DNA of 64,000 nt from Nitrosopumilus sp. Lineage in GTDB: Archaea; Thermoproteota; Nitrososphaeria; Nitrososphaerales; Nitrosopumilaceae. Below the pieces are notes generated by a model. That model made no database searches, was not told the origin of the DNA, and saw only the letters and a list, made by a program, of their open reading frames with translations. Of this stretch, positions 1 to 64,000 are shown piece after piece. Every line of letters starts with the position of its first letter. Within the stretch, counting starts at the first letter, position 1. The stretch is taken from positions 1,216,001-1,280,000 of the forward strand of contig OZ244732.1 in the NCBI GenBank assembly GCA_965219345.1. Direction: 5' to 3'. The position numbers were made by a program, and so were the translations under genes.

Positions 1-751
1 CAATAGCACCATTACAGTTCTCAGCATGTTCTTGAAATTCATATTCATACATATTATTCATAATGATCTTACCATGCCATACGTCAAAATTAAATCTATA
101 TTCATATTCATCAGAAAAAAAACGACCATCACCCCAATACTCAGGTGGTGTAAGATCATTAGGAATTTGTCCTTTATCTATTAAAGATAGAGTATCTGGA
201 ATGCCGTCATAGAAATGGATTAACCTACTGTCTGCCAGTTTAAGATACCAAATATCAGCATTAGAACGGTCATCATTTTTAGCATAGTTTGGTATGAAAT
301 CACAATAACGAAATGAAAAATGATTAAATTCAGTTATAGAACCAAATGCTTTCCCTCCCGATGCTTTTAAGTTATAAATAGAAAGCATTTTGAATAAATC
401 CATACAGTCTTGTGGATCTGTTGATATGTTAAATTCAAGTAAACATGGTTTAGATGAATTTATCACATAAACACATAGAACATCACCATTTCTTGAAATT
501 GCACAATCAGAGTCAATATCAAGAAGATCAATGAATTCTGTACTGCATTCTTTTGCAAGGTTTACACCATTAGTAGCAAATCCTCTCTCTGTTAATTTTT
601 TGATTGAATCATCATATACATAAATTATATGATTGTTTTGTTTCTTCATTACAGAATAATCTTCAAACTTGTAAGCATATGCTTCGGCACTTGTAAAACC
701 CATAACTAAAAAGCATACAGGAATTACTAAAAGAAATAATTTATTGTACAT
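1..751 (-). CDS. Secreted hypothetical protein (runs off window); paralogue of 8410-9207
   Basis: ATG at 751 overlaps TAA of upstream protease gene (TAATG). Signal peptide MYNKLFLLVIPVCFLVMGFTSAEA. Open to window edge; absent from ORF track. Confidence 0.8.
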   Translation of the reverse strand, partial: MYNKLFLLVIPVCFLVMGFTSAEAYAYKFEDYSVMKKQNNHIIYVYDDSIKKLTERGFATNGVNLAKECSTEFIDLLDIDSDCAISRNGDVLCVYVINSSKPCLLEFNISTDPQDCMDLFKMLSIYNLKASGGKAFGSITEFNHFSFRYCDFIPNYAKNDDRSNADIWYLKLADSRLIHFYDGIPDTLSLIDKGQIPNDLTPPEYWGDGRFFSDEYEYRFNFDVWHGKIIMNNMYEYEFQEHAENCNGAI

Positions 752-819
752 TATTGAAGTTGTAATGCAGTTTTTGTATTTTCCCAAGATGAAAATATCT
801 TATATGGTGTATCATCAGG
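1..819. repeat. Direct repeat copy 1 (copy 2 = 8457-9275), 18 substitutions, no indels
   Basis: Base-by-base comparison at offset 8456. Includes the last 69 nt of the protease gene. Confidence 0.95.
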
Positions 820-2853
820 ATTACATCGAGCAAAACCAGGTGTTAGATCAACGTCAAAAGATCGTCCATCAGCATAATTAGTAAATTCACAAATGTAACC
901 CATATGAACACCAACTAGATGATTAACACCGTTAATGGTTGTGATAATTGGAGCTCCACTATCACCTGTAATACTATCATAATTTGATATTGATGTGTTA
1001 GTCAATGTAATGTCAGATTGACGTATTGTAGTTGCGTTTGTTACTGTAACTGAGCCTTGACTGTTAGTAAAGATACCAAGCATTTTAATGCTTAAATTTG
1101 GAACTAGAATATTTGTAGAATTAGTATATACATTGATAATTGTTCCATCTAATTTTTTTATTTGATTTGCAGAAACAGTAAAGTTATCATATTCAGTTAT
1201 TGGTTGGAAAGATACATCAGTTTGATGTCCAAGTTCAATTTGAGGGGTTGTGGAATTTGCTCGAATAAGATCAGATCCAACATAAATGCCTACAAAATCT
1301 ATTCCAGATTCTACTTGAAGATTGTGACCAGCAGTTACAAATCCCACATCGCCATTAGTTTTAGTAGCGCCAATAGTTATTGTACCATTACCATTATGAG
1401 GAGTACTCGTTCCATTATCAAATTGTTTCAACTGCATTAAATCACCACCATAAAACATCATTGGCATATTTTGAGAAATTGCAGAAATCTCTACATCATC
1501 AATTCCAACCTCCTCACTAGAAGAGCTCATAGAGGCTACAAAACGTAATGAAAAATCAGTGTTGTTATACATAGAAATATCATAACTCTCTTGATGCCAC
1601 ATTCTATCATTATCATTATTCTCAGGTGACCACAAATCAAGTAATACCCAAGTAGTGCCATTATACACCTCGGCTTTGAGATATTCTGTATTATCTAATG
1701 ATCTATCAATGAATCTGAGAAAACTTAGTGTAGAGTTTGTAGAGGCAGATAAATCAATAGAGTTTGCAAATGTTAGTGTGCATACAGTATCACAATTATC
1801 AGCTTCAGCTACTTTGTTTTGATTATCATAACCACTAGGTACAATATTCCCATCAAGTCTATCTGCCCTCCAATCTAATTCATCAGATTCAATCCATTTG
1901 TTTAAAGTTCCATCCTCAAAATCATCAGAAAACAACACAACACTATTAACATTCATCAAAATAGGTGTAGGCTCTATTGGTTCTGGTTCAGATACAGAAT
2001 TACTAGTAATGGTTATAGTAAAACTAGCAGTTGCAGTATTTCCAGCAGTATCAGTTGCAGTACAAGTAACAGTATACACACCAACAGTATACCAACCAGT
2101 CTCCCTATTACAAGTTACATCAACTATGTTATCTACATCATCAATAGCAGTTACAGTGAACTCTACAAATGAACCTAAAACAGGAGATCGTTCTTGACGA
2201 ACAATATTATCAGGTGTTGTAATTACAGGAGGTGTAGTATCTTGAGGGGTGGGTGGTGTTACTGGAGGAATAACAACAGTAGAAGGTGGTTGCCACATAT
2301 TATTTGAATCAAGTACATAATGATTTTGGGTTCCTAGATTAAATGCAAGAGCTTGACATAGTCCATTATCAGTAGGGGAACTACATCGGACATTGTACAG
2401 AGAAATCCATGAATTAATTAATGACTGAGATGACGGATTTACATGACTTTCAGGGATAAACACACCATAAGATACAGAAACATCAATGTCATTATTTAGC
2501 AGAGATTTAACATCAGATGAATCATACTCTAATCCTAAACTTAGTAGTATTGGATCAAGCATTACAACTAGAGTATTATTTTCCTCATCAACAAAAGTCA
2601 TTGTAAATACAAACTCATTGGCTAAAGAATAATTATTATTGGAATGATCAATCATCATACTTGTAATATCACTGTGAGCTTGTTGTAGTTCATCTGTAAC
2701 TCCAACTGCACCTTTTGGTAGAGTTGGAATTAAATCACCTAAATCCACATTATCATTGTTATTCTCATCTGTAGTTTGAGCTGATACTATACCAACTGGC
2801 ATAATCATAATTATTGCAAAAATCAGAGGCAATAGTTTTTTATTTAATATCAT
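751..2853 (-). CDS. Secreted multidomain protein: HYR domain + beta-sandwich + C-terminal trypsin-like (S1) serine protease
   Basis: Signal peptide; HYR-like DTTPPVITTP...CTATDTAGNTATASFTITI; FSDDFEDG module; catalytic motifs TAGH and GDSG. Confidence 0.75.
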   Translation of the reverse strand: MILNKKLLPLIFAIIMIMPVGIVSAQTTDENNNDNVDLGDLIPTLPKGAVGVTDELQQAHSDITSMMIDHSNNNYSLANEFVFTMTFVDEENNTLVVMLDPILLSLGLEYDSSDVKSLLNNDIDVSVSYGVFIPESHVNPSSQSLINSWISLYNVRCSSPTDNGLCQALAFNLGTQNHYVLDSNNMWQPPSTVVIPPVTPPTPQDTTPPVITTPDNIVRQERSPVLGSFVEFTVTAIDDVDNIVDVTCNRETGWYTVGVYTVTCTATDTAGNTATASFTITITSNSVSEPEPIEPTPILMNVNSVVLFSDDFEDGTLNKWIESDELDWRADRLDGNIVPSGYDNQNKVAEADNCDTVCTLTFANSIDLSASTNSTLSFLRFIDRSLDNTEYLKAEVYNGTTWVLLDLWSPENNDNDRMWHQESYDISMYNNTDFSLRFVASMSSSSEEVGIDDVEISAISQNMPMMFYGGDLMQLKQFDNGTSTPHNGNGTITIGATKTNGDVGFVTAGHNLQVESGIDFVGIYVGSDLIRANSTTPQIELGHQTDVSFQPITEYDNFTVSANQIKKLDGTIINVYTNSTNILVPNLSIKMLGIFTNSQGSVTVTNATTIRQSDITLTNTSISNYDSITGDSGAPIITTINGVNHLVGVHMGYICEFTNYADGRSFDVDLTPGFARCNPDDTPYKIFSSWENTKTALQLQ

Positions 2854-2937
2854 TGGATCATAATATTAGAGAATAGTATTAAAACATAGATTAAATTGGT
2901 TCTGTGTAATCTTCGGGTGCCGATTTTCTCAAAAAAA

Positions 2938-4056
2938 TTACTCAGCAGCCGTACTGAGTGAGGCGTTTTGGATTATGGTTTTCCACTTGTTAACCCCATC
3001 AACCTCAATGAGTGATGCTTCCGCAGGGGTCTTGCCTTTGAGTGCAGAGTGCTTCTTGGTATAGTTGTAATAGACTCTCATGCCATCCAGTATGGCTGTG
3101 TCCATTTTCTTCAGGCCTCTAAAGACTTTCTCACGGTCACGGATTTCAGAATTTAACCTCTCTTGCTTGTTGTTATTGTCTTCGTCTCGTTTCCCAGCCA
3201 GGTGAATGTGCTTTACGTGGTTTGTCTTTTTGCCAAAGACTTTTTTGGATGATTTGGCATAGGCTGGAAGCCCGTCAGTGATGAAGTTTCTGGGGGATTT
3301 GCCAGCTTGTTTCTTGGTCATGTCAAGGAGTGAATCCGCATTGTGCTGGAATTTGTTGTCGGCTAGGTCACTAGCCAGCCAATACCTCGTGTCATCATCC
3401 ATGCTTGCAAACAGATAGCATTGCTTTCCGTTTATCTTTATCCACATCTCATCAGCCCTGAACCAGTTGCCAACCCTAGGTACTATTCCGTTGAGGTATT
3501 CGGCAGCCAATTTGGAGTATTTGTCGACCCAGTTGTAAACGGTCTTGTGGCATACGTCTATTCCCATCATCTCATAGTGGTCGGCAATATCCCTGACTGA
3601 CATTCCTGTAAAATACATCTGTAGATCTCCGGTGATTATCTTATCGTCAAACTGTTTCTTCTCGAAGCCAAAGTTTGCTGTAAAACGTCTCTTGCAGTCA
3701 AGACACTGGAACCTCTGGACATTGCCATTCTTGGTCTGTCTTGTGCCGTTCTTCTTGATATTGCCAGAGTCACAATACTTGCAGAGTTGCAGCTTGGATC
3801 TTTCCAAGATTCTAAACATGTTGTTTCTGTAACCGCCATTTCGTCTCATCATATCCAAGACAATCTTGATGTGCTTGCAGTCTGCGTTTCTGCTGGTATG
3901 GTCTGGATACTCACATACCAGCTTCTCACCATTTGTGACTGTATAGAATTTTGTAGGATCGGTTTGTGATCTTACTTTGAATCTGTCGTGGTCAATCTGG
4001 GAGCAATAACCGCTTGTTGACATGATTTGTTTTGCACGTTCCATTCTTGGGTTCAT
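2938..4056 (-). CDS. IS6-like DDE transposase with N-terminal SWIM-like and Zn-ribbon domains
   Basis: ADEMW / ITDG / QERLN triad; CKYC..CLDC ribbon; SWIM-like motif reads CEYPDH (CECKDH in the 48 kb relic), so possibly impaired; C-terminal TPAE..NKWKTIIQN. Confidence 0.85.
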   Translation of the reverse strand: MNPRMERAKQIMSTSGYCSQIDHDRFKVRSQTDPTKFYTVTNGEKLVCEYPDHTSRNADCKHIKIVLDMMRRNGGYRNNMFRILERSKLQLCKYCDSGNIKKNGTRQTKNGNVQRFQCLDCKRRFTANFGFEKKQFDDKIITGDLQMYFTGMSVRDIADHYEMMGIDVCHKTVYNWVDKYSKLAAEYLNGIVPRVGNWFRADEMWIKINGKQCYLFASMDDDTRYWLASDLADNKFQHNADSLLDMTKKQAGKSPRNFITDGLPAYAKSSKKVFGKKTNHVKHIHLAGKRDEDNNNKQERLNSEIRDREKVFRGLKKMDTAILDGMRVYYNYTKKHSALKGKTPAEASLIEVDGVNKWKTIIQNASLSTAAE

Positions 4057-4105
4057 GCGTGATTCCCCGTGAAAATTAATATAGAATGAAAAGAAATGAC
4101 ATGTG

Positions 4106-4191
4106 CGGCAGGAGTGGGATTTGAACCCACGATCTCGGCGAGAGACACAGATTCTGAATCTGTCGCTTTAACCTTGCTAAGCAATCCTGCC
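4106..4191 (-). tRNA. Atypical class II tRNA, anticodon CAG (nominal Leu), discriminator G73
   Basis: GGCAGGA TT GCTT AGCAAGGTTA AAGC G ACAGA TTCAGAA TCTGT GTCTCTCGCCGAGATC GTGGG TTCAAAT CCCAC TCCTGCC G; all stems pair. Confidence 0.88.
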
Positions 4192-4199
4192 ATGTATAT

Positions 4200-4250
4200 A
4201 TTATGCGTACACATAATATAATCCTTGCTATTAAGGGTACACATAAATAT
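4200..4250. promoter_or_regulatory. Divergent promoter with GTACACATAA repeats (putative AbrB-like operator)
   Basis: Near-palindrome TATGCGTACACATA; GTACACATAA at 4207 and 4237; TTATAT about 30 nt upstream of the tRNA. Confidence 0.45.
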
Positions 4251-4270
4251 CAACAATTCCTACGTATTGC

Positions 4271-4435
4271 ATGACAAGGTGGAAAAAAGACGAGACGGAA
4301 TTTCCGGTCAGCGTAAGCTCCAACGGACATACAAAGTCATGCAGGATTCCAAAGCCCATACTTGAACTTCTTGACAACCCAAACTCGCTAAAATTTATCG
4401 TCAAGGGGAAGCATGTAGAGATCGAGGGCGAATGA
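4271..4435 (+). CDS. Small AbrB/MazE-like DNA-binding protein (54 aa)
   Basis: MTRWKKDETEFPVSVSSNGHTKSCRIPKPILELLDNPNSLKFIVKGKHVEIEGE; divergent from the transposase; below ORF-track cutoff. Confidence 0.65.
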   Translation: MTRWKKDETEFPVSVSSNGHTKSCRIPKPILELLDNPNSLKFIVKGKHVEIEGE

Positions 4436-4613
4436 TAGTGCTTTCATCTAATAGAATTAAGCGAGAATTAAGCGAGAATTACCCTCGACATGGGGGCTTT
4501 AGTTTCTCCAAATCTAAATGCAACCATATTGAAAACAAATCCCTAATTCCAAACAATCCTCCGAATAAGTTTGGGATTTTCACTGCAACAGGCAAAAAGG
4601 TGGTTAATCCACT

Positions 4614-5621
4614 ATGACATCAAACAATGCCTCACTTAGCAATGCAAGAGCTACCAAACAAGACGAGTTTTACACGCAACTTGTAGATATTGAGAACGAG
4701 CTTAAACACTATCAAAATCACTTTAGTGACAAGACTGTCCTTTGCAACTGCGATGATCCACGAATCAGCAGCTTCTTCCACTATTTTTCATACAACTTTG
4801 AAAGACTAAAACTGAAAAAACTCATCGCAACCTGTTATAAAAACCAGCAGATGGATTTGTTTAGCCGGAATAAATCAGAATGTGCAATATATCTCGAATA
4901 CAATGGTGACAAAAACCAAAACAAGGTTCCTGATCCTAAAGAAATTGGAATACACTACTTTAAAAAAGACGGGGATTTTCGCAGTGATGAATGCATTGAA
5001 ATCCTGAAACGTGCAGATATTGTAGTGACGAATCCACCATTCTCACTATTTCGGGAATACGTTGCACAGTTGATAAAATACAAAAAACACTTTCTAATCA
5101 TAGGAAATCAAAATGCCATAGCCACCAGAGAAATATTTCCTTTAATCAAAGATAATAAAATGTGGTTAGGTGAGAGTATACATAGTGGGGATAGAGAGTT
5201 TGGTGTTCCAGACAATTACACATTAAATGCTGCTGGATTTAGGATCGATGGGGATGGAAGAAAATTCATAAGAGTAAAAGGGGTTCGTTGGTTTACCAAC
5301 ATTGATTACAAGGAACGCCATAAAGATTTGATCCTTTACAAAAAATACAACAAGACAGAATATCCAAAATATGACAATTACAATGCCATAAACATCAACA
5401 AAACAAAAGAAATTCCAATGGATTATGACGGAATAATGGGTGTGCCAATAACATTCGTGGATAAATACAATCCAGAACAGTTTGAAATAATAGATTTGAT
5501 TAATCGATATAGTTTGTTGGACGGCCCGACACCCACAACGAAAGGAAAATACCTAACAGAATTAGGAGATAAACGAAAATATTCTCGCATCATAATCAAA
5601 CACAAAAGGATTGCCCGTTAA
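4614..5621 (+). CDS. Adenine DNA methyltransferase, M.EcoRI-like family
   Basis: DEFYT, LCNCDDP, GDFRS, DIVVTNPPFSLFREY, MGVPITF motifs. Confidence 0.9.
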   Translation: MTSNNASLSNARATKQDEFYTQLVDIENELKHYQNHFSDKTVLCNCDDPRISSFFHYFSYNFERLKLKKLIATCYKNQQMDLFSRNKSECAIYLEYNGDKNQNKVPDPKEIGIHYFKKDGDFRSDECIEILKRADIVVTNPPFSLFREYVAQLIKYKKHFLIIGNQNAIATREIFPLIKDNKMWLGESIHSGDREFGVPDNYTLNAAGFRIDGDGRKFIRVKGVRWFTNIDYKERHKDLILYKKYNKTEYPKYDNYNAININKTKEIPMDYDGIMGVPITFVDKYNPEQFEIIDLINRYSLLDGPTPTTKGKYLTELGDKRKYSRIIIKHKRIAR

Positions 5622-6703
5622 TGAATATAGAACTCAAAAAAATCACTGTCAAGGAGTTATCCAAAGATTATGTGGATAATGCAGAAGAAGGCGTTTTAGG
5701 CTATGGGGGTAAACTAGACATTAGACCACCCTATCAAAGGGAATTTATTTACAAAGATAAACAACGGGATGCGGTAATTGATACAATCACCAAGAAGTTC
5801 CCACTCAATGTCATGTATTGGTCAGTACGGGATGATGGAAATTTTGAGATTATCGACGGGCAGCAAAGGACAATATCCGTCTGTCAATATATCACTGGGG
5901 CATTTTCGTTTAATTCAAAATATTTCCACAATCTACAGGATGACGAACAGAAAAAAATTCTCGATTATGAGTTGATGGTTTACCTGTGCAGTGGAACGGA
6001 CAGTGAGAGGCTAAAGTGGTTTGAGACTATCAATATTGCAGGAGAAAAATTAACTTCCCAAGAACTTAGAAACGCAGTCTATTCAGGATCATGGATTTCA
6101 GATGCCAAACTCTATTTCAGTAAAAGGAACTGCGCAGCTTATGGAATTGCCAGTGATTATGTAAGTGGCTCTGCTATCCGTCAGGAATATCTTGAAACAG
6201 CTATAAGGTGGATTTCAAAGGATAGCATAAATGAATACATGGCCAAACACCAGCACGACCAAAACGCCAACATATTGTGGAATTATTTTCAGGCCGTGAT
6301 TAACTGGGTTGAGACCACATTCAAAATCAAGAGAAAGCAGATGAAAAATGTGGATTGGGGTCCCCTGTATAACAAATACAATGATACACAGATGGATACA
6401 GAACAGATTGAGGAAGAAACGAAAAAACTGTTTTTGGATGATGATGTTACCAAGAAAAGCGGGATTTATCCATACATACTTACACGGAATGAAAAATATC
6501 TCTCGATCCGTTCATTTACAGAAAATATGAAGCAAAAAGTCTATGAATTACAGAAGGGCAAATGTGTAAAATGTCAGGAACATTTTGATCTATCTGAAAT
6601 GGAGGCAGACCATATCAAACCTTGGCATGAAGGCGGTAAAACGACAGAGGAAAACTGTCAGTTACTTTGTAAGAACGACAATCGTGCAAAGTCAGGAAAA
6701 TAG
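5621..6703 (+). CDS. DUF262 (ParB-like/GmrSD) + HNH endonuclease
   Basis: YQREF, IIDGQQR, FETIN; C-terminal CVKC..EADHIKPWHEGGKTTEENCQLLC. Confidence 0.88.
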   Translation: MNIELKKITVKELSKDYVDNAEEGVLGYGGKLDIRPPYQREFIYKDKQRDAVIDTITKKFPLNVMYWSVRDDGNFEIIDGQQRTISVCQYITGAFSFNSKYFHNLQDDEQKKILDYELMVYLCSGTDSERLKWFETINIAGEKLTSQELRNAVYSGSWISDAKLYFSKRNCAAYGIASDYVSGSAIRQEYLETAIRWISKDSINEYMAKHQHDQNANILWNYFQAVINWVETTFKIKRKQMKNVDWGPLYNKYNDTQMDTEQIEEETKKLFLDDDVTKKSGIYPYILTRNEKYLSIRSFTENMKQKVYELQKGKCVKCQEHFDLSEMEADHIKPWHEGGKTTEENCQLLCKNDNRAKSGK

Positions 6704-6724
6704 GAAATCCGTCTAGGTACAATC

Positions 6725-6773
6725 TAGAGAAGATCCACATTCCACACCCATATCACGATAACTTAGCAGAACC
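6725..6773 (-). mobile_element. Nested transposon end of the element-2 type
   Basis: Reverse complement GGTTCTGCTAAGTTAT plus subterminal AGAGAAGATCCA, both shared with 19513-19559. Confidence 0.8.
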
Positions 6774-6774
6774 C

Positions 6775-6999
6775 GTGCCCGTACAGGTCAAACGCTGGAA
6801 GCACAAGGTCGGGCGGCCAGAGATAGACAAGTTTAAGACGGCAGTGGAGAGGGACAGGAAGAAATCCGGTATTATAGTGGCACATGAGTTTAGTAGGGAT
6901 GCAATTAACGAGGCTGCACGAATTAAGAGTGATACTGGCATATCAATAGAATTGAGACCGGTGAAGGACGTTTTTGGTTGGTCTAAATACGATGTTTAG
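6775..6999 (+). pseudogene. C-terminal remnant of Mrr-type restriction endonuclease domain
   Basis: QVKRW..VGRPEIDKF..GIIVAHEFSRDA; begins immediately after the nested TIR. Confidence 0.75.
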
Positions 7000-7156
7000 C
7001 TAGGCATAAATTTCATCTCGGAGAAAATTTACATTCCATGCCAGCACCCGAAGATTACACAGAACCGACAATAGGTTCTATTATCAATGGCTATGAACTT
7101 GATGAAATATTTACCTTTGAGTTTTTTGGTCTATATCTTTAACTGGATCGACAAGA

Positions 7157-7633
7157 TTATAGCTCTCTCCATTCTATTCCTATATGTTTAGGTGTATTGG
7201 TAAGCACACCTGTTGCACAGCACAGCATTACTTTGAGTCCAGTTTCGGTTTTTCCTCTTATTTGGGCATTACTAGCTTTACTGTGTCCTGATTTTGCCTC
7301 TATCCACATAAAGTTCTCTACTTTAACATTCTCAATATTATCTAATGTGCAATTTCCCCCAAGATCATACCCTAAAAAGTCATAAAGATATCTAGGCCTG
7401 TACATATTGCCAACTTTGACTATCTTGCATATCTCATGATGTATGTCATTTGGTATTTTTATTGATATTCTGCTTTCTTTAAAGTCAAATAATATATCTT
7501 TTACAAATAATCCTCCTTGTAATATTCTATCAAAGTCAACACATGCAATGTTTTTCTCAAAAAGAAACTTTTTACAGTAAATTTCGCCTAGCATTCCCAA
7601 TAATTGGTCATCTACATTAAGATAGTGTAGCAT
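7157..7633 (-). CDS. Hypothetical protein, possible PD-(D/E)xK nuclease
   Basis: GE..YDF..IEAKS motif spacing. Confidence 0.45.
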   Translation of the reverse strand: MLHYLNVDDQLLGMLGEIYCKKFLFEKNIACVDFDRILQGGLFVKDILFDFKESRISIKIPNDIHHEICKIVKVGNMYRPRYLYDFLGYDLGGNCTLDNIENVKVENFMWIEAKSGHSKASNAQIRGKTETGLKVMLCCATGVLTNTPKHIGIEWREL

Positions 7634-7898
7634 ATCTATATTTTTTTGATTTTTTATTAAAGGCTTTTTACTGTAATATTCCTTACAATTTTGCTTGGAA
7701 TTGGTTTAATTCCCATTAAAACTTGTGATAATTCGTTGATTTTATTCTGTTATCTTTATGATATTCTTACAACTAGGACAAGCTAGAGTTATCTGTCTCT
7801 TTGTTATCTTATTTGCTACTACTTTACGGCAATATTTGGTGCATACTATCTGAAATTCATGCAATATTGCATATCTTACTGACATTATTTATCACACA

Positions 7899-8408
7899 TT
7901 ATACAAAGGTCTCAAGTGTTTGTTGTGCTATCATGGTTTTTCTAGGCTTTGTTTTTTTCACTGCATCTCTAGTGTCTTTTTGCCAGTGTTTGATTCTACT
8001 TGTGCTTATTTTGCAATTATGAGAGTCTTGCTCAATTAGGATATAGTTTCTTTGTAGTAATGTTGCTGCAATACCAGTTGTACCAGATCCTGCAAATGGA
8101 TCAAGTATTGTATCTCCTTTTCTACTTTCCATTGTGATTAGATGTGCCATTAGTTTGATTGGCTTTATGGTTGGATGTGTATTTTTTCTCGGGGTCTCGC
8201 CTCTGTGACCTGGGGTGTCGTTGCTTTTCTTACGTCCTTTTGATGTTATTTTTTCCATTGGCATATTCTCTAATCCTTTTTCTTTTTCTGCACGTGATGG
8301 CTTTGGGGTAATTACAAACTGTGAGATGTATTGTTTTTGCCACCACATATCAAGATCAAAGTATCTAGGGAAAGAAGCTATGACAATAATATAATAAATA
8401 ATATTCAA
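7899..8408 (-). pseudogene. C-terminal fragment of N4/N6 DNA methyltransferase
   Basis: HPTIKP and ILDPFAGSGTTG present; DPPY catalytic half missing. Confidence 0.75.
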
Positions 8409-8409
8409 C

Positions 8410-9207
8410 TTAATCTGCTTTTACTAAAAAATAACATTCATCACTCAACAGTGTTACAATAGCACCATTACAGTTCTCAGCATGTTCTTGAAATTCATAT
8501 TCATACATATTCTTTATAATGATCGTACCATGCCATACGTCAAAATTAAATCTATATTCATATTCATCAGAAAAAAAACGACCATCACCCCAATACCTAG
8601 GTGGTGCAATATCAATAGGAATTTGTCCTTTATCTATTAAAGATAGAGTATCTGGAATGCCGTCATAGAAATGGATTAACTTACTGTCTGCCAGTTTAAG
8701 ATACCAAATATCAGCATTAGAACGGTCATCATTTTTAGCATAGTTTGGTATGAAATCACAATAACGAAATGAAAAATGATTAAATTCAATTATAGAACCA
8801 AATGATTTCCTTGCCGGTGTTTTTAAGTTATAAATAGAAAGCATTTTGAATAAATCCATACAGTCTTGTGGATCTGTTGATATGTTAAATTCAAGTAAAC
8901 ATGGTTTAGATGAATTTATCACATAAACACATAGAACATCACCATTTCTTGAAATTGCACAATCAGAGTTAATATCAAGAAGATCAATGAATTCTGTACT
9001 GCATTCTTTTGCAAGGTTTACACCATCAGTAGCAAATCCTCTCTCTGTTAATTTTTTGATTGAATCATCATATACATAAATTATATGATTGTTTTGTTTC
9101 TTCATTACAGAATAATCTTCAAACTTGTAAGCATATACTTCGGCACTTGTAAAACCCATAACTAAAAAGCATACAGGAATTACTAAAAGAAATAATTTAT
9201 TGTACAT
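8410..9207 (-). CDS. Secreted hypothetical protein, paralogue of 1-751
   Basis: Likely start MYNKLF at 9207 by analogy with copy 1; signal peptide; KKLTERGF motif. Confidence 0.8.
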   Translation of the reverse strand: MYNKLFLLVIPVCFLVMGFTSAEVYAYKFEDYSVMKKQNNHIIYVYDDSIKKLTERGFATDGVNLAKECSTEFIDLLDINSDCAISRNGDVLCVYVINSSKPCLLEFNISTDPQDCMDLFKMLSIYNLKTPARKSFGSIIEFNHFSFRYCDFIPNYAKNDDRSNADIWYLKLADSKLIHFYDGIPDTLSLIDKGQIPIDIAPPRYWGDGRFFSDEYEYRFNFDVWHGTIIIKNMYEYEFQEHAENCNGAIVTLLSDECYFLVKAD

Positions 9208-9454
9208 TATTGAAGTTGTAATGCAGTTTTTGTATTTTCCCAAGATGAAAATATCTTATATGGTGTATCATCAGGGGGCAAACTTGTCTCCTTTTTTCAG
9301 TATTGATAAGAGGCTGCACATCTTTGGCTGGACGTTTATGCTGTACTTCTTTTTTGGGGTGTCATAGTCTTCTAATACTGTATATTGGCTATCTATCATG
9401 ACTAATATTTGTTATAATGATAAATAAATATAATGAAGTTATAATCTAAAACAA

Positions 9455-9688
9455 TTATTCGGGGTTGGTAACATTCAGCGTCATTGTGCTAACAACTCTG
9501 GAAAGTTTTCTAATTGTTGCAATTGCTTTTGCAAATTCTTCTTGGTCTTCTGTTTGAATTTCTGCAATTACATCATATGCCCCAAAAGTAAGATATGCGT
9601 TAATGACGACTTGTATCTGTTTTAACTCATCTACAATGTATTCTTCAGCGCCAAGATCACAATTTAATAAAATGAATCCTTTGTTCAT
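9455..9688 (-). CDS. Lrp/AsnC ligand-binding domain protein
   Basis: TFGAYDVIAEI..IRKL..VVSTMTL. Confidence 0.85.
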   Translation of the reverse strand: MNKGFILLNCDLGAEEYIVDELKQIQVVINAYLTFGAYDVIAEIQTEDQEEFAKAIATIRKLSRVVSTMTLNVTNPE

Positions 9689-9743
9689 TACTTTATCTTA
9701 AAATAATTTATGAAGTTCAAGTCTTTAAGTTTTATAGTTATTA

Positions 9744-11129
9744 CTATCTACTACGGCCGCCGTAGCTATTTTTACCGCCTCCATCACTGTATCTTCTTCT
9801 ACCGCCTCCATCACTGTATCTTCTTCTACCGCCTCCATCACTGTATCTTCTTCTACCGCCTCTATCATCTCTTGAATCCCCACTGTTTGATCTTCCATAT
9901 CTTCCAGAACGCCCTCCTCTGGAATAGTTAGATCTTGATTGACCTCCATATCTTCTTGATGGCATTTGTCTTTTTAGAGGATCTGGAATTGAAATTTGAA
10001 TTCCCATTGCTTCATTCAAATCTTTGATAGGAACTTTGATTTGACGTTTGATAAGATTCCAATCCCCAACAGATGAATATGAAACAAATGTTATTGCTTT
10101 ACCTTCTGCACCTGCTCTAGCTGTTCTTCCAATTCTGTGAAAATATGTCAGTTCTTGATTTGGAACATCATAATTGATTACTAGTTCTACTCTTGGAACA
10201 TCTATGCCTCTTGAGGCTACATCTGTTGCTACAAGAATGTCAGCTTTCCCACTTCGGAATTTTCCCATTGCTTGCTCTCTCCTGTGTTGTGACATGTCTC
10301 CTTCTATTGCTACTGCATTGAACTTTTCTTGATGAAGGAATTTTGCAACATCTCTAGTTCTATATTTTGTTGAGCAAAATACAATAGCTTGATGTTTTAC
10401 CGGCTTGATGAAATCAATTAGATACTTGAACTTGTCTCTGTCTTTAATCACTAAAAATGATTGATCTATTCCTTCCCCACTAAGATCATCCGCATCCAAT
10501 AGAAACTGTTTTGGATTATTCAGATATTCTTCAGAGAGTCTTAGAATCTCCGTTGGCATTGTTGCTGAATACAATGACATTACTCTCTCTTCTGGTGCCA
10601 GATCTAAAATAAATTGGATATCATCAATGAATCCCATATCTAACATTGTATCTGCTTCATCAAGAACAATATGGGTGACATCTCTTAGTTCTATTGTACC
10701 TCTTTTGAGATGATCTATCAGTCTACCTGGTGTTGCTACGACAATTTCTACTCCCCTGTCAAGAGCGTCCAATTGGATTCCCATTCCTTGTCCTCCATAA
10801 ACCGTCGCCACTCTGATTTTGGTATATTTTCCAAATTTCTTTATTTCATCAGTAATCTGTATTGCCAGCTCTCTTGTTGGAGCCATGATCAATCCTTGAA
10901 TTCCATTTTTTGGTTTGATATCTTGTAACATTGCTAATGCAAAAGCAGCAGTCTTACCAGAACCTGTATGGGCTTGTCCTACAACATCCCTTCCTGTAAG
11001 TAATACTGGAATTGCTGCTTCTTGTATTGGAAATGCTTCTTCATACCCAAGATCGGTAATTCCTTTCAGTATCTCTTCTTTTAATCCTAATTCTTGAAAT
11101 TTTGTCATTTTGTTTTTTCTCTTAAGCAA
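9744..11129 (-). CDS. DEAD-box RNA helicase
   Basis: AHTGSGKT, PTRELA, DEAD, SAT, HRIGRTAR; RG-rich tail. Confidence 0.95.
   Translation of the reverse strand: MLKRKNKMTKFQELGLKEEILKGITDLGYEEAFPIQEAAIPVLLTGRDVVGQAHTGSGKTAAFALAMLQDIKPKNGIQGLIMAPTRELAIQITDEIKKFGKYTKIRVATVYGGQGMGIQLDALDRGVEIVVATPGRLIDHLKRGTIELRDVTHIVLDEADTMLDMGFIDDIQFILDLAPEERVMSLYSATMPTEILRLSEEYLNNPKQFLLDADDLSGEGIDQSFLVIKDRDKFKYLIDFIKPVKHQAIVFCSTKYRTRDVAKFLHQEKFNAVAIEGDMSQHRREQAMGKFRSGKADILVATDVASRGIDVPRVELVINYDVPNQELTYFHRIGRTARAGAEGKAITFVSYSSVGDWNLIKRQIKVPIKDLNEAMGIQISIPDPLKRQMPSRRYGGQSRSNYSRGGRSGRYGRSNSGDSRDDRGGRRRYSDGGGRRRYSDGGGRRRYSDGGGKNSYGGRSR
9774..9862. repeat. 27-bp coding tandem repeat (GGRRRYSDG, about 3 copies)
   Basis: TACCGCCTCCATCACTGTATCTTCTTC units in the helicase tail. 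Confidence 0.9.
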
Positions 11130-11210
11130 CGACGAAAAAGCTCATTGCCTACTCGTCATTATTCCGATATCTGCCGTCTCGATTTCGGTCTAATAAACGC
11201 TTGTTATTTT

Positions 11211-12047
11211 TTACAAACCTAATTGAGAATCAATAACTTTTTTGAAACTTTCAAATGGCTGGGCTCCCTTTAACTCAACATATCCTATTTGATCATTACC
11301 TACAAAGAATCCCGGTGTTCCTGAAACTCCATAGTCTCTTCCATCATCAAGATCTTTTCTAATTTCTTCAATATACTTTCCATTAGTAAGACATGAATCA
11401 AAAACTTCTCGTTCTAGCTGCATCTCTTCAGCATATTGACTAAACAATGATAATGCAACAGCAGTTTCTTGACTGTTCCATTCATTTTGTTTTTCAAATA
11501 GTACGTCATGCATCTCTTTGAATTTGCCTTGTTCATTTGCACATTCTGATGCAATAGACGCAGGTACTGCATTTGGATGAATACTTTGAATTGGGAAATC
11601 TCTGAAAACCAAGTTGACTTTTCCTTGGTCTATGTATTCCTCGTAAATTAGTGGAAGTGTTTGAGTGTAGAATCTTGCACAAAATGGACATTGAAAGTCT
11701 GAAAACTCAATTATTGTGATTGGTGCGTCTATGTTTCCAATAATTGGGTCATTATCTACTGAAATTTTCATTGGAAGTTTTGGTTGTTCTGCGGGTAATT
11801 GATTTTGTAGTATTTTGAGTTCTAATTTGGCTATTGCCTCTTCCAGATCTTCCTCTGAAATCTGATTTGAGCTTTGATTTGATATGTATGATCCTGCAAA
11901 AAACGCTGCAATTCCTATCACTATAATTAATCCTATAATTAATCCGTTAAATGTTGATTTTTTTACAGATATCTTCCCAGAATCATTTTGATTTAACTCA
12001 AAATCATCAGAATCATTTTGATTTAACTCAAAATCATCAGAACTCAT
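11211..12047 (-). CDS. Membrane-anchored DsbA/thioredoxin-fold protein
   Basis: FSDFQCPFC, GTPGF; 30-bp in-frame duplication at N-terminus (SDDFELNQND x2). Confidence 0.9.
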   Translation of the reverse strand: MSSDDFELNQNDSDDFELNQNDSGKISVKKSTFNGLIIGLIIVIGIAAFFAGSYISNQSSNQISEEDLEEAIAKLELKILQNQLPAEQPKLPMKISVDNDPIIGNIDAPITIIEFSDFQCPFCARFYTQTLPLIYEEYIDQGKVNLVFRDFPIQSIHPNAVPASIASECANEQGKFKEMHDVLFEKQNEWNSQETAVALSLFSQYAEEMQLEREVFDSCLTNGKYIEEIRKDLDDGRDYGVSGTPGFFVGNDQIGYVELKGAQPFESFKKVIDSQLGL

Positions 12048-12173
12048 TTAAATTCATTCCAAAGCCTAGCATACTTAATCGTATTGGCAAACCTAACAAT
12101 ATATGTCAAGTATAATTTTTGAAAACAAAGTAATTTCCTATGACTGAAAAAATTACTCCCAAATCTAGTTTGA

Positions 12174-13493
12174 CTATCCTAATCCTATAGCTCTAAAGTT
12201 TAGCTTTGAAAACTTTGTAGGATTCAAAACTCTCCTTGCATCAATAATGTTTGGGTGACTCATGTTCTTTTCAAATTTGGCAGGTACTAGTATTTTGTAC
12301 TCATCCCAGTCGGTTAGGATTATGCAGCAATCCGAATTATTCAAACACTCTTTGACGCTAGTACAATAGTTTATTCTATTCCTGAAAATAGCCTTAAAAT
12401 TGTTCATGGCCATTGGATCATGAACTCGAACTTTGAGACCTCTCCTAGTAAGCTCTTTTACAACATTAATGGACACAGCAGATCTTATATCATCAGTATC
12501 TTTCTTAAATGAGAGACCCAAAATTGAAACGGTCTTTCCACTAGAACATGCTTTGAGTTCTTTCATCAATTCAATGATTTTTTTAGGTTGTGAATCATTA
12601 ACGTTTTTTACAGCTCGCAGAAGGGTATTGGCATTACCCAACTTTTCAGAATATTTGAGTAATGCCGAGAGATCTTTTGGCAGACAGCTACCCCCGAATC
12701 CAGGCCCTGCATTGAGAAACAAAGAACCAATTCTCGGATCTTTTCCAATTGCAGCAGCTATTGTAGTTATATCTGCATCTGGTATTTTTTGACATGTGTT
12801 TGCAATCGAGTTAATGAAGCTAATCTTTGTTGCCAAAAACGCATTGTTTGTGTATTTTATCATCTCAGCAGTAGAAAAATTGGTATGAATAATCTCAAAT
12901 GATTTTGAATAAAAGGAACGATAGTATTTTTCCAAAAACAGGCCACTTTTTTTGTTGCGCTCCCCTATTACTATCAGGTGAGGGTTTTCAAGATCATGTA
13001 TTGCACTTCCCTCTCTGAGAAATTCCGGATTGACTAGGACATCTACATTTTTAGAGTCTATCAGGTCTTGTAAAATTGGAAGAATCTCTAGTTGAGTAGT
13101 TTGTGGTACTACTGTACTTTTTACTACTATTACATGATAACTAGATTTTTCTTGAAGAATTGTATGGATTTGTTTTGTGGCCTTTTTGATAAAATCAAGA
13201 TTTATTGTTCCCGAACTTGTTGAAGGAGTGCCAACAGTAAGGAAGGTTAGGTCACTATTCGTTATTGCATTTCTCAGATTGGTAGTAAATTCCAAATTTT
13301 TGGATTTGATGGATTTCTTAAGATATTTTTCAAGATTATGCTCAAAGATATCTGGTTTGCCAGACTTTAGATTGTGAATTTTTTTCTCATCAATATCCAC
13401 ACCGATAGTATGAAAACCACGCACCGCATTTACTACTGCCAAAGATAGTCCTACAAAGCCAAGACCAACTACTGAAATTCTAATTTTTTTCAT
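12174..13493 (-). CDS. ugd: UDP-glucose 6-dehydrogenase
   Basis: GLGFVG, VGTP, KSTV, NPEFLREG, GFGGSCLPKD. Confidence 0.9.
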   Translation of the reverse strand: MKKIRISVVGLGFVGLSLAVVNAVRGFHTIGVDIDEKKIHNLKSGKPDIFEHNLEKYLKKSIKSKNLEFTTNLRNAITNSDLTFLTVGTPSTSSGTINLDFIKKATKQIHTILQEKSSYHVIVVKSTVVPQTTQLEILPILQDLIDSKNVDVLVNPEFLREGSAIHDLENPHLIVIGERNKKSGLFLEKYYRSFYSKSFEIIHTNFSTAEMIKYTNNAFLATKISFINSIANTCQKIPDADITTIAAAIGKDPRIGSLFLNAGPGFGGSCLPKDLSALLKYSEKLGNANTLLRAVKNVNDSQPKKIIELMKELKACSSGKTVSILGLSFKKDTDDIRSAVSINVVKELTRRGLKVRVHDPMAMNNFKAIFRNRINYCTSVKECLNNSDCCIILTDWDEYKILVPAKFEKNMSHPNIIDARRVLNPTKFSKLNFRAIGLG

Positions 13494-13501
13494 AAGCCAA
13501 A

Positions 13502-14341
13502 TTAATTTTTATTGTAAAACTCATAGGATAAATTAAGACATTCAATGTAACTTTCCGCACTTCCAAAGTCTATGCGCTTTTCATCATCATTGAGTTGTAC
13601 AGCCACACTCTTTTTGTTTTCGATCATTTTTTTCATTGCATCAGAAAGCTGAATCTCGTTATTTTTATCAGGTTCTACCTTTTCCAGAAAATCAAAGATT
13701 GTTGGTTTGAAGATATACGTTCCAATAACAGCAAGATTAGACTTTGGCTTTTTTGGTTTTTCTTCCATATTTTCTACTTCAATTATGTCATCTTTTTGCT
13801 TTCCCTCAACTACCCCATATGGTCTCGGGTCATCAACTTTAGCTACCAAAAATGCCATGTCAGCATCATACTTGAAGAATGCTTCTTCAAGTCGTTGTAA
13901 ATGATTATTTTTTTTTGATAGAATCACATTGTCTCCTGCTTGTAATAGAAAATTATTATCTTCAACAACGGGTTTGGCTCTTAATACTGCATCTCCAAAT
14001 CCTAAAGGAAATGGTTGTTGTGCAAAAACAATATTGCTGCTTTTTACCATGGAGAAAAATTGTTTTATTGTAAAATCTACAGTAGTTTTCTCATTATCAA
14101 AATCCGAAAGAAAATAATCTACTACCGATCTTTTGGAGCTTCCAACAACAAAACTAAAGTCCCTAATTCCAAAATCAAATACAGATTCAAAGATTATCTG
14201 AAGGAGAGGTTTCAACACAGAATCATTTCTGCCATTTTTTACATAAACTGGCAACATCTCTTTGGGAGCGGCTTTAGTATAGGGTAATAGTCGTTTACCA
14301 CGACCAGCTGCTGTAATTACTGACTTTGCTATCCTTGTCAT
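13502..14341 (-). CDS. galU: UTP-glucose-1-phosphate uridylyltransferase-like nucleotidyltransferase
   Basis: AAGRGKRLLPYTKAAPKEMLP, PLGFGDAV, EEKP. Confidence 0.8.
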   Translation of the reverse strand: MTRIAKSVITAAGRGKRLLPYTKAAPKEMLPVYVKNGRNDSVLKPLLQIIFESVFDFGIRDFSFVVGSSKRSVVDYFLSDFDNEKTTVDFTIKQFFSMVKSSNIVFAQQPFPLGFGDAVLRAKPVVEDNNFLLQAGDNVILSKKNNHLQRLEEAFFKYDADMAFLVAKVDDPRPYGVVEGKQKDDIIEVENMEEKPKKPKSNLAVIGTYIFKPTIFDFLEKVEPDKNNEIQLSDAMKKMIENKKSVAVQLNDDEKRIDFGSAESYIECLNLSYEFYNKN

Positions 14342-14453
14342 TATCTACTTTGATTAATTACTTCTTTATTTTAATGATTGACGTTAATCAAACATATTTT
14401 TCCTAAAATTTTCTATGTTTCAAAGAGGAATGGGCTTTAAACATAAGAAGTAA

Positions 14454-14527
14454 AGCCAATGACGGGATCTGAACCCATGACCTGCTGATTACAAATCAGC
14501 TGCTCTACCAGGCTGAGCTACATTGGC
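14454..14527 (-). tRNA. tRNA-Thr(TGT), canonical
   Basis: GCCAATG TA GCTC AGCCTGGTA GAGC A GCTGA TTTGTAA TCAGC AGGTC ATGGG TTCAGAT CCCGT CATTGGC T. Confidence 0.95.
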
Positions 14528-14638
14528 ACAAAATAAAATAAAATTTTTCAGGTTTAAAGTGTTACCTGTGGTTTATCTAAAATACTTTTTTGTTTCAAAC
14601 TAATCGAATTATCCGTCAGTTTATAATAATGCCATATT

Positions 14639-14884
14639 TTGATATCTGTTATGAGAATAAAATACATGCCACCACTTAGAGTAAAGGTTCTGATGATGAT
14701 GTTTTTTGGAACAGGTGCGATGGGAATGGTTATGGGATTATTTATTGCTCCTCCTTCAATGACTGTGTTTCTTACTTTATTGGGAGTAATTAATTTTGGA
14801 TTGGGTGCATTTTTTACATTTATCTTTTTAACACAAACTCCAAACACCCCTGATAAAAGAAAGAAAAAGAAAAAAGATAGATGA
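14639..14884 (+). CDS. Small two-TM membrane protein
   Basis: Two hydrophobic helices and basic tail; true start probably an internal Met. Confidence 0.7.
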   Translation: MISVMRIKYMPPLRVKVLMMMFFGTGAMGMVMGLFIAPPSMTVFLTLLGVINFGLGAFFTFIFLTQTPNTPDKRKKKKKDR

Positions 14885-14986
14885 TTATGCAAGAAGGTCA
14901 AGATTTTGCTAATTTTTTAAATCGGTTATGAAAAATGTCTATCTCAATTAAAGTATAAATAATGATATTCTTTCATCAATTCAGAA

Positions 14987-15538
14987 ATGTTTGACTTTGT
15001 AGCCAAGAAATTATTCCTTACAAAAGGTAAAGGGATTCATGCAGATAGATTGACAAGTTTTGAATATGCTCTTAGAGATGCTGGAATAGCAGGAACAAAT
15101 CTTGTGTTGATTTCAAGTATCTTTCCACCACATGCTAAATTAATCTCTAGAAAAGAAGGTCTAAAAAAAATTAAACCAGGCCAGATTCTATTCACAATTT
15201 ATTCCAAGAATCAAACTAATGAACCACATAGAGTGTGTGCTGCATCAGTAGGTCTTGCACAACCAAAAGATGTGAAAAGATATGGTTATCTATCCGAATA
15301 CGAATCTTTTGGTCAAAACGAAAACCAAGCAGGTGACTATGCCGAAGACATTGCAGCACAAATGCTAGCATCTTCCTTAGGAATTCCATTTGATGTTGAC
15401 AAAAACTGGGATGAAAAAAGACAGCAATGGAAAATTTCAGGCCAGATCTATAACACTCATAATATTACTCAATCAACTAAAGGTAACAAGGATGGAAAAT
15501 GGACAACTGTATTTGCAGCAGCGGTACTCTTACTGTAA
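14987..15538 (+). CDS. pdaD: Pyruvoyl-dependent arginine decarboxylase
   Basis: SFEYALRDAGI..NLVLISSIFPP (SS self-cleavage site), GYLSE. Confidence 0.9.
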   Translation: MFDFVAKKLFLTKGKGIHADRLTSFEYALRDAGIAGTNLVLISSIFPPHAKLISRKEGLKKIKPGQILFTIYSKNQTNEPHRVCAASVGLAQPKDVKRYGYLSEYESFGQNENQAGDYAEDIAAQMLASSLGIPFDVDKNWDEKRQQWKISGQIYNTHNITQSTKGNKDGKWTTVFAAAVLLL

Positions 15539-16690
15539 TTACTTTTTGTATCCTTTAAGATAAAACATCGCAGCTGCAATTGCCACTATTGTTATTATAA
15601 TTACTACAGCAATTGATTCGTCAAACTCAACATTTTCAGGTTGTGTAGTTTGCTCTCCACCTAGTGAAAATTCTAATTCTTGTTTGCTTACTGATACTTT
15701 TTCACCAAAAATGTATTTACCTTGAATCCTTTGTCCTTCTTCAGGATCAAAAACCCATCCTTCTTTTGAAATGTCTGCAGGAATCTTTTCATTTTCTATG
15801 ATTTGTGTAGGGACAATATTTCCTTTGACATCTGAAACATTTGTATTCTCAGATGATAATACTATCACTTGAATTATTGAATTTAGGGGATACAGTCCTG
15901 ATGAAAAATAATCTGATCTCTTTAGATTTTCAACTTTGAGAAATTCTAATGGGCTAATTTCAGAAATTATTGTGCCTTTGTTTGGGTAATCAACTGATAA
16001 TTTTAACTGTAAAAGTGATTTTGATTCTAATGCGATAAACGAAAATGTCATTTTTGAGTTTTCTTCAAATGATAGATCCTTTGCGACATCATAAAATCCT
16101 CCTCCGTCTCTAATTATCTTTGGAATAAGTATTGTTGAAATCTTTTCATACATTGAATTTGTGTCTTCCATAGGCATTGTGTACACTGCTGAAATTATGC
16201 CCTTACTTGAAATTACTCCCGAAGTTTCAAGTGCTTCATTTATTTGATTACTACTGTGGATGAAAACCGAATGAAATTTAGCATCTGTGTCGAATGCCTG
16301 ATTAATTTCATCAATGTACAAATCACCAATCTCTTTTGTAGAATCTTGAATTGCAATAATTCCCTTATCTGCAAAATCTCTTTCTACATTTATCATGATA
16401 CATGATTGGTCAACAACTCCTAGAACACATTGGTCGTGATTAGTCAAAACTATGGCTTTAATTCTCTCGTTTTCTCTAATTTTTTGCTCCAATTCTGCAG
16501 GAATTCTAATTTCTTGAGTGTTAGTACTTTGTAATGTAATTGACGCTGTAACATTTTGTGAGATGCTATTGTCTACAATTATCTGTGCATTTTCCTGAAA
16601 AGTTGCAAGACCGAGTTCTTGTGAATAGGCATAATTTGTAGAAATTCCAATCAATGCAATTAATGCAAAGAAAAATACCTTTTTTCGCAT
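15539..16690 (-). CDS. Exported protein with C-terminal membrane anchor
   Basis: Signal peptide; C-terminal TM helix + YLKGYKK. Confidence 0.8.
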   Translation of the reverse strand: MRKKVFFFALIALIGISTNYAYSQELGLATFQENAQIIVDNSISQNVTASITLQSTNTQEIRIPAELEQKIRENERIKAIVLTNHDQCVLGVVDQSCIMINVERDFADKGIIAIQDSTKEIGDLYIDEINQAFDTDAKFHSVFIHSSNQINEALETSGVISSKGIISAVYTMPMEDTNSMYEKISTILIPKIIRDGGGFYDVAKDLSFEENSKMTFSFIALESKSLLQLKLSVDYPNKGTIISEISPLEFLKVENLKRSDYFSSGLYPLNSIIQVIVLSSENTNVSDVKGNIVPTQIIENEKIPADISKEGWVFDPEEGQRIQGKYIFGEKVSVSKQELEFSLGGEQTTQPENVEFDESIAVVIIITIVAIAAAMFYLKGYKK

Positions 16691-16825
16691 AAGTTGTCAC
16701 TCTGGAAATCAAATTATTAAATTTACTCTTATTTTGGGAGGTGTCAAGTTATGGTGACCTGGCGAAGGGTGTCAAGTCGGTGACCTGGGTGGGATCTAAC
16801 ATCTTCGTGTGCTAGAACACACTGA

Positions 16826-17146
16826 CAGAGTCAGAACTTCTCGCTTGAAGAGGGATCCTTTACAGACAGATATCACCTGAGAATCTTCAATGGTGGTCAG
16901 GACACACACAGTGGTGGATTCAACTACTGGTCAGTCGGTGCTATACACAGAGAAAACTGTACTCCTTCATGTCACACACTGTATTCTAATGCTTGGGAAA
17001 CAGCCGAGTCACACCTAAAAAGCGATCTTAGCTCAACACTTGGCATTCTAAGTGTGGGAACAATCAATTTATCCAATTCAGGATCTTATGGTTCTCCAAC
17101 TTCATACTGGAACAATGGAATAGCAGGTAAAATCAAGGTACAGTAA
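16826..17146 (+). pseudogene. Start-less 3' gene fragment (106 codons)
   Basis: Open frame QSQNFSLEEGSFTDRYHLRIF..WSVGAIHRENC..GKIKVQ*; no start codon. Confidence 0.55.
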
Positions 17147-17226
17147 TATGCTTCCTTTTTTCTTTCTTTCACTATGAGGTTCTGCTAAGTTATGGGAATA
17201 TGAATTATCCAAATTGAATTTTGTAC

Positions 17227-18665
17227 CTATTCGGAATCAATCCTGCCGAACTTCATGCCTTCCTGGACCAAAAGTGCATTAAGTTCTGCCATGATAAGTT
17301 TTCCACCTTTTCTGCGGTTGCAGTTACCGCAAAGTAGCTGAAGATTCCCATCGTCATCAATGCCTCCCTTTGCCTTTGGCATTATGTGGTCTACTTCAAG
17401 ATCTTTGAACTGGTAGTGGTACCTGCATCCGTTGCAACAGCCTTGTTGTATACCGTATAGGGTATGTTTGATATTTTTCGATCTGTTTCCCTTTCTATTT
17501 GGTATGTCAGTTCTATGTATGACCTGCCCTGCTCCTGTGATAAATTTGGCAATGCCTGCATCCTTTCTTAGTCTTTGCTCGATTAGGGAATAGGCCCGTT
17601 CTGATATGTCACACCCTATCCATTGTCTGCCCAGTCTTTCTGCGGCCAGACATGCAGTGGCACACCCATAAAAAGGATCAAATACAATTTCACCAACACC
17701 ACTGCTACTTTCAATTATTCTTTCCAACAATGCAAGTGGTTTTTGGGTAGGATAGCCAAGTCTTTCTTCACCTTGAACATTCTGTATATCTGTCCAAATA
17801 TTCTGTAATGGTATCCCTTTTGCCTCATCAAGATATATCTTGTATCTGGGAATGCCGTTCTTGCTCTTTGGCATATGTATTCTTCCTTTTTTTTCCAATT
17901 CAAGCATTGATTCCAACGGCCTTTTCCATATTCTTACGTGTCCTTTGTACTCATATTCATATCCGCCGCCAGCCAGGCTTTCTGCGGTTAACATTATGGA
18001 ATTATACCTGCCACGTTCATCCTCGTTTCTAAAATATCTTTTAATATCCTTCTCTGAGTATGGCTTGTAGACGGCATGCCAGTTATAATTTTTTGTCTTT
18101 GTGTAAAATAATATTTGATCAGACACCTTGCCATATCTCTTTCCGTCATTATGGACGTTTGGAGTCCTTCTCCATGTAATATCATTACAAAATGATCCAG
18201 ATCCAAATATTGCATCAAGAACCAGCTTGAGATAGTGACTCATGGTAGTATCACAGTGCAGGTACAACGAACCTGTCGGTTTCAGAATCCTGTACATCTC
18301 CAAAATCCTGATTGCCATGTATATCAGATACGACATGGCAGAATCCCCGCCTATTTTTCCAGCCGTACCTATGATTGAATACAGCGGATAATTCTGTTCT
18401 GCAATTTCACCCCACCACGACGTATCAATGTCACTCAAGGTCCATGTGTCCCTGAACTCTGCACCTGCAGCCTTGGAACCGATAGGTGCCGCATAGTTAT
18501 GCTTTGAGTTGAAGGGAGGATCAAGATAGATTAAATCAACAGAATCATCTTCCATGCCCCTCATAACAGGCAGATTGTCTTTTATGAAGATTGTACGGTT
18601 TTTGATTCCATTTGATTTCGGGGGGGGGGGGCGGGCGGTGTGGGGATTCGTGCTTTTGAGGTCAT
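17227..18665 (-). CDS. N6/N4 DNA methyltransferase fused to HNH nuclease; 5' end frameshifted in G12 tract
   Basis: DLIYLDPPF, YPTQKP, DPFYGCAT; C-terminal CNGC..DHIMPKAKGG..NLQLLCGNCNRRK. Conserved NRTIFIKDNL lies upstream of the 18564 ATG. Confidence 0.85.
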
Positions 18666-18944
18666 CTTACACGTTCCTTATTCCAATATGGGGAATTGCA
18701 TTTCTTATTGTTACAGTTCTTTGGTGATTCATTTCTGCTATACCATATTTCACTGCATCTGTTACACTCATGTCTCCAATATGCACCATCTACTTTCATA
18801 CTCATATCGATACCGTAAATTCATCATTATATAATCATTTACTACATATAGCCAAAAAGTATAGTATATATGTAGGTAAAAAATATAGTATGATATGAAA
18901 TGTGTAATGATGAAAAATAAAATCAAAGGCATGGAAAAATAACT

Positions 18945-19250
18945 ACAAGGCAAAAAATCCACTTTGGAAAGACACTGAACATGTCAGACACATTCACATG
19001 AAAGGTGACAAAAACAATAATCGCGTGGAACGTTTGAACGGTACAATCAGGGACAGGGAAGTCTCATACAGGGGGATAAAGAAAATGAAGTCCACTCTTT
19101 GCAGGATTTCAGACATTCTACAATTTCTCAAAGAAGCATGGAGGTATAGGCAAAAAGACACCAGCTGAGATGGCAGATATTCTAGTTGATGGGAATAACA
19201 AGTGGAAGACCGTAATCCAAAATGCCAGTCTAAACAAAAATTACGTCTAG
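18945..19250 (+). pseudogene. C-terminal remnant of IS6-like transposase
   Basis: HVRHIHMKGDKNNNRVERLNGTIRDRE..(frameshift)..YNFSKKHGGIGKKTPAE..GNNKWKTVIQNASL, collinear with 2938-4056. Confidence 0.9.
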
Positions 19251-19416
19251 GCATAGAAACTTTTTATTTAGTAGTTTGACTAATAAAAATGGGCTTAAGT
19301 CCCTCTCTGTCTTGGTCGTTGTGGTTCGCTATCACAATATAGACAGTAAAAAATGAAGCCTTATACCCCGCATGGCATAAGGTGGATTTTTATTATTTTT
19401 AATTTTTCAAATCTTT

Positions 19417-19498
19417 GCTACGATACGCAAGCTCGGTATGCGGGGAGCCTCCTAAGCTTCTGCCATGCGGTTCGGGGGTTTAAATCCCTCTCGTAGCG
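19417..19498 (+). tRNA. Atypical tRNA, anticodon CCT (nominal Arg), with 13-nt variable arm
   Basis: GCTACGA TA CGCA AGCTCGGTA TGCG G GGAGC CTCCTAA GCTTC TGCCATGCGGTTC GGGGG TTTAAAT CCCTC TCGTAGC G. Confidence 0.8.
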
Positions 19499-19660
19499 TT
19501 GTTTTTCAATTCAGAGAAGATCCATGTTTCATTCTATATCCCCATAACTTAGCAGAACCACATTTTGAAATGGTATAATTAGATGAACTTTTTTTATTTT
19601 TTTACGAAAATGCATTATCTGCTAGCTAATATTGTTATTTATGCAAAAATCTAGTTAGTA

Positions 19661-20233
19661 ATGGCCCTAATCCCACTTCCTGTTGATATTTTCCAAGATC
19701 CCATAATTCAATTAATTGCAGTTCTGAGTGCTTGTGGAATTGGTATATTTCAAGGAATTATTTTAGGACGAGCTATTCTTGTGAGATTCCCACGCCTCCA
19801 AAATCATGTAAAGACTGTGTCTATTACTTTGTTTATCATATTTTTGGCAAATGCTATTTTGAGTGTTCCACGTTTTTCTTCTCCTGAAAAAATTGATCTC
19901 TCAAATATATCAGCAGGTAGTGCAAGCGAAGTTGCCTCCTCCATCTTTTTGATTTTTGGAATGAATACTGGATTTCTAACTGTACTAGCTATTTCTGTTA
20001 CTGTAATGACTTTTGTTCTTTTAAAATACACAAATATTCATGGGATATCCAGAGCATTTGTCTTCCTTTTTAGCGCTCTTATCCTACTTCTAACTGGTCT
20101 GAGCAGACTCACGGATCTTACACCTAGCTCATTTGAGGTACTTTTGTATTTTCTTTATCAGTTAGGGATTACAATTGGTATTCTAGCTGGCACAATCAGA
20201 AAGATTAAACCAAAAAAATTGGACTTGAAATAA
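19661..20233 (+). CDS. Polytopic membrane protein
   Basis: About five hydrophobic helices. Confidence 0.75.
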   Translation: MALIPLPVDIFQDPIIQLIAVLSACGIGIFQGIILGRAILVRFPRLQNHVKTVSITLFIIFLANAILSVPRFSSPEKIDLSNISAGSASEVASSIFLIFGMNTGFLTVLAISVTVMTFVLLKYTNIHGISRAFVFLFSALILLLTGLSRLTDLTPSSFEVLLYFLYQLGITIGILAGTIRKIKPKKLDLK

Positions 20234-20347
20234 TTTCAAACGTTTAAATCAGATTATCTTTGGGTTGATTATGACATCGAATTCAAACCGTTCGGGGAAC
20301 AAGCTGGCAGTCCATGCGTTGGACTGTCAGCCCCATTATTATAAAAT

Positions 20348-22144
20348 CTAATTCAATGATGATAGTGCTTTAACTTGCTCATCGACATAATCAAAACCTT
20401 CTTGCCAAAACTTTGGAGATCTGATATCAAATCCATATTCTGAGAGGAGTTTCTCTGGTTTCTTAGAGCCCCCTGCAGCAAGAATGTTGATGTATGACGG
20501 AACAAAGTCTTTTCCCTCTTTTTTATATCTCTGAAATAGAGATAGTGCAAGCAAATTTCCAAAAGAGTATGCATAGCAGTAAAATGGCGTATGATAAAAG
20601 TGGGGAATACAACTCCACTCTATTGCAAAGTCTTCAGAAAGGCTCACTGAATTCCCAAATTGTTCTTTAAGATTTTGTAGATATGTCTTTGAAATCTCAT
20701 CCATTGTAGTTCCTTTTCCAATCTGCTTATGAGCATCGACTTCAAAGATTGTGAAAAATGATTGTCTAAGAATTGTTGCATACAAATCATCAATTTTTTC
20801 TGATAATGCGATCTTTTTCTCATCATTCGAAATCTTGTCAGATAAATTGTCATACAATAACAACTCTGAAAAAGTAGATGCTGTCTCAGCTAAAGGCAAT
20901 GGAGCGTCTTGAACAAGAATTGATCTATCTTGTGCTGCTTGACTATGCACTGCATGACCCAATTCATGAGCTAAAGTAAAAACATCTCTTGACCTTCCTG
21001 TAAAGTTTACTAGGACATATGGTGTGATTTTTGGTGTAAGAGTACTGCAAAATGCACCCTCTCTTTTTCCTTGTCTTACAGACGAATCAATGTGATTCTC
21101 ATTGAAGACTTTTCTAGCAAATTCTTCTAGTGTTTCACTAAACTTTCCAAGTGATTCAAAAACTAGTTTTATAGATTTATTGTATGTGTAATTTTTTTCC
21201 TTGATGTTAGCTGCCGCTGGAGCATACAAATCATATCTTCTCAGCTTTTTCATTTTTAACATCTTCGCCTTTTGGACAAAAAACTTTTGAAAAATTGAGG
21301 AATTTTTTTTACAAACCGAAAGAAGAGATTCTATAGTTTTATCATCAATATCATTTCCAATATTTCTCATTGATATTGGAGTTTTGTATCCTCTTATTTC
21401 GATACCTTCATCCTTCCAATTAAGAACAATATTTTGATATATCTCGCCTACCACTCCTTTATTTTCGGCATATTTTGTAAGAATGGTTTTGTAGGCGGTC
21501 TCACGGATCTTTGGATTTGTACTTCGGACGTAGTTTGTAAGTTCTTCTCTTGTCATCGTTTTATTTTTATTTCCTACTTTCATTTTGTATTCATAGGCAT
21601 TAGTTATCTTGTCATACAGTTTTACAAGTGCAGATATGCCTGTAACATCTAATGTGTTGATAATTCTCTCTTCAGGTTCACTAAGAGCATATTTTGCAAA
21701 TAGTCTTTTACGTGACAAATATTCTGTGAGTTCTCCTGCATCTTTCATGAGTCTTTTTGCATTTTTTTTGTTTACTTGTGTTTTCCACCATAAATCAAAA
21801 AATAAAATCTTGTTAGAGATCTCAGAACCTAGTTTTGACATCTGAGTCATTAGGGATGTTGCTTCATCTGATTGGGTATCTGAAGAGTATGACAATGATG
21901 CATATCCGCCAATCTTACTCATCTTCTCAGACATTTCTTCAACTTGGTGTAGAATATCCATGAATTTTTTGGAAGACATTTTGGGGTCTAGTTTTGATTT
22001 TATCTTTTCAAACTTACTTGCTTGCAATTCTAATTTCTGAATCTGTTTTTGAAATGCTGGGCCCTTTGGGTTCTTTGTCAATTCTGAAAGATCCCATCTC
22101 CCAAGTTGAGTTTCTGACATTTTATATTCATACTTTTTATACAT
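20348..22144 (-). CDS. pepF: M3B oligoendopeptidase F
   Basis: WDLSEL, GKREGAFC, HELGH, AETAS, PHFY..FYCYAY; start probably MSETQ. Confidence 0.92.
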   Translation of the reverse strand: MYKKYEYKMSETQLGRWDLSELTKNPKGPAFQKQIQKLELQASKFEKIKSKLDPKMSSKKFMDILHQVEEMSEKMSKIGGYASLSYSSDTQSDEATSLMTQMSKLGSEISNKILFFDLWWKTQVNKKNAKRLMKDAGELTEYLSRKRLFAKYALSEPEERIINTLDVTGISALVKLYDKITNAYEYKMKVGNKNKTMTREELTNYVRSTNPKIRETAYKTILTKYAENKGVVGEIYQNIVLNWKDEGIEIRGYKTPISMRNIGNDIDDKTIESLLSVCKKNSSIFQKFFVQKAKMLKMKKLRRYDLYAPAAANIKEKNYTYNKSIKLVFESLGKFSETLEEFARKVFNENHIDSSVRQGKREGAFCSTLTPKITPYVLVNFTGRSRDVFTLAHELGHAVHSQAAQDRSILVQDAPLPLAETASTFSELLLYDNLSDKISNDEKKIALSEKIDDLYATILRQSFFTIFEVDAHKQIGKGTTMDEISKTYLQNLKEQFGNSVSLSEDFAIEWSCIPHFYHTPFYCYAYSFGNLLALSLFQRYKKEGKDFVPSYINILAAGGSKKPEKLLSEYGFDIRSPKFWQEGFDYVDEQVKALSSLN

Positions 22145-22213
22145 CCTTATGTATGATTACCTAATTTCGCAACTTCATCGATACCATAGCATGTTTTTAT
22201 ATTACAGAATAAT

Positions 22214-22564
22214 GTGATCATGTGCATGCCATTTAAAAGAAAATTTTCTTTTCTTAGCATATCTTTCGGTGTAATTTTAGCACTTTTGTTATTCGTTTCA
22301 CCTTCAGCATTTGCTGCAGAAGAAAGCTCGTCAGACGGTTCAGATTTGACGAAACCCATGTTGGCTATAGCTGCTGCCATTGCAATAGCTGGTGGTTTGA
22401 TAGGTACTGGAAATGCACAACAGGGAATAGGTGCTGCCGGTATGGGAATTATTGCAGAAAAACCTGAGAAGTTTGGTCAAGTGCTATTTTTCTTTGTAAT
22501 TCCAGAAACACTTTGGATCATTGGCTTCGTTTTAGGAATTATCTTATTGCTTGATATACTCTAG
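22214..22564 (+). CDS. atpK: A/V-type ATPase proteolipid subunit c/K
   Basis: GTGNAQQGIGAAGMG..PEKF..IPETLWI; N-terminal leader. Confidence 0.92.
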   Translation: MIMCMPFKRKFSFLSISFGVILALLLFVSPSAFAAEESSSDGSDLTKPMLAIAAAIAIAGGLIGTGNAQQGIGAAGMGIIAEKPEKFGQVLFFFVIPETLWIIGFVLGIILLLDIL

Positions 22565-22573
22565 GAAGGTACT

Positions 22574-23131
22574 ATGAGCATAGATATCTTCTTAGATGAA
22601 ATAGAAAGTAGGAAAAAAAAAGAAATCAATGATCTCGACAAAGAATTCGATGATAAAAAATCAGAAGCTGAAATAAAAAAAAACACAACTATAAAAGAAC
22701 TTGAAGAACATTATTCAAAGGAAGCAAAAACAAAATCTGAGAAAGAAGCATCAAAAATAGTTGAAGCTGGAAAGTTAGAAGCAAAGAAGATCTTGTTTGA
22801 CGCAATCAACCAAAATCTAGATTCTACATTTGATAAGATAAAACAAGAACTTGGTAACTATGCCCAAACTTCAGAATATAACAAAAAATTACAGAAAATG
22901 GCTGAAACTGCAAAAAATACATTGGGTGATAGTATAGTAATTCATTGTAGGGAAGAAGATAAGGCTGTCTTTGGCAGCCAAGATATCACTATTGGTTCCC
23001 CGATTCAAATCTTAGGTGGATTAGTAGCTGAAAACAACGATGGCACAAAGGAACTGGATCTTACATTTGAAGAGTTACTGCGAACTCATGAAGATGAAAT
23101 TAAAACTACAATTTTGGAGAAGATACTGTAA
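22574..23131 (+). CDS. atpE: ATPase subunit E
   Basis: Coiled coil + ILGGLV..DLTFE; operon position. Confidence 0.88.
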   Translation: MSIDIFLDEIESRKKKEINDLDKEFDDKKSEAEIKKNTTIKELEEHYSKEAKTKSEKEASKIVEAGKLEAKKILFDAINQNLDSTFDKIKQELGNYAQTSEYNKKLQKMAETAKNTLGDSIVIHCREEDKAVFGSQDITIGSPIQILGGLVAENNDGTKELDLTFEELLRTHEDEIKTTILEKIL

Positions 23132-24195
23132 TGGGGGCTTCACCATATTCATCTTCTTTTGGCAGATTACAGTCAATATCCATAAGTTTTCTTAAACCAG
23201 AATTTTTGGAAAGCCTTCTAAAGGCAACCGATGTAAATGAGATGATCAAGCTTTTAGAGCCAACCTGGTATGGTGAGAAGATTAAAAAATATGCTTCAGT
23301 CTATCAAGGTACAGAACTTTTAGAAGTGGCACTTAACCGTCATCTGGTTGAAATTAATAGAATTATTTTGGAATCAGCACCCTATAATGGAAAAAACGTT
23401 GTTCGGGCTTATTTGGCAAAGTGGGATCTCTATAACATTGAACTAATTCTTTCTTCTAAAATGATGGGCAGAACCATCACAGAAACAGAGTCATTGTTGG
23501 TTTCTAGTCGTAATGTGCCTGCAGGAATTGCGGCTGGTAACATTCCACTTGATGAAATTAAGATTATACTTTCCGAAGCAGATGTTGGTGGTGTCGTTAA
23601 TAAACTTACGAAATATGATTATGGCGTGGTATTGATGAAACACATAGACGAATTCCAAAAGACAGGTGATCTAGGACCAATGATGTCTGCTTTACATGAA
23701 TCATATTATCAAAAGTTACTAGAGTCATTAAAATTCTTTCAAGGTGATGAAGGTCCTATTAGAGAATTATTCCGTGCTGAGATAGACAAGAAAAATATTC
23801 TAAACCTTCTGAAGGCAAAAGAGTCCAACGTTGAAAAAGAAGTACTAGCAAGACATCTTGTTGAGGGAGGACGAATAACTTCAAAGGAATTAACTGAAAT
23901 TTATGAAGTTAAAGATGTTACAGAAATCATAGGAAGAATAGAACCCTTCTTTAAAATAAGTGAGTCATTAGAACAGTATGAGACCTCGAAAAACTTGATT
24001 GATTTTGAAGTAGCTATTACAAAATTTATCAATATTACATATGTAAGGAAATTAAAAAATATTGCACTTTCTATTGGTACTATTTTCTATTTTATCATTA
24101 ACGCTGAATATGAACATGAAAATCTTAAAAGAATTTCATATGGAAAACGATACAATCTTTCAATTGATAAGATTAAGGAGCTGTTACTAACTTGA
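23131..24195 (+). CDS. atpC: ATPase subunit C
   Basis: WDLYNI, EIDKKNI, EHENLKRI. Confidence 0.9.
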   Translation: MGASPYSSSFGRLQSISISFLKPEFLESLLKATDVNEMIKLLEPTWYGEKIKKYASVYQGTELLEVALNRHLVEINRIILESAPYNGKNVVRAYLAKWDLYNIELILSSKMMGRTITETESLLVSSRNVPAGIAAGNIPLDEIKIILSEADVGGVVNKLTKYDYGVVLMKHIDEFQKTGDLGPMMSALHESYYQKLLESLKFFQGDEGPIRELFRAEIDKKNILNLLKAKESNVEKEVLARHLVEGGRITSKELTEIYEVKDVTEIIGRIEPFFKISESLEQYETSKNLIDFEVAITKFINITYVRKLKNIALSIGTIFYFIINAEYEHENLKRISYGKRYNLSIDKIKELLLT

Positions 24196-24548
24196 GTGAA
24201 CAAACATCAAAACAAAAAACCGATGCAACAGGTAGATTGGCCATTGTAGGTGAACGTGAACTCGCAATTGGGTATCGTCTAATTGGGATAGATGATACAT
24301 TTATTGTAAATGATGAAGAAGCAAGTAAAAAAATTCAAGAACTATACTCCTCTGGAGAATTTGGTTTAATCATCGCCAGTGACTCAGTACGATCTAAAAT
24401 TCCATCTAAATTTCTGTCAGAAATTGAGGGTTCAATTGAACCATTAGTATTATTTTTACCATCTCTAAAAGAAACTACCGAAGAAGACAAAGAATCAATC
24501 GCCGCATTAGCAAAACGCGTACTGGGAATAAATATAGAGGCAAGTTGA
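24192..24548 (+). CDS. atpF: ATPase subunit F
   Basis: [25 protein letters not shown]; TTG start. Confidence 0.9.
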
Positions 24549-24555
24549 TGATAAT

Positions 24556-26319
24556 ATGGTTGATGCTTTAGTTTCAAGAATTTCTGGACCTGTTGTGGTA
24601 GGTAAGGGTCTTGGAGGCGCACAGATGTTTGACGTTGTTCGTATTGGTGAAATGGGTCTTGTGGGAGAAATCATTCGTTTAGAAGGAGATACTGCCCAAA
24701 TTCAAGTTTATGAGGACACTTCAGGCCTAAGACCTGGAGAAAAAATAGTAAATACAAACAAACCACTTTCTGTGCAACTTGGACCCGGATTACTAAAGTC
24801 AATTTATGATGGTATTCAAAGACCTTTGGATGTATTAAGAGAACAAAGTGGAGACTTTATCAGCAGAGGAAAAATTATTCCAGCTCTAGATCAAAAGAAA
24901 AAATGGGATTTTATTCCAATTAAGAAGAAAGGAGATAAAGTTTCTCCCGGTGAAATAATTGGTGAGGTTCAGGAAACCCCACTGATCAAACACAAAATTA
25001 TGATTCCACCTGATGTTTCTGGTGAACTTGTAGAAATTTCCGAAGGACAATTTACCGTTAACGATAATGTCGCAGCTGTAAAAAACGATAAGACAACTGA
25101 TATTGGGTTATCTAGTTGGTGGACAGTTCGAATACCAAGACCAGTTCTGAAAAAACTTCCTCCTGAAGAACCATTGATTACCGGTCAACGAGTTATTGAT
25201 ACATTTTTCCCAGTTGCTAAAGGCGGAACTGCTGCAATTCCTGGACCTTTTGGAAGTGGAAAAACAGTAACTCAACAACAGCTTGCAAAATGGGCTGACA
25301 GTGAAATAATTGTGTATATTGGCTGTGGTGAAAGAGGAAATGAAATGTGTGAAGTTCTAACTGAATTCCCTAAATTGATAGATCCAAAATCAAAACGACC
25401 TCTCATGGACCGAACCATTCTAGTTGCTAACACTAGTAACATGCCAGTAGCAGCAAGAGAAGCAAGTATCTATACTGGAATTACAATAGGCGAATATTAT
25501 CGTGATATGGGCTATGGTGTTGCACTTATGGCAGATAGTACTTCTAGATGGGCTGAAGCATTAAGAGAAATTTCAGGAAGATTGGAAGAAATGCCTGGTG
25601 AAGAAGGATATCCTGCATATCTTGGTAGGAGACTAGCAGAATTTTATGAAAGAAGTGGAAAAAGTATTGTTATTTCTCCTGAACAACGTCAGGGTTCTCT
25701 ATCTTTAATCGGTGCAGTTTCTCCACCTGGTGGAGATTTTTCAGAACCAGTTTCACAAAACACACTAAGAGTTACACGTGTCTTCTGGGCACTTGACGCA
25801 GGCTTGGCAAACCGAAGACACTTCCCATCAATCAACTGGTTGACTAGCTATTCTTTGTATGACAATGATTTGTCTGATTGGTACAAATCTAACGTTTCTA
25901 AGGACTGGGTTGATCTTAGAAAGGAAGCATTAGAAATCTTACAGAGAGAATCAGAATTACAAGAAATTGTTCAGTTGGTTGGATACGATGCGCTTCCTGA
26001 ACCCGAAAAAGGTGTTTTAGATACTGCTCGTTCAATTCGAGAAGATTACTTACAACAAAGTGCATTTGATGAAGTTGATACTTACACATCGATTGAGAAA
26101 CAATCCAAGATGTTAAAATACATTTTAGAATTTGGTAGGATGGAAGCTGATGCAATTAAGAAAGGAGTCTCTGCTGCCAAAGTATCTTCACTTGAATCAA
26201 GAGGAATGATACCTAAAATGAAATGGACAAAAGAAGAAGAACTAGAACAGTTAGTTAATGACATTCAATCTAAGATGAATCAAGAATTTGATAATCTTTC
26301 AAAGGAGGTTTCTGATTAA
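24556..26319 (+). CDS. atpA: ATPase catalytic subunit A
   Basis: [26 protein letters not shown]. Confidence 0.97.
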
Positions 26320-27722
26320 TGGCTAATGTTTCATTCAAATCACTTGACAAAGTTGCTGGGCCTTTGATATTTGTCAAAGGAGTAGACAACGCTGCTTACG
26401 GCGAAATGGTCGAAATAAAATTGCCCAATGGGGAAAGACGTCAGGGTCAAGTTTTAGATACAAGTCAGGGACTAGCTGTAGTTCAAGTATTTGGTTCAAC
26501 ACTAGGTCTAAACACTACTGGTACTTCCACAACATTTCTTGGAGAAACTGCCCAGTTAGCAGTTTCTGACGAAATGCTTGGAAGAGTATTTGATGGACTT
26601 GGAAATCCAAAAGATAATGGTCCAAAGATTGTATCAAAAGAAAAGTTTGATCTAGTAGGCGCAGGTATTAATCCATATTCTCGAGAAGAACCATCCGAAT
26701 TCATTCAAACAGGAATATCAAATATTGATGGAATGAATACGTTGGTAAGAGGTCAAAAACTACCAATATTTTCTGCATCTGGTCTTCCACATAACTTGCT
26801 TGCATCCCAAATAGCAAGACAAGCACAAGTTCTTGGAACTGAAGAAAAATTCTCTGTTGTTTTTGCAGCAATTGGAATCACAAGTGAGGAATCTAACTTT
26901 TTCATTAAACAATTTGAAGAAAGCGGATCATTAGAAAGAACTGCTTTGTTTCTTAACCTGTCTTCTGATCCTTCTATGGAACGTATCCTTACCCCTAGAC
27001 TTGCATTAACTACTGCAGAATATCTTGCCTACGAACGTGGAATGCATGTTCTAGTTATTATGACAGATATGACAAATTATTGTGAAGCATTAAGAGAAAT
27101 ATCTGCAGCACGAGAAGAGGTTCCCGGAAGAAGAGGCTATCCTGGATATCTTTACACTGACTTGTCTTCAATATTTGAACGTGCAGGAAAAATTAAAGGC
27201 AGAAGTGGTTCGGTGACACAATTACCAATTCTTACTATGCCGGCTGATGATATTACACATCCAATCCCTGATCTTACAGGTTACATTACTGAAGGTCAAA
27301 TTGTAATGAGTAGAGAGTTACATAGAGGAAACATTCAACCTCCGGTTGACGTTCTAACAAGTTTATCGCGTTTAATGAATTCGGGAATTGGTGAAGGAAG
27401 AACAAGAGAAGATCATAGACAACTTGCAGATCAACTTTATTCTGCATATGCACAAGGAAAAGATGCAAGAGCATTAGCTGCTATAGTTGGTGAGGGCGCC
27501 CTAAGTGATTTAGATAGAAAATTCCTTGACGTGGCAAATAACTTTGAACAAAAGTTTGTTAACCAAGGTTTAGATGAAAATCGTTCTATTGAACAAACAC
27601 TTTCAATTGGTTGGGATCTATTATCCGGTCTTTCAGAAACAGAACTGACTCGTATTAAACCTGAATTTATTGCAAAATATGCAAAGAAGACTAGTACTGG
27701 TGATACAACAAAATCAAAGTAG
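26319..27722 (+). CDS. atpB: ATPase subunit B
   Basis: [34 protein letters not shown]. Confidence 0.97.
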
Positions 27723-27732
27723 GTGATATGGG

Positions 27733-28398
27733 TTGACAATTGGTTCTGATATTCGTCCTACACGCCTTGAATACTTGCGTGCAAAAAAGCGAATAAAAAT
27801 TGCCCAAAAAGGATTGAAACTTTTAAAACTTAAACGTCAAGCACTGATTTTAGAATTTTTCAACATTAGCAAGTCATCCGCTAAATTGAGAGGCGAGCTA
27901 AACTCGGAACTTGTCAAAGGCTACCAAAGTATTCGAATGGCAGAAATGCTTGATGGTGAGATGAGGCTAGAAAATGAGGCAATGAAAATTCCACAACTAA
28001 AGAAACTGCTCATAACACCAAAAAACGTGATGGGAGTTAAAATTCCAAGACTGGAAGGCGGAACTAGGGAACAAGCTCTTACAGAATATTTGTTAGAAAT
28101 CCCAATTTCAATTAGCGAAGCTATGAAGGCATTTCAAGAAGTTCATAAGATAGTGTTAGATGTTGCAGAGAAAGAGACAACTTTACGAAAACTTCTCAAT
28201 GAAATAGAGAAAACAAAACGTAAGGCAAATGCAATTGAAAATGTCTTTATTCCAAGATTGGAAGAAGCCGTTAAATTTATTCTATTTAGATTGGGAGAAA
28301 TTGAACGCGAAACATTTGCTATGTTAAAGACTGTTAAGCGAAAGATTAGTGAAAGAGAAGAGCAAGCTAAAAAGGAGGCAGACATAGTTGCAAACTAA
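27733..28398 (+). CDS. atpD: ATPase subunit D
   Basis: PTRLE..LLKLKRQAL..EIEKTKRKANAIE. Confidence 0.95.
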   Translation: MTIGSDIRPTRLEYLRAKKRIKIAQKGLKLLKLKRQALILEFFNISKSSAKLRGELNSELVKGYQSIRMAEMLDGEMRLENEAMKIPQLKKLLITPKNVMGVKIPRLEGGTREQALTEYLLEIPISISEAMKAFQEVHKIVLDVAEKETTLRKLLNEIEKTKRKANAIENVFIPRLEEAVKFILFRLGEIERETFAMLKTVKRKISEREEQAKKEADIVAN

Positions 28399-28512
28399 TT
28401 TTAAAAATCCTCAACAAAAAAAATTCTATTTTATAAAACGAGTAATTATGAGAGCTAATATCGTCATCGCAATTTTTGCCATTTTGTACTTTGCCAAAGA
28501 ACTTATGGGTGT

Positions 28513-28848
28513 ATGATCATGTCTGATAATCAAGAACAATACATCAACTCTCTCAAGAAGATCAAAGAGGTTGAGGAAAATGTCCAGAAAGAAATTGATA
28601 ATCATAGAAAGAATATATCTGAAAAAATTTTTCAGTTCGATCCAGATTTAAAAAACGCCATTACATCAGCAAAGGCTGAAGGTGAAAAACTTGTAGAATC
28701 AAGCATGGAACAGTCAAGAAAAAAGGCTACTGCTGAAACAGAGAAAACAATTGCAGAAGCAAAGACCAAAGCTGAAAACATCTCTTCTCAAATTACGCCT
28801 CAAAACACCAAAGAAATCATAGATATTTTGCTAAAAGGAGTAGAATAA
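28513..28848 (+). CDS. atpH: ATPase subunit H/G
   Basis: Small coiled-coil protein coupled to subunit I. Confidence 0.75.
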   Translation: MIMSDNQEQYINSLKKIKEVEENVQKEIDNHRKNISEKIFQFDPDLKNAITSAKAEGEKLVESSMEQSRKKATAETEKTIAEAKTKAENISSQITPQNTKEIIDILLKGVE

Positions 28849-30962
28849 TGGTGATGAAGCCTGTTCAAATGGCTTTGATAGCAATTTTAGGTTTAAGAAA
28901 AAATCGACAATCTGCTATTTCCATATTACACGATCTGAATGTTATCCAACTAGAACCATTATCAAAAGATGTTTCTACATTGTTAAGAAACGAACGTGAT
29001 GAGGAATTAACAAGAAATGTTTCGACTCAACTTTTGCGAGTAAAGGCATTATTGACTACTCTTCCCACAATTCCCGTAAAACTTCGTAAACGTTTTGCAT
29101 CGATAGATGAACTTTTGCAAATAGCCAGTTCAATTGATATCGATGACAAAGTTTCAACTATTGAAAAGAAAAAAGAATCTTTACTAACAGAAATAAAAGA
29201 CACGGAAAATAAAATCAAACTATTGGAAGAATTTGTTTTTTTTCCTGAAGATTTAAAAATTCTCCAATTATTATCTGCAAATTCTTATTTTGGCAGAATT
29301 GAATCAGAAAAATTTGAAGAATTTAACAAAGTTCTGCAAGAATATAAACAAGATATCTTCCTTTATTCAAAACAAGAAAAAAAAGTTACACAACTTGTGC
29401 TTGTTGTTTTTAAAAGTATTCCATCTGATGCTTTTGCCAATATTATTCAAACACATAATGTCAAAATTGAAGTAGTCCCAAATCTTGATGGAAAACCAAC
29501 TGACATTATAACAAAACAAAAAACTAATCTTGAGGAACTTAAACAAAAACTTAAAAATATCAATGAAGAACTAACCAAAATTTCAGAGGAACACTATGCT
29601 AATTTGGTTGTAGTCCGAGAGCAATTAGCGATTGAAAACAAAAAACTCGAAGTAATTTCAAATCTAGGCGTGACTGATGATGCTTTTGCATTAGAAGGTT
29701 GGGTTCCAAAGTCAAAAATTAACCAAATTGAAACAACATTGAAAAAACATACTTCTGGCACAACTGTTTACAAATTAGAAACAAAAGAGAAACCTCCCAC
29801 CTTACAGAATAATCCAAAAAGATATTTCAGATTGTATGAGGCGTTCATAAGATTCTATTCACTACCACAAGGCAGAGAATTTGATCCAACTATAATTTTT
29901 GCAATTGTCTTTCCTATATTTTATGGAATTATGATAGGCGACGTAGGTTATTGTGTTTTTATTCTTCTTGTTTGTTTATGGGTGATTAGACGTATTGAAA
30001 AAGGAAAACGTAATCTTAACATAATGCCGAAACAACTGCGAAGTTTTGCATTGTTAATATTGAAAAAAAGACAGATGTTAAAATTAGCAAAGGCAATGAT
30101 TCCAGGTTGTATTGCTGGTATAATTTTTGGGGTAATCTTTGATCTTTACTTTGGATTCCATGCTAACGGTTACGTATTTGATGCTCTAGCTAGTGTAGGA
30201 GTTACTGGTTTTCCTGAACCAGGTAGTGTATTGAATAGACCTTCACAAGCATTTTTCGATCCAATTGAAAGAGCAGGCAGTCTTTTGCTATACTCTGGAT
30301 ACATTGGCATTGGAATGGTATCATTAGGTCTTGTTATGGGGATACTAAACTGTCTAAGAGAGGGTGAAAAAAGAGAAGCCATTGGTAAAGTTGGTTGGTT
30401 AGCATTTGGTTGGGGGGTTGTTCTAGTTGGACTAGCTCTAATACATCAAGAAGCACTCAATCCTATGTGGCCTAGACTAATTGAGGTCAATCCTATCGCA
30501 TACATGTACTTTGGATTACTTTTTGGTGGAATTGCATTAATGTTCATTGGCGAAGGCGCTAAAGCCATAATGGAATTGGCATCTATTGTGAGTCACATAC
30601 TTTCCTATACTAGATTGATTGGAATATTATTAGCATCAGTCATCCTTGCACATACTACAGATTTCATTTTCCTAAAAGCACTGAACATTTCAATCCCGTT
30701 TATCGTTATTGGTTCCCTTATACTGGTTATAGGACATCTGTTCAATATTATTATCGGTGTCTTTGAACCTGGTATTCAGGGAGCAAGATTGGTTTACGTT
30801 GAATTCTTCTCTAAATTTTATCATGGCAACGGAAGACAATTCAATTCTTTTGGAAGTGGAAGAAAGTTTACAGAAAAACAATATGAATTAGAACAAGGTG
30901 TGACTCAACCAGAAAAGAAGAAACTAGTTAAACCAAAAATAAAGACTAGGTCAAAAAAATAA
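28848..30962 (+). CDS. atpI: ATPase subunit I (a)
   Basis: EGWVP, FDPT, GDVGY, SHILSYTRL, RLVYVEFFSKFY. Confidence 0.95.
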   Translation: MVMKPVQMALIAILGLRKNRQSAISILHDLNVIQLEPLSKDVSTLLRNERDEELTRNVSTQLLRVKALLTTLPTIPVKLRKRFASIDELLQIASSIDIDDKVSTIEKKKESLLTEIKDTENKIKLLEEFVFFPEDLKILQLLSANSYFGRIESEKFEEFNKVLQEYKQDIFLYSKQEKKVTQLVLVVFKSIPSDAFANIIQTHNVKIEVVPNLDGKPTDIITKQKTNLEELKQKLKNINEELTKISEEHYANLVVVREQLAIENKKLEVISNLGVTDDAFALEGWVPKSKINQIETTLKKHTSGTTVYKLETKEKPPTLQNNPKRYFRLYEAFIRFYSLPQGREFDPTIIFAIVFPIFYGIMIGDVGYCVFILLVCLWVIRRIEKGKRNLNIMPKQLRSFALLILKKRQMLKLAKAMIPGCIAGIIFGVIFDLYFGFHANGYVFDALASVGVTGFPEPGSVLNRPSQAFFDPIERAGSLLLYSGYIGIGMVSLGLVMGILNCLREGEKREAIGKVGWLAFGWGVVLVGLALIHQEALNPMWPRLIEVNPIAYMYFGLLFGGIALMFIGEGAKAIMELASIVSHILSYTRLIGILLASVILAHTTDFIFLKALNISIPFIVIGSLILVIGHLFNIIIGVFEPGIQGARLVYVEFFSKFYHGNGRQFNSFGSGRKFTEKQYELEQGVTQPEKKKLVKPKIKTRSKK

Positions 30963-31012
30963 GAACAGAATCGAGATCATTCTTAAATAATCATTTCATA
31001 ATAAATAATTTA

Positions 31013-31408
31013 ATGGATTTCAATAAATTTTGCAGCGAAGTACTCAAACTTAATCCAAAGGTGAGATTTGCTGGAGTCTATAGTACTGTAAATGGTAACA
31101 TTTGGTATAAAATGCAAGAAGGAATTACAAAAATCTTTGACGATGAGCAAACTAAAGACTCTATGGTACATGGATACATGAGATGGAAAAACAGAATGCA
31201 TGCTGCAGACCTTATAGGTACGCCAATCTATACCATGACAAAATATCCAAAGATAAGTCGCATTACGTTACCTTGTGGTTCTAATGCGTTAATCATGATT
31301 AGTACGGAGGTCGACCTTGAACCTGTTGACATAGTTGATGATGTTTGCGAATTGCGAAAAAAGTATGAGGACGACAAAGACTATGAACCACGCAGTCAAA
31401 CATGCTGA
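31013..31408 (+). CDS. Thaumarchaeal roadblock/profilin-like hypothetical protein
   Basis: KVRFAGV..G.PIY..TKYPK..LIMISTE pattern. Confidence 0.6.
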   Translation: MDFNKFCSEVLKLNPKVRFAGVYSTVNGNIWYKMQEGITKIFDDEQTKDSMVHGYMRWKNRMHAADLIGTPIYTMTKYPKISRITLPCGSNALIMISTEVDLEPVDIVDDVCELRKKYEDDKDYEPRSQTC

Positions 31409-31431
31409 CTCTATTTTGATATTTTAAAAAA

Positions 31432-31688
31432 TCAATAATACTCCTCATGAATATAGCACCACTTCCAAATATTCCCTGGAATTGCTCTCATTACCGGATG
31501 CCCAGTATCTTGAAAGTGCTTTGTTGCATGTTTTCCAATGATGAATCACAGCAACCAACATGTCCACATGTTAAACACATTCCAAGTGCAGCTACTGGGA
31601 GATGTTCTTTTTCACACTCTTCACAGCTTTTTGTGTTTGGCGGAATCCCTTCCTTTTCTTGGGAGAAATGATCACATTCTTTTGGCAT
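31432..31688 (-). pseudogene. UBP-type zinc finger, 1-bp frameshift
   Basis: CEEC..MCLTCGHVGCCDSS then shifted frame GKHATKHFQDTGHPV..WKWCYIHE. Confidence 0.85.
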
Positions 31689-31778
31689 ATTGTTAGTTTT
31701 TGTAAAAAGTATATCAAGTGTATGATAATTTTGTGAATTTAGAAAAAATGTTTTATCTTGTTTTATTATGAATAATTA

Positions 31779-32420
31779 TTGGCAAAAATTGTAGTAATTG
31801 TTGGTTCCGTAAGATCTGAAAGACATGGAATTAAAGTTGCAAAATGGGTAGTTGGCAAACTAAAAGATAGAGGACACCAAGTTTCACTGGTAGATCCTGT
31901 GGAATTGGACTTGCTATTATTAGACAAAATGTACAAAGAGATGGACTCTCCTCCTGAAAAATTAAAGAACCTTCAAAAAATCACCAAAGAAGCTGATGGA
32001 TACATTCCAATAACCCCCGAATACAATCACAGTATTTCATCTGCAATGAAAAACACATTGGATTATTTCTTGGAAGAATATTTCTTCAAACCTTCAGCTA
32101 TCATCTCTTATTCTGTTGGCCCTTTTGGAGGTATTATTGCTGGAACTCATCTTTGACAGATATTGGCAGGGATGGGCTGGAAAACATGTGGTTTAGCGTA
32201 GGTACCAACAACTGGAACTCATCTTCGACAGATATTGGCAGAGATGGGAGCCTCTGTCATTCCATCACAACTCCCAATCTCTAAAGTTCATGAAACATTT
32301 GATGATGATGGCAATCTACTTGATGAAAACTATGAGCGAAGATTTTCAAGGTTTCTAGATGAGTTTGAATGGTATGTGTCAGCTCTGGCAAAACAAAGAG
32401 AATCTGGGACACCTTATTGA
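31779..32420 (+). pseudogene. NAD(P)H-dependent FMN reductase interrupted by 72-bp duplication+insert
   Basis: GSVR, TPEYNHS, KNTLD, YSVGPFGG; removing 32140-32211 restores ..AGTHLRQILAEMG.. Confidence 0.9.
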
Positions 32421-32849
32421 TTATACTAAATCATTGGTATTTGGAATTACTCTGAAGATTTTAACAGTATAATCCCCTTCAAAGACATTTACAAATTCTC
32501 CAGTGTTTGAATCAAGACTTCGTACTCTGAATTTGTATTCATAAGATCCATCTCCTTTTACATCAACTTGTGAAAAGTGAATAGGATCTTCACCCTTGTA
32601 CATTTGGATAATTACTGGATATCTTTCAACATAATCTGATGCTGCACCGACTACTGCTCCCCAAGGAAGTTTGTTGTCTTCAGGAATGCTCATTGCAGTG
32701 ACCGTCTCTTGCAAACTTATTTCCTCATTAATTGGAGTTACAGTAATGCTGTTTTGATTAGATTCTGCAGAAATATCTGCTGGGATCATCATTATGCCAA
32801 ATACTGTCATAATTGATGCCATCAAAACTAAACTTGATTTTATATTCAT
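32421..32849 (-). CDS. Exported hypothetical protein
   Basis: Signal peptide; DGSYEYKFRV..GDYTVKI. Confidence 0.75.
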   Translation of the reverse strand: MNIKSSLVLMASIMTVFGIMMIPADISAESNQNSITVTPINEEISLQETVTAMSIPEDNKLPWGAVVGAASDYVERYPVIIQMYKGEDPIHFSQVDVKGDGSYEYKFRVRSLDSNTGEFVNVFEGDYTVKIFRVIPNTNDLV

Positions 32850-33189
32850 CTATTCCTCCTTTTTCCAAGTCCTTTAAAAAATTTGTTACTAATTTGTTCC
32901 AACTTTGTAATTATGGCAATTCTTCTTCTAAATCACAACATGCCTTGTGAACCCATTTTTCATTAGAGTTTTTCAGAATTTCTTTGCCTACTTTGATTGC
33001 CTCACCACATTCTACACATTTTCCGTTAAATCTGGCCTTCATAGTTTTTCTATGATATTATCTAATTTTAACATCTCTTCTAAAAATTTCATAAATGTTA
33101 CAAAATCACCCAAAAAATATCAAGATTTTATCAAAAATAATATGTATATTCCCTTTTGAGTTAGTTGTAAAGAGAAATGATGATTATCA

Positions 33190-33510
33190 TTGCTAAGTGA
33201 AGAGGATCTAATTGCCCGAATTCTAAAAGTTAAAGATCTTAAAGAAAATTGCTTCAAATATCTTGAAGAAAGCTCAAAAGAATTAGGAGTCCCTGTTCCA
33301 ATTGGAGTTGATGCTGGAGGAGATGGCTTGATTCTAAATATTATCTCTGAATGGGAGCCTAGCAAAGTATATTGTGTAAAGTGTAACAGTCTCAAAGGTG
33401 TTAATGTAATGCCAAAGCAGTATTTTGTAACATGTCCTAGTTGCAGGTTTATCTTAGATCAAAAAGAGATAAAGAATAAATGTCCTCATTGTAGTTTTGA
33501 ATTAGTGTAA
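33190..33510 (+). CDS. Small Zn-ribbon protein
   Basis: Three CxxC pairs (CVKC, CPSC, CPHC). Confidence 0.65.
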   Translation: MLSEEDLIARILKVKDLKENCFKYLEESSKELGVPVPIGVDAGGDGLILNIISEWEPSKVYCVKCNSLKGVNVMPKQYFVTCPSCRFILDQKEIKNKCPHCSFELV

Positions 33511-33527
33511 TCCACTTGTTATCACCT

Positions 33528-34961
33528 TCAACTTTCACACCTGGCAGTCGTAGTTATGGTCTGTCTCAGCTGACCTGTAAAGTCTTGACTGATGTCACTA
33601 ATTTGAACTTGCAGATAGCCGGTAGCAAAATGTTGAACTGGAATACCGCTTACAAAATGAGCGTCAGTTGCAGACAGTACGAATCTATTCGCGTATGGAA
33701 CGTTCAAACTCTCAAACTCTGCTTGACCAGGGTTGAACGGGGTTATGGTTACCGACTCTCTATCCCCCTCGCTAGTAGAACCGTACCTTGTCTGCCCCAC
33801 ACCCATGATTGACTCATCACGACTGTTCATCCAGTCAGTTGCAGATATGTCCACATCAATCCACGCAGTGCCAGTATTACTAATTTGAAGTGGCTTTGCA
33901 ACCGAAGTATCGCCATATGCCAGAATGCCAAAGTCCAGATCACCTGATATTATGTCAGCTGAGCATACAGGAGCATCAGTAGCGCCAGAGGCATCCAGCG
34001 TGACGTCAATTGTTTTTGATGCAATCTCGTTTAGGGACCCTACGATAGTGCCGTTTGCAGCAACGGTACCGTAAGGCAGACTGGCAGTCGCATTGTATGA
34101 AAAAGAGTCATTACTAAACACGCCTCTGATGACATAATATTTGGTACCATTTTCCAAGGTTACGGGAGTTATGACTGATCCGTCATCTGTCGTCTCAGGA
34201 AGGTCAAGTCCGACTATTGCATTACTTACAGGGAGATCAAAGGAGGGAAATGGAACCGCGAAGTCGAAGAAGCCATCACCGGGAGGTTGCAAACCAATCA
34301 GGTCATCATCACGGTCAAGCACGACTACGCCGGAACTGTTGGAGGACTTTGTAAAGTCATCCCTGAACGTTACGGATGGCTTTTCACCTACCGTAATCTC
34401 CACGGGTATGGTCTTGGTTGCCCCGGTAGTAGTACAGGTCGCATTCCCGGCATTACCGGTATAGGTGAACTCTTTTATGACAATGTCAAACGTATCGATG
34501 CCCGTATATGTAGCACCGGGGATGTAGTCAAATTCGGCAAGCATTGTGGGGTCGTGGCCAAAGTCATCCGTAGCACAGGTTATGGCAGGTACCTGATTGC
34601 CAAGATCATGATAGTCGTATGGTAATATGGGATCTCCGGATGCCACAAGGCTGCCGCCCTCTTCAGTGGTCAGGGGGTCGGGAAACACGGCAATCCAGGG
34701 ATTGTCACTGCCGGGTTGTCTAAGGTTGATGGCATTATGATATGTGGGATGAACACGATCCTCTGTTACCAGGGACAGATCATGGGCAATCGTACCATAT
34801 CCGACATCGTATCTCAGTGTTGGAAGAATCTCCACGTCAGCATCATTGACTGACTGGCCATACGCATGGCCTGCAGTCACTGCTACTGCTACTACTACCA
34901 CTGTTATCGCTGCAGCCATCAGGATCGCCGCAACAATGCCGTCCCTCTTCTTTAGTGTCAC
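33528..34961 (-). CDS. Secreted beta-rich (Ig-like) surface protein, GC-richer than host
   Basis: Signal peptide; YTGIDTF and LDFG..SNTG Ig-like motifs. Confidence 0.7.
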   Translation of the reverse strand: MTLKKRDGIVAAILMAAAITVVVVAVAVTAGHAYGQSVNDADVEILPTLRYDVGYGTIAHDLSLVTEDRVHPTYHNAINLRQPGSDNPWIAVFPDPLTTEEGGSLVASGDPILPYDYHDLGNQVPAITCATDDFGHDPTMLAEFDYIPGATYTGIDTFDIVIKEFTYTGNAGNATCTTTGATKTIPVEITVGEKPSVTFRDDFTKSSNSSGVVVLDRDDDLIGLQPPGDGFFDFAVPFPSFDLPVSNAIVGLDLPETTDDGSVITPVTLENGTKYYVIRGVFSNDSFSYNATASLPYGTVAANGTIVGSLNEIASKTIDVTLDASGATDAPVCSADIISGDLDFGILAYGDTSVAKPLQISNTGTAWIDVDISATDWMNSRDESIMGVGQTRYGSTSEGDRESVTITPFNPGQAEFESLNVPYANRFVLSATDAHFVSGIPVQHFATGYLQVQISDISQDFTGQLRQTITTTARCES

Positions 34962-34972
34962 TGACTGTATAC

Positions 34973-34987
34973 GGGGGGGGGGGGGGG
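34973..34987. promoter_or_regulatory. G15/C15 tract between TATA-like box and start codon
   Basis: Minus strand TTATTTA-C15-GTATACAGTCA-GTG. Confidence 0.7.
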
Positions 34988-35009
34988 TAAATAACCATAT
35001 CGATCAAGG

Positions 35010-35208
35010 GGAACTGGTAACTTAACGGGAGTTAATTCTTGATGGCAAGTTTCGGGAGCTGGTGTTCTGTATTATTGTATTCCACTTGTTATCCTATCAT
35101 CCTCATTACCGCAATTTGCAGTCCACGATTCTGTATTATTGTATTCCACTTGTTATCCCCCATCATGCGGATTCCTGCCCTGTCTGCCGGTGTGTCTCCA
35201 TCAAGACC
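35010..35208 (-). mobile_element. Relic end of an IS6-like element (transposase tail + TIR-like end)
   Basis: Encodes GLDGDTPADRAGIRMMGDNKWNTIIQN; GGAACTGGTAACTTAACGG matches 13/19 of element-2 TIR. Confidence 0.75.
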
Positions 35209-35440
35209 GTACTAGTAGACATGACGGGTTCATTATTTGATCTATCTTGGGAAAAAGGAGAGACACTATATTGAACACTGTCTTAGCTCTCGAAAGCCTA
35301 TATGATAAAGTCTCTTTTGTGACTCATCATTCCTATGATAAAGGCCGTGAACATCTCAATGACCTTGAGATTGAACACCTAATCAAAATGACAAATGATG
35401 TCGTCATGAAAATCAAACAGCAAACAAAGTAGATGTCAAT

Positions 35441-35605
35441 ATGAACATATGCGTTGAGGGTCACAAGACACGATTTCAGATCACATACAAGTCTGCTAAA
35501 GGCAGAACTTACAAACCAGTATGGTTAATATGCGACATATGTATGCAGAATAAAAAGTGCTTTGGTTCTGAAGATGAAATAGAATCAATTGAGATAATGG
35601 TATGA
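35441..35605 (+). CDS. Small Cys-containing protein (54 aa)
   Basis: MNICVEGH..WLICDIC..; ATGA-coupled to next ORF. Confidence 0.55.
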   Translation: MNICVEGHKTRFQITYKSAKGRTYKPVWLICDICMQNKKCFGSEDEIESIEIMV

Positions 35606-35754
35606 AAATTTGTCAAGTATGCACTAAATCATTTGCATTTGGGCGAAATGGTTGCTGTTCAATTGATTGCTATTTACAGGAATTACAAACAAAATTAAAT
35701 GAATGCTTTAGAAACGATACCAGTCATACCGAACTTTTGACAAAATTAGTTTGA
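35602..35754 (+). CDS. Small Zn-finger protein (50 aa)
   Basis: MKICQVC..CCSIDC. Confidence 0.55.
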   Translation: MKICQVCTKSFAFGRNGCCSIDCYLQELQTKLNECFRNDTSHTELLTKLV

Positions 35755-35948
35755 TTTTAATTAAAACAAGATAATGGATCGGATGGGGTTTGTGTTCACT
35801 GTGAGCGCGGATACCTTTTTGATTGTTCTACAAAATTAGACGACAGAAAGCGATTGGAACGCTTAGAATATTCCTACTCTTTTTTTGTTTTCATCTGTAT
35901 CTGATAATATCTTTCAATATTTTAAAAAATATTTTTGCAAGTTAGAAA

Positions 35949-37079
35949 TCATTTTATCTTTTCAATTATGGGTAAATTAGTAATGGCCATCTTGAGATCA
36001 GGTTCATCAGATTCTGGCCAATTCCAACATCCTTGAATTCTAAGTAATACATTATTGACATCAGTACTTGTAATTTCAATATCTCTAACGTCTATATCAT
36101 ATTCATCACCAAATTGAGAGATTTCATTTATTAGCATATCTTTTAACACTTCTTCATTGATATCTGATGTTAAAATGGCATCCCAATTAGTATGGCAACC
36201 CAGATCATTTTGACGAAATTGAATTGCCCATTCTCGTTCAATTAATTTTGATTTTGTATCTGAACTAACACATGCTATGCGGTTACTTTCAGAATCGTGA
36301 GATTGTTTTAGAATAATATGCAAGTCTGATTTGCAGCGAATAGATTCCTGAAGTATACCAAATTTAGATTATTTGAGAGGGGGAAATGTTTCAGTGACAT
36401 CAGTTAGTTTTCCAATTGTAACTAAAGGATCTTCAGTTATTGCATTCCCTTGTTTGGTTACTGCAAAAGGCCAACTTACATGTATTACACATGATTCATC
36501 TTGAGTCCAAGGTGAATTATTGGATTTAAACAAAATTGCATTAAAATTATAATTACCAGGTCCCAAGGCATTGAAACCAAAAGTCACATCTTTGGTACTG
36601 TTTTTGAAAAATTTTTGGTAATCATATTCAGATGAATTTAATCCAGAAGATGTGGTTTCTGTCAAAACTGCCAAATTTTCATAACCAGTAAATAATCCGC
36701 CATGTATTGTGCCGTCTTGATTTTTCAAGTCAATAAGATATGAAGGGTCTCCAAAACTCGAAGGTAATTCCATTTGCAAATATTCGTATAAAACATCATT
36801 ATGATTTCCAATCACTGCAAAGTAATTGTGTTGAAATCCATCCAAGTCAAGAAGAGAATGATTAGTAGAATTTACCAATTTCACGGAATAATTTGTAAAG
36901 AGAAACATGCACTAATCACTAGATACATCAGTATATTCTAAAATTCCACGTGCAGAAGAATACATGTTATCTGGTAATCGTTTTTCATGTTCTTCACTTG
37001 GAAATCCATATGATTCAGAAGCCATAAACAAAATTCCAGAAAAACCAGTCATAATCAGAAAAATTACAAAATATTTCAT
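35949..37079 (-). pseudogene. Exported protein broken by two in-frame stops
   Basis: Single frame from MKYFVIFL (37079); TAG at 36912 and TAA at 36369 inside the PPLK*..C..ACV..KLIERE W-type motif. Confidence 0.75.
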
Positions 37080-37217
37080 GATACACCTATCGAGAGAATA
37101 TGACTGTCATAAAGTGTTCTAATCTTTTGTATTGATTCTATGATGTTTGAACTTATTTTGTACAATGATGAGAATGGTACTAGGCTGATCTTGCTAAATC
37201 TGATGAAAGTTTGGTTT

Positions 37218-37778
37218 TCATTTTCTTTTTCTCAAAAAATAAAACATAATTCCAGTTACCATTATGCCTCCAATGACAACTGGGATTAACTCATATGCAG
37301 TATTGGTAAATGCAATGGGTTTGGTAATAGAATTTCCTTCAACAATGATTGTTTGTCCTGGACCAAATTCTGGACCTATTTTATCTATATTAAATTGAGT
37401 ATGCATGTGATATGTTCCTGCTTCAAGAGCTTTTGCAGATAGTGAATATTCAATCACGGAGTTTCCTGGAATATTAAAAACTACATCTAGCGGTTCTCTT
37501 GCTAACATTTCCCATCTGTTACTTGTATCTGATGACTCCGAAAAAAATGACAGCCATCCTCTAATTTCTTGGTTATTAGAATTAATCAAAACTCCTCTTA
37601 CAGTCAAGGTTTCACCTGTTTGCAAAAATTGTTGGCCAAAGGTTTCATCGCCGATTGTAATTATGGGTGGAGTGAGAGTGGATTTTATACTATGCATCTC
37701 TGCACTTGGAATGGCAAAATCAATACCCTGAAATCCTAAAACTCCCAGTACAAAGATTATGACAAATACCGTTTTCAT
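37218..37778 (-). CDS. amoB: Divergent archaeal ammonia monooxygenase subunit B paralogue
   Basis: DETF..LQTGETLT, RGW, SES..NRWEML, IPGNSV, LSAKALEAG.YHMHTQ, GPGQT..VEG, KPI..TN.AY match archaeal AmoB as I recall it; termini differ. Confidence 0.85.
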   Translation of the reverse strand: MKTVFVIIFVLGVLGFQGIDFAIPSAEMHSIKSTLTPPIITIGDETFGQQFLQTGETLTVRGVLINSNNQEIRGWLSFFSESSDTSNRWEMLAREPLDVVFNIPGNSVIEYSLSAKALEAGTYHMHTQFNIDKIGPEFGPGQTIIVEGNSITKPIAFTNTAYELIPVVIGGIMVTGIMFYFLRKRK

Positions 37779-37795
37779 TTTTCAACACTCATTTG

Positions 37796-39145
37796 CTAAT
37801 TACTTGCATGTTTAATGATTGGAATGTTGAATGTCCATGGTCCTTCTGCAATCACAATCTTTGGAACCGGCTGATTTTCTATCGGGGTCATATGTGGTGG
37901 TTTTGTCGGAGGTAATGCATCCATTATTGCTCTATCTTGCCTTATCCATTGCACTTCTTCAATGGTGAGAGTAATTTTTTTTGCATTAGAATCTAAAGTT
38001 GGTGAAAAAATATGATGCCAAGAAGAATCTGAGATAATTTCTCTTGTTGCGGGATCTGGTCCGCTTGAACTCCCACCACCTTCACTTTCATTTGTACTGA
38101 CATAGTGATTTCCTAAATCATCTTCCAATGTAATACGTAATATTGGGTGACTATTGTGCATCCTTCCATGCATACGGCGCATTTTATGTATATCCGTAAA
38201 ATCAGATTCTGGAATTTTTATGCGTTGGTGAGAATACCAAATCAACCTCATCATGTTTGAGTAAACTTCCAATGATGGTATTGTAAACTCTGTATCTCCT
38301 ACAAAGAGTTGTTTTGATATGGAAACAACATTGACAAGTTTTTTTGGTGGAAGTCCAAAGGAATCAGCAAAGATCTTTACCAAATCCGCTTCTTTAAACT
38401 CAAATTTTGTATTTTCAGTGATAGTCCAAAAAGGTTTTCCTTCAGGTTTCACATCAAGTATTGCGGACTGAAATGAATTTGGAAATGGGGGAGTATGTGG
38501 ACGGGAACGTTTTTGCATATCATTCTCCATGTTTGGATGTTCTTGATTCTCTTTGTTCTGTAATTCATTCTGCTTTTTTTCATGCCATTCCTTTTGGAAA
38601 GGAATGTTGATTCGGTCATTCTTAGTTACTATAAAACCTATGATTTCAGAATAATCCAGATTTGATTGGTATCCAGACATCATTTTTTCAACTATATTCA
38701 TGGTAGCCAGCGTAACAAGTTCTGCCTCTGTAATATTTTCTGATCTTATCTGTGATTCTGGAAACTTGCTAAGCTTGATTGTTTGCTGCCATTCCCGTGA
38801 AACATCTACATTGCATGAAACTGGTCCATAAATGATGATTTTTGGATGAGGATGTATCTTTTTTCCAGGGTTGTTCAAAAATTCTACTTCCATTTTGTGT
38901 GCAACTATTTCCTGTAAATCTAAATTAGACATGGGCAAACATATTGCAGCAGTATTTTTGGTGATACCGCTTATCTTGACTATGTCTCCTTCTTGTATTC
39001 CAATTTTTTGCATGTATTTTGGTTCTATTTTTACAATTGTTTTACATTGATGTGGATCATTATTTTTTTCAAATCTATCCCTTCTTTTATGCACCACACT
39101 AAATTCAACTGAATTATCATCATTCTCAGTCATTGCGGTGTCCAC
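37796..39145 (-). CDS. Protein with CDC48 N-terminal-like domain, no ATPase domain
   Basis: MQKIGIQEGDIVKISG..TAA; no Walker motifs; C-terminal LEDDLGNHY..GGG..GPWTFNIP. Confidence 0.55.
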   Translation of the reverse strand: MDTAMTENDDNSVEFSVVHKRRDRFEKNNDPHQCKTIVKIEPKYMQKIGIQEGDIVKISGITKNTAAICLPMSNLDLQEIVAHKMEVEFLNNPGKKIHPHPKIIIYGPVSCNVDVSREWQQTIKLSKFPESQIRSENITEAELVTLATMNIVEKMMSGYQSNLDYSEIIGFIVTKNDRINIPFQKEWHEKKQNELQNKENQEHPNMENDMQKRSRPHTPPFPNSFQSAILDVKPEGKPFWTITENTKFEFKEADLVKIFADSFGLPPKKLVNVVSISKQLFVGDTEFTIPSLEVYSNMMRLIWYSHQRIKIPESDFTDIHKMRRMHGRMHNSHPILRITLEDDLGNHYVSTNESEGGGSSSGPDPATREIISDSSWHHIFSPTLDSNAKKITLTIEEVQWIRQDRAIMDALPPTKPPHMTPIENQPVPKIVIAEGPWTFNIPIIKHASN

Positions 39146-39265
39146 AAGTTGATTTATCTAGGACATTCATAAAGTGTTTGCATCTTTTATTCTTTTGAGA
39201 ATGAAGTCATGGATTTGGAATTATTGTATATGCAGTATTGTTGTTGGTACACGGATTATTGATTT

Positions 39266-39823
39266 TCATGGATATTGATCCTCAAGACAATCATAATTTT
39301 TTAAATAATCTAAAATATTTTCAGACACACTATAATTCCCAACTTCACAATAAATAGTCATTTCATGTTCAGAATAATCAAAACCATGACGTATGTTTAA
39401 TGTAATCACGTTATTGTTTGTAAAAGTGTGCATATATCGTATGTATTCTTCATTTGGACTGTAAATTTCGACATCCTCGTATCTATCATAAAATGCAATA
39501 ACTTCAGGATAACCTTCAAATTCATTATTGTAAATATAACTTAAAATGTTAACACGCCAAGTATCCCACTGAACTGCAATTATTTCTGCACCTATTACTG
39601 CAATTATTATTATTATGATCATTTTGATGTTTTTTCTATACTTGATTAACCCAATGATACCGCCAACGCAAATCATGCCCATTCCAAAATGATACCATAG
39701 AAATCCATATTTGTCATATGCTCCTATAACCAACCAAAACATTGTTGCAGAAAACAACCCCATGAGTACTTGGAAAAAAATTGTCAACAAAGATAACTGT
39801 GATAATTTGTATTTAGTTTTCAT
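39266..39823 (-). CDS. Membrane protein
   Basis: Three TM helices; ATGA-coupled. Confidence 0.7.
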   Translation of the reverse strand: MKTKYKLSQLSLLTIFFQVLMGLFSATMFWLVIGAYDKYGFLWYHFGMGMICVGGIIGLIKYRKNIKMIIIIIIAVIGAEIIAVQWDTWRVNILSYIYNNEFEGYPEVIAFYDRYEDVEIYSPNEEYIRYMHTFTNNNVITLNIRHGFDYSEHEMTIYCEVGNYSVSENILDYLKNYDCLEDQYP

Positions 39824-40254
39824 TTCTTTATCAATTTCCTAATAATTGAGGATCTGCACAATAGTATTCCACCAATGGATAATTCAACAATCGGTATTAT
39901 TAACGATATGACTAACTGATCTAAAATGTATGGTTGACTATGATCAATTACAGGTGATGTTGTTATCCAAGATTGTAGAAATGAAATTAGGCTGGCGATG
40001 CCAAAATATACCAATGATCCTGCTATTGCCAAAATAAAATACGGTCTTCTAGGAATGTTTTTTCTCTTTAGAATAAGATAAAGAATTGGAAATAATAATA
40101 ATACTGCAACACCCAATGAATAGCCTACAGATATTACAGCACCAATAATGCGGAATGCTTGTTGTTCTATGTTTTCTGGTGAGTCGTTCCATCCATAAAT
40201 CCAGGGAATCTGTACAAGAAAGAATACAATAATTACCAAAAGTCCAATTTTCAT
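39820..40254 (-). CDS. Membrane protein flanked by 27-bp direct repeats
   Basis: Four hydrophobic segments; TTTTCATTTCTTTATCAATTTCCTAAT at 39817 and 40248. Confidence 0.7.
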   Translation of the reverse strand: MKIGLLVIIVFFLVQIPWIYGWNDSPENIEQQAFRIIGAVISVGYSLGVAVLLLFPILYLILKRKNIPRRPYFILAIAGSLVYFGIASLISFLQSWITTSPVIDHSQPYILDQLVISLIIPIVELSIGGILLCRSSIIRKLIKK

Positions 40255-40272
40255 TTCTTTATCAATTTCCTA

Positions 40273-40662
40273 ATGACTGATGATCTGTATAATAAAAACC
40301 CTGCACCTGTTATTGTTACTTACGACATAACAGTTGAGAATGGAGACGGTAGTGGAAAATATGAAGAAGGATCTGAAGTTACCCTAAGTGCACAAGATAT
40401 TTTAGATGATATGTTTGTGTTCAAAAAGAAACTGGCAGGATGGGAGAATCTACCATATACTACACCAATAGTCACATTTGAGACAGATGATGATATAATA
40501 ACTAAACCCATCTACAAAAATGATTACACCATATTACTTGTAATCATTGGAGCTGGTGCTGGCAGAGGCGGCTTTGTATTTTTGAGAACATGGAGGAAGA
40601 AAAATACACCAAAAAAAACAGATGAATTTTCTGATTATGATGAATTAGAAGATGACTTGTGA
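40273..40662 (+). pseudogene. C-terminal fragment homologous to 54735-57575
   Basis: GDGSGKYEEGSEVTLSA..GWE..YKNDYT vs GQGSGVYKIGDTVKISA..HWE..YREDYT. Confidence 0.75.
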
Positions 40663-40822
40663 TGTAGCAAAGCATGGTAAAGTAATCCCATCATTGATGG
40701 TTTTCAACATTTAGCTACTACAAAAGTAAAAGGTATTCAGATAAAGACTATTAACAAATCCTAATGTGTCCATACTTTACAAAGACTGAATCCTTGTCGA
40801 ATTAAATCCCAAGGTATGATGT

Positions 40823-40990
40823 ATGATAATTGATATTCCAATATCGCGTCCAAAATGTGGAGGTAAGATGTACTCTGAAAGATATGATCCTGTTCTAAAT
40901 ATTTTGAAAGACAGAAGCTGGCAAGTATGTAAAGAATGTAGTTTTCAAAGAGATACAGAAGATTTTAAGAAAGATCTTTTCACTGTCTAA
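40823..40990 (+). CDS. Small Zn-ribbon protein (first Cys apparently lost)
   Basis: RPKCGGKM..WQVCKECSF. Confidence 0.5.
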   Translation: MIIDIPISRPKCGGKMYSERYDPVLNILKDRSWQVCKECSFQRDTEDFKKDLFTV

Positions 40991-41197
40991 AAATGTCATT
41001 CATAATATTGTGTGACCTCTCCATGAGAGTAATGACGTCAGGAGGAACACCGAAGGCGTTATGACTGAGAGAGGGATCATTTTATTTCAATATGTGGTAT
41101 TCATCTCATTTTTGTCATCGCATTATGAAAGATTGTCACTTCATCTTCAATAACTGCTTGAACTAGTCTTCAACAACAAGTTACAGGTGACTGTTTT

Positions 41198-42076
41198 TCA
41201 AAGAAAATTACGAAATATCTTGAGATATCTTTTCATGAACCATTGTAAAAATATAATGTCGTTGTTTTTGACACTTGATCTTTCAAGTGCAGTATAGTAT
41301 GATCTTCTATCTGTATACTCTATGTCAAACATTGGATAATCAAATCGATTTAAAACATAATTCATCATGAGTCTTGATATTCTACCGTTTCCGTCACCAA
41401 ATGGATGTATTGTCACAAATTTTAGGTGGACTAGAGCTGCTAGTTCTACAGGATTTAGTTCTTTTTTATTTTTCTTATACCAAACAAAGAAACTTTTCAG
41501 TAAAACGGGAACGGCCTCTGATTTTGGTGGGACAAATTTACTTCCACCTATGCGCACTTCAAAGTCACGTATCTGTCCTGCAATGTCTGATTTTGTTTCA
41601 CCAAAGAGTAATTTGTGCCACGACAAAATTGTTCCTAGTGACATGTCCTGTTTTTTTTGCATGATTTGCAAAAATAGTTTTTGATGTATCCTGGTTTCAA
41701 TCATATCACTTGCAGGTTTGTTTGATGGAGTTATTCCATCCATGATAAGATCAGCGGTTTCTCGTAGGGTCAAGGTAGAGCCCTCTATTTTTTGTGTATT
41801 ATAGGTGAATCGAATAGAAAACTCTTCAATTTCCTTTTTTTGTACAGACTTTGGAATTTTAGTTCTTGTTTTTTTGTAGTTCTTCTGGACTTGTTCCATC
41901 TTGGAAACCCAATCTTCCCTGTAAAATCCTAACAGAAAGTTATATTTTATTTGTTCAATGTTTTCTGGAATCTCTTTACCAATGTAAATTTCCTTTTGTC
42001 TTTTCTGGTTTCGTATTTTGTGCTGAAGGTAGTAAAATATACGGTTACCTCGCTTTCTTTTTACTATAGATACCAC
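41198..42076 (-). CDS. Fic-domain protein (class II-like)
   Basis: HPFGDGNGRISR; inhibitory-type TQKIEG. Confidence 0.92.
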   Translation of the reverse strand: MVSIVKRKRGNRIFYYLQHKIRNQKRQKEIYIGKEIPENIEQIKYNFLLGFYREDWVSKMEQVQKNYKKTRTKIPKSVQKKEIEEFSIRFTYNTQKIEGSTLTLRETADLIMDGITPSNKPASDMIETRIHQKLFLQIMQKKQDMSLGTILSWHKLLFGETKSDIAGQIRDFEVRIGGSKFVPPKSEAVPVLLKSFFVWYKKNKKELNPVELAALVHLKFVTIHPFGDGNGRISRLMMNYVLNRFDYPMFDIEYTDRRSYYTALERSSVKNNDIIFLQWFMKRYLKIFRNFL

Positions 42077-42700
42077 AAATGTATTGCCCAGTGCAAATTA
42101 ATAAATGTATTAAATATGTACTAAATGTACTGTGCAATAACAAAATAACATTTGAAAAGTTTTAAGATGGATACTTTGAATGCAATAACGTGTATTTTGT
42201 CTCTTTTTAATTGATTCATCTCTTGAATTTACTTGAAAAGAATACTATTTGCAATTGCCGTAATGTGTTTGATTTCTACCTTTATCGCCCCTGTTTTTGC
42301 ATTTAACGTCTCAGAGATAAAAAGCAAATATCAGGAGAATCATGGTGGTCAGGAAAAAATCTCGCAGAAGGCGACTATTTCATTTATGAAATATGTAATT
42401 CTGAATCATTTACAAAATCAACTTTATCCGGACACTGCTGTGACATTTCACTAGAGTTTGTCTCACTGTTACGGACCAGCACTGGTGGCATGTGGATAGT
42501 TCAAGCACAAATTGTTACAGAAGTGGGAGAAAAAAATATGCCATATTTCAAATTGACGAGACAACATTTGACGTCACCACTTATGACAGAACCGCGATAG
42601 AGTATGCCGATTCAGTTCATGATGCAATATTTTACATGAAGGATTTTGCTAATTCTCAAACAAAAAAAAACACCTAAAAATTGGCAACAGTTGGGGAGCT

Positions 42701-43452
42701 ATGGAATTCTACGCTACGCCAGATCCTGAGATGACAGTCAGAGCGAAAACAACTACTACAATACTTGACGAGCAGATTTCAGTATATGATATAGGATTTG
42801 TCATACTTGAACAAACATCAGTTCTAATTTCAAAAGACATTCCTTTTCCACTAGGTGCAACAGTCTATGACTCTCACAGAATAATTCCTACCACACCAGG
42901 CAAAACGGAGAATCAACATCCACAAGACCATATGTGTCAGTTCCAACGGACATAACATATGCTGCATTAATTGAAAATATCGATACACCAACTGTTGTAA
43001 ACATTCCGGACTTTGCAGGAAAATACCAATACAATGGAGGAAAGCTCACCGATGTTTCATCATTGCTTCCAAACGAGATAGGTTTTGCAGATGAGATAAC
43101 AATGTCAGGCGATGCCGATGCATCTATTGCAGACGGCATCTCCATTACTGGCAGCAGTGGCAGGATAATCATAGAGCTAAATGACTATGCAGACCAAACC
43201 ATGCTTTTAGAGTCTGTAGTGCTTCTAGGTTCCCAATTTGAGGTTGTAGAATCACCTTATGACTTGATTTCTTTGCCATATGTAAATTCAAAGGGTTATC
43301 TGCTTTATTTCTGTAATTGTAATCCTGCTACTCTTGATTTCTATGTATCCACATCATCTATTTTTGCCAAAAATGGGGTTGATTCTATATGTATAAAACC
43401 AAATTTACATTTAACCTCAAATTACAAGTTTGAGTTTCTCTATCATGTCTAA
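42701..43452 (+). pseudogene. Fragments homologous to 57919-60141
   Basis: VESPYDLI..GYLLYFCNCNPAT vs VESPYNLI..GFLINHCTCNPAT; frameshifted and truncated. Confidence 0.7.
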
Positions 43453-43615
43453 GGCATAAAATAAAAAATCATAATGTCTGAATTTTATTAAAGTATGATT
43501 CACAAAAATATCCGAGTGACATTAAACAAAGTTGGGAGAATAATCCTAAAAGTATTACATATCATAATTTCTTTAAATCTAAACTTTTTTATTATTTATG
43601 ATATGTATTATATTC

Positions 43616-44485
43616 ATGGTAAGTATAGTAAAAGAAAGAGGGTTTTACTATCTAAAACATCACATACAGGCAAAAGAAAAGAGAAAGTATTTGGGCAAGG
43701 CAATCCCAAAAAACATAGAATCTCTCAAAAAGGAGTTTCTAAAACAATTTTACTGTGAGGACTGGGATGAAAGGATACAGTCAATTGGCAAAAAATACCA
43801 AAAAGAGCTAAAAAAAATACCAAAGTCAATTCAACTGAAAAATTTTGAGAGTTTTGGAATTGCATTTACTTACAATACCCAGAAAATTGAAGGTTCCAGC
43901 CTCACAAAAATAGATACCAAAGACCTGCTTGTATTTGGAGTGACTCCCGCAAAGAAATCACAGATTGATACCATAGAGACAAAAAAGCACTATGAATTAT
44001 TCATGAAACTAGTAACATCAAAAAAAATACCAAAGCTTACAAAAAAAACGATACTTCAATGGCACAGGGAGATTTTTGATCAAACAAAAATAGGAGAGGC
44101 AGGAAGCATCAGATCATACGGGGTGGAAGTCACCACTAATGAGAAAATAGACTTTACTCCAGTTGCAGAAATTCCAAAAAAATTAACAGAATTTTTTGAC
44201 TGGCTTTACAAATATGATGGAGAGAAAAATACTGCAGAGTTTGCATGTATGGCACACTACAAGTTTGTATCAATACACCCGTTTGGAGATGGAAATGGCA
44301 GAATTTCACGACTCATCATGAACTATATTTTGCTGAAATACAATTATCCATTATTGATGATAAAAAGTACAGACCGAAGGCCTTATTTCAAGTCATTAGA
44401 GAAATCTCAATTAAACCATGATGAGATTCATTTTCTGAAGTGGTTTATGAAGTATTACATCAAAGAAAATAAGCAATATTTGTAA
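43616..44485 (+). CDS. Fic-domain protein (class II-like)
   Basis: HPFGDGNGRISR, TQKIEG; start MVSIVK as in its paralogue. Confidence 0.92.
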   Translation: MVSIVKERGFYYLKHHIQAKEKRKYLGKAIPKNIESLKKEFLKQFYCEDWDERIQSIGKKYQKELKKIPKSIQLKNFESFGIAFTYNTQKIEGSSLTKIDTKDLLVFGVTPAKKSQIDTIETKKHYELFMKLVTSKKIPKLTKKTILQWHREIFDQTKIGEAGSIRSYGVEVTTNEKIDFTPVAEIPKKLTEFFDWLYKYDGEKNTAEFACMAHYKFVSIHPFGDGNGRISRLIMNYILLKYNYPLLMIKSTDRRPYFKSLEKSQLNHDEIHFLKWFMKYYIKENKQYL

Positions 44486-44717
44486 GAACCCTTTTGTGAA
44501 TTATATCATATTCAAAAAAAAAAAAAAATAATTCATTACTAATTCTTTAGACATTCTAAAATCCACGCTCTTATGCAAATTAGTATCTGTAATGCATGAT
44601 ACTAGACTCTTATATTCTCAAAGATGAACTTGGAAAACTATACTGACGAGCAAAAGTTCATGAGATCAAACATGTTAGACGGCAACACATTTTGATCACG
44701 TCCCACTACGCATTACA

Positions 44718-45344
44718 ATGCCCGCAGTAAAATCCGAAGACCTGAAGAAGGCGTACAAGAAGGAAAGGGATCCCAGGGTCAAGATCAGGATGGCCGCAGT
44801 AAACATGGTGTGCATGAACAATGAGAGCATCCAGCATGCGGCAGACTCGCTCATGCAGTGTCCCAACTGGGTCTCCTTCTGGGTGGAACGCTTCCGGGAG
44901 GGCGGCATCGACACCCTCCGGGATCTTCCCAAGAGCGGCAGGCCACCGAAGGTCAGGCCCGAAGACATTGAAGAGACAATGTCCGGGGCAGGCAGCATCA
45001 TTACTCCCCCGCAGCTGAGGGAACGTGTCCGCAAGATGCACGGCATAACATACCACATTACAAGCGCCAGAGGATAATGCGCAGGCTGGGCATGTCTGCC
45101 AAGACGGCAAGACAGGTCCACAAAACAGGGCAGGGACAGACGAAATCAGAAGGTGGCAGCACAACGCAAAGAGGCGCGCATATCGCGCCTGGAATCGAGG
45201 GGTTTTGTCGTCGTAGTCTTTGACGAGTCCATATTCATAGACGACCCGGCATCGGGAACAAAGTACTGGTCCCCGAAGGCCAGCCCATAGTCACCACATA
45301 CAAGGGCAGACACGGCAGGGTCGTGGCGTACGGTTCCATCGCGA
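44718..45344 (+). pseudogene. IS630-family transposase, frameshifted and truncated, conspicuously GC-rich
   Basis: WVERFREGG..LRDLPKSGRPPK HTH; later VVFDESIF; cut by IS5. Confidence 0.8.
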
Positions 45345-46358
45345 CTTGCTTTGTTTCCCAACACCAACTAATCATTAACACCATCTAACCATTTGAAACA
45401 ATTTTGATTTTTCTACTGTATTACAATCATCTTGTTGTACAGACAGACCTTCATTTTCAACTCATGAATCATGTTTTCTCTCCTGTGCGATGTGACATGC
45501 TCTCCAAACATTCTTTTGAATGCAGAAAACACTCCTTCTACGATCCACCTATCGCCATAGCTTACGCTGTTCTTCCACAAATCATAATTGAAAATTTGGG
45601 CCAGTACTGCCTTTCTTCTTGGATAGCAATCAGTAGTAACTGATGAGTTCTTTCTTGTCTTGATTCCTGGAATTATGTTACCATGGTACAAATATGAAAA
45701 ATTATCTTTTGTGTCATATGCACCATCAGCTAGTGTCTTAGTCACATTTCCAAATTGCTTTGACTGCTCAACTAGTGATACAAAAGATTTGGAATCATGG
45801 GAATGATCATCTGTAATTTCCAAACCTGTAATCTGTTTTGATTTTACATCTGCTGCCACATGAATCTTGAGAAATCCTCTTCTTTTCTGCCATTTCTGTC
45901 TCATCCACTCACCCCTGTCTGCAACCTTGATTCCTGAACTATCTATTGCAATGACAATGTCTTTTCCCAGCTTTGGGCTCATCTTGATGTCAAGCTTGTT
46001 TACTCTTTTCCAGATGGCAGAATATGTTGGTGTTTCTGTCTTGGATTTGAGATGTGATTTTATCAGACCTTCAGTTTGTCTATATGGAAGATGCAGATAT
46101 GCATGGCAGTATCCCAGTGCTTCCATGAATGATTCAGGATAAACATACTGGTGTCCTTCTTTTCCACGGTTCATTTCTTTGAGTTCTTTTGTCCATGAGT
46201 CTATTGCGTCAAAAGACAGCATGATTTCACCTCTTCTTACTAGTGTTTGGTTGTATTTTTTCCAGTTTCTACTCATGGAATGATACAAAATGTTCTGATC
46301 CAAACCTTGAGTGATGAAATTAATCAGATAAACTAGTCAGGTTAGGAAACACAGCAAG
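45345..46358 (-). mobile_element. IS5-family (IS903-like) element
   Basis: Imperfect TIR CTTGCT(T/G)TGTTTCC(C/T)AAC; exact ends uncertain by a few nt; no TSD. Confidence 0.8.
45413..46303 (-). CDS. IS5-family transposase
   Basis: NWKKYNQTLVRRG, IDSSG, KIHVA, ADGAYD, Y..RWIVE..F. Confidence 0.92.
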   Translation of the reverse strand: MDQNILYHSMSRNWKKYNQTLVRRGEIMLSFDAIDSWTKELKEMNRGKEGHQYVYPESFMEALGYCHAYLHLPYRQTEGLIKSHLKSKTETPTYSAIWKRVNKLDIKMSPKLGKDIVIAIDSSGIKVADRGEWMRQKWQKRRGFLKIHVAADVKSKQITGLEITDDHSHDSKSFVSLVEQSKQFGNVTKTLADGAYDTKDNFSYLYHGNIIPGIKTRKNSSVTTDCYPRRKAVLAQIFNYDLWKNSVSYGDRWIVEGVFSAFKRMFGEHVTSHRRENMIHELKMKVCLYNKMIVIQ

Positions 46359-46438
46359 CAAAGTGGTTTTGTTATTTTTGAAAGTACTGTAACTAGATTA
46401 TTTTTTGAGATGTCAGTCTCATAATTTTCGTAAAGCAT
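46359..46438 (-). pseudogene. 5' stub of partner gene (putative nucleotidyltransferase toxin) cut by IS5
   Basis: MLYENYETDISKNNLVTVLSKITKPLCLL overlapping upstream gene; identity inferred from context. Confidence 0.45.
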
Positions 46439-47024
46439 CTTTCTCCATCTTTTCTAGTAACATATCTCCTGCTTCAATGCATACACCTCTCTCACTATAT
46501 AAATCCAATATTATTTGAGGTATAGATACGAGCATTAAATCATCTACTTTGAATGATTTGTAAAATACATGATCATCACCAATTAAAATTCTCATATTTC
46601 CTTTACCGACCAGTCCATTTTGCACTAACGATTCATGCCAACGTAGTTTGTCTGATGCATGTATGTAAATATCAGTTCGTGATGGAAATAGATAATTTTG
46701 TATTTTGTTGTCTGCCTGGTATGTTGTCAGGGCATATTCCAGATTGGTTTTTCTTAATAATTCCAATGGTCTTTGTATCATATATTCTCGATATTCTGGA
46801 ATTGGTTGCCATTGTTTCCACCACATCATTAACGATTTGAAATTCCTTACTCTAGTTTTTTGGATTATTCCTTGTTTTTCTAGTTTTTCTAATAATTTGT
46901 GAATCCACGGATATCCACTATCTGCCAGCTTTGATATTCGATATTTTGTCAATGTTCCATTGGGCTCATTAAATAGTATTCTGGCTACTCTACCCTTGAT
47001 ATTAGTTCGCGTTTCCTTTTTCAT
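46419..47024 (-). CDS. wHTH + AbiEi-like (type IV TA antitoxin-like) protein
   Basis: N-terminal HTH; YALT..A..TDIY..VSIPQIILDLY. Confidence 0.6.
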   Translation of the reverse strand: MKKETRTNIKGRVARILFNEPNGTLTKYRISKLADSGYPWIHKLLEKLEKQGIIQKTRVRNFKSLMMWWKQWQPIPEYREYMIQRPLELLRKTNLEYALTTYQADNKIQNYLFPSRTDIYIHASDKLRWHESLVQNGLVGKGNMRILIGDDHVFYKSFKVDDLMLVSIPQIILDLYSERGVCIEAGDMLLEKMEKDALRKL

Positions 47025-47217
47025 TCTATTACTTTATTTTTACTAACCGTTTCTAATAAATTTATATCGTTTTATTTTAAATAATAGTTCTAATAGATAT
47101 ATATTGTTTTATTTTAAAAGAACATTGTAAAAACGATATTTTATACTTGAATTATGTATAGCAGATCAAAAAATGTATGTATTTTTTCTTTAAATATAGA
47201 TTAGTGTCTTAAAAGTT

Positions 47218-48147
47218 AACACTTTTTCACGATCTCTTATTTTACCGTTCAGTCTTTCTATTTTGTTATTGTTCTTGTCACCTTTCAAGTGAATGTGTCT
47301 AACGTGGTTTGTATCATTGCCAAACACTTTCTTACTTGATTTCATGTACGCTGGCAATCAATCTTTTATGAAATTTCTAGGATTCTTGCCAGCTTGCTCT
47401 TTAGTCATGGTCAATAGATTGTCTGCATTATGATGAAATTTGTTGTCTGCAGCATCAGAAGCCAACCAAAATCTAGAATCATCATCCATTGAGGCAAAGA
47501 GATAACACATTGTTTGCCGTTGATTTTTACCCATGCCTCGTCTGCCCTGAACCAGTTACCAACTCTAGGCACAATGTCATTAAGATACCTTGATGTCATT
47601 TTGGAATATTTTTCAATCCAGTTGTAAATACTGCAATAACTTACCTCAATCTCTTCTTTGCTCAAAACAGTCTGCAATGTCTCTAACTGACATTTCAGTA
47701 TAATACATCTGCAAGGCCCTAGTAATGATAACATCCTTTGATCTCATTTTTTCAAATCCGAAATTGGCAGTAAATCGCTTCTTGCAGTCAAGACATTTGT
47801 AACTCTGCTTATTACCTTATTTGGATTTTCTCATACCTCATTTTTTGATACTGCCTGAATCACAATACTTGCATAATGATAACTTGTTTCGTTCCATGAT
47901 TCTGAATGTATTGTTACGATAGCACTTGTTTTTTCGGATTATCTCCAACACGATTTTGATGTGCTTGCAATCATCTTTTCTAACCTGATGATCTTTACAT
48001 TCACAGATTAATCCATCTCCAATCTTTGACACAACGTAAAAATTTTCAGGATTGGCCTGTGATCTTACTTAACTTGTCATGGTCAAATTGAGAACAGTAT
48101 CCTTTTGACTCCATTATTTGTTTGGCTCACTGTGTTCGTGAATTCAT
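47218..48147 (-). pseudogene. Degraded IS6-like transposase, paralogue of 2938-4056
   Basis: CECKDH..CKHIK, LCKYCDSG, VPRVGNWFRADE, IERLNGKIRDREK; multiple frameshifts; C-terminus lost. Confidence 0.9.
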
Positions 48148-48493
48148 GCATGATTCACCTCGAAAATTAATATAGAATTAAAATAATTTGTAATGCGGAG
48201 GGAAAAAGAAGGCTCAGTTGTCACGGCTGTTTGTTTCTTTTTTTCTTCTTGTAGTTTTGATTGTTTTTGTAGTCATTGCTAGCACAGCAAAAGATTTGAT
48301 ACAAGCATCATGATCACAGCGTGTCACAGCGTGCCACAACTGTTGAATCCTGCATCGTTCTTGGTTCGTGTTGAATTAAGAATTTGGTGTTTATTTCCGG
48401 CTAGATAATGCATTTGATGAGGCCAACGCCAACTAGCCTCACGGTGGATTAGTCAGTGTTGAAGAATAAAGTAGAAAGTCGACACGGAAATTT

Positions 48494-48703
48494 TCATGGA
48501 GTGTTGTTTACATCGCCTTTTTGTATCGACTGCCTCCTGAGCTCGGCGGCAACAGCCTTTTGCACCTCCGGCGGCAGATCCCCGTGATGAAGCAGCGACA
48601 CTCGCAGGCCCATTATCACGTCGTGTACGCTCAAAAAGTCGTTGTCCATATGCGGTGCAAACGTGTTCTTGAACGTCTGATTAGATGAATCTTGGAGGGT
48701 CAT
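48494..48703 (-). CDS. Hypothetical protein
   Basis: Overlaps upstream gene on the same strand. Confidence 0.45.
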   Translation of the reverse strand: MTLQDSSNQTFKNTFAPHMDNDFLSVHDVIMGLRVSLLHHGDLPPEVQKAVAAELRRQSIQKGDVNNTP

Positions 48704-49133
48704 TCTTTTTCAACACCACTATAGATAGTTGTCCATACCTTCGTTTATACTTTAATGCCTTCTCACGCTCGATCCCGGAGATTGCTATGGTGACATCTCT
48801 GTATGTGATCCCGTTAATGTCAGTCCATTGGCCCAGCATTACGCCTGCTCCCTGTTTGCGAAACCTGACATACTCATTTCTAGTGTGCTCATCAAAGTTC
48901 TTCTTGTTGTTGGTGACAGAGATAAGGTAGACTGGCTGTCCACCATCTGTAAGTCTTTCAAAAAGTGTGTCCCTTTCGTCTGGCTTTGCCAGATCTATGC
49001 AGGATCCAATGCTCGGATGATATGTTACGGATTTTGAACCGTGCTGCCGGATTGACTTTACTCCAGCATCGTATTCCCTGCCGTATTCGTGAGGATCGTG
49101 TTGTTGCTTGCGATCCAAACCTGGCCCACTCAC
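48681..49133 (-). CDS. Hypothetical protein
   Basis: 150-aa ORF, GTGA-coupled to upstream ORF. Confidence 0.6.
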   Translation of the reverse strand: MSGPGLDRKQQHDPHEYGREYDAGVKSIRQHGSKSVTYHPSIGSCIDLAKPDERDTLFERLTDGGQPVYLISVTNNKKNFDEHTRNEYVRFRKQGAGVMLGQWTDINGITYRDVTIAISGIEREKALKYKRRYGQLSIVVLKKNDPPRFI

Positions 49134-49297
49134 GCTACAATCTTTGCAAGCTTTTTGAGTTCTTCTTTGGTCAATGTCAGCCTAAACAGCACTGCGTCTG
49201 GATTCTTTGCATTCTTGGCCTGCGGATAAAAACTAATCACAAACTTGGAGCCGTCCTTTTTTATCTCGTATGGCCTTCCGCCGATGGTATCTCGCAT
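49130..49297 (-). CDS. Small hypothetical protein (55 aa)
   Basis: MRDTIGGRPYEIKKDGSKFVISFYP..; below ORF-track cutoff. Confidence 0.55.
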   Translation of the reverse strand: MRDTIGGRPYEIKKDGSKFVISFYPQAKNAKNPDAVLFRLTLTKEELKKLAKIVA

Positions 49298-49351
49298 GAT
49301 GATATGAAACAGACGAGATTTATAGAGTTATTGTATTATCTAAAATTTTAG

Positions 49352-50108
49352 TCAGATCTCCATTACTGTCACTGTATCGTTTTGATGTATGGCATAATGG
49401 TGTAATGCGGTATCAAGACAGATGTGGTATTTGTTTTGCTGGACATAGAGCATAGCAAATCTTACGAGAGTAACAGGTATCAAGACAGATGTGGTATTTG
49501 TTTTGCCGTACCTCTGGTGCTCTGGTATGGCCAAATATCTGCCTGATTGCTGGAATGTCTGTAAACTCGTCATAGTCACACCATACGATTCCGCCGTTTT
49601 TGTGCGGACCACCGCGCGATATTCCGACCTGAAAGAATTTTTGCAGACGATTCACATCATCAATATGTCTTAGACCCTCAACTGACTGTGCCATGAACTC
49701 TTTCAGACTCGTAGTTCCATATTCCTCAAAGAACTGCCTGCTTACTCCTGCATGGGTACAAAGATAGCTGCCAACATAGCAGTACGAAGTCATTTTCGTC
49801 CATGGTATGTCATACGAACCTATGATGTATCTTTTGAACTCGAAGAATCCAGAGCAGCGAAATGCAGGATTGCCAGTCATGTAGTGCAGATCATGGTTTC
49901 CAACCAAGTGAACTCTGTCTTGCTGTTCTAGTGATGTGACAAGCCATCTTGCAGTATTGTGAGTGTCCAAGGCCGTCTCGTAGAACGCATCAAAGTAATC
50001 TCCCAGAAATACAGTCTTGTCCAGGGATTCCCTTTCTATGATGGACTCTGCAGTCTGGAATTTTGTGTGGATGTCAGGTATTATGAGGGTTTTAGCGTCG
50101 TGTGCCAT
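49352..50108 (-). pseudogene. Calcineurin-like metallophosphoesterase, C-terminus frameshifted by 67-bp duplication+insert
   Basis: PDIH, LGDYFD, GNHD, THAG, FGHT; removing one repeat plus the insert gives CLDTALHHYA..MEI*. Confidence 0.85.
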
Positions 50109-50159
50109 ACTTGGTATGATGCATGTATGAATTTGTGTCTAGCTTTGCCATGATAAATA

Positions 50160-52376
50160 GTGTCAATATCATCAATACAGGTTTTGCATGAATTATTTCA
50201 TATATTAGAATCAAGTTGTAATGTCGTGGAGTCAAAGAGAATATGCAAGGGAGTCTGCAAAAGATTCAGGGTAAAAAAGCCCGTCTCTGGAGGCAGATAC
50301 GAGGCAGGACAGGGACGATGCCAGACATGTGACGTATGGATAGACTATCATGGAGGACATCTCAAGGACGGGGCTCCTGCAAGGATTGACTCGGCCGGAT
50401 GGTTCTGCAACTGTTGCAACTATAGAGTCCGCAAGAATCCAAGAAACATAGATCGCAAGGCAAAGTTGAGATCCGCAAATTCAGATGAGACAACCTCCGG
50501 TAAAAACGACGATGGTGTGGACCTGTCATATTTTAACAAGCGCCGAGCCCGCATGATAAAGTACATTGCAAGATGCATTCCAAGAGACAGGGATGTGTTT
50601 GACGAGTACGAATTCAGGGATGCACTCATGCAACACGCCATGTCTACATATGATATAGAGTCGGAATTCAACATGCCGATTGAGGATATAATCAGCCTTG
50701 CATATACGACAACTCCACCAAACAAGATATCGATGATCGTGGAGCTTGAGCGAGTTCGTGCCGTTCTAGGTGATACTCCAACAAAGCAAGAGTTTGAAGA
50801 GAATTCCAGCCTTATAGTATCGCAGTATGACGATGAATTTGTGTCTTGGGAACATCTCTTAGACAGGCTGGATTATGATCCATGGTACAGAGACAAGGCA
50901 AAGACGACACTTCCTACCTTTGAGAATATCATGCTACCGCTTTTGGAATTTTTATCAGACAGTCATAAAAGAGATTATTCAGAAGTAACTAATTATCTGG
51001 CATCCTATTTCAAACTAACTCAGAAAAGCCTGAAAATACAAAAGCCGTCTGGAGGAAGTTATTTTTACAATAAGATCGGATGGGCCAAAACATATCTGAC
51101 ACGTGCAGGCGTCTTGCAAAAGAAGGCAAAAGTATTTCAGATATCTACACTGGGTTTGGATGTATTAAAACAGAAACCGCCAAGAATTGACCGTGCGTTT
51201 CTGCACCGGCTTTCAGAGAATGCTTTGCACGAATCAGAGTCAGATAAAAAACACAGTCAGAACCAGAATATTCATACAGCACAGGAACCGTCACATGAAG
51301 AATACATGAACAGGCTCAATTGTCTAATTGACAAGATGCTACGTCTGGTAAAATCCAGTCAGAGCGGTGCATACATGAGCGATATCAGGATGTTGCTTGA
51401 TATCTCACAGGAGGAGATGTCCGGCGTTACCACAAGGCTGATAAGAATAGACGGTGTCTCCAAAAAAGAGATTGTTCATGATGGAATGCTAAAGGATATC
51501 TTGTTTCGATATGATGAACCAGTTGATGATATTGAGTCAAATGATATCGCACAAAATGAATACATTGAACAGACATCTGTACAAACAACAGACAGTATAG
51601 ATGTAATAGCACAACAAATGATTGATCAGTATTATGCAAATAGAAAGCTAGACAAATCTTTGCAACACAGCTTGACTATGGAATATCTCAAGTCCAGATC
51701 GATAGAATCTGTAATTGAGAATCATCCCGACCTGTCAGAGAAGGATATTCGACGCCATGTAAGAACACCACTGCGCTTACCAGATGAATTAAGAGTGCTC
51801 AATGAGACAGGTCTGCATCCAGATCCAAAATATTCACTATACATTGCACTTTTTGCAACAGACCATTACCAGTGGAACGGAGAAAAAGATGTGGAAGAGA
51901 ATGTGATACACATGGCCAAGTTATTATCAAGATATGTTATGTCGTTGAACAAATCCCCCAGCGGTAAATATGAGAAAAGCCAAGATGGTATAAAAGGTGG
52001 AACTCTATCAACTGCCATAGCTGTCTGGATAGCCGTTGCTACACTACATAAAGAGCATGGAATGGATACTGTCTTCTCAAAGCAGCTCATAACAGACAAA
52101 ATGATCCAGCAAAAACTATGTAATGTATCCTACAAAACCATCTCAGTTCACATCTCAAGTCACTGTGTTGCCAATGCCCCAACAACAATGTCTGCAGTTC
52201 ATCGAAAGCTGTATCGTGTTGGGCCTGGAGCATACAGGTTATACAAGAGAGGCGAGTCGTGTCATCCTACTAGAGAACGATGTAAAATAGCACCACTTCC
52301 CATACAAATGTCAGATGAATACAAAGATCTTAGAAGATGGTATGATGAAGAGTATTGTAGAGCCAATGATTCATAG
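50160..52376 (+). CDS. Mosaic DNA-binding protein (Zn finger, Mrr_N-like wHTH, other helical modules)
   Basis: CQTC..CNCC; LPTFENIMLPLL..IGWAKTYLTRAG; C-terminal HISSHCVAN..LYRV. Confidence 0.65.
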   Translation: MSISSIQVLHELFHILESSCNVVESKRICKGVCKRFRVKKPVSGGRYEAGQGRCQTCDVWIDYHGGHLKDGAPARIDSAGWFCNCCNYRVRKNPRNIDRKAKLRSANSDETTSGKNDDGVDLSYFNKRRARMIKYIARCIPRDRDVFDEYEFRDALMQHAMSTYDIESEFNMPIEDIISLAYTTTPPNKISMIVELERVRAVLGDTPTKQEFEENSSLIVSQYDDEFVSWEHLLDRLDYDPWYRDKAKTTLPTFENIMLPLLEFLSDSHKRDYSEVTNYLASYFKLTQKSLKIQKPSGGSYFYNKIGWAKTYLTRAGVLQKKAKVFQISTLGLDVLKQKPPRIDRAFLHRLSENALHESESDKKHSQNQNIHTAQEPSHEEYMNRLNCLIDKMLRLVKSSQSGAYMSDIRMLLDISQEEMSGVTTRLIRIDGVSKKEIVHDGMLKDILFRYDEPVDDIESNDIAQNEYIEQTSVQTTDSIDVIAQQMIDQYYANRKLDKSLQHSLTMEYLKSRSIESVIENHPDLSEKDIRRHVRTPLRLPDELRVLNETGLHPDPKYSLYIALFATDHYQWNGEKDVEENVIHMAKLLSRYVMSLNKSPSGKYEKSQDGIKGGTLSTAIAVWIAVATLHKEHGMDTVFSKQLITDKMIQQKLCNVSYKTISVHISSHCVANAPTTMSAVHRKLYRVGPGAYRLYKRGESCHPTRERCKIAPLPIQMSDEYKDLRRWYDEEYCRANDS

Positions 52377-53282
52377 GCTGTATGGTGGCCTGTATTCTGT
52401 TCTGATGTTTGGAAATTTTTGCTCTATCATCTTTGCAAGCTGCTTTGCATATTGACTGCGGGAGTTGTCAGTAATCACATATTTTGGATTTACTGCTTCG
52501 ATATAGTCATAGATTCCTCTAATTGATGTGTGTGCAGCAAGATTAAATCTACATCCTCCTTCAAAGGGAATTATCGGTGGCTCATTTTTTGTAAATCTGA
52601 ATCTGTCCACCATGATCTTATGACAGTGATATACTTCATCATCTAACACCATATTTGACAGGAATATCACACATTTTTTGTTGGAGTGTAGGATATTCCA
52701 AAAATCCGGAGAGTTGTATTCAACTATCTCCCGAAACTGATTTGATTCGTATTGATAGATCATGCGCAGAACTTGTTCTTGTTTTTTATCCATGACAAAC
52801 ATCACACCATCATCTATCTTTTTGCCATATCCAACCTCAAAGTGTCGTATTATCTCCTGAAGTGTTCCAGATGAGGCCTGTATTACTATTTGATTATGCA
52901 GATCTAGTTGTTCTACGGTATACTCAAACATGCGATTTTTGATGGATTTTCTGTCCGTCTGCCCATCTATCCATGGGTCGCCATGAGTAGAATCTATTAC
53001 AAGATAATCGGCCTGTCTGATCTGAATGTCAGGAAAGCTAAAGTCGCCCGAGTACAGCCTCGCTTGTCCGAACAGCAAACAAAGAATTGTCACAAACCGC
53101 TTTTATCTGGTTAGGGGAACATACAATCCAATCCTCAGGAAAGTGATATGTGTTAAAAACCAAATCCGTATTCTTGTAAATTTCTTCAACGTTTGTTGTA
53201 CTTGGAATTGCTTCATCGTCTACAACTTCTTTACGTGCATAAATTGTCCTACTGATTCAACTAATGGTATTCCGGTTTTCAT
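52371..53282 (-). pseudogene. MBL-fold/beta-CASP nuclease-like remnant
   Basis: YSGDF..LVIDSTHG..AHT..NPKYVI; 5' part fragmented. Confidence 0.6.
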
Positions 53283-53325
53283 ATTTCTCTTAGGCCTAAG
53301 TTGTTAATAAAAACTATTTTCTAAC

Positions 53326-53715
53326 TTACAACTTCTTGAGCATCTCGGCAACCGTAACCATCTGAATTCCCTTGAACCCCTTCACTCTAAGAAGGTCATC
53401 GTCCCCTGAAACGATGTAATCTGCCTTTCCGTCGTATGCAGTGTTTACGATCACGTCGTCGTCAGGATCGTCTATGACTTTGAACTTTGACTTGATCATC
53501 TTGATATCGCTCGAAGAAACCAACGCAAACAGAATCTTTGATATTTCCCCTTCATCCATCTTGAACTTTGATCCGCGAAGAACTTTCGCCGTCTCGTTGA
53601 GTATCTCGTCAGAAGTGACCAAGACGTATTTTTTATCTTCTACTGCCTTATTCAACAGTTGTCTCGGCTTTCCGTTGCGAATTACTGCACTGATAAACAC
53701 GTTTGTGTCAAGCAC
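53326..53715 (-). CDS. vapC: PIN-domain toxin
   Basis: LDTNVFISA..DPDDD..ADYIVSGDDDLL. Confidence 0.9.
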   Translation of the reverse strand: MLDTNVFISAVIRNGKPRQLLNKAVEDKKYVLVTSDEILNETAKVLRGSKFKMDEGEISKILFALVSSSDIKMIKSKFKVIDDPDDDVIVNTAYDGKADYIVSGDDDLLRVKGFKGIQMVTVAEMLKKL

Positions 53716-53746
53716 TACTCTGTATATCTAAAACAACTCCGACGTG

Positions 53747-54019
53747 CTACTTTTTGCGTCTTGCCTTTCTGTATTTTTTGACCTCGCCTACAATCTCCTT
53801 GTCTGAGACTTTCAGCTTCTTTGAGTCCATCTTCTTGAATATGCTGTCCCACTCCTTCTTCACATCAGGAACACGAAGCGTTTTCATCACTATGATGTCC
53901 CCTTTGCGCATCACGACAAATCTTGTCTTTGTCTTCAGCCCCATCTCCTTTCTGAAGAGTTGAGGTATCACTACCTGGCCTTTCTCGCTCATGGTTGTTA
54001 TTTCAAGTTCTTGTGACAT
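53747..54019 (-). CDS. vapB: AbrB/MazE-family antitoxin
   Basis: MSEKGQVVIP..R..MGL; directly upstream of the PIN gene. Confidence 0.85.
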   Translation of the reverse strand: MSQELEITTMSEKGQVVIPQLFRKEMGLKTKTRFVVMRKGDIIVMKTLRVPDVKKEWDSIFKKMDSKKLKVSDKEIVGEVKKYRKARRKK

Positions 54020-54734
54020 CTTTCTTACCTGTAGTAATATTTTACTTTCTTACCTTTTATAGTTTAGTATGATGTCAGTTAAGCGAAATGAACACATACG
54101 AGGTATCTGCCCTGCACTATCTTTGAAACACCATCCATCATGGATTTCAAATGTATTATCCACGCAAGTACACATGTCATAAATCCGAACCGTCACTCTA
54201 TCCGTGTCTTTCCTCCTTTGATCTGGTCGCTTATCTTGCGGACACAACGATGTGCCGCAGGGTCTGTTTAGAGGTACTGCTTGTAGGCTCACAGGTTCAT
54301 AGAGTTTTACAACAAGCGCAAAACAGCGTGTTCCAAAACGGCTCGCCTAGTTGGAATGAATCCAGTATGTGCAGTATTTTATTGAAAAGTTTCATTTCTG
54401 ACTTGAGATAATATGATATTATGGAATCGGGCCAGTATCGCGTGGAACCAATTGAGATCTGTTCTGGCATCAAAAGTCCCGATGATCCATGGGAAAGGCA
54501 TACGAATTAGCAATATGCAGCTGCATGGTTTAACCAAAAAAAAAAAAATCTCAAGATTGACTGTAAGGTAATGGATCTACGAGAAGATATCAAAAAAAAA
54601 AAGTATGAAGCGAGATTTGTTGGAATAATGGAGTTGCCAGAAACAATTGCCTAGTACCCTCTGTAGTCCCGTAGATCTGGAGGATAAGTATTCTGGCAAA
54701 CACACTACAGCATACCAATATAAAAAATCTCAAC

Positions 54735-57575
54735 TCATTTTTGTGACTGATTTTTCACAGATTTGCTCCTCTTTGCGTTTATTCCATTTGGGATAAACCC
54801 CATAATTTTCTCCAGCATATTTTGTATCCGCCACCTGGCGCCTGACGTGTTTTTTACTAGTATAAAGACACTGCCTGCAATCAACGGAACAGTGACTAGT
54901 GCCATCAGGTAGGTATAGTCCTCCCTATACACTGCAACAATGTGTGAATCCCTACTTGCAACAAAAGACACTGCAGGTGAATCTGCCGCATCAATTCCCT
55001 CCCAGTGATCAAACACGTCACGAATCAAAAACAAGACCTTGTATTTGTCTGGTGCAGATATTTTGACTGTATCGCCAATCTTATACACGCCAGAGCCCTG
55101 CCCGTCAATCACGTCAATTAGAATCTCCTCGTTGTACGATGCTGATATCCTTACATCCTGCGTTGGTGTCATGTGAAGATAATTCCCCTTGATCTTCTCA
55201 CCGTTTACAGTCATCTTTTCAAATGCATATCCCCTGCTGTGCGCAGTCGTTTTTTTAGAAAACGCAATCTCGATATTGTCTGGCCTAAACTCTGAATAGT
55301 ACGGCGATACAGCTTCAATTGCATTGCTACCTACTGTAACATCAAACGGCATGGCTAGTCTTTTTCCCTCTGCATCATGTATTGTAACATCAATTGAGAA
55401 TATTTTTTTTACAGATATGGTTTCTGATATCGATACTGTCTCATAGCCGTCCCTTGTTGCAAGTACGGTAATTGTTGATGATTCATCTTCTGCATCAGGC
55501 GTTATTACAAACGTATCGTGTGCAGTATGCTCGTATGGATGATCCGTGATTAGCGTATAGCTTGCATTAACAGAGTTGAGAGCCTTCAGCACTGTCTGCT
55601 GGCCTAATCTCAAATCCGTCTTTTCAATGTCCAGGCTAACACTCATAGTATTTGCAAACCCAGATAGTTCCAGCTCTGATGCCCCCACATCCGAGATTAT
55701 CGTGGCCTGCGCATCACCGGAATTCTTCAGCAGCATGTGTCCGTCCCGTATTGTGACTCCAAGAGGGGAGGAGATCTTCCAGTGTGTGGCTTTGTACAGT
55801 GGCACTCCAAAGGAATCCACTGCATGTACGGCAAACGGGAACCACTCTTGGATGTGAACCTGTTCTGGTGCAAGCAGCTCTATTGACGTGGCAATCTTTG
55901 CAGGCAAGATATCTGCACTGGCAGAATCTATGCCGTCCATTGTTGCAGTGATGGCATCTGTTTTAGACAGTACGCCGCCAATTGTTGCCGAACCCGAATG
56001 TGTGGGCTGTATAACACCAGACAGTCTGGCAGATTCAGAGTATATCAAAAACTCTACGTCCCTTCCAAAGACGTCTTGCGCATCAATCATGGTGCCGCTT
56101 TTGTCTGTTATGCTGACTATGGCAACATCTTGTTTTGTGTGCGCAGTTGCAGCAAGTACGGTAATGTCCAGCCCAAACTCTTCTGTGTGTTGCGGAGCAA
56201 TTTCCACTCTGGCATTACCTGACTCTAGACCCTTACCTGATATCTGAATCTCATGAGTCCCATGATCCCCTGTGATCTCAAACTCTATTGCGTTGGTCTT
56301 TGTTATGTGCTGCTGCTCTAAAAGATAGACACCGTCGTGTTCTAGTCCGTCTGAAGAGGAGACATAGACAGTACCATGTGAGCTTGCAGGGGTGATTGTG
56401 GCGCCTTGGGATATTGCGCCGTCCATCTTTCCGACATCATCAATGAACAGCTCCAATGACTGTGTCTTGTTTATGTGGTATGTGGCAGCTACCCCCCATG
56501 CGGATTCGGATGTAACATCAGGGTATATCCAGGATAGTATGATGTTTGGCTCATGTTCTGTGTCATCTCGCATCACAAAGTTTTGCTCCTGAATCTTTAT
56601 TGTTGCAGAGTCGTCTGTACTGCCAATCTTTGCAGGGCCCACAAATATAGTATCATGTGCCGTGCCAAACTCCGCACTTGCAGTAATTGTTGCGTATCCC
56701 CTGTCGCCAGTGTACAGTATTCCCTTTGCAACGCCATCTACTAGATGTATCTGAAATCCGTCTGAACCTGTAACGTACGGGTTTGTGTTTAGTCTTGCAA
56801 TGTCTGTGTTGCTAGAATGAACAAAGGCATCTACCACATACGGCGGTACAAACGGTCTTTGCTCCTTTTCTAACCACACATAGTAAAACGCATAAGAGTT
56901 CTCCATGGCAATGTCCGGAGCTATGGCCATTCTGAGGGTGAACCCATCTTGAATCTTTTCTATGTGCGTCTTGTACGAATCCAGCTGATCGGCACTTGCA
57001 ATTATGTGGCCTGTCCCGCCTATATCCATCTCAAATGCTTTTAGAGTCGTACCGTTTCTTATGGTAATCGTATCTGGGGCATCAATTGCCTGCGTCGTGC
57101 TAATGTCTATCCTCAGATTCTCATTTGCAGGTGCAGGAGAGCCGCCCTCATCTACAAGCATCACATATCCAAGCATTGAATCTGCCTTTGTCTTGTTTGC
57201 AGGAATTACAATTTGCAGCCCGGATGCTTCGCTTTTTTTAGAATAGACCTGCGTTGATACAGAGTACAGCTGCCCGTCAATTGCTGCAAAGATATCTGCT
57301 GTTCCCTCATGTATTGGAGCAATTGAGAATATTCCATGATTCTGATAGGGTAGAATGGAGACGCTCTCCTGAATGTTTATTGCATCATCGCCGGCAGACA
57401 GCAAGACAAGTGAGCCCTGAGGCGTTGCCTCTGATATGACGACCCCCTCGTATTGCTCCCCTACAATCATGTGTTCTGGCACCCACAGTGTAACGTCAGC
57501 TTCTGCATATGCTGGTGCTGCCACGCACGCCAAAAAGACTATACACAAAAAGACTACACACAGCAAGCTTTTCAT
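54735..57575 (-). CDS. Large Ig-like surface protein with C-terminal TM anchor
   Basis: Signal peptide, beta-rich, C-terminal TM. Confidence 0.75.
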   Translation of the reverse strand: MKSLLCVVFLCIVFLACVAAPAYAEADVTLWVPEHMIVGEQYEGVVISEATPQGSLVLLSAGDDAINIQESVSILPYQNHGIFSIAPIHEGTADIFAAIDGQLYSVSTQVYSKKSEASGLQIVIPANKTKADSMLGYVMLVDEGGSPAPANENLRIDISTTQAIDAPDTITIRNGTTLKAFEMDIGGTGHIIASADQLDSYKTHIEKIQDGFTLRMAIAPDIAMENSYAFYYVWLEKEQRPFVPPYVVDAFVHSSNTDIARLNTNPYVTGSDGFQIHLVDGVAKGILYTGDRGYATITASAEFGTAHDTIFVGPAKIGSTDDSATIKIQEQNFVMRDDTEHEPNIILSWIYPDVTSESAWGVAATYHINKTQSLELFIDDVGKMDGAISQGATITPASSHGTVYVSSSDGLEHDGVYLLEQQHITKTNAIEFEITGDHGTHEIQISGKGLESGNARVEIAPQHTEEFGLDITVLAATAHTKQDVAIVSITDKSGTMIDAQDVFGRDVEFLIYSESARLSGVIQPTHSGSATIGGVLSKTDAITATMDGIDSASADILPAKIATSIELLAPEQVHIQEWFPFAVHAVDSFGVPLYKATHWKISSPLGVTIRDGHMLLKNSGDAQATIISDVGASELELSGFANTMSVSLDIEKTDLRLGQQTVLKALNSVNASYTLITDHPYEHTAHDTFVITPDAEDESSTITVLATRDGYETVSISETISVKKIFSIDVTIHDAEGKRLAMPFDVTVGSNAIEAVSPYYSEFRPDNIEIAFSKKTTAHSRGYAFEKMTVNGEKIKGNYLHMTPTQDVRISASYNEEILIDVIDGQGSGVYKIGDTVKISAPDKYKVLFLIRDVFDHWEGIDAADSPAVSFVASRDSHIVAVYREDYTYLMALVTVPLIAGSVFILVKNTSGARWRIQNMLEKIMGFIPNGINAKRSKSVKNQSQK

Positions 57576-57684
57576 CTAAATACGAATTTGAATTTTGGAT
57601 TTAAGCGGGGAAGAACTGATTCGGTATGAGACACCTGCCAACGAATTCACAGTATTTTCATAAAAAAAAATATCTGAGGCTTGA

Positions 57685-57861
57685 TTATTCTATCCTTAGT
57701 GCCTTTGATGGGCACTCATCTACCACCTTTCTGATCTGCTCTTCTGGAGCACCGTCCTGGATTATGACAAACTTTCCGTCCTGTACTGAAAATACAGACG
57801 GAAGATTCTTTACGCATTTTCCAGAATGAATGCAGATCTCCTCATCCCAGCTTACTTTCAT
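57685..57861 (-). CDS. Divergent mono-cluster ferredoxin (YjdI/Fer4_19-like), 58 aa
   Basis: CIHSGKCV..LPSVF..CPSKAL; absent from ORF track. Confidence 0.8.
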   Translation of the reverse strand: MKVSWDEEICIHSGKCVKNLPSVFSVQDGKFVIIQDGAPEEQIRKVVDECPSKALRIE

Positions 57862-57918
57862 GGTTTACTCTATGACTACAGCTAGAAAAACTAGACGGTT
57901 TGCACGCCTCAACCCATG

Positions 57919-60141
57919 TCACATGCTTGTGTTTATGCTGGCATATCGCAAAACAGCAGTGGCAGAGGCCGTACCGCTCCTTTGATATTCAGTAAATCCG
58001 GAAGGCACAGGCGGAATACTCCCCTGTGCAAATATCTGATTGTAAAAATAAAACTCTACAAAGTCCGCCTCTCTTACCGGGACTGAAATCGTATCAGTTA
58101 TGGTAATTTCAGGATATGAGAATCGCGCAATGTGCGTAGCTGACGTACTGTGACTTTGTGCCGTGTGGTCAGTCTCTGGCGTATCACTGAAAAATATCTG
58201 TGTTCTAGTATTGCCGTTTATCGGTGTGATCTCCCCGTTGATGTACACCTCAATCCATGTTGTAAGCGGGTCTGTGGGCCGAGGAGGTGGGGGAGGAGGC
58301 GGGTTGCCCAGATACTTCCGGGTGTTTGTAATTTCAGACGTCCCAGATATGGTTGCCTGCACATGTGCTTTTGCGTTTCCGTCGTGCGTGGCAACCATGT
58401 ATGCTATGGCCCCGGCCGTTGACTGTACACTGTGGATAAAGCCGTCTGGATTGCTTTGCGTAATCGTGTCTGACACAGAGTCTGCAATGTACAGTCCCGT
58501 GCCGCTCAGTACGTCTGCTACGTTTAGGGATATTGGCACACCGCTGATTCTCATGTGAATGCTTTGGTACGTTGGAATTACTGGGACAAAGATGCTCTGT
58601 CCATCTGTATAGTTTCCATCAAGATACTGCAAAGACAGCCTCTCATCCAAATTGATTCCAGTTATCGTTACATCTCCTATCACTGGAATCTTGACATAGG
58701 CATGAACGTTGTACAGGGTATCTTTTAGCTTGGATTCTGCAAATATTCTGTCATGTATGGTATCGTGTAGTGTCGCATCATTGTGGTGATCAAATATTAC
58801 GGTCTGAATGCTAGGTGAACCGGCACTGTACATAATGGATTTGTCATGTATATGGAGCACTCCGCCAATCTCAGATGACACATCTGAATCCGGCGCAGGT
58901 ATGCTTATCGTGCCTTGTTTTGTGGTAAAGCCTGCTGCAATTGTGTGGCCGTCTCGGATTATACTGTAGCCAGTATCAGGAGCCACTCCGGACACATCTA
59001 TGAAATTTCTCTGCCCCAGTGCCGTTCCTTTGATCTCAGATGTCCCGCCTGCTGAATCAATTATCAGATAGTTGCCGTTCCCTGATGGCAGCGTAATTGT
59101 AGTCTCAAAATTTCCAGAAAACGCATGGATCTCCCTTACAGGAAGCGTGTCATATATCCAGTGATTAAAATCGCCCACATTGTTGTAGTTTATTCTAAAG
59201 ATTTTGGCACCGGGCCTCAGAATATCCCCGATGTTCATATTTTGTGGATTTGCAGTGTCGCCAACTATAACATGGTATCTGCTAGTGGCATCTGGCTGGA
59301 TTATCAGGGGTGCATTTACTGTCACTGTATTGGTTCCAGATACCGTGTACCTTCCTTTGCAACATTTTCCATGGTACACAGAGGCACTGGCATTCTGTGT
59401 ATATTGGAATGTGGCAGATTTCTCAGAATCATCTGCAGAGCCTGCCTCTAAGGCCAGACCAGTAGTTGCTGGGTTGCATGTGCAATGATTTATCAAAAAC
59501 CCGCGTGTTGCATCATGTGTAATTGTAATCAGATTGTACGGGGACTCTACTAACCGGATTGTAGTGCCCTGGCTGAGCTTTCCGGTCAGTACCATCTCTT
59601 CTGCGTTATGATCATCTAGGTGCAGTACGGTTCTTCCCTTGCCTCCGATGAGAATTTTATCATACAGATCAACTTGTGCGTTGCCATTTATTTCTCTAGA
59701 GTCCGTATATCCAAGTATGTTGGGATGATCATTTGATGAGACCCTTGACAAAACCCCGCCGTCTCTGCCGACGTTTTCCATATCATAGCCATGGTAAAAC
59801 TCTGGTATCTCTGCAAGTCTGGAAAGTTCTGTGTCAAGTACGGCAGTTACAAATTTTGTTTGCGGATGCATTGTATTGTATGGTTTGATGGACTGTTCTT
59901 TGCCAAGCAGTCCTGTTGCGTGTATTACTTTGCCGGTGTAATCCTCATGTACGAGTCTGGAGTTTATTCCTATTCCATCTAGCATTGATGTGCCGTTGCC
60001 TGCACCGTCATTGCTTTCGTTTAATGCATCTGTGCCATCTAACACAAAGACGTTGCCCCTGCTAGTTACTATCTCGATGCTATCTGCATGTGCTGCACAT
60101 GGCACAAAAAATGCAAGAATCAACAGTCCGTACAGCTTCAT
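57919..60141 (-). CDS. Large secreted protein (possible adhesin/minor pilin)
   Basis: Signal peptide, beta-rich, poly-Pro linker; follows pilin-like gene. Confidence 0.7.
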   Translation of the reverse strand: MKLYGLLILAFFVPCAAHADSIEIVTSRGNVFVLDGTDALNESNDGAGNGTSMLDGIGINSRLVHEDYTGKVIHATGLLGKEQSIKPYNTMHPQTKFVTAVLDTELSRLAEIPEFYHGYDMENVGRDGGVLSRVSSNDHPNILGYTDSREINGNAQVDLYDKILIGGKGRTVLHLDDHNAEEMVLTGKLSQGTTIRLVESPYNLITITHDATRGFLINHCTCNPATTGLALEAGSADDSEKSATFQYTQNASASVYHGKCCKGRYTVSGTNTVTVNAPLIIQPDATSRYHVIVGDTANPQNMNIGDILRPGAKIFRINYNNVGDFNHWIYDTLPVREIHAFSGNFETTITLPSGNGNYLIIDSAGGTSEIKGTALGQRNFIDVSGVAPDTGYSIIRDGHTIAAGFTTKQGTISIPAPDSDVSSEIGGVLHIHDKSIMYSAGSPSIQTVIFDHHNDATLHDTIHDRIFAESKLKDTLYNVHAYVKIPVIGDVTITGINLDERLSLQYLDGNYTDGQSIFVPVIPTYQSIHMRISGVPISLNVADVLSGTGLYIADSVSDTITQSNPDGFIHSVQSTAGAIAYMVATHDGNAKAHVQATISGTSEITNTRKYLGNPPPPPPPRPTDPLTTWIEVYINGEITPINGNTRTQIFFSDTPETDHTAQSHSTSATHIARFSYPEITITDTISVPVREADFVEFYFYNQIFAQGSIPPVPSGFTEYQRSGTASATAVLRYASINTSM

Positions 60142-60142
60142 G

Positions 60143-60496
60143 CTATCTCCCCGATGTGATCTGCGTTATCGCATCTGCAACTCTGAGGTCTGCAGGTATT
60201 GCTTGTGTCTGCGATGAAAGAATGGTAGTTTCTGCTTTTTGCGTATGTATCACAGACCCTGAATCATCAAGTATTCTGACCTCCCTGACGTGGATTGGAA
60301 CAGGACCCGTGTTTTTTAGCCACAGCTGCCCGTCTTGGATTGTAACTGCTGCCTGCTCCTGGAGTCGTTGTGCCTGCATCTCGACAGTCCTTTGCATGGT
60401 ATCTGAATATCTGACCTGCTCATCAGAAAAGGAGATCATCATGGATATCGAGGCTACTGCCACTGCCAAAACCCCTAAAATCACAATCGGATTCAT
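60143..60496 (-). CDS. Archaeal pilin-like protein
   Basis: Hydrophobic N-terminal helix, RLQE, LKNTGPVPI. Confidence 0.55.
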   Translation of the reverse strand: MNPIVILGVLAVAVASISMMISFSDEQVRYSDTMQRTVEMQAQRLQEQAAVTIQDGQLWLKNTGPVPIHVREVRILDDSGSVIHTQKAETTILSSQTQAIPADLRVADAITQITSGR

Positions 60497-60544
60497 AACA
60501 TTGCAAATTTGAGGAGTATTTAAGGCAAAAAAATACCCTCACCG

Positions 60545-60628
60545 ATCACCCCGTTGTTGCCAACAGTAGGCAACAACAGGGCAATAAATCACCCTGTTGT
60601 TGCCAACAGTAGGCAACAACAGGGCAAT
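60545..60628. repeat. Two tandem 41-bp palindromic units (period 43)
   Basis: CCCTGTTGTTGCC-AACAGTA-GGCAACAACAGGG core; one mismatch between copies. Confidence 0.95.
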
Positions 60629-61362
60629 CAGTGGTCCTGAATTTTCTCTGGGGATCCGGAAAATGTGGAATTGTCTGCTTGATTCAAAGTCGTACCTGCA
60701 TAATCTAGCAGCTCAAAGGTAAACATTACCGGCGGATCATCTGTGTTCCAAAACGGATTATATGCAATTGCAGTGATTGGAAATGCAACGTCTTGCGATA
60801 TCATAAATGTGCTTTGCTCAAAGATGCCGTACTGTATTGCAGATACGTCAAGTGTGTTGCCGTTTTGCAGCTCGATGTTGTCCTCAAAGCTTACCACAAG
60901 CTTGTCTCCGCTATACAGGGACGATGAGACATCTCCCCAGACGGCTCCAATCTTTAGATGCTTTGGGGAATGCGGAGATGCAAACTGTGCAAGATAAAAG
61001 ATCGTCTCTTCAATGGAACGTGCGACATCTCTTCCTGCAAACGTGTGAACCTTCATCGTATCTGAATCCAACAAAAATATGTAGTGTGCAACTGCATTGT
61101 CAACCGTGACTTCTGCTTGAACTATCCAATAGCTTCTGTTTTCAGAAAATAATTCTGCATAAAAATCCATTCTTATCTGGTAGCACTCATGCACTACTGA
61201 TTGTGAGTCGCACACATGATACGTAAAAAAATCTCCCGGTATGATTGACTTTCCTGCATGCCACATATCTGCTAAATAATATGCAACAATGTCGTCTGCA
61301 TCATATGCAAAGGCAGGTGTTACACATGCAATCAATACAGGTATCGCATAAACGTATCTCAT
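60628..61362 (-). CDS. Exported hypothetical protein
   Basis: Signal peptide; 244-aa ORF. Confidence 0.7.
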   Translation of the reverse strand: MRYVYAIPVLIACVTPAFAYDADDIVAYYLADMWHAGKSIIPGDFFTYHVCDSQSVVHECYQIRMDFYAELFSENRSYWIVQAEVTVDNAVAHYIFLLDSDTMKVHTFAGRDVARSIEETIFYLAQFASPHSPKHLKIGAVWGDVSSSLYSGDKLVVSFEDNIELQNGNTLDVSAIQYGIFEQSTFMISQDVAFPITAIAYNPFWNTDDPPVMFTFELLDYAGTTLNQADNSTFSGSPEKIQDH

Positions 61363-61407
61363 AAAAATAAAATGAGGTTTTTGGTTAAAAGAACTGTTTC
61401 TAATCTT

Positions 61408-61704
61408 TTATTTCCATTCTTGGTATCCGTCCAGAGTCCATACCTTCCAGCCTTTTTTGGCAAGTCTGCCATTAAAGATCATCACCTTGCATCTGCGGCA
61501 AATCTTGATTGGAATATTCTCCCTTTTTCGCTTCTCAAGTCTAACCAAAATGCTTGGAGTGTTCAATGAGGCGATCTGGCATTCTGGACACCTGGGAGAA
61601 TCACCCTGGTCATGCGTATTGCTTATTTCTTTATTTTTCATTATTACCGTAATGTACGGTACAGATCGATAAAAACATTGTGCGTAACTTCTCCACCTGT
61701 TCAA
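61408..61704 (-). CDS. Small Zn-finger protein
   Basis: CPEC..CRRC; start probably internal MKNK. Confidence 0.5.
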   Translation of the reverse strand: MNRWRSYAQCFYRSVPYITVIMKNKEISNTHDQGDSPRCPECQIASLNTPSILVRLEKRKRENIPIKICRRCKVMIFNGRLAKKGWKVWTLDGYQEWK

Positions 61705-63164
61705 TCTGTGTCATTTTGTAATTTTCCACAAGGCGTTCATTTAGACGGATTGGTATTAAGTTAGGGTGATCATAGTTATAATATGTTAAATGCCAGAAAA
61801 CATCAAGATTATGTCAAAAAATAGGGAAATAGAAACTAAAAATCAACATGAAGAAAAATTGGATGAAGTATTATTCATGTTTGTAGATGATGAAATGGAT
61901 TATGATATTTCTAAAAATGAGATCGTTAAGATTGTAGAAAATCATACGCTAAATGCAATTAACAAAGTACAAGATGAAGATGATGATTGGATCACAAATT
62001 GTCATAAGGAACGCACTTATTCGTGGTATAGTAATTACCAATCTAAAGGCCATTATGTTTGTGCTCCTTGGGCTTCTGGTGCTGGACACACGTTATACAG
62101 CACTATTGGACTTGGAATCTAACTCTTCTCTTTTATTTTTTAAAAAGAAGAAAAATATTATTTTGTTAATTGTTGTATTTGTTTCAATATATTTGTCGTT
62201 TCCAATTATTGGGAATGTTTGTAATCAGTTTAGTCTTAGTATAGATGATATTTGTGTACAGATTTGGCGTTATGGTCCTATTATTACACTGGAAGAGAAT
62301 ATTTGGGATTATGAGAAGGATAATTGGTATGAAAGCCAAACATGATTTTATTACGATTTTGTGATCAAAATTCTGATCGTTAGACGTTTAATCAATATGA
62401 TTCTAGAAATGTCAATAATGGAAAAAACATCAAAAATACAAATTGCCAGTATTTTCACAATATGTGCTACACTGATTGGAGGTATTGGGAATATACAAGC
62501 TGAAGAACAAGAACCAGATATTAAAAAGGTAGTAAAAGAAATTTCAAGAGTTACGAGAATATATCAAAGATGAATCTCCACTATAAGAAGATGCAATGCA
62601 AATCAGAAATGCCCTGATTCAGCAAAGCACACTGAGAATGGCCCGCAGTAGGATAAGAGACGATTTCGTATGGGAGAACCTGTGCAGTTTGCCATTTTGC
62701 AGGTACTCTTTCTGCTGCCGTGTCAGAATGACATCAAATCAGTTCTGCAGTCAAGCTTGGATGGATTGGTAGAATATTCGAAAAATCCAAAAGCACCAAT
62801 AGTCAAAGAGAAGGAAAAATTTCGCGTCCTTAACTCGTGTTTTTAAATTTCTTTATGCAGAAAAGTAACATGATGCCTTTGATGAGATTTTGAGCCTTTT
62901 ATTTGGGGACATATTGGGTATCATGTCTGAGAATACAGGACTGTCATTATTTGAAGAACTTGCAAGAGAGATGATTAAAAATATCAAGCCTCGCAGACTA
63001 GAATTCTGAACAAATGGCACAATGACCTTTTAAAATACCCCATGTCATACAACATGGATGACATAGTAATGATGTCAAAAAAGACCTTTGATCTCATACA
63101 GGAATTTCTAATCCGGTATGAAAAAATGATCAACGGCATGAACAGGAACCAGGCCCGTAAACCA

Positions 63165-64000
63165 TCATTCACACTTTGGACAATGCTCCCCAACATATGA
63201 AGAAGAGCAGATATCGCATGCGCTGATGTTTTTGAGAATCTCCATGATGCCGGTATCTTGAATCTTTTTTGCCAAATCTTTAAACTCGCTTACCTCCTGC
63301 ATCAACTTTGCATTCTCAGAAGACTGGATTACCTTGGCCTGCCGTATCTTTTCTTGGGCGTCTTTTGCCTCTTTTTTGAGGCGTTGTTCATCAGATATGG
63401 TAAGAAAAGCAATGGCCTTTTGATACTCAGAGAACCGCTCAAAGTCTTCTTCTACATATCTTTCATAGTTTTTCTCAAGGCCCACCTTGTGCCCCATCAT
63501 GTCCTCTTTGTCCAGGTAGTTTACCTTGGCACGTCTCATCATTGTGTTAAAATATTTTCGAAACCCGTGATCAAGCTTTACAGAGTACCTCTTTTTTCCC
63601 GGTGGCAAAGGCGGCCTGAGTCCTGCATCTTTTGCCATGTTCTCCACTCTCTTTCTTACACCCTTTTGTTCCAGCCTTCTTACTTCAAGACGGTCGGTGA
63701 CCCTTAGCAGTGGAAAGTCTGGTTCCGGATAAGAGTGGAGATCATTTCTCCACTTTTCCCGGTACTGCCACAAATACTCGCATGCCTCTGGCGTGATAAA
63801 CGTCCAATAGCTTTCAGGGTCTCCACAATACACCAGCAACGCGCCGCCCTTGAACTGTTCCTCCTCATCTCTGAAAAATATCACATCACGCCACGTAAAA
63901 TAACTCCATGACTCCAGTCTGAATCCGGCCGATGAGAACATTGTAATTATTACCTTGTCTGTAATGTCATGTGCTGCAATCATCATCTTTTGTAGTTCTT
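63165..64000 (-). CDS. Tyrosine recombinase/integrase (5' end outside window)
   Basis: SSAGFR, HGFRKYF, MGH..NY catalytic residues; C-terminal CxxC pairs. Confidence 0.9.
   Translation of the reverse strand, partial: ELQKMMIAAHDITDKVIITMFSSAGFRLESWSYFTWRDVIFFRDEEEQFKGGALLVYCGDPESYWTFITPEACEYLWQYREKWRNDLHSYPEPDFPLLRVTDRLEVRRLEQKGVRKRVENMAKDAGLRPPLPPGKKRYSVKLDHGFRKYFNTMMRRAKVNYLDKEDMMGHKVGLEKNYERYVEEDFERFSEYQKAIAFLTISDEQRLKKEAKDAQEKIRQAKVIQSSENAKLMQEVSEFKDLAKKIQDTGIMEILKNISACDICSSSYVGEHCPKCE

Follow-up and report, generated by a model that had tools for sequence, protein, structure and literature searches.

The analysed window, a 64,000-nt stretch of a Nitrosopumilus sp. genome (GCA_965219345.1, contig OZ244732.1, positions 1,216,001 to 1,280,000), contains two insertion-sequence-like units, elements 1 and 2 (Table 1). 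Element 1 spans 4.2 kb between inverted repeats that are, as originally predicted, perfect over 23 bp: the two 23-nt arms are 100% complementary, and at up to three mismatches the 23-mer occurs at two places in the window against 0.00 expected from 100 shuffles. The left repeat opens with GG..cTGT, the signature given for IS6 ends in the examined parts of Varani 2021, and continues collinearly into the transposase gene at its 3' end, an arrangement shared with the 983-bp copies found elsewhere in the genome. The transposase comprises an N-terminal CxY..CxH motif, a CxxC..CxxC zinc ribbon (aa 92-121), an HTH and an IS6-type DDE domain. It scored 120.8 bits against NCBIfam transpos_IS6, just below the 125-bit cut-off, and 30.5 bits against the IS1/IS1595 zinc domain (cut-off 28), and D202, D261, E299 and R306 are invariant across 14 aligned relatives. 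The earlier description as a SWIM/Zn-DDE transposase holds for the IS6-type DDE and the zinc domain; SWIM was not confirmed, with no Pfam SWIM match to the window protein or to three relatives even when E values up to 10 were admitted. Position 50, a putative zinc ligand, is Cys in 14 of 14 relatives and Tyr in the window copy, and the motif that reads CxC..CxH in all of these is thus CxY..CxH here.

Table 1. Features of elements 1 and 2 in the window, and tRNA-containing units at related loci (own coordinates).
Feature	Position	Strand	Evidence or remark
Element 1, left terminal inverted repeat, type 1	2898..2920		GGTTCTGTGTAATCTTCGGGTGC
Transposase, 372 aa	2938..4056	-	Pfam DDE_Tnp_IS240 3.7e-13
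tRNA-transposase spacer, 49 nt	4057..4105	-	T-run and conserved motif TTCTATATTAATTTTC..GGGG
Class-II tRNA, anticodon CAG	4106..4191	-	ARAGORN; Rfam tRNA 58.8 bits (cut-off 29 bits)
Divergent promoter region	4192..4270	.	10-bp direct repeats GTACACATAA at 4207-4216 and 4237-4246
Small AbrB/MazE/SpoVT-like protein, 54 aa	4271..4435	+	Divergent ORF; putative element-specific repressor
orf61, doubtful gene	4432..4617	+	11-bp tandem repeat GAATTAAGCGA x2.5 at 4454-4481
Type II N6-adenine DNA methyltransferase, EcoRI-methylase family	4614..5621	+	PF13651 1.1e-137; PADLOC MTase_II 4.4e-128
Type II restriction endonuclease, DUF262/GmrSD_N + HNH	5621..6703	+	Pfam GmrSD_N, HNH; PADLOC REase_II 2.8e-132
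Internal foreign element end, type 2	6717..6773	-	Own repeat 6749-6773
C-terminal fragment of an Mrr-family (type IV) nuclease	6775..6999	+	Mrr_cat 4e-9; PADLOC mREase_IV 4.4e-5
Element 1, right terminal inverted repeat, type 1	7044..7066		Subterminal motif resembling other family ends
Element 2, left repeat, type 2	17178..17201	.	Inverted-repeat search
N6/N4 DNA methylase-HNH nuclease fusion	17227..18564	-	N6_N4 match
Transposase remnant, C-terminal ~100 aa only	18926..19242	+	
Class-II tRNA, anticodon CCT	19417..19498	+	G73, T-loop U56; Rfam 44.9 bits
Element 2, right repeat, type 2	19536..19559	.	Inverted-repeat search
L003, tRNA-containing unit	2855-6186		8-bp duplication ACAGAACT
L004, tRNA-containing unit	4082-6780		8-bp duplication TGCCACAG
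L019, tRNA-containing unit	2299-6424		8-bp duplication TTTAATAG
L015, tRNA-containing unit	583-5661		8-bp duplication GGACGGGC

The leader of the transposase gene indeed contains a tRNA, with a long variable arm and discriminator G73. Its cloverleaf is a canonical 7/5 one, contrary to the earlier label of non-canonical; what is odd about it is the mismatch between body and anticodon, not the fold. Nor is it the only Leu-CAG gene of the genome, since a separate host-type tRNA-Leu(CAG) is encoded at C1:491459-491543. The spacer between tRNA and transposase is identical at 46 of 49 nt to that of a sister element in the same genome (element D, C1:1729074-1732317), and its motif recurs in L001, L003 and L015 and, in a variant form, in L010 and G1717. 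On the other side of the tRNA, the two direct repeats flank an AT-rich TATA-like box; six other elements have such a pair around the box, each with its own repeat sequence, and we infer that these element-specific repeats are operators of the AbrB-like protein. The divergent gene had been called AbrB-like before, and whereas the 54-aa ORF stands, the assignment is putative, without a significant sequence or fold match: nothing was found in Pfam or PDB, and a Foldseek search with the AF2 model (pLDDT 78.6) gave nothing under E=1, the weak rows including MraZ, MazE, the AbrB N-domain and VapB. The protein has 802 database clusters at E<=0.001, with one UniRef name 'AbrB/MazE/SpoVT family', and four paralogues in the genome, all located beside IS6-like elements or remnants. 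For orf61, neither a family match nor a paralogue was found, and this stretch may be a regulatory region instead of a gene.

The cargo consists of the predicted EcoRI-like methyltransferase, DUF262-HNH protein and Mrr stub, all with Pfam matches. The endonuclease gene starts within the methylase stop codon, with 1 nt in common, and the PADLOC REase_II match is full length (protein 1-360 on model 1-372). The Mrr stub covers only profile positions 52-101 of 115 and begins 2 nt past the internal foreign end. This end shares 79-82% identity over 55-57 nt with both ends of C1:745195-749172, and is of the same type as element 2. The original prediction had overlooked the internal end, the missing target duplication and the remnant state of the element 2 transposase.

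Element 2 has the repeats, the restriction-modification gene and the odd tRNA previously ascribed to it, but its transposase is only a C-terminal remnant (at the nucleotide level 78-83% identical to the 3'-terminal parts of four full-length genes); the element is non-autonomous, and no target duplication was found at its repeats. Its methylase-HNH fusion has a 76%-identical paralogue in a similar element (C1:1438416-1439591). The tRNA is lost under default Rfam filters and was scored with permissive ones. Both Arg-CCT tRNAs in the genome are IS-linked; a class-I Arg-CCT was not detected there, and neither were the likewise expected Trp, Glu-TTC, Pro-CGG and Leu-TAA, indicating that detection is incomplete.

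Of 201 Nitrosopumilaceae genomes, 82 have relatives of the transposase (a tally that takes in three unpublished ones, G077, G092 and G093), as do 20 of 27 genera. Sister units with an AbrB-like gene, a tRNA and a transposase are bounded by matching repeats, one in the same genome and four in other Nitrosopumilaceae. Element D has the same module and an 8-bp duplication, TCATATCA, and the other four tRNAs are all of the long-arm kind. Since the tRNA-bearing units are bounded by repeats and 8-bp duplications, each was mobilised as one unit and its tRNA is internal cargo and not an attachment site, in line with the original prediction. Other cargo units have duplications and no tRNA (B, GTTCTGAT; L009, CTTTCAGG; L006, TCAATAAA). 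The proposed coupling of defence genes with tRNAs holds insofar as methylase or nuclease cargo is recurrent across the family and sister units exist, whereas the tRNAs are facultative: one was present at 7 of 21 close loci but at 0 of 28 more distant ones, and all three metagenome loci with the spacer motif lack a tRNA. With 14 of 21 close and 28 of 28 distant relatives devoid of it, the tRNA is dispensable for transposition. Of 52 tRNA-like loci examined in the genome (51 from Rfam and the window Arg-CCT), 8 have a transposase-homologue match at most 250 bp away, and these 8 are all extra or odd; only 2.7% of the genome is within 500 bp of such a match. A class-II tRNA is also carried by an IS1595-family element.

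The element-borne tRNAs form intact cloverleaves, have long variable arms and bear anticodons for Leu, Ile, Arg, Phe or Asp. The 16 that were aligned share U8, A14, G19, A21, U33, G53, T54, T55, A58 and C61 without exception, all have a pyrimidine at position 32 and a purine at position 37, and 15 have G73. Of the stem cells, 96.3% are paired; shuffles reached 62.8% and slid controls 40-50%. Part of this high pairing is built in, as a tRNA finder had picked all 16. The window tRNA differs at 1 of 87 nt from its twin inside element D (C1:1730533-1730619), while the 1280-nt aligned block of transposase gene and tRNA is only 77% identical. As judged from sequence, the tRNA thus appears to be under selection, a maintained passenger with every hallmark of a decoding tRNA. 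By the same kind of evidence, these tRNAs seem closer to tRNA-Ser than to tRNA-Leu, despite their anticodons. Under a model built only from them, the serine tRNAs of the host reached 69.4-79.8 bits and its leucine tRNAs 53.6-64.2 bits. Among the 23 best-scoring ARAGORN-scanned loci of five other genomes, 14 were called tRNA-Ser, all ranked above the four Leu calls, and five were intron-length matches without a call or with a doubtful one. With the anticodon and variable arms set aside, the TAT tRNA at C1:1038939 shares 88% identity with host tRNA-Ser(TGA); the window tRNA compared over the same regions shows no separation (Ser 0.64-0.68, Leu 0.61-0.65). Seryl- and leucyl-tRNA synthetases ignore the anticodon, according to the part of PMC11028032 examined. 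The long variable arm, G73 and Ser-like D-arm are those of this anticodon-blind synthetase type, so charging would be expected with Ser, less likely with Leu.

Many phage tRNAs supply codons that are rare in the host, and the tRNAs could likewise be charged to match their anticodons and help with host-rare codons used by the element. We regard this as rather unlikely. Of the 22 Leu codons in the transposase gene, 7 are CTG, against 10% in 764 long genome ORFs, but this excess is confounded by G+C content (44% in the gene, 36% in the genome). The standard meaning of the cognate codons is kept in element genes: those of each element's tRNA fall on conserved Leu or Ile columns of its own transposase, all seven CTG codons of the window gene being Leu in most relatives, so Ser insertion would harm the element's own enzyme. 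Codon supply would also suit the finding of TAA, GAA and one TAT tRNA (L004, L010, L015) in DNA of ~51% G+C, a composition expected to make A/T-rich codons rarer, and of the CAG tRNA in a genome of 36% G+C. Against it, the host has its own tRNA-Leu(CAG), and other element tRNAs have anticodons for common codons (GAT, and TCT, with AGA being 55% of Arg codons). Furthermore, G73 and a Ser-like body do not fit the Leu, Ile, Arg and Phe identity sets (A73 is found in 3 of 3 host Leu tRNAs), and the usual 36/37 pairing is broken, with G37 in all five TAT tRNAs and A37 in the GAA tRNA.

Whether element 1 still moves is a separate matter. The reading of the 4.2-kb unit as one intact and currently active transposon, moving whole via its perfect repeats, agrees with the perfection of these repeats over 23 bp and with a full-length 372-aa transposase ORF with intact DDE residues. 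A foreign internal end is in itself no bar to movement, given that L004 has a nested inner end yet a perfect 8-bp duplication at its outer repeats. We nevertheless consider this reading unlikely. No 8-bp target duplication was found, the flanks being ATTAAATT and GACAATAG; the 4.2-kb unit and its cargo are single-copy in the genome; the cargo holds an Mrr gene cut by the internal end; and Tyr50 replaces the Cys of all 14 relatives at the putative zinc site. The type-1 repeat has five perfect copies genome-wide, and a matching pair can therefore come from two separate elements. IS6 elements are known to cause insertion with adjacent deletion, and the abutment of the type-2 end on the truncated Mrr gene suggests that at least two elements were fused in this way. 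Contigs from four runs, all belonging to a single study, span both junctions; they may be the assembly's own source and are not independent support. A search of 40 congeneric genomes for an empty site found none. Element 1 is a mosaic, probably immobile by now, and belongs to a family of 'transporter' insertion sequences of the IS6 type.

A non-decoding role, with the tRNA-shaped RNA acting in cis as an RNase P/RNase Z processing or attenuation signal before the transposase gene, is quite improbable. Six elements do have the tRNA 41-51 nt upstream of the transposase start, followed by a T-run, with a variable anticodon in this slot (CAG, TAT, GAA); at C1:1717 the slot is filled by a different hairpin and T-run of ~100 nt, and L009, which lacks a tRNA, has the repeat-flanked promoter directly before the transposase. 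However, the invariant U33 and the conserved classes at positions 32 and 37 would be needless for a mere processing signal, the tRNA lies downstream of the transposase in either orientation in element 2, C1:1718375, L004, L012 and L019, and the IS1595-family element carries one too. That the tRNAs are insertion targets, with elements favouring class-II tRNA genes and nesting making these look internal, is highly improbable and already disfavoured: one tRNA (C1:1038939-1039023) sits 8 nt outside an outward-facing repeat and transposase fragments are found 0.65-1.1 kb from several host tRNAs, but five duplication-flanked units hold theirs well inside, between AbrB-like gene and transposase or between transposase and repeat, the window tRNA and its twin were duplicated along with their transposase, and the host Leu-CAG is located elsewhere.

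As a whole, the locus is very likely best explained as a mosaic IS6-type transporter insertion sequence with a maintained passenger tRNA. The family comprises elements of 2-5 kb, common in Nitrosopumilaceae, in which the IS6 DDE transposase, extended by a zinc-binding N-terminal part, acts on GGTTCTG... ends and generates 8-bp target duplications, as sister copies show (the window copy does not). A divergently transcribed AbrB-like protein of 54-60 aa is the second core part, with two element-specific repeats as presumed operators. In a subset only, a class-II tRNA gene is added between promoter and transposase gene, as in element 1, or just downstream of the transposase gene, as in element 2, and variable cargo follows past the AbrB-like gene. 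IS6 members are indeed short and usually transposase-only (~800 bp, with a single passenger-carrying member in the literature examined), the examined parts of Varani 2021 and the insertion-sequence parts of Krupovic 2019 do not mention tRNA, and, as anticipated for thaumarchaea, no description of a tRNA-carrying IS6-type transposon family was found in the literature searched. The cargo of element 1, a complete type II restriction-modification pair, may, from the known behaviour of such systems, serve both host defence and stabilisation of the element. The tRNAs may in turn supply codons or, through anticodon-blind charging, lead to mistranslation; if the window tRNA is charged as its body suggests, CUG would be read as Ser or Leu.

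The stretch at 2898-7066 of the window (C1:1216001-1280000 in a source genome of 1.91 Mb and 36% G+C), here referred to as element 1, was found to have the anatomy put forward in the original prediction, with inverted repeats enclosing a transposase, a tRNA, a divergent ORF, a methylase, a DUF262-HNH protein and an Mrr stub. The 23-bp repeat has only two matches in the window when up to three mismatches are allowed, and none in shuffled sequences. The methylase and endonuclease genes overlap by 1 nt, an adjacency typical of type II restriction-modification (R-M) systems, and as PADLOC recognizes both a type II methylase and a full-length restriction enzyme, the cargo is predicted to be a complete type II R-M pair. 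Directly upstream of the methylase gene, within the doubtful orf61, an 11-bp tandem repeat (GAATTAAGCGA, 2.5 copies, 4454-4481) may be a candidate control site of the R-M operon.

Features of element 1, the tRNA of element 2, and repeat-bounded units elsewhere in the genome (C1, source contig; bare coordinates, window positions)
Feature	Position	Strand	Length	Evidence or remarks
Inverted repeat pair, element 1	2898-2920 and 7044-7066		23 bp	GGTTCTGT..., 23/23 perfect
Transposase	2938-4056	-	372 aa	Pfam DDE_Tnp_IS240 (PF13610), 3.7e-13
tRNA, anticodon CAG	4106-4191	-		Rfam RF00005, 58.8 bits (cut-off 29)
Divergent ORF (AbrB-like)	4271-4435	+	54 aa	
EcoRI-family methylase	4614-5621	+		PADLOC MTase_II, 4.4e-128
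DUF262-HNH protein	5621-6703	+		PADLOC REase_II, 2.8e-132, full length
Mrr fragment	6775-6999	+	74 aa	
Element 2 tRNA, anticodon CCT	19417-19498			Rfam, 44.9 bits, permissive filters (cut-off 29)
Repeat-bounded unit	C1:745195-749172		3978 bp	
Repeat-bounded unit	C1:1007879-1010720		2842 bp	Duplication GTTCTGAT
Repeat-bounded unit	C1:1033406-1036785		3380 bp	Methylase-like cargo; 7-bp match TAATGAT
Repeat-bounded unit, element D	C1:1729074-1732317		3244 bp	Duplication TCATATCA
Two repeat-bounded copies			983 bp	Short transposase
Repeat-bounded element			636 bp	No ORF

The transposase has an IS6-type DDE domain with a preceding HTH, and D202, D261, E299 and R306 are invariant in 14 aligned relatives. 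The NCBIfam IS6 model NF033587 matches it over model positions 1-201 of 202 (5.8e-35) with 120.8 bits, 4 bits below the curated cut-off of 125 bits. An IS1/IS1595 zinc domain is located at aa 92-127; in the IS6 family, according to the accessible parts of a review, an N-terminal zinc-finger extension occurs in clades h and i, mostly from Clostridia (Varani et al. 2021, PMC7986276). The "SWIM" label originally given to the transposase was not upheld, as Pfam (PF04434) gave no match in four proteins, i.e. the window transposase and three relatives, and the CxC..CxH motif, seen by eye in 14/14 relatives, has Tyr in place of its second Cys in the window protein.

The accessible parts of the same review agree with the earlier statement that IS6 members are short and usually transposase-only, giving a norm of ~800 bp with one ORF and ISDsp3 as the single passenger-carrying member (PMC7986276). 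Compared to this source, the elements studied here share with IS6/IS26 the IS240/IS6-type DDE domain after an HTH, ends that open with GG and contain the cTGT motif required by the IS6 consensus (as those of element 1 do), 8-bp duplications (in sister copies) and rearrangements in the style of adjacent deletions. They differ in being archaeal (Nitrosopumilaceae) units of 2-5 kb that contain R-M genes and an AbrB-like gene, in some cases together with a tRNA; element 1 itself, at 4169 bp with 5-6 genes and a tRNA, falls outside the compact 700-900 bp single-gene format.

The genome contains 41 transposase matches (tblastn), and the 7-mer GGTTCTG occurs 537 times against ~129 occurrences expected from base composition, by a crude estimate. 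In other Nitrosopumilaceae genomes, the units span 2.0-5.1 kb and have perfect repeats of 24-32 bp. Duplications of 8 bp flank the tRNA-less cargo unit B, element D (a sister unit in the source genome) and the units at loci L003, L004, L006, L009, L015 and L019; IS6-type units with their cargo, tRNAs included, have been transposed as wholes. Relatives of the transposase (E ≤ 1e-20) were found in 82 of 201 Nitrosopumilaceae genomes, a tally that includes three unpublished genomes (G077, G092 and G093) considered for this count alone, and in 20 of 27 genera, while a scan of viral contigs with the transposase gave no relative.

Further traces of the family were noted. Another transposase homologue (57% identity over aa 28-312) is encoded in the window at 47217-48068 on the minus strand. 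A 124-bp mini-element at C1:1029414-1029537 comprises the left repeat of element 1 and the last 21 transposase codons, closed by a second repeat, and shares 109 nt with element 1 at 100% identity. The 983-bp copies at C1:401802 and C1:1450318 at first resembled the products of a replicative inversion (12/12 inverted flank bases), but nearby repeats were mirrored too, which indicates a larger inverted duplication and not a target-duplication signature; the copies and neighbouring element ends are mirrored between C1:401802-404843 and C1:1448345-1451300, an inverted duplication of >3 kb with its arms ~1.05 Mb apart.

The tRNAs are cargo of these elements, as originally proposed. A separate host-type tRNA-Leu(CAG) is encoded at C1:491459-491543 and aligns with the other host Leu tRNAs, from which the window tRNA differs. 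The window tRNA has a twin at C1:1730533-1730619 (1 difference in 87 nt), which sits in element D in the same order of AbrB-like gene, tRNA, 49-nt spacer and transposase; an aligned block of 1280 nt that covers both the tRNA and the transposase gene shows no more than 77% identity between the two elements. Besides D, tRNAs were found inside duplication-flanked units at L003 (anticodon TAT), L004 (TAA), L015 (TAT) and L019 (ATC). A census of the source genome yielded 52 tRNA-like loci (51 Rfam matches and the CCT tRNA of the window), eight of which lie at most 250 bp from a transposase match and are all extra or odd; the share of the genome within 500 bp of such a match is 2.7%. Two further tRNAs (C1:334078 and 951659) were located within a few bases of an element end or adjacent to an AbrB-like gene. 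Decay of cargo tRNAs probably accounts for three short and degenerate tRNA-like sequences (C1:72288-72362, 787950-788025 and 1438222-1438293; 27.9-48.6 bits, two with irregular anticodon loops), each of which lies 100-240 bp from a C-terminal transposase remnant.

A tRNA is optional in these elements. When searched with R1, a model built from 16 tRNAs in or beside insertion sequences (IS tRNAs) and containing no host sequence, a long-arm tRNA adjoined the transposase in 7/21 close loci and was present in 0/28 more distant loci (1.5-kb flanks). Three loci were retrieved from metagenomes with the conserved 20-nt motif of the spacer, and R1 found a tRNA in none of them. In five genomes where the transposase occurs in several copies, R1 matched ordinary tRNA-Ser genes best, and no clear extra class-II (long variable arm) tRNA was seen; one TAA tRNA among these matches, in G019, is of ambiguous assignment. 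A 95-nt tRNA near a distant transposase relative (L058) was left uncounted: it has a class-I body, A73 and an insert, its locus is without element ends, and an intron-containing host tRNA-Thr is its probable identity.

The original observation was confirmed, and its reading as a tRNA-bearing transposon family was supported in part. Element 1 itself is decayed and mosaic in structure, as indicated by five findings. An internal 57-bp end of the type found in element 2 is present at 6717-6773 (repeat at 6749-6773), with the Mrr fragment beginning two bases past it; no 8-bp target duplication was found at the outer repeats (flanks ATTAAATT and GACAATAG); the stretch 4234-6716 is entirely single-copy within the genome; the type-1 repeat of element 1 has five perfect copies across the genome; and position 50 of the transposase, in the CxC..CxH motif, is Tyr in element 1 and Cys in 14/14 aligned relatives. 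The left repeat is collinear with the 3' end of the transposase gene, an arrangement shared without difference by two family members of 983 bp, and is therefore native to the window transposase. In the simplest reading, a type-1 element with an Mrr gene would have acquired, or recombined with, a type-2 cargo element that brought the R-M pair, and an IS6-style adjacent deletion would subsequently have removed the 5' part of the Mrr gene. IS6/IS26 elements transpose replicatively through cointegrates; element 1 shows indirect signs only of this route, in that the missing duplication, and the internal end next to a truncated gene, would fit intramolecular events. In another genome, L004 has a comparable inner end, yet its outer repeats carry a perfect duplication, showing that nesting recurs and need not abolish mobility. 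Both outer junctions of element 1 are spanned by contigs from four runs of one study, so the arrangement is no assembly join, although these runs are possibly the assembly's own source. Joints of the 2919-to-7045 kind were discounted as artefacts of the repeats, their sides being no longer than 20-23 nt. A DNA search with the flanks (1400-2897 and 7067-8400) against 40 other genomes of the genus returned no homologous region that could represent an empty site.

Element 2 (17178-19559) is present as described earlier; only the last third of its transposase gene is left (18926-19242), and an 8-bp target duplication is absent.

In the surroundings of element 1, a direct repeat of ~0.7-0.8 kb (1-~700 and 8457-~9160; 97% identity, reaching ~80 bp left of the window) brackets a 7.7-kb block encompassing a gene for an HYR-domain surface protein, element 1 and a methylase fragment. 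The repeat could be a duplicated gene (ORF 8410-9243) or an island scar. A 169-aa ORF at 7899-8408 on the minus strand, immediately to the right of element 1, is a further defence-gene remnant; its match to the N6_N4 DNA methylase profile is confined to the C-terminal portion (positions 136-219 of 221).

All 16 aligned IS tRNAs fold into a 7/5 cloverleaf with a long variable arm. Stem pairing was found in 96.3% of cells compared to 62.8% in shuffles and 40-50% with slid partners, and 23/26 pairs show double changes; as the sequences were selected by a tRNA finder, this is chiefly a sign that every tRNA is intact. U8, A14, G19, A21, U33, G53, T54, T55, A58 and C61 are invariant (16/16), all 16 have a pyrimidine at position 32 and a purine at position 37, and the discriminator is G73 in 15/16. 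The IS tRNAs have been kept intact.

Archaeal tRNA-Ser is identified by a long variable arm, G73 and an NGA or GCU anticodon, and archaeal tRNA-Leu by the discriminator A73 and a variable-arm loop of the host type. The IS tRNAs have the long arm (variable stem of 4 bp or longer) and, in 15/16, the G73 of the serine set, and none of their anticodons (CAG, CCT, TCT, GAT, TAT, GAA, TAA and ATC) is a serine one. R1 gives host tRNA-Ser higher scores (69.4-79.8 bits) than host tRNA-Leu (53.6-64.2 bits), with the same order in other genomes, and the TAT tRNA at C1:1038939 shares 88% identity with host tRNA-Ser(TGA) when the anticodon and variable arms are left aside. For the window tRNA, similarity over the same portion does not separate Ser (0.64-0.68) from Leu (0.61-0.65); it has G73 and the variable-arm loop TCGCC, whereas A73 and a variable arm with AGGAG at its end were seen in each of the three host Leu tRNAs aligned, and it thus lacks both the discriminator and the host-type loop of leucine identity. 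Body and anticodon disagree in these transposon-borne class-II tRNAs of Nitrosopumilaceae. A class-II body with a foreign anticodon is also found in the nematode V-arm "nev-tRNAs" and in Candida tRNA-Ser(CAG), where charging follows the body; these are eukaryotic chromosomal genes, as opposed to the transposon cargo described here. The Candida tRNA shares the class-II body, G73 and CAG with the window tRNA and differs in having G33 instead of U33.

In the interval between the AbrB-like gene and the tRNA, two direct repeats always surround a TATA-like box, in element 1 as GTACACATAA at 4207 and 4237, with a sequence that differs between elements. The same design immediately precedes the transposase in L009, a unit without tRNA, and tRNAs in this upstream slot have the anticodon CAG, TAT or GAA. 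This layout suggests that each element may have a repressor and operator of its own, and that the tRNA was placed behind the promoter. At E up to 10, neither Pfam nor the PDB sequences gave a match to the 54-aa protein; Foldseek gave a best E of 1.9, with MraZ, MazE, AbrB-N and VapB among the weak rows. Of its 802 homologous clusters, the named ones come from Nitrosopumilus, Nitrosarchaeum and Nitrosocosmicus, and one source names a homologue as AbrB/MazE/SpoVT-type. In a sister element of the source genome (L036), which has its own tRNA downstream of the transposase, the upstream slot holds a ~100-nt hairpin (GAGGGC...GCCCTC) followed by a T-run (locus positions ~1990-2110; C1:1716990-1717110), with UGAUGA and CUGA motifs reminiscent of C/D-box RNAs.

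Carriage of tRNAs is broader than the IS6-like family of the original prediction, as non-Ser class-II G73 tRNAs also lie beside other transposases. G100 has two 2144-bp copies of an IS1595-family element (L147 4940-7083 and L148 4940-7083; 99.86% identical; transposase against PF12762, 2.2e-40), with repeats of ~24 bp (GGGAATTATAGTGATGGGTAGGAT), 8-bp duplications AAAATTAT and AAAAAAAT, and a class-II G73 tRNA with anticodon CAA 10 nt from the transposase gene. In G065, class-II G73 tRNAs were found 0.9 kb from an IS66-type transposase (CCT; L144 ~6001-8386) and 0.35 kb from a DDE_Tnp_1 transposase (ACC; L145 ~4122-6085). A class-II CCT tRNA was also seen beside an Eco57I-like methylase in G080 (L146).

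As to function, the R-M pair would stabilise and pay for the element, the small protein would repress the divergent promoter, and the IS tRNAs would decode after being charged by a synthetase that does not read the anticodon; such blindness is stated for SerRS and LeuRS in the abstract of one source (PMC11028032). Charging by the body, i.e. potential mistranslation, is a tentative reading, and it is similarly tentative that insertion sequences of Nitrosopumilaceae, from at least two families (IS6-like and IS1595), spread class-II tRNAs that would receive serine, or leucine, regardless of the anticodon and would be mobile missense suppressors misreading Leu, Ile, Arg, Phe, Asp or Gly codons. 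Alternatively, cognate charging would let the IS tRNAs supply codons, which we consider slightly less likely; CTG makes up 7/22 Leu codons in the window transposase compared to 10% in the genome, in a gene that is also higher in G+C, and the window tRNA has G73 in place of the leucine A73. A non-decoding role in cis, which the fixed place before the transposase in several elements would favour, appears improbable for tRNAs with an invariant U33. Recoding of the transposase by the tRNAs was rejected: their cognate codons fall on conserved Leu or Ile columns, or on variable ones, and do not coincide with Ser in homologues, and the elements thus do not recode themselves. If the missense-suppressor reading is true, the AbrB-like repressor may restrain the tRNA in IS6-like elements, the tRNA could act for the element as a conditional toxin (an addiction or abortive-infection device beside R-M) or as a generator of proteome variation, and the window tRNA would correspond, on an archaeal transposon, to the Candida tRNA that reads CUG as Ser.

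Phage and mobile-element tRNAs are usually normal isoacceptors in large genomes; the elements described here likewise place an extra tRNA on a selfish element, but as a single class-II tRNA beside the transposase of a 2-5 kb IS. The closest described counterparts are the IS6 family itself and the allo-tRNAs of Acidobacteria and other bacteria. In the accessible text of an original paper and a review, allo-tRNAs have Ser-type identity and many non-Ser anticodons with UAU the commonest, and they are neighbours of toxin-antitoxin genes and of an ORF related to transposons; a role as missense suppressors or as regulatory RNAs was put forward for them (Mukai et al. 2017, PMC5389517; PMC7609411). 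The IS tRNAs share the identity, the diverse anticodons (UAU in 5/16) and the proximity to toxin-antitoxin or transposon genes, but are archaeal, have a 7-bp acceptor stem and 5-bp T stem in their consensus instead of the 8/4 or 9/3 geometry of the bacterial allo-tRNAs, and are demonstrably located within repeat- and duplication-bounded transposons. For the same host phylum, a catalogue assigns one or two genes to thaumarchaeal IS-like transposons and describes tRNA genes as sites at which larger elements integrate, its accessible part mentioning neither cargo-bearing IS6-like units nor tRNAs inside them (Krupovic et al. 2019, PMC6563490). The open-access main texts searched yielded no description of tRNA genes within IS6-like or other archaeal insertion sequences, and transposon-borne class-II tRNAs of Nitrosopumilaceae with discordant body and anticodon are real and, as far as we found, undescribed.

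In the IS6 review an IS is a near-minimal mobile element, and its accessible parts do not mention a regular tRNA passenger in a fixed slot by the transposase (PMC7986276). IS6-type elements can be vehicles of defence genes in archaea, and their element-specific repressor/operator pairs, together with tRNAs differing mainly in the anticodon, are potentially useful parts for archaeal genetics. If the tRNAs decode, every jump of an element would alter the host tRNA pool. If they are charged by their body, like other class-II tRNAs, they would be natural codon-misreading agents in abundant marine and soil ammonia oxidisers and would offer a ready-made route to codon reassignment.

What the first reader, a model, noticed from the sequence alone, without database searches (positions are those of the whole stretch)
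19417..19498. tRNA(CCT) on a class II body without the Arg identity base A20
Seen: canonical CT-CCT-AA loop but a 13-nt variable arm (GCC-ATGC-GGT), U20, G73 and T-loop TTTAAAT. Established: archaeal tRNA-Arg is short-armed and ArgRS usually reads A20; long arms mark Ser/Leu. Inference: a second anticodon/identity-mismatched tRNA (possibly Ser at AGG) in the same transposon family. The T56 change may instead indicate decay.
Basis: partly seen in the sequence, partly recalled or inferred. Interest (0 to 1): 0.72.

Follow-up and report, generated by a model that had tools for sequence, protein, structure and literature searches.

The report
Mobile Ser-shaped tRNA reading arginine codon
This is a real extra tRNA gene with a serine-type body and an arginine anticodon, carried on a transposon and derived from an archaeal virus, and it comes with an upstream hairpin that matches its own extra arm, a pairing that seems not to have been described.

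Summary
Window 19417-19498 is a 7/5 cloverleaf tRNA with anticodon CCT, a 13-nt variable arm, U20, G73 and U56 (Rfam tRNA 44.9 bits).

It is an accessory gene. A canonical intron-bearing tRNA-Arg(CCT) lies elsewhere in the genome. This copy sits in a 2.85-kb insertion missing from three relatives, between a truncated IS6-family transposase and the right inverted repeat, beside a methylase-HNH gene.

Homologues exist in four other genomes of the genus (intact in two) and on two viral contigs. One of these is a complete 46.7-kb virus whose only tRNA it is. All carry Arg anticodons (CCT, TCT or TCG). They keep the cloverleaf through compensatory changes. All have C56 except this copy, so U56 is recent.

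A new feature emerged. A hairpin 35-58 nt upstream has a loop that is the reverse complement of the variable arm and co-varies with it. The same feature precedes eight other odd class-II tRNAs and none of the eight canonical Ser/Leu genes.

Which amino acid it carries is unresolved. The body says Ser; the anticodon history and viral codon use say Arg. My best reading (0.4) is a Ser-type miscoding tRNA masked by its own antisense hairpin. The main rival (0.3) is a class-II-shaped tRNA-Arg. No RNA data were available.

The parts
16737..19585 (.). Strain-specific inserted segment of about 2.85 kb that holds everything below
   Evidence: In 3 relatives (G467, G193, G415) window ~16731-16736 is followed within about 20-25 nt by window ~19588-19590. 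These were the 3 of 4 loci examined in which both flanks could be aligned.
17167..17205 (-). Left inverted repeat of the IS6-family cassette (outer end GGTTCTGCTAAGTTATGGG)
   Evidence: Inverted repeat 17167-17201 / 19536-19570, 35 nt, 89% complementary. Partial hit of the IR profile (E 0.027).
17227..18564 (-). Passenger gene: DNA methyltransferase fused to an HNH nuclease (445 aa)
   Evidence: Pfam N6_N4_Mtase E 2e-44 and HNH E 3e-12. Decayed paralogues lie next to other odd tRNAs at C1:1438441-1439575 and C1:333364-333840.
18927..19242 (+). 3' fragment of an IS6-family (DDE_Tnp_IS240) transposase gene, 5'-truncated and frameshifted
   Evidence: tblastn with the 375-aa reference copy: residues 268-325 and 323-373 in two frames, 86-88% identity. 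Alignment with 4 full copies. Pfam PF13610 on the reference copy.
19359..19382 (+). Upstream hairpin (stem CCTTAT/ATAAGG, 12-nt loop). Loop plus 3' arm (19368-19381) is the reverse complement of tRNA positions 41-54. An A-run lies before it and a T-run after it.
   Evidence: Inverted repeat I5, 14 nt, 93%. Covariation with the V arm in 7 homologues. 10-nt perfect match, reached by 0 of 200 shuffles. Duplex -32.2 kcal/mol against -21.0 +/- 3.5 for shuffled leaders, 2 of 500 as low.
19383..19416 (+). T/A-rich spacer with a TATA-like TTTTTATTA about 22-30 nt before the tRNA (possible own promoter; inferred)
   Evidence: Read from the sequence. Canonical tRNA genes of this genome have comparable AT-rich upstreams. 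No transcript data.
19417..19498 (+). The tRNA: class II, anticodon CCT (19451-19453), V region 19461-19473, U20 19437, U56 19481, G73 19498
   Evidence: Compensatory evolution.
19499..19506 (+). T-run (TTGTTTTT) directly after the discriminator; likely transcription stop (inferred)
   Evidence: Read from the sequence. That oligo-T acts as an archaeal termination signal is recalled knowledge.
19505..19559 (+). Right inverted repeat of the IS6-family element
   Evidence: IR profile hit, E 3.2e-14. Aligned with the IRs of 4 other copies, where it follows the transposase stop after only about 10-60 nt.

Best explanation
The locus is a two-part mobile RNA module of viral origin: a class-II, tRNA-Ser-shaped tRNA with the Arg anticodon CCU, plus an upstream hairpin whose loop is antisense to the tRNA's own variable arm. 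The module now rides as a passenger between a dead IS6-family transposase and the right inverted repeat of a 2.4-kb cassette that also carries a methylase-HNH gene.

Proposed working. The tRNA is made from its own AT-rich upstream and stops at the T-run (inferred). It folds as a cloverleaf (shown by covariation). Its long arm and G73 are the features that seryl-tRNA synthetase reads without looking at the anticodon (established for other organisms, inferred here). The default product would then be Ser-tRNA reading AGG, which is a miscoding tRNA. The hairpin RNA, whether as 5' leader or as a separate short RNA, pairs loop-to-loop with the variable arm and masks it, holding the tRNA in check (pairing supported by covariation; effect inferred). 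Together they would behave like an RNA toxin with an RNA antidote that helps the virus or transposon persist.

In this particular copy C56 has recently become U56, which may have weakened it.
For: Shown:
- It is a real tRNA.
- It is extra to a canonical intron-bearing tRNA-Arg(CCT) at C1 c638710-638803.
- It lies in a 2.85-kb insertion absent from 3 relatives, inside IS6 inverted repeats.
- The body is Ser-like: D loop and T stem as in host Ser(TGA), the same 1+stem+2 V-arm layout, U20, G73.
- The genome encodes one standard SerRS with the tRNA-binding arm.
- Eight non-canonical class-II tRNAs keep 94.8% of 192 pair cells, against 65.3% when shuffled; 17 of 24 pairs changed on both sides.
- Six orthologues of this module keep 93.8%; 10 of 24 pairs changed on both sides, against 3.2 +/- 1.4 shuffled, 0 of 500.
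- Hairpin loop against V arm: 87.9% of 66 cells paired, 11 double changes against 4.0 shuffled (0 of 500), slid controls 17-41%.
- Loop pairs are AUGC/GCAU, UGAC/GUCA, UUCC/GGAA, CGAUA/UAUCG and UGC/GCA.
- The same upstream complement to the V arm (8-11 nt, at -30 to -53) is found in 9 odd class-II tRNAs with Arg, Lys and Ile anticodons, and in 0 of 8 canonical Ser/Leu genes.
- Three IS6-borne class-I-like tRNAs, two of them with 8-nt anticodon loops, have upstream hairpin loops complementary to their anticodon loops. One is significant: 10 nt, 1 of 200 shuffles. The other two are 7 nt, seen by eye.
- Where the tRNA is broken or lost (G202, G508b, G504) the hairpin is still there.

From the literature: bacterial allo-tRNAs with Ser identity and non-Ser anticodons insert Ser in E. 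coli and lie near toxin-antitoxin genes and transposon genes (PMC5389517, passages read). Serine identity rests on the variable arm and G73 and ignores the anticodon (PMC9976931, passages read).
Against: - All 7 homologues of this module have Arg anticodons (CCT x2, TCT x4, TCG x1), with U33, C35, A37 and A38 unchanged in all seven and U36 in six (G36 in the TCG copy). This looks like selection to read Arg codons, although the number of changes is small enough for inertia.
- One homologue is the only tRNA of a complete 46.7-kb virus. AGA makes up 68% of that virus's Arg codons (25.3 per 1000), and its integrase uses AGG and AGA for the two catalytic Arg residues. A virus would be hurt by Ser at AGA unless the tRNA is tightly held off.
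- AGG codons in the cassette's methylase and in seven IS6 transposases sit mostly on Arg- or Lys-conserved columns, none on a Ser-conserved one.
- The V arm is 13 nt against 15 nt in the three host tRNA-Ser genes aligned, which may weaken SerRS recognition.
- No RNA data exist, so neither transcription of the tRNA nor of the hairpin is shown.
- The hairpin also looks like a plain two-way terminator (A-run, hairpin, T-run).
- Concerted change of two inverted copies could in principle come from template switching at the DNA level.
Confidence: 0.4

Rival explanations
1. It is a true arginine tRNA with an unusual class-II body. The lineage arose from a tRNA-Ser(GCU)-like gene, which already has C35 and U36. 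It is charged by ArgRS through the anticodon and serves viruses and transposons as a supply of tRNA for AGA/AGG codons, as phage tRNAs do. The shortened arm lowers SerRS recognition.
For: 7 of 7 module homologues keep Arg anticodons, including a switch between codon boxes (TCT/CCT and TCG), with C35 constant. It is the sole tRNA of a complete virus, matching that virus's commonest Arg codon (AGA 25.3 per 1000 against 20.4 in the host). Catalytic integrase Arg residues are coded by AGG and AGA. IS6 genes use AGG twice as often as 586 long host ORFs (11.2 against 5.5 per 1000), and the cassette's methylase has 9 AGG in 445 codons. G73 is also the discriminator of at least three of the four canonical host tRNA-Arg genes (CCT, TCT, GCG). 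Yeast ArgRS relies on C35 and U36/G36 rather than position 20 (PMC9976931, passages).
Against: No member has A20, which all four canonical host tRNA-Arg genes have. Relatives with the same architecture (class II, G73, hairpin antisense to the V arm) carry Lys (CTT) and Ile (TAT) anticodons, so three different synthetases would have to accept one Ser-like body. This reading gives no role to the antisense hairpin. I know of no class-II tRNA-Arg (recalled; none met in the papers read).
Confidence: 0.3
2. Whatever the lineage does, this copy is a decaying hitch-hiker: a relic carried along in a dead IS6 cassette and no longer working.
For: The transposase beside it is truncated and frameshifted. 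U56 replaces the near-universal C56 that the five other aligned homologues keep. The population holds a second allele with C56 but a broken 31-39 pair (depth 20.9 against 52.6). Three of 8 module copies elsewhere are clearly broken or lost (G202 insertion, G508b mismatches, G504). G508a and G496 each carry a T-stem mismatch.
Against: All 24 helix pairs of this copy are intact. The hairpin-V-arm match is perfect over 10 nt. The AT-rich upstream and T-run are intact. G19-U56 can still form a wobble pair. The diverged paralogue at C1:1718375 also has U56, so U56 may be tolerated or even favoured in this host.
Confidence: 0.15
3. The tRNA shape serves a job outside translation: an attachment or target site for the neighbouring viral integrase or for IS6 insertion, or an RNase P / RNase Z processing and terminator unit. 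The hairpin-V-arm match would then be a DNA-level inverted repeat, either an invertible switch or kept alike by template switching.
For: In the complete virus the tRNA lies next to a tyrosine integrase. IS6 ends abut the tRNA's 3' end within a few nt in three genomes and in both orientations. The G202 copy carries a 33-nt duplication of the anticodon-to-V-arm region around a 41-nt insert, which looks like a recombination scar. The hairpin has the form of a two-way terminator.
Against: Anticodon stem, V stem and D stem are all kept by compensatory changes, which processing enzymes or recombinases would not require. All 8 independent copies are in the same orientation, which argues against a frequently flipping switch. 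In class-I-like relatives the hairpin loop matches the anticodon loop instead, which points to pairing with exposed RNA loops.
Confidence: 0.1

Closest known systems
Bacterial allo-tRNAs (Mukai et al. 2017, PMC5389517; review PMC7609411; passages read)
   Same: Ser-type identity features (long arm, G73) combined with non-Ser anticodons, with UAU and Arg anticodons prominent. Found near transposon and toxin-antitoxin genes. Many copies are degenerate.
   Different: Allo-tRNAs have 8/4 or 9/3 acceptor/T helices and are bacterial. This tRNA is a normal 7/5 cloverleaf in an archaeon and its viruses. No antisense partner was reported for allo-tRNAs (the word 'antisense' occurs 0 times in PMC5389517).
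Nematode nev-tRNAs (Hamashima et al. 2012, PMC3333845, search listing; review PMC4033280, passages)
   Same: Class-II tRNAs with anticodons of class-I amino acids (Gly CCC, Ile UAU). Charging follows the body, not the anticodon. Expression is low.
   Different: Eukaryotic nuclear genes with Leu identity, not on mobile elements. The 2014 review's table lists none for Archaea or Bacteria.
Virus-encoded codon-supplement tRNAs such as phage tRNA-Arg(UCU) (recalled general knowledge)
   Same: The viral homologue is the only tRNA of a complete virus and matches that virus's commonest Arg codon.
   Different: Known examples have the normal body of their isotype. Here the body is class II, lacks A20 and comes with an antisense hairpin.
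Engineered or spontaneous tRNA-Ser anticodon variants that mistranslate (PMC6827378, search listing; PMC9976931, passages)
   Same: Show that a tRNA-Ser body with a foreign anticodon stays serylated and is toxic, which is the premise of the main reading.
   Different: Laboratory or sporadic variants in eukaryotes, not a conserved mobile gene family.
RNA-antidote toxin-antitoxin systems, types I and III (recalled)
   Same: A small structured RNA encoded beside the toxin gene neutralises it, and the modules ride on mobile and defence islands.
   Different: Known toxins are proteins. A tRNA as toxin with an antisense hairpin as antidote has not been described as far as my searches show.
IS6/IS26-family pseudo-compound transposons and translocatable units (recalled)
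   Same: DDE_Tnp_IS240 transposase, terminal inverted repeats, passenger DNA carried beside IS copies, arrays of IS fragments.
   Different: The passenger here is a tRNA module placed between the transposase stop and the right repeat. No 8-bp target duplication flanks the cassette (CACTATGA against ACATTTTG).

Membership tests
tRNA (Rfam RF00005) | Score above the curated cut-off with full-length match to the model | tested here: met
   44.9 bits against 29, model positions 1-71. Missed by the filtered whole-window run.
tRNA (Rfam RF00005) | Four helices kept by compensatory change in relatives | tested here: met
   93.8% of cells paired and 10 of 24 pairs with double changes in six orthologues. 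94.8% and 17 of 24 in eight non-canonical class-II tRNAs.
tRNA (Rfam RF00005) | Conserved elbow bases G18 G19 / T54 Psi55 C56 | tested here: not met
   G18 G19 are present, but position 56 is U (19481). Five other orthologues and a minor population allele have C.
Canonical archaeal tRNA-Arg (as in this genome) | Short (5-nt) variable loop | tested here: not met
   13-nt arm with a 3-bp stem here. Canonical Arg(CCT) and Arg(TCT) have AGGTC and TGGTC.
Canonical archaeal tRNA-Arg (as in this genome) | A20 in the D loop | tested here: not met
   U20 here and in the five other aligned orthologues. A20 in all 4 canonical Arg genes.
Canonical archaeal tRNA-Arg (as in this genome) | C35 with U36 or G36 | tested here: met
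   CCT here. C35 in 7 of 7 homologues.
Canonical archaeal tRNA-Arg (as in this genome) | Charged by ArgRS | not testable with these tools
   Needs an aminoacylation assay.
tRNA-Ser (class II) | Long variable arm with Ser-type layout, and G73 | tested here: met
   1 unpaired + stem + 2 unpaired, as in host Ser genes, though 13 nt rather than 15. G73 present.
tRNA-Ser (class II) | Ser anticodon (NGA or GCU) | tested here: not met
   CCU.
tRNA-Ser (class II) | Charged by SerRS | not testable with these tools
   A standard SerRS with N-terminal arm is encoded. Charging itself needs an assay.
allo-tRNA | 12-bp acceptor branch in 8/4 or 9/3 form | tested here: not met
   7/5.
allo-tRNA | Ser identity elements with a non-Ser anticodon | tested here: met
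   See above.
IS6-family insertion sequence | Intact DDE_Tnp_IS240 transposase | tested here: not met
   Only residues about 268-373, with a frameshift.
IS6-family insertion sequence | Terminal inverted repeats of the family present in this genome | tested here: met
IS6-family insertion sequence | 8-bp target-site duplication | tested here: not met
   Flanks differ.
RNA-antidote toxin-antitoxin module | Toxicity of one partner relieved by the adjacent RNA | not testable with these tools
   Only complementarity and covariation are shown.

The most novel reading that the evidence does not exclude
Thaumarchaeal viruses and IS6 transposons carry a new kind of addiction or defence module made only of RNA. 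The toxic partner is a translation-corrupting tRNA: either a Ser-type body with an Arg, Lys or Ile anticodon, or a tRNA with an 8-nt anticodon loop. The antidote is a small hairpin RNA encoded just upstream that kisses the tRNA's exposed loop. In class-II members that loop is the variable arm, which is the handle used by SerRS. In the others it is the anticodon loop.
Probability: 0.25. Interest if true: 0.92.

Novelty: new variant of a known kind. Interest (0 to 1): 0.8.

Why it matters
tRNAs whose body and anticodon disagree have been described in bacteria (allo-tRNAs) and nematodes (nev-tRNAs). Their purpose is an open question. In the papers I searched, none was described in archaea.

This locus extends the phenomenon to archaea and their viruses. 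It ties it to a defined vehicle, an IS6 right end and a complete viral genome. It also adds a partner element with its own covariation signal, which gives a concrete and testable handle on function: does the hairpin mask the arm that SerRS reads?

If the tRNA accepts Arg instead, it would be a class-II tRNA-Arg lacking A20, which I have not seen described. That would bear on how tRNA identity can change.

Either way, annotation pipelines will label these genes 'tRNA-Arg' and count them as normal decoders, which may be wrong.

Tried and rejected
- Private recoding. I tested whether the element's own genes use the tRNA's codon for Ser. CTG and ATA codons in transposases of the CAG- and TAT-tRNA elements fall on Leu/Ile-type columns. 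AGG codons in 7 transposases and in the methylase-HNH fall mostly on Arg/Lys columns, none on a Ser-conserved one. Rejected.
- Variable arm as a non-canonical intron. The excess is only about 8 nt and has no bulge-helix-bulge form, and the D loop and T arm are Ser-like. Rejected by inspection.
- A 56-codon ORF running from ATG 19353 through the tRNA. The frame is not kept in homologues. Rejected.
- C/D-box or H/ACA guide in the hairpin region. No D box (CUGA) or ACA box seen by eye against recalled consensus. Not pursued.
- Pattern scans for the CCT tRNA. There were 0 hits in genome contigs. The 27 hits in metagenome contigs were all unrelated by eye: tmRNA-like ends, intron-bearing canonical Arg(CCT) and others. 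Only the own genome matched among 401 genomes of the order. In 151 genomes of the genus, only the own genome (2 copies) and G496 (1) had true copies; the other 7 matches are not tRNA-like by eye.
- 21 IS6 transposase loci in other Nitrosopumilaceae assemblies: 0 of 21 had an ARAGORN tRNA within 2.5 kb. Most IS6 copies therefore carry no tRNA.
- D-arm pattern in viral contigs: re-found the same two contigs plus one chance hit in a 59% GC sequence.
- Expression: no RNA holder was listed among 23 runs, so nothing can be said. The laid runs are contigs only.
- Folding energy alone does not single out the cloverleaf.
- Earlier notes of this scan: none found.

Full report
**1. The observation**

ARAGORN finds three tRNAs in the window, among them tRNA(cct) at 19416-19499. 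Rfam's tRNA model matches 19417-19498 at 44.9 bits (cut-off 29) when a short stretch is searched. The filtered whole-window run lists only the other two.

The sequence and ARAGORN's drawing show a 7/5 cloverleaf. All helices are intact. The loop is CT-CCT-AA. The variable region is 13 nt (stem GCC/GGT, loop ATGC).

Free-energy folding prefers a competing helix in place of the D and V stems (-30.4 against -27.6 kcal/mol). The cloverleaf therefore rests on comparative evidence (section 4).

**2. It is an extra gene on a mobile segment**

The window is G000:C1:1216001-1280000 of a 1.9-Mb, 36% GC genome. Relatives found by protein search are labelled Nitrosopumilus or Nitrosopumilaceae.

A relaxed ARAGORN run finds a canonical tRNA-Arg(CCT) at C1 c638710-638803. 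It has a roughly 17-nt intron in the D loop, A20, a 5-nt variable loop and the same T loop as Arg(TCT).

In three relatives (G467, G193, G415) window ~16736 joins ~19588 within about 20-25 nt. About 2.85 kb, including the tRNA, is therefore an insertion.

Inside it the order of parts is as follows.
- Left inverted repeat (17167-17205).
- A methylase-HNH gene on the minus strand (17227-18564; Pfam E 2e-44 and 3e-12).
- The last ~105 codons of an IS6-family transposase, frameshifted (18927-19242).
- The tRNA.
- The right inverted repeat (19505-19559).

In four full copies of this IS the transposase stop is about 10-60 nt from the right repeat. Here about 260 nt, including the tRNA, lie between them.

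**3. The genome holds a set of odd tRNAs beside IS6 copies**

ARAGORN and Rfam list class-II-length tRNAs with non-Ser/Leu anticodons, or with a Leu anticodon (CAG) but G73. These are TCT (334078), TAT (903934, 1038939), GAT (951659, 969888), CAG with G73 (1220106, which is window 4106-4191, and 1730533) and CCT (this one and 1718375). All have G73.

Three class-I-like ones lie just after transposase ends: 72288 (GCG), 787950 and 1438222. The last two have 8-nt anticodon loops.

Other genomes of the genus also have such tRNAs: TAT x2 and CAG in G404, CTT in G405 and GAA in G401. The two TAT genes lie 41 nt upstream of IS6 transposase genes.

Most IS6 copies carry no tRNA. Of 21 loci in other assemblies, 0 had one within 2.5 kb.

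**4. Homologues of this tRNA, and selection on its fold**

BLAST of window 19260-19504 against 151 genomes of the genus finds the module (about 100 nt upstream plus the tRNA) in four of them.
- G202: anticodon TCG; the tRNA is split by a 41-nt insert flanked by a 33-nt duplication.
- G508: two copies. One is TCT and intact except for A53-C61. The other is TCT and degenerate.
- G496: CCT.
- G504: upstream part only.

A pattern from the upstream part finds two viral contigs.
- G510 is a 17.7-kb fragment with a terminase large-subunit gene nearby (phrog_675, E 5.9e-14). It has the same 'transposase 3' end - module - tRNA' junction as the window (75.8% over 355 nt).
- G511 is a 46.7-kb record with direct terminal repeats, rated 100% complete. 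Its only tRNA is this one, next to a tyrosine integrase.

Both viral tRNAs are intact, with TCT, C56, U20 and G73.

Across six orthologues 93.8% of 144 pair cells are standard pairs. Ten of 24 pairs show changes on both sides (shuffles 3.2 +/- 1.4; 0 of 500 reach it; slid controls 40-55%).

Across eight non-canonical class-II tRNAs the figures are 94.8% and 17 of 24, with the V stem 95.8% paired.

Caveat: part of the wider signal may date from before these genes left the tRNA-Ser family. The six-orthologue set shares one upstream module, so its changes are later.

U56 is unique to the window copy among the orthologues. In the best-holding run a minor allele (one contig of depth 20.9 against 52.6) has C56 together with C12U and G39U.

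**5. Ser or Arg?**

For Ser:
- The best host match is Ser(TGA), 72% identity. It has the same D loop AGCTCGGTA and T stem. No canonical Arg tRNA is among the top 14 matches.
- The V-arm layout is like the host Ser genes and unlike the Leu genes.
- G73 and U20 are as in Ser.
- The genome has one standard SerRS with the arm that binds long variable arms.
- Serine identity ignores the anticodon (PMC9976931, passages).
- Relatives of the same build carry Lys and Ile anticodons.

For Arg:
- Seven of 7 module homologues have Arg anticodons. U33, C35, A37 and A38 are constant in all seven, and U36 in six (G36 in the TCG copy).
- The complete virus uses AGA for 68% of its Arg codons (25.3 per 1000; host 20.4). 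It codes its integrase's catalytic Arg residues with AGG and AGA.
- AGG in IS6 genes lies mostly on Arg/Lys columns and is twice as frequent as in the host.
- G73 is also the discriminator of at least three of the four canonical host tRNA-Arg genes.

Against Arg: no A20 in any aligned member, while all four canonical Arg genes have it.

I cannot decide between the two by computation.

**6. The hairpin**

A repeat scan shows that 19368-19381 (loop and 3' arm of a hairpin at 19359-19382) is the reverse complement of tRNA positions 41-54 (19457-19470): 14 nt, 93%.

In an alignment of seven homologues the ten loop:V-arm pairs are 87.9% paired. Five have changes on both sides, with 11 doubly changed cells against 4.0 in shuffles (0 of 500). 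Slid controls give 17-41%.

The variable V-loop letters are mirrored each time: AUGC/GCAU, UGAC/GUCA, UUCC/GGAA, CGAUA/UAUCG and UGC/GCA.

I scanned each tRNA's 130-nt upstream for the longest perfect complement to the tRNA. In nine odd class-II tRNAs it is 8-11 nt, falls on the V arm, and lies 30-53 nt upstream. These nine are window CCT, 1718375 CCT, 334078 TCT, 903934 TAT, G510, G511, G508a, G496 and G405 CTT. In 0 of 8 canonical Ser/Leu genes does it do so (maximum 6 nt, elsewhere). It is also absent from the CAG, G404-TAT, GAT and GAA genes.

For 72288 the hairpin loop matches the anticodon loop over 10 nt (1 of 200 shuffles). For 787950 and 1438222 I see 7-nt matches to the anticodon loop by eye, not significant on their own. 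Five of 30 canonical class-I tRNAs have some upstream complement of 8 nt or more, so short matches are common in this AT-rich DNA.

The predicted duplex of hairpin and tRNA is -32.2 kcal/mol, against -21.0 +/- 3.5 for shuffled leaders (2 of 500 as low).

The hairpin is flanked by an A-run and a T-run, like a two-way terminator. Whether it is transcribed, and with what, is unknown.

**7. Reading**

Shown:
- A structurally constrained, mobile tRNA of viral descent.
- An accessory gene in a strain-specific insertion.
- A co-varying antisense hairpin.

Inferred:
- Its own promoter and terminator.
- Charging.
- The effect of the hairpin.

I commit, at 0.4, to a Ser-type miscoding tRNA kept in check by its antisense hairpin, a toxin/antidote-like pair that suits viruses and defence-laden IS cassettes. 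At 0.3 I hold a class-II-shaped tRNA-Arg used for codon supply. This copy may in addition be starting to decay (U56, dead transposase).

**8. What is known**

The closest systems are bacterial allo-tRNAs and nematode nev-tRNAs. Neither has a reported antisense partner. The reviews I read list no archaeal case.

A survey of thaumarchaeal mobile elements (PMC6563490, passages) treats tRNA genes as integration targets and lists IS families. In the passages I saw it does not mention tRNA passengers. Its supplements were not opened.

Four further full-text searches found nothing on such tRNAs in Nitrosopumilus or its viruses.

Noticed in passing
window 4106-4191 (-), with transposase at window 2938-4056 (-): Class-II tRNA(CAG) with G73 (canonical host tRNA-Leu genes have A73) lies 50 nt upstream of an intact IS6 transposase gene. 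A second copy at C1:1730533-1730618 is 85/86 identical, although the two elements are only 77% alike overall. G404 holds a 96.6% identical copy with unrelated flanks. Both genes have their own TATA-like boxes.
   Followed up: partly
G000:C1:787950-788025 and C1:1438222-1438293: Two IS6-adjacent tRNA-like genes with 8-nt anticodon loops (ARAGORN 'tcgt' and 'tccg'). Each is preceded by a GC hairpin plus T-run whose loop contains a 7-nt complement to the anticodon loop. A third, C1:72288-72362 (GCG), has a 10-nt complement.
   Followed up: partly
G000:C1 c638710-638803: The canonical tRNA-Arg(CCT) has a roughly 17-nt intron in the D loop. It is missed by default ARAGORN and by the Rfam-based genome search.
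   Followed up: partly
G000:C1 745195-749172, 1007879-1010720, 1033406-1036785, 1847202-1851771, 1729074-1732317: IS6-family elements of 2.8-4.6 kb bounded by 55-nt inverted repeats carry passenger ORFs between the left repeat and the transposase. Several start with SPPY/DPPF methylase motifs (seen by eye, not run through Pfam). One is an 842-aa ORF.
   Followed up: partly
window 16826-17146 (+): A 106-codon open frame without a start codon lies in the inserted segment, left of the cassette's left repeat. It has no match elsewhere in the genome by blastn.
   Followed up: no
L074 (G202:C1:~782348-782506): The TCG homologue of the tRNA has a 33-nt direct duplication (anticodon stem to V arm) around a 41-nt insert, which looks like a recombination scar.
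   Followed up: no
G000:C1 909864-912145: Relaxed ARAGORN reports eight identical 'intron-bearing tRNA-His' calls spaced 306 nt apart. This is probably a 306-bp tandem repeat array rather than tRNAs.
   Followed up: no
G000:C1:294003-294077: Canonical tRNA-Lys(TTT) has a 10-nt upstream complement to its own anticodon stem-loop at -71. It may be chance in AT-rich DNA.
   Followed up: no
window 19320-19358 and homologues: A further conserved block lies upstream of the hairpin (TGTGRTTYG-CTATCACAAT-A/T-AAGAC), with a TGTGAT/ATCACA inverted repeat in two homologues. It could be an operator or promoter.
   Followed up: no
L033 and L039 (metagenome contigs, 31-34% GC): Unrelated class-II-length tRNA-like sequences with a CCT anticodon and A73. 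Long-armed tRNAs with Arg anticodons may therefore occur in other mobile genomes too.
   Followed up: no

What the first reader, a model, noticed from the sequence alone, without database searches (positions are those of the whole stretch)
32140..49506. Three genes hit by repeat-spacer-repeat lesions: natural off-target CRISPR spacer integration?
Seen: three unrelated coding sequences share one lesion geometry, a target duplication around a short foreign insert: 37+35+37 bp (32140-32248), 30+34+30 bp (35065-35158) and 31+36+31 bp (49409-49506). In each, deleting one repeat plus the insert restores the expected reading frame. The inserts differ from each other, and I found no match for them in the window. 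Established: Cas1-Cas2 inserts a roughly 35-bp protospacer and duplicates a repeat-length (commonly about 30 or 37 bp) target; off-target events are known from laboratory overexpression. IS TSDs are far shorter and slippage leaves no foreign spacer. Inference: adaptation machinery acting as a genome-wide insertional mutagen or neo-array seeder, with two ruler lengths. No cas gene is in this window.
Basis: partly seen in the sequence, partly recalled or inferred. Interest (0 to 1): 0.9.

Follow-up and report, generated by a model that had tools for sequence, protein, structure and literature searches.

The report
Natural off-target CRISPR spacer insertions
An ammonia-oxidising archaeon carries dozens of small scars where its CRISPR memory-writing enzyme seems to have pasted a spacer-sized DNA piece into ordinary genes instead of the CRISPR array, which until now was documented mainly in engineered laboratory bacteria.

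Summary
All three repeat-insert-repeat lesions are at the stated coordinates. Each has an uninterrupted "empty site" in a relative, so each is an insertion with a target duplication.

They belong to a genome-wide set of 36 non-redundant lesions in this 1.9-Mb Nitrosopumilus genome. Twenty-eight have periods of 70-76 bp, mostly 36-bp duplications around roughly 37-bp inserts. Eight have periods of 64-68 bp, with duplications of about 30-31 bp. Random genomes give none.

The genome's only CRISPR array has 164 repeats of 36 nt, and 150 of 163 periods are 71-76 bp. It sits in an intact type I-G locus with a Cas4/Cas1 fusion and Cas2. A type I-B relic, a Cas1b fragment abutting one solitary 30-nt repeat, matches the shorter class.

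Seven inserts are exact copies of distant host DNA. None of the 163 array spacers is.

In 400-kb samples, three congeners with type I-G have 3, 9 and 10 such lesions. Three without it have none that is clean.

Lesion 1 kills an FMN-reductase gene and lesion 3 rewrites the tail of a phosphoesterase gene. Lesion 2 is intergenic, not coding as claimed.

The enzyme's role is inferred, and the PAM evidence is inconclusive.

The parts
32140..32176 (+). Lesion 1, target copy 1 (37 nt as matched; the true duplication is probably 36). It carries two derived changes, one of which creates an in-frame TGA.
   Evidence: At both mismatched positions copy 2, not copy 1, agrees with G007.
32177..32211 (+). 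Lesion 1, 35-nt spacer-sized insert of unknown origin. It contains an in-frame TAG.
   Evidence: No second copy in the genome. No exact match of a 26-mer in viral contigs.
32212..32248 (+). Lesion 1, target copy 2.
   Evidence: In G007 and G012, copies 1 and 2 both map onto one 35-36-nt stretch.
31779..32399 (+). NADPH-dependent FMN reductase gene interrupted by lesion 1. The frame is kept but stop codons are introduced.
   Evidence: PF03358 at 101 bits on the 5' part. Translation. Uninterrupted homologues in G007, G012 and G087. Contigs of runs X3 and X6 bridge 31500-32495 with 0 gaps.
35065..35094 (.). Lesion 2, target copy 1 (30 nt).
   Evidence: The two copies are identical.
35095..35128 (.). 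Lesion 2, 34-nt insert of unknown origin.
   Evidence: No exact 24-mer match in viral contigs.
35129..35158 (.). Lesion 2, target copy 2. The site is intergenic and lies in a sequence of about 75 nt that is conserved and multi-copy across the genus.
   Evidence: The target occurs once in two G048 loci with homologous flanks on both sides.
49409..49439 (.). Lesion 3, target copy 1 (31 nt).
   Evidence: The boundary is fixed by the G094 empty site.
49440..49475 (.). Lesion 3, 36-nt insert of unknown origin.
   Evidence: Absent, at up to 3 mismatches, from 150 other genomes of the genus. No exact 25-mer match in viral contigs.
49476..49506 (.). Lesion 3, target copy 2.
49413..50108 (-). Calcineurin-like phosphoesterase gene. 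Its 3' end is frameshifted by the 67-bp lesion 3.
   Evidence: PF00149. The open frame is 241 codons as it stands and 239 with the lesion removed, and the last roughly 20 codons differ.
33528..35003 (-). 491-aa gene of a paralogous family (at least 7 copies, no Pfam match). Lesions cluster beside copies of this family: lesion 2 here, and C1:404166, C1:1448839 and C1:333438 elsewhere.
44638..45347 (.). Multi-copy IS-like element of about 710 bp with transposase-type HTH domains. This copy is unoccupied. It therefore serves as an empty site for lesion C1:1335276 and for a further period-73 lesion seen only in runs X3 and X6.

Best explanation
The lesions are scars of off-target (non-canonical) CRISPR spacer integration.

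Normal reaction. The Cas1-Cas2 integrase inserts a prespacer of about 37 bp at the leader end of the array. It does this by two staggered strand-transfer reactions, one repeat length apart on opposite strands. Gap filling then duplicates the repeat.

Off-target reaction. Here the same reaction hit ordinary chromosomal DNA. It duplicated 36 bp of host sequence around a spacer-sized insert.

Enzyme for the main class (28 lesions genome-wide, including window lesion 1). The candidate is the resident type I-G Cas4/Cas1-Cas2. Its own array has 36-nt repeats and spacers of 35-40 nt.

Enzyme for the shorter class (8 lesions, including window lesions 2 and 3; 30-31-bp duplication, roughly 34-36-bp insert). 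I favour, at about 0.65-0.7, a type I-B adaptation module with 30-nt repeats. In this genome it is now reduced to a Cas1b fragment and one solitary repeat.

Site choice is not random. One end of the target tends to read 5'-G-T/C-W-G-N-A-A. That resembles the bottom strand of the native repeat's spacer-side end (GCTTCAAT).

Consequences. Scars persist mainly where they are tolerated: IS copies, gene ends, intergenic DNA and accessory islands of higher G+C. Some kill genes.

Why self-derived inserts survive. Inserts copied from the host's own DNA should be harmless at these sites, because the flanks are not CRISPR repeats and no crRNA should be made.

Shown: geometry, empty sites, self-derived inserts, co-occurrence with type I-G, and the end motif. 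Inferred: which enzyme acted, the order of the strand transfers, and the lack of crRNA processing.
For: Geometry. Of 62 isolated two-copy direct repeats (22 nt or longer, spacing 24-200), 30 have period 70-76 and 8 have period 64-67. After curation, 36 lesions are non-redundant. Twenty-eight have period 70-76; their matched repeat length is most often 36 (11) or 37 (8). Eight have period 64-68. Period minus 36 averages 36.96.

The array. There are 164 repeats of 36 nt, 163 of them identical. Period is 71-76 in 150 of 163 units.

Control. Random genomes gave 1, 0 and 0 candidates.

Machinery. Cas4g/Cas1g scores 754 bits against a cut-off of 560. Cas2, Csb2, Csb1/Cas7g, Cas8g/Csx17 and Cas3g all score above their cut-offs and flank the array.

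Insertion status. Twenty of 40 catalogue entries have a contiguous uninterrupted homologue. The search set was G000, four 400-kb samples of relatives and three loci.

Insert origin. Seven of 36 inserts are full-length copies, 34-39 nt, six exact and one with one mismatch, of distant chromosomal loci. An eighth matches over 26 nt. None of 163 array spacers has such a copy.

Association across the genus, in 400-kb samples. Genomes with type I-G: G087 has 9 lesions, G051 has 3 and G009 has 10. Genomes without it: G007 has 0, G002 has 0 and G017 has 0 clean ones.

End motif. Log-likelihood is 72.3 against 32.5 +/- 5.1 (maximum 44.1) in 100 random-site controls. The same matrix scores 12 held-out lesions of G087 and G051 above random sites, one-sided Mann-Whitney p = 0.004.

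Hot spots. Paralogous sites were hit independently with different inserts: 404166 and 1448839, 1824847 and 1483340, and 1744491 and 1800775 in G009.

Short class.
- The Cas1b fragment at C1:1123013-1123246 is 62% identical to G017 Cas1b and 29% to the genome's own Cas4/1.
- It abuts a solitary 30-nt repeat at C1:1123248-1123277, which has 4 mismatches to the G017 type I-B repeat.
- The G017 array period is 65-69, with 46 of 57 units at 66-67.

Public data. Contigs of runs X3 and X6 bridge lesion 1. The same runs hold a further period-73 lesion that is not in this assembly.
Against: - No experiment links the enzyme to the scars.
- The PAM is inconclusive. Protospacers of self-derived inserts show TTN in 3 of 7 cases in the motif-defined orientation and in 2 of 7 in the opposite one.
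- The origin of the other 28 or so inserts is unknown. For the three window inserts there was no hit in viral contigs, and one of them was absent from 150 congeners.
- No lesion has grown a third repeat.
- Off-target inserts are on average about 1 nt shorter than array spacers: 37.0 against about 38.0. The second figure is my arithmetic from the table.
- For the type I-B attribution, the type I-B-bearing G017 shows no 30+36 lesion in 400 kb. G087, which also has a Cas1b-like gene, shows none either.
- G017 has three paralogous poly-G-linked repeat-insert-repeat structures of period 72-81 without any type I-G system. I could not explain these.
- The relatives were sampled at 400 kb each, around the CRISPR locus in the type I-G genomes. 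They were not scanned whole.
- Lesions 2 and 3 are not shown to be bridged by the listed contigs.
Confidence: 0.88

Rival explanations
1. One integrase, two rulers. Both size classes were made by the resident type I-G Cas4/1-Cas2. In the short class the second, ruler-measured strand transfer landed about 5-6 bp (half a helical turn) short.
For: At two paralogous hot spots a 36-bp and a 30/31-bp duplication start within 1-2 nt of each other at the motif end and differ only at the far end. In vitro, spacer-side integration by a type I-G Cas4/1 was at the correct site in only 60-70% of events (PMC10504553, passages read). No intact second Cas1 exists in the genome. Type I-B-bearing relatives show no short-class lesions in the samples.
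Against: The short class forms a discrete peak at 30-32 bp, not a tail. None of the 22 lesions in the three other type I-G genomes sampled is of the short class. The genome holds a type I-B relic with a 30-nt repeat. Short-class periods of 64-68 fit a type I-B array period of 65-69.
Confidence: 0.3
2. The lesions come from repair or replication errors, such as template switching, slippage or end joining with filler DNA, and are unrelated to CRISPR.
For: Such processes can create short duplications with captured filler. Lesions cluster more than random positions do: 12 of 35 gaps are under 10 kb against 6.1 expected.
Against: Two narrow size peaks coincide with CRISPR unit sizes. Traceable inserts come from loci hundreds of kilobases away and are spacer-sized, 34-39 nt. 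None was found in 400 kb each of three congeners without type I-G, against 3-10 in three with it. Targets share an asymmetric end motif.
Confidence: 0.03
3. The lesions are assembly or consensus artefacts of a metagenome-assembled genome.
For: The genome appears to be a metagenome assembly, judging by congeners' record titles. The contigs of runs X3 and X6 listed break at lesion 3 (49299/49477), and no listed piece bridges lesion 2.
Against: Contigs built from runs X3 and X6 span lesion 1 with 0 gaps, although these runs may be the source sample. An assembler cannot produce exact spacer-length copies of distant loci flanked by 36-bp duplications, and with an end motif. The same kind of lesion occurs in three other assemblies. 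A k=31 contig break at a 31-nt exact repeat is what one expects if lesion 3 is real.
Confidence: 0.02
4. The lesions are footprints or miniature copies of another mobile element, such as a casposon, transposon or MITE, that makes long target duplications.
For: Relatives carry Cas1 homologues of about 410-450 aa that may be casposases. Family 1 casposons of Nitrosopumilus are known (PMC8464041, seen in the search listing only). IS elements abound in the window.
Against: The inserts are all different, are only 28-40 nt long and share no terminal repeats. G000 has no Cas1 homologue other than Cas4/1 and the 77-aa Cas1b fragment. From memory, casposon target duplications are about 14-15 bp and IS duplications are shorter than 36 bp.
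Confidence: 0.02

Closest known systems
Non-canonical (off-target) spacer integration by Cas1-Cas2, giving 'neo-CRISPR' units in E. coli (Nivala, Shipman and Church, Nat Microbiol 2018)
   Same: A spacer-sized insert is flanked by a duplication of chromosomal target DNA of repeat length, outside any array. I did not read the paper itself (not held). I read only passages that cite it: PMC6698737, bioRxiv 10.1101/148544, PMC7054753 and PMC11788318.
   Different: That work used over-produced type I-E Cas1-Cas2 and oligonucleotides in a laboratory strain. According, it offered only 'circumstantial evidence' for two other species, and whether this occurs commonly was called unclear. Here there are dozens of fixed events in an unengineered archaeal genome. 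They involve type I-G (Cas4/Cas1 fusion) and probably type I-B geometry, include self-derived inserts, disrupt genes, and recur in several congeners. No multi-spacer neo-array was seen.
Type I-G adaptation module (Cas4/Cas1 fusion with Cas2), studied in Methanosarcina barkeri and Geobacter sulfurreducens
   Same: The gene set is the same. The M. barkeri repeat starts and ends much like this one, GTTTCCATAAC... and ...ATTGAAGC. [quoted passage not shown]
   Different: Those studies describe on-target integration in vitro. Here integration has no leader, and the recognisable determinant resembles the spacer-side end of the repeat. A TTN/TTC PAM could not be confirmed for the traceable inserts.
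Ectopic spacer acquisition within CRISPR arrays (Streptococcus thermophilus, S. mutans)
   Same: Integration happens away from the leader-proximal repeat (PMC7999890 and PMC8265633, abstracts in the listing).
   Different: Those events still use a genuine CRISPR repeat inside an array. Here the duplicated 'repeat' is ordinary host sequence.
Self-targeting spacers in CRISPR arrays
   Same: Host-derived DNA is captured by the adaptation machinery (PMC6990116, abstract in the listing).
   Different: Here the host-derived pieces lie outside the array, between non-CRISPR flanks. The array itself holds no self-matching spacer, 0 of 163.

Membership tests
Off-target Cas1-Cas2 spacer integration (neo-CRISPR unit) | The direct duplication of target DNA has the length of the resident system's CRISPR repeat. 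| tested here: met
   The array repeat is 36 nt. Among the 28 main-class lesions, the matched repeat length is most often 36 (11) or 37 (8). Lesion 1's two copies map onto 35-36 nt in G007 and G012.
Off-target Cas1-Cas2 spacer integration (neo-CRISPR unit) | The insert has spacer length, and inserts are unrelated to one another. | tested here: met
   Period minus 36 averages 36.96, against array spacers of 35-40 nt in 150 of 163 units. The inserts are all different apart from two duplicated loci.
Off-target Cas1-Cas2 spacer integration (neo-CRISPR unit) | An unoccupied site exists in relatives or paralogues, showing insertion plus duplication rather than an ancestral repeat. | tested here: met
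   All three window lesions have one. So do 20 of 40 catalogue entries, and lesion 1504869 does in G018.
Off-target Cas1-Cas2 spacer integration (neo-CRISPR unit) | A Cas1-Cas2 integrase of matching ruler length is present in the genome or lineage. | tested here: met
   Type I-G Cas4/1 and Cas2 are intact. For the 30-31-bp class only a relic was found: a Cas1b fragment and one 30-nt repeat.
Off-target Cas1-Cas2 spacer integration (neo-CRISPR unit) | The protospacers of the inserts carry the system's PAM. | tested here: inconclusive
   TTN is seen in 3 of 7 protospacers in the motif-defined orientation and in 2 of 7 in the opposite one. The PAM of this array was not determined, because no array spacer found a target.
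Off-target Cas1-Cas2 spacer integration (neo-CRISPR unit) | The integrase catalyses the event. | not testable with these tools
   This needs in vitro or in vivo integration assays.
Bona fide CRISPR array | Three or more copies of one repeat sequence with a leader, and repeats shared between units. | tested here: not met
   Every lesion has exactly two copies; identity to any third in-register copy is below 0.5. Each 'repeat' is the local host sequence.
Type I-G CRISPR-Cas system | Cas3g, Cas8g/Csx17, Cas7g/Csb1, Csb2, Cas4g/Cas1g fusion and Cas2 next to an array. | tested here: met
   NCBIfam scores against cut-offs: Cas3g 731.7 vs 400, Csx17 563.4 vs 150, Csb1 92.5 vs 38, Csb2 132.7 vs 45, Cas4g/Cas1g 754.4 vs 560, Cas2 36.9 vs 24.5. 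The array lies between cas2 and csb2.
Type I-B CRISPR-Cas system (in G000) | Intact Cas1b, Cas2 and effector genes with an array. | tested here: not met
   Only a 77-aa Cas1b fragment is present (88 bits, cut-off 304), with one solitary 30-nt repeat. An intact locus exists in congener G017.
Transposon, IS or casposon insertion | An element with terminal repeats and its own transposase or casposase, flanked by a short target duplication. | tested here: not met
   Inserts are 28-40 nt, unrelated to one another and non-coding. The typical duplication lengths of these elements are recalled from memory, not tested.

The most novel reading that the evidence does not exclude
In Nitrosopumilus lineages carrying type I-G, off-target adaptation is frequent enough to act as a real endogenous mutagen, at about one fixed scar per 50 kb. 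Because site choice is motif-driven, it falls preferentially on IS transposase genes and accessory islands. The adaptation module would then double as an insertional silencer of mobile DNA. The scars would also preserve a record of what Cas4/1-Cas2 samples that is free of autoimmune selection, with about one fifth being self DNA. That record is otherwise unobtainable for organisms of this kind, which here are known from metagenome assemblies.
Probability: 0.2. Interest if true: 0.9.

Novelty: new member of a known kind. Interest (0 to 1): 0.8.

Why it matters
Off-target spacer integration has been demonstrated with over-produced Cas1-Cas2 in E. coli. Whether it happens in nature was called unclear in a citing paper (bioRxiv 10.1101/148544, passages read).

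This genome and three sampled congeners with type I-G suggest that it does happen, repeatedly. It is frequent enough to leave dozens of fixed scars, to inactivate genes and IS copies, and to be read as a fossil record.

That makes several open questions directly testable:
- what adaptation costs the host;
- what determines integration-site choice when no leader is present;
- how much self DNA the machinery samples before selection removes it, here 7 of 36 off-target inserts against 0 of 163 array spacers;
- whether new arrays can be born this way. No growing neo-array was seen here.

It also gives a practical genomic signature. Isolated repeat-insert-repeat units whose period equals the CRISPR unit length can reveal past or present adaptation activity, including that of systems since lost.

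My searches of the held library found no description of this in Nitrosopumilus or in other natural genomes beyond the citations named. Paper supplements and the Nivala paper itself could not be read.

Tried and rejected
- Origin of the window inserts. Exact 24-26-mers from the three inserts found nothing in viral contigs. The lesion 3 insert, at up to 3 mismatches, occurs in none of 150 other genomes of the genus. No insert matches an array spacer or contig C2. Their source remains unknown.
- PAM. No consistent motif flanks the 7 traceable protospacers.
- Array spacers against the genome and C2. Only chance-sized matches of 16-21 nt were found, so the array's own PAM could not be derived.
- tRNA or known RNA at lesion 2. 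ARAGORN and Rfam found nothing in window 30-52 kb.
- Prediction that the type I-B-bearing congener G017 would show 30+36 lesions. None was found in 400 kb.
- G007 as a source of empty sites. Of 8 lesions in the interval syntenic with its first 400 kb, only lesion 1 had both flanks conserved. The others lie in DNA that G007 lacks.
- Public-run contigs for lesions 2 and 3. No listed piece bridges them. Listed X3 and X6 contigs stop at 49299 and resume at 49477. Joints near lesion 2 appear to come from paralogous loci. This is neither support nor refutation.
- Self-derived inserts in G087 and G051. None was found, but only the 400 kb sampled was searched.
- Rows dropped before counting. From 78 candidates I removed entries with a third in-register copy of at least 50% identity. 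I also removed the coding tandem array at C1:1127-1131 kb and 16 hand-listed coding or low-complexity repeats. That left 40. Four more were set aside: 243305 and 1826944 duplicate 37490 and 1483340, and 804496 and 1846006 form one event of period 57/54 at two loci, of doubtful kind. That left 36.
- Unavailable sources.

Full report
**The observation.**
- Lesion 1: 32140-32248, 37+35+37 with 2 mismatches between the copies.
- Lesion 2: 35065-35158, 30+34+30, exact.
- Lesion 3: 49409-49506, 31+36+31, exact.

The window is C1:1216001-1280000 of a 1.91-Mb, two-contig archaeal genome with 36% G+C. Record titles of congeners name the genus Nitrosopumilus.

**They are insertions with target duplication.**
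- Lesion 1. In relatives G007 (87% identity) and G012, both repeat copies align to a single 35-36-nt stretch of an uninterrupted gene. G087 has the uninterrupted gene too.
- Lesion 3. G094 carries the locus at 98-99% identity, with the 31-bp target present exactly once. The window has 67 extra bases.
- Lesion 2. Two G048 loci at 71-82% identity have the target once, with homologous flanks on both sides.

**Gene context.**
- Lesion 1 sits in an NADPH-dependent FMN reductase gene (PF03358). The 72-bp insertion keeps the frame but introduces stops.
- Lesion 3 frameshifts the last roughly 20 codons of a calcineurin-like phosphoesterase gene (PF00149) on the minus strand.
- Lesion 2 is intergenic, about 60 nt upstream of a 491-aa paralogous gene and next to a run of 15 G. 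The claim of 'three coding sequences' is therefore only two-thirds right.

**Genome-wide picture.**
- A k-mer scan of the whole genome found 62 isolated two-copy direct repeats of 22 nt or more at spacings of 24-200. Thirty have period 70-76 and eight have period 64-67. Almost nothing else lies between 50 and 100.
- From 78 candidates I removed tandem, coding and low-complexity repeats, leaving 40. I then set aside two duplicated loci and one doubtful pair, leaving 36 non-redundant lesions.
- Twenty-eight lesions have period 70-76, with matched repeat length most often 36 or 37. Eight have period 64-68, with repeat lengths mostly 30-32.
- Twenty-one of the 36 have identical copies. The rest have 1-2 mismatches.
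- Three order-3 Markov random genomes gave 1, 0 and 0 candidates.

**The matching machinery.**
- The genome has one CRISPR array, at C1:1641728-1653821. It has 164 repeats of 36 nt, 163 of them identical. Spacers are 35-40 nt and the period is 71-76 in 150 of 163 units.
- Upstream lie a Cas4g/Cas1g fusion (754 bits, cut-off 560) and Cas2. Downstream lie Csb2, Csb1/Cas7g, Cas8g/Csx17 and Cas3g, all above their curated cut-offs. This is a complete type I-G system.
- The main lesion class therefore reproduces the array's unit: a 36-bp duplication plus an insert of about 37 bp (period minus 36 averages 36.96).

**The second ruler.**
- A 77-aa Cas1 fragment at C1:1123013-1123246 is 62% identical to the Cas1b of congener G017 and only 29% to the genome's own Cas4/1. 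Its best NCBIfam match is type I-B Cas1b.
- Two bases away lies one solitary 30-nt repeat, with 4 mismatches to G017's type I-B repeat.
- G017's intact type I-B locus has 30-nt repeats with period 65-69. That is the geometry of the short class.
- I favour a lost type I-B module as the author of the short class, at about 0.65-0.7. The rival is a short ruler setting of the type I-G enzyme.
- In favour of the rival: at two paralogous hot spots the 36-bp and 30/31-bp duplications share nearly the same start. Neither G017 nor G087 shows short-class lesions in 400 kb.
- Against the rival: none of the 22 lesions in the other type I-G genomes sampled is of the short class.

**Where the inserts come from.**
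- Seven of 36 inserts are full-length copies, 34-39 nt, six exact and one with one mismatch, of loci elsewhere on the chromosome, hundreds of kilobases away. An eighth matches over 26 nt. This rules out local template switching.
- It also resolves ambiguous boundaries. For example, 429362 is 36+37 rather than 33+40.
- None of the 163 array spacers has a full-length self match. This contrast is expected if self spacers are lethal in the array but harmless between non-CRISPR flanks. That reasoning is inference.
- The remaining inserts, including the three in the window, have no match in the genome, in viral contigs (24-26-mers) or, for lesion 3, in 150 congeners.
- A PAM could not be established.

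**Site choice.**
- I ran an expectation-maximisation fit that treats orientation as hidden. It finds an asymmetric motif at one end of the target, 5'-G/C-T-W-G-N-A-A with a C-rich flank. The log-likelihood is 72.3 against 32.5 +/- 5.1 for 100 random-site sets.
- The motif resembles the bottom strand of the native repeat's spacer-side end (GCTTCAAT), not the leader-side end.
- The same matrix scores 12 held-out lesions from G087 and G051 above random sites (p = 0.004).
- The M. barkeri type I-G repeat ends in the same ATTGAAGC. In that system spacer-side integration is the less faithful step (PMC10504553, passages read).
- Lesions cluster: 12 of 35 gaps are under 10 kb against 6.1 expected, P = 0.008. 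They also sit in DNA of higher G+C, 0.406 against 0.360, p = 3e-5.
- Many lie in IS copies, at gene ends or in accessory DNA that G007 lacks. Whether this reflects targeting or merely tolerance is open.

**Beyond this genome.**
- The Cas4g/Cas1g model scores above cut-off in 8 of 101 genomes of the genus searched, G000 included.
- I ran the same scan on 400-kb samples. Genomes with type I-G: G087 has 9 lesions of period 70-76, G051 has 3 (its array repeat is identical to this genome's) and G009 has 10.
- Genomes without type I-G: G007 has none (its one candidate lies in a 75-nt coding repeat) and G002 has none. G017 has no clean lesion. It does have three paralogous poly-G-linked structures of period 72-81 that I cannot explain.
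- The samples are small and not independent of phylogeny.

**Public runs.** All were held as contigs only.
- Contigs of runs X3 and X6 bridge lesion 1 with 0 gaps.
- Listed X3 and X6 contigs break at lesion 3, as expected for k=31 at a 31-nt exact repeat. No listed piece bridges lesion 2.
- X3 and X6 also hold a period-73 repeat-insert-repeat in a copy of the IS-like element at window 44638-45347. Two 14-mers of its insert are absent from this assembly. This suggests variation between strains or samples.
- X8 holds the lesion known from C1:1335276.

**What is known.**
- Off-target integration by over-produced type I-E Cas1-Cas2 in E. coli, with 'neo-CRISPR' formation, is known from Nivala et al. 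2018. I could not read that paper and know it only through citing passages.
- One of those passages says natural occurrence rested on circumstantial evidence in two species and was unclear.
- My library searches found no report of natural, genome-wide events of this kind, nor any in Nitrosopumilus. Supplements were closed.

**Verdict.** It is a new natural member of a known kind. It is notable for its scale, the two size classes tied to two subtypes, the self-derived inserts and its recurrence in congeners. No neo-array growth was seen, the PAM is unresolved, and the enzyme's role is inferred, not shown.

Noticed in passing
window 34973-34987: A run of 15 G lies just upstream of the 491-aa paralogous gene. 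Some contigs of run X3 are one G shorter (table 4). In G017, three paralogous loci carry a direct repeat of about 36-40 nt around a poly-G-containing filler, with periods of 72, 76 and 81. This may be a length-variable, phase-variation-like tract.
   Followed up: partly
window 35128-35202: A sequence of about 75 nt that includes lesion 2's target is conserved at 73-80% and is multi-copy in many genomes of the genus. It has weaker copies at C1:967142-967216 and C1:72538-72612. There is no tRNA or Rfam match. Lesions C1:966989 and C1:1638625 also have flanks that match the same G007 locus.
   Followed up: partly
window 33528-35003 (minus strand): A 491-aa ORF without Pfam match belongs to a family of at least 7 paralogues at 82-96% DNA identity. 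Several lesions sit at the 3' ends of these paralogues or just upstream of them.
   Followed up: partly
window 44638-45347 and 45413-46303: An IS-like multi-copy element of about 710 bp with HTH_32/HTH_29 domains has 5-6 copies at 91-98% identity. Beside it is a DDE_Tnp_1 transposase gene.
   Followed up: partly
window 60545-60630: Two tandem copies of a 43-nt unit contain an internal palindrome (GTTGTTGCC...GGCAACAAC).
   Followed up: no
G000 contig C2 (41,585 bp): This is the second contig, with the same G+C as the chromosome. No array spacer and no lesion insert matches it. I did not examine what it is (plasmid, provirus or unplaced piece).
   Followed up: no
G000 C1:1464128-1464320: Two 50-nt repeats lie 81 nt apart, with part of a third copy and fillers of 31 nt and about 60 nt. 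This fits neither lesion class.
   Followed up: no
L020 (G007:C1:16241-16570): A mini CRISPR array of 5 repeats of 36 nt (GTTTCAATCTTTATTG...) sits in a genome with no Cas4g/Cas1g match. A related two-repeat remnant is at G017:C1:1401155.
   Followed up: no
relatives, table: Many congeners carry Cas1 homologues in open frames of about 410-450 aa that match only the Cas1 part of the model. These may be casposases, since family 1 casposons are known from this genus (PMC8464041, search listing only).
   Followed up: no
loci L125-L142: Cas4g/Cas1g proteins 50-57% identical to this archaeal one occur in Caldilineaceae and Dehalococcoidia metagenome-assembled genomes. This hints that the type I-G module is shared across domains.
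   Followed up: no

What the first reader, a model, noticed from the sequence alone, without database searches (positions are those of the whole stretch)
37218..37778. Orphan divergent amoB paralogue in accessory DNA
Seen: a 186-aa protein collinear with archaeal AmoB. It keeps a His after the predicted signal (AEM-HS versus canonical A-HG) and the YHxHT motif, so the putative Cu ligands remain. The segment after His1 is rewritten, and the conserved C-terminus (TRPWQVI, from recall) is replaced by a TM helix + LRKRK anchor. No amoA/C nearby. Established: core AmoB is highly conserved and usually single copy; I recall extra copies in a few marine AOA, so this may not be unique. Inference: a stand-alone surface Cu-binding protein or an alternative AMO subunit.
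Basis: partly seen in the sequence, partly recalled or inferred. Interest (0 to 1): 0.75.

Follow-up and report, generated by a model that had tools for sequence, protein, structure and literature searches.

The report
Stand-alone AmoB copy in cassette array
This ammonia-oxidising archaeon carries a second, divergent copy of the copper-binding subunit of its key enzyme inside a swappable block of surface-protein genes, where it likely works alone as a membrane-anchored copper binder; such extra copies were reported once before, and this particular copy is predicted to have a damaged copper site.

Summary
Confirmed: a real AmoB paralogue (PF04744 over cut-off, best fold match 4O65), about 390 kb from the genome's intact amo cluster, 54% identical to the canonical copy. 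It is neither an orphan nor unprecedented: a second divergent amoB (amoB2) was described in N. piranensis D3C in 2016. It belongs to one clade (13 sequences; 4 of 401 family genomes) under relaxed purifying selection (dN/dS 0.10-0.30 vs 0.02-0.13) with all three CuB histidines invariant, while the N-terminal arm and C-terminal helix, near-invariant in canonical AmoB, are rewritten. The RKRK tail is not a special anchor: it is the stop/start junction of the MKT...RKRK gene arrays these genes sit in. Here the gene lies in a 2.06-kb repeat-bounded module for which another population shows the empty site. Best reading: a stand-alone pseudoperiplasmic histidine-brace copper binder (untested). Wider and not found in my literature searches: 31 non-canonical AmoB-domain ORFs in 18 other genomes, and AmoA loop segments grafted into membrane regulators.

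The parts
37218..37778 (-). amoB paralogue (AmoB2-type, 'class I'), 186 aa
37695..37778 (-). Predicted signal peptide, residues 1-28, starting MKT like other array genes
   Evidence: hydropathy, alignment; no signal-peptide predictor was available
37692..37703 (-). A-E-M-H: positions -3 to -1 and His29. Met at -1 where 191 of 191 canonical ORFs and 11 of 13 class I sequences have Ala
37401..37409 (-). His124-x-His126, the two internal CuB histidines, invariant in 13 of 13 class I sequences
   Evidence: aligned to 4O65
37233..37289 (-). C-terminal transmembrane helix (residues 164-182), rewritten relative to canonical AmoB (2 of 19 canonical-conserved columns kept in 164-186)
37218..37232 (-). 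Array junction AGAAAAAGAAAATGA: encodes RKRK-stop and overlaps the ATG of the next gene
37180..37221 (-). 13-codon remnant of a following cassette (MKTKLSSDLARSA, then stop)
   Evidence: the same stub is read into by the frameshifted fragment P0148
37796..39145 (-). Upstream 449-aa gene (CDC48_N-like and DUF5643-like hits, both below cut-off), 17 bp before amoB2; likely co-transcribed; second gene of the 2.06-kb module
   Evidence: a homologue also lies near the class I gene of L036
37099..37128 (.). Downstream copy of a 30-nt direct repeat (80% alike, promoter-like AT-rich element) bounding the module
   Evidence: D14; joint 37106 to 39167 in run X17
39159..39188 (.). Upstream copy of the same repeat, 2060 bp away
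36369..37079 (-). Downstream exported-protein gene broken by one in-frame TAG at 36912-36914 (outside the module)
   Evidence: contigs of runs X6, X7, X10 and X17 have a sense codon there

Best explanation
The gene is a member of a small clade of amoB paralogues carried in swappable arrays of exported-protein genes, and its product likely works outside the AMO enzyme as a single-pass, membrane-anchored cupredoxin that binds one copper ion at the CuB histidine brace in the pseudoperiplasm. Shown: homology, separate clade, accessory location, purifying selection on the clade, invariant histidines, loss of the canonical N-arm and C-terminus, array junction, presence/absence of the module. Inferred: an amoB from a marine Nitrosopumilaceae ancestor was captured once into the arrays and took their generic head and tail; after export and signal cleavage His1 and the HxH pair bind Cu; the protein scavenges, buffers or hands over Cu, as CopC, PmoF1, YcnI or Bim1 are thought to. 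Inferred for this allele: Ala(-1) to Met blocks cleavage in front of His29, so its site is probably weakened or lost while relatives keep it.
For: Canonical amoB with amoC, amoX, amoA is intact 390 kb away; no amoA/amoC gene in the window or in 31 loci around other non-canonical copies, only short AmoA fragments in two. Class I is one clade, 13 rows, support 98/93, 100 in a second tree. H29, H124, H126 invariant in 13 of 13 at 50-59% identity for the distant members; Ala(-1) kept in 11 of 13, which suggests selection for a free His1 amine. dN/dS 0.10-0.30 in 15 of 15 class I pairs vs 0.02-0.13 in 33 measurable of 36 canonical pairs. Of columns at least 95% conserved in 108 distinct canonical sequences the window copy keeps 59 of 91 in the cupredoxin core and 8 of 12 in the stalk but 2 of 11 in the N-arm and 2 of 19 in the C-terminal segment. 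One genome (G269) holds two class I genes 72% identical to each other, which fits accessory cargo better than a stoichiometric subunit. The catalytic centre of archaeal AMO is assigned to CuD, not CuB (bioRxiv 10.64898/2026.08.31.748207, section 6), and isolated archaeal AmoB did not oxidise methane (PMC13058606 section 8). Non-catalytic brace proteins are mostly linked to Cu transport (PMC10952591 passages).
Against: No copper-binding, expression or phenotype data for any AmoB2. Neighbours include no recognisable copper transporter or chaperone in the window (Pfam on 14 ORFs), and neighbours are not conserved across class I loci. That the N-arm and C-terminal helix are the AMO interface is from general knowledge of CuMMO structures, not mapped here. 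The canonical set was selected with N-arm and C-terminal motifs, which inflates their conservation; the only AmoB hits excluded among loci L074-L233 were 4 class I and 3 truncated or frameshifted canonical ORFs. Core and stalk are well conserved, compatible with retained AmoA contacts. About half of the wider AmoB-like ORFs have lost HxH, so copper is not what all paralogues are kept for. dS is near saturation in many pairs.
Confidence: 0.5

Rival explanations
1. The clade is functional but this genome's allele is decaying: a recently relaxed, possibly unprocessed or silent passenger in an eroding island.
For: ADA-HG in the sister sequence P0149 became AEM-HS; the codons fit a compensated +2/-2 slip against the L034 and L037 codons (my reading). 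11 window-derived vs 4 sister-derived amino-acid changes, several at columns invariant in the 10 other class I rows (A28M, D69N, I160T). 3 of 3 variants seen in other runs are nonsynonymous, whereas 12 of the 24 variants in the two flanking genes are synonymous. The next gene has a nonsense codon.
Against: The frame is intact here and in P0002 (97% identical); the rate asymmetry is not significant (p = 0.12); 3 of 3 has probability 0.02-0.05 at dN/dS 0.2-0.3 and rests on low-depth contigs, and close strains always show excess nonsynonymous change. All three His and the core are kept. Cleavage was judged by the -1/-3 rule only.
Confidence: 0.2
2. AmoB2 is an alternative B subunit that replaces AmoB1 in some AMO protomers under particular conditions, tuning copper loading, ammonium capture or substrate range.
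For: Same length, topology and fold as AmoB; core 59 of 91 and stalk 8 of 12 conserved columns kept; purifying selection; the 2016 authors raised a catalytic or regulatory role; isolated extra amoC copies are known stress-time subunits (PMC5767755 passage).
Against: N-arm and C-terminal segment, near-invariant in canonical AmoB, are replaced and are variable within class I; the tail is a generic array junction; patchy distribution (4 of 401 genomes) and strain-level presence/absence; related classes fuse the domain to 872-3504-aa surface proteins that could hardly sit in AMO.
Confidence: 0.17
3. AmoB2 is the outer half of a sensing or decoy pair built from AMO parts: it binds ammonium or copper and contacts AmoA-loop-bearing membrane proteins, including HTH regulators, to report on AMO assembly or substrate.
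For: Purified archaeal AmoB cupredoxin domain binds NH4+ (preprint section 5). The AmoA segment around KYPRPTLPPYMTPIEPQ occurs between two TM helices of an HTH regulator 3 kb from the class I gene of L036 (PF12942 over cut-off), in a regulator near a class IV gene (L045) and in a membrane protein near a class II gene (L057).
Against: This genome has no such protein: only amoA matches the loop profile or PF12942; the 10-of-13 match in the upstream gene has E 1.7 genome-wide and lies in a protein without signal peptide. L234 (G341) has the AmoA-loop regulator but only one AmoB match. Only 1 of 25 regulator loci sampled without regard to AmoB carries the loop. No binding was tested.
Confidence: 0.13

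Closest known systems
amoB2 of Ca. Nitrosopumilus piranensis D3C (Bayer et al., PMC4839502)
   Same: Second, highly divergent amoB (48% to AmoB1 there, 54% over 173 aligned residues here), same size class, far from amoAXCB, in a variable region of secreted and membrane proteins, three His kept, nested within Nitrosopumilales AmoB.
   Different: Reported as unique to one strain; here shown to be a clade with dN/dS, array junctions and an empty-site allele. The window allele lacks Ala(-1). The D3C sequence itself was not obtained (supplement unreadable), so membership of the same clade is inferred from the description.
Canonical archaeal AmoB (PF04744; PDB 4O65; N. maritimus AMO cryo-EM preprint)
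   Same: Signal peptide, cupredoxin domain, CuB histidines, one C-terminal helix; 73% DNA identity over 381 bases of the core to the genome's own copy.
   Different: Not in the amo cluster; HGVQAQLQSRF arm and TRPWQVI end replaced; faster evolution; accessory, not core.
Non-catalytic histidine-brace copper proteins: CopC, PmoF1, YcnI, fungal Bim1/X325
   Same: Exported, single Cu site needing an N-terminal His amine, often membrane-anchored, linked to Cu transport. This is what it probably works like.
   Different: Not homologous by any search here; those often sit beside Cu transporter genes, this one does not; function here untested.
Isolated extra amoC (AOA, AOB) and extra amoA (Ca. Nitrosotalea okcheonensis CS)
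   Same: Extra amo gene away from the cluster.
   Different: The extra amoA is 95.5% identical in DNA and was silent in growth; this copy is deeply diverged and re-headed and re-tailed by array junctions.
Integron-like gene-cassette arrays
   Same: Tandem promoter-poor genes joined by a recurring junction, with swaps at the junction.
   Different: No attC-type structure or integrase was looked for; the junction is a coding stop/start overlap, and the one empty site seen is bounded by a promoter-like repeat instead.

Membership tests
AmoB/PmoB cupredoxin family (PF04744) | Profile match over the curated cut-off | tested here: met
   26.8 bits vs 22.7; bacterial equivalog models far below cut-off, as expected for archaeal AmoB
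AmoB/PmoB cupredoxin family (PF04744) | Cupredoxin fold matching archaeal AmoB | tested here: met
   4O65 rank 1, E 6.2e-13, TM 0.69 on target; AMO/pMMO B chains fill ranks 2-10
CuB / histidine-brace site | Three histidines (His1 and HxH) | tested here: met
   H29, H124, H126
CuB / histidine-brace site | His is residue 1 of the mature chain (free amine) | tested here: inconclusive
   Met at -1 breaks the -1/-3 rule in this allele; Ala in 191 of 191 canonical ORFs and 11 of 13 class I; rule-based only
CuB / histidine-brace site | Binds copper | not testable with these tools
   needs protein
Canonical AMO subunit B | Encoded in or beside amoAXC in Nitrosopumilaceae | tested here: not met
   about 390 kb away
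Canonical AMO subunit B | Conserved N-arm and C-terminal segment | tested here: not met
   2 of 11 and 2 of 19 columns kept
Canonical AMO subunit B | Assembles with AmoA and AmoC | not tested
amoB2 (D3C type) | Second, about 50% identical copy in addition to a canonical amoB | tested here: met
amoB2 (D3C type) | In a variable region of secreted or membrane proteins, far from amo | tested here: met
amoB2 (D3C type) | Same clade as the D3C protein | not tested
   named D3C sequence not retrieved
Integron cassette | attC/attI sites and IntI integrase | not tested
   only the coding junction and a promoter-like repeat were examined

The most novel reading that the evidence does not exclude
Ammonia-oxidising archaea repeatedly recycle pieces of their own AMO into a parallel set of accessory surface and signalling proteins: the AmoB copper domain as stand-alone anchored proteins, as the N-terminal cap of giant repeat proteins and as His-less variants, and AmoA loops as the outer sensor loop of membrane HTH regulators. 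AmoB2 would be the copper- or ammonium-binding member of this AMO-mimic kit, shuffled between strains by cassette arrays, and a soluble, natural model for what the CuB site does apart from catalysis.
Probability: 0.25. Interest if true: 0.78.

Novelty: new member of a known kind. Interest (0 to 1): 0.45.

Why it matters
The role of CuB is an open question now that catalysis is assigned to the AmoC/PmoC sites. Natural stand-alone AmoB domains, with alleles that keep (P0149, P0006) or break (this gene) the His1 processing site, make copper binding and ammonium binding by CuB directly testable without purifying AMO. The result also turns the one-strain amoB2 report into a selected clade with a route of spread, and warns that PF04744 or amoB hits in AOA genomes and metagenomes are not all AMO subunits. 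The gene itself is a further example of something already reported, and may be a weakened allele.

Tried and rejected
Expression: no RNA holder listed; the D3C proteomics supplement lists a singleton 'subunit B' orthologue group and a singleton 'AmoA' group but gave no abundance rows for them (one file of 10 not readable). The Bayer 2016 supplement with the AmoB2 alignment could not be read and bears on clade membership. Named-genome scan with P0006 found nothing; the scans with the class I alignment returned mostly canonical amoB (76 or more of 80 each) plus L074-L076 and L154. Runs X3 and X4 laid only a canonical amoB stretch despite high word share; uninformative. Order-level search with P0027 was dominated by its C-terminal domain and gave no AmoB-domain census. 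Recent duplication of the own amoB: rejected. Single origin of classes I and III: not rejected by AU (p = 0.198), although the full tree places class III with the canonical copies of its own genomes. RKRK as an AmoB2-specific sorting signal: rejected. AmoA-loop in the upstream gene: not significant. Bacterial promoter scan: at chance level and not suited to archaea. ESM Atlas only returned AmoB clusters. The MKT array is sparse in this genome: 3 junction matches in 1.9 Mb. Small-share runs were not used to name a habitat. One search failed on a script error and was rerun.

Full report
Observation. The ORF at 37218-37778 (-) encodes 186 aa. It passes the PF04744 cut-off, matches the Nitrosocaldus AmoB structure 4O65 at E 4.5e-29, and its model (pLDDT 66.7) has 4O65 as best fold match followed by AMO and pMMO B chains. 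The genome (99.5% complete, 2 contigs) has exactly two AmoB-domain genes by tblastn, PF04744 and a broad profile of my own. The other lies about 390 kb away beside amoC, amoX and amoA and is 54% identical over 173 residues. No amoA or amoC lies in the window.

Precedent. Bayer et al. (PMC4839502; abstract, passages and section 13 read, supplement unreadable) describe amoB2 in Ca. N. piranensis D3C: 48% identical to AmoB1, far from amoAXCB, among secreted and membrane proteins, three His kept, function unknown. PMC5767755 (passages) cites it. Searches for 'amoB2', 'AmoB-like' and 'copies of amoB' and for arrays or cassettes showed no follow-up in the searchable library; subscription papers are not covered.

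Relatives. The protein search gave 9 further full-length relatives with the same tail (P0002-P0010, 53-97%) among 17 hits. Of 401 family genomes 342 had a match and 25, including this one, more than one. Of the 24 others, 18 held 31 non-canonical AmoB-domain ORFs; the remaining 6 look like duplicated or split canonical genes from their coordinates (I fetched only two of those loci). Class I, the type of this gene, occurs in 4 of 401 genomes (G000, G269 twice, G142, G214) and in one named Nitrosopumilus MAG (L154). Other classes: about 218-aa forms with an insertion, mostly keeping HxH; near-canonical domains capping ORFs of 437 to 3504 aa (pentapeptide, RCC1, DUF285 or Yip1 domains in these or their relatives); and forms without HxH. 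HxH is present in 15 of 31 by pattern, 16 counting L061 by eye; one ORF is truncated. The profile search of 50%-identity representatives gave 130 hits at E up to 0.001, 26 of which I read.

Phylogeny and selection. In a 53-row tree class I forms one clade of 13 rows (98/93), nested among marine canonical AmoB, and class III groups with the canonical copies of its own genomes. Forcing the window copy and its sister with the genome's canonical AmoB is rejected (AU p = 0.0004); forcing classes I and III together is not (p = 0.198) (32 rows; 21 rows left out, among them all long class V rows). So the gene was acquired or long inherited, not recently duplicated here. Nei-Gojobori dN/dS is 0.10-0.30 in 15 class I pairs, 0.13-0.23 in 15 class II pairs and 0.02-0.13 in 33 of 36 canonical pairs with finite dS; saturation makes these rough.

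What is kept. H29, H124 and H126 are invariant in 13 of 13 class I sequences. Against 108 distinct canonical mature sequences, the window copy keeps 59 of 91 conserved core columns and 8 of 12 stalk columns, but 2 of 11 in the N-arm and 2 of 19 at the C-terminus. The canonical set was picked by those two motifs, a circularity limited by the few rows it excluded. That these segments contact other AMO subunits is my inference from CuMMO architecture; it was not mapped.

The processing site. A histidine brace needs the amine of an N-terminal His (PMC10952591, listing abstract and passages; PMC13058606 passages). The residue before His1 is Ala in 191 of 191 canonical ORFs, which include repeats of the same genes, and in 11 of 13 class I rows; only this gene and P0002 have Met. 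The sister P0149 reads ADA-HG. By the -1/-3 rule, cleavage before His29 fails and the sites that pass lie at residues 12, 15, 25 or 33. The window branch carries 11 derived changes against 4 in the sister (p = 0.12), and 3 of 3 variants in other runs are nonsynonymous. This is suggestive of a weakened allele, not proof.

Context. Class I and II genes lie in tandem arrays of exported-protein genes that begin MKT or similar and overlap stop with start. In 12 of 13 such genes examined the TGA overlaps the next ATG, and 8 unrelated neighbours end in the same helix plus basic tail; the junction pattern occurs 14 times in 121 kb of array loci and twice in 653 kb around canonical amoB. The RKRK tail is therefore inherited from the array. 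In the window the gene is followed by a 13-codon stub of a next cassette. Contigs of runs X7 and X10 follow the upstream gene up to base 37771 and then continue into other sequence, which by my reading is a different MKT gene. A contig of run X17 joins 37106 to 39167, skipping 2060 bases, exactly the spacing of a 30-nt direct repeat (one contig, 73 letters on the short side). The gene is thus strain-variable cargo. Two earlier AI notes on other genomes describe the same junction; I found it before reading them, and they are not independent support.

Mechanism. Most likely (0.5) class I proteins are exported, cleaved before His1, anchored by one helix and bind one Cu at CuB, acting in copper capture or hand-over like other non-catalytic brace proteins. 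A catalytic role alone is unlikely because the archaeal AMO structure places the active site at CuD (bioRxiv 10.64898/2026.08.31.748207, sections 4-6 read) and isolated AmoB lacks methane oxidation (PMC13058606 section 8). Rivals: decaying allele (0.2), alternative subunit (0.17), AMO-mimic sensor (0.13). No binding, expression or complex model could be obtained. PMC10030591, PMC10432482, PMC6790972 and PMC6593220 (passages) added nothing on amoB2.

Verdict. A further member of the published amoB2 kind, with new context: a clade, a capture route, an empty site and a probable lesion. The wider recycling of AMO parts seen in relatives is the more surprising lead but lies mostly outside this window. 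Interest 0.45.

Noticed in passing
L036:8526-9179 (-), L234:1486-2106 (+), L045:7882-8595 (+): Membrane-anchored HTH regulators whose loop between two TM helices carries an AmoA segment (about 22 residues nearly exact in L036 and L234, 11 of 11 in L045); L036 passes the PF12942 AmoA cut-off. Such proteins could be mis-annotated as AmoA; a D3C proteomics supplement lists a singleton 'AmoA' group.
   Followed up: partly
L057:1697-2077 (+): 127-aa membrane protein whose C-terminal 55 residues match AmoA 155-208 at 47%.
   Followed up: partly
L254 and L257 regulators vs L001:3067-3399: Their outer loops contain GSGTPYL, also found in the 110-aa single-TM gene of the amo cluster (likely AmoZ by recall, not tested); seen by eye.
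   Followed up: no
L039, L040, L041, L042; P0019, P0020, P0028, P0029: Near-canonical AmoB domains with all three His fused at the N-terminus of long surface proteins (pentapeptide, RCC1, DUF285 repeats, Yip1), several followed or interrupted by PPYM motifs resembling the AmoA loop.
   Followed up: partly
L052-L054, L056, L057, L059-L064: A second, more distant array-borne class (about 205-235 aa, insertion, dN/dS 0.13-0.23); three copies in G234; some members lack part of the His set.
   Followed up: partly
L044-L051, L055, L058: AmoB-like domains without HxH, with a Cys pair and a following EDGS...CVKP...ERGW-type module, up to three per genome in one genus.
   Followed up: no
window 36369-37079 (-): Exported-protein gene split by one in-frame TAG that is a sense codon in four other runs.
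   Followed up: yes
window 37871-37909 (-): The upstream 449-aa gene has a 13-residue stretch with 10 identities to the AmoA loop, absent from its L036 homologue; E 1.7 genome-wide, probably chance.
   Followed up: yes
window 39817-39863 and 40248-40294: 47-nt direct repeat 431 bp apart flanking the 144-aa gene, another stop/start junction; a homologue of that gene lies two genes from the class I gene in L154.
   Followed up: partly
window 41198-42076 (-) and 43598-44485 (+): Two Fic-domain genes, plus an IS-like ORF near 44718, in the same island.
   Followed up: no
   Followed up: no
G000:C1:103056-104279: A second small MKT...RKRK array next to the suf genes of this genome.
   Followed up: partly
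G443:C5:69902-70384 and C22:19233-19718; L038: Genomes with two canonical-like AmoB matches (G443; G115, where the second is 81% identical to this genome's canonical AmoB); duplication or binning not resolved.
   Followed up: no
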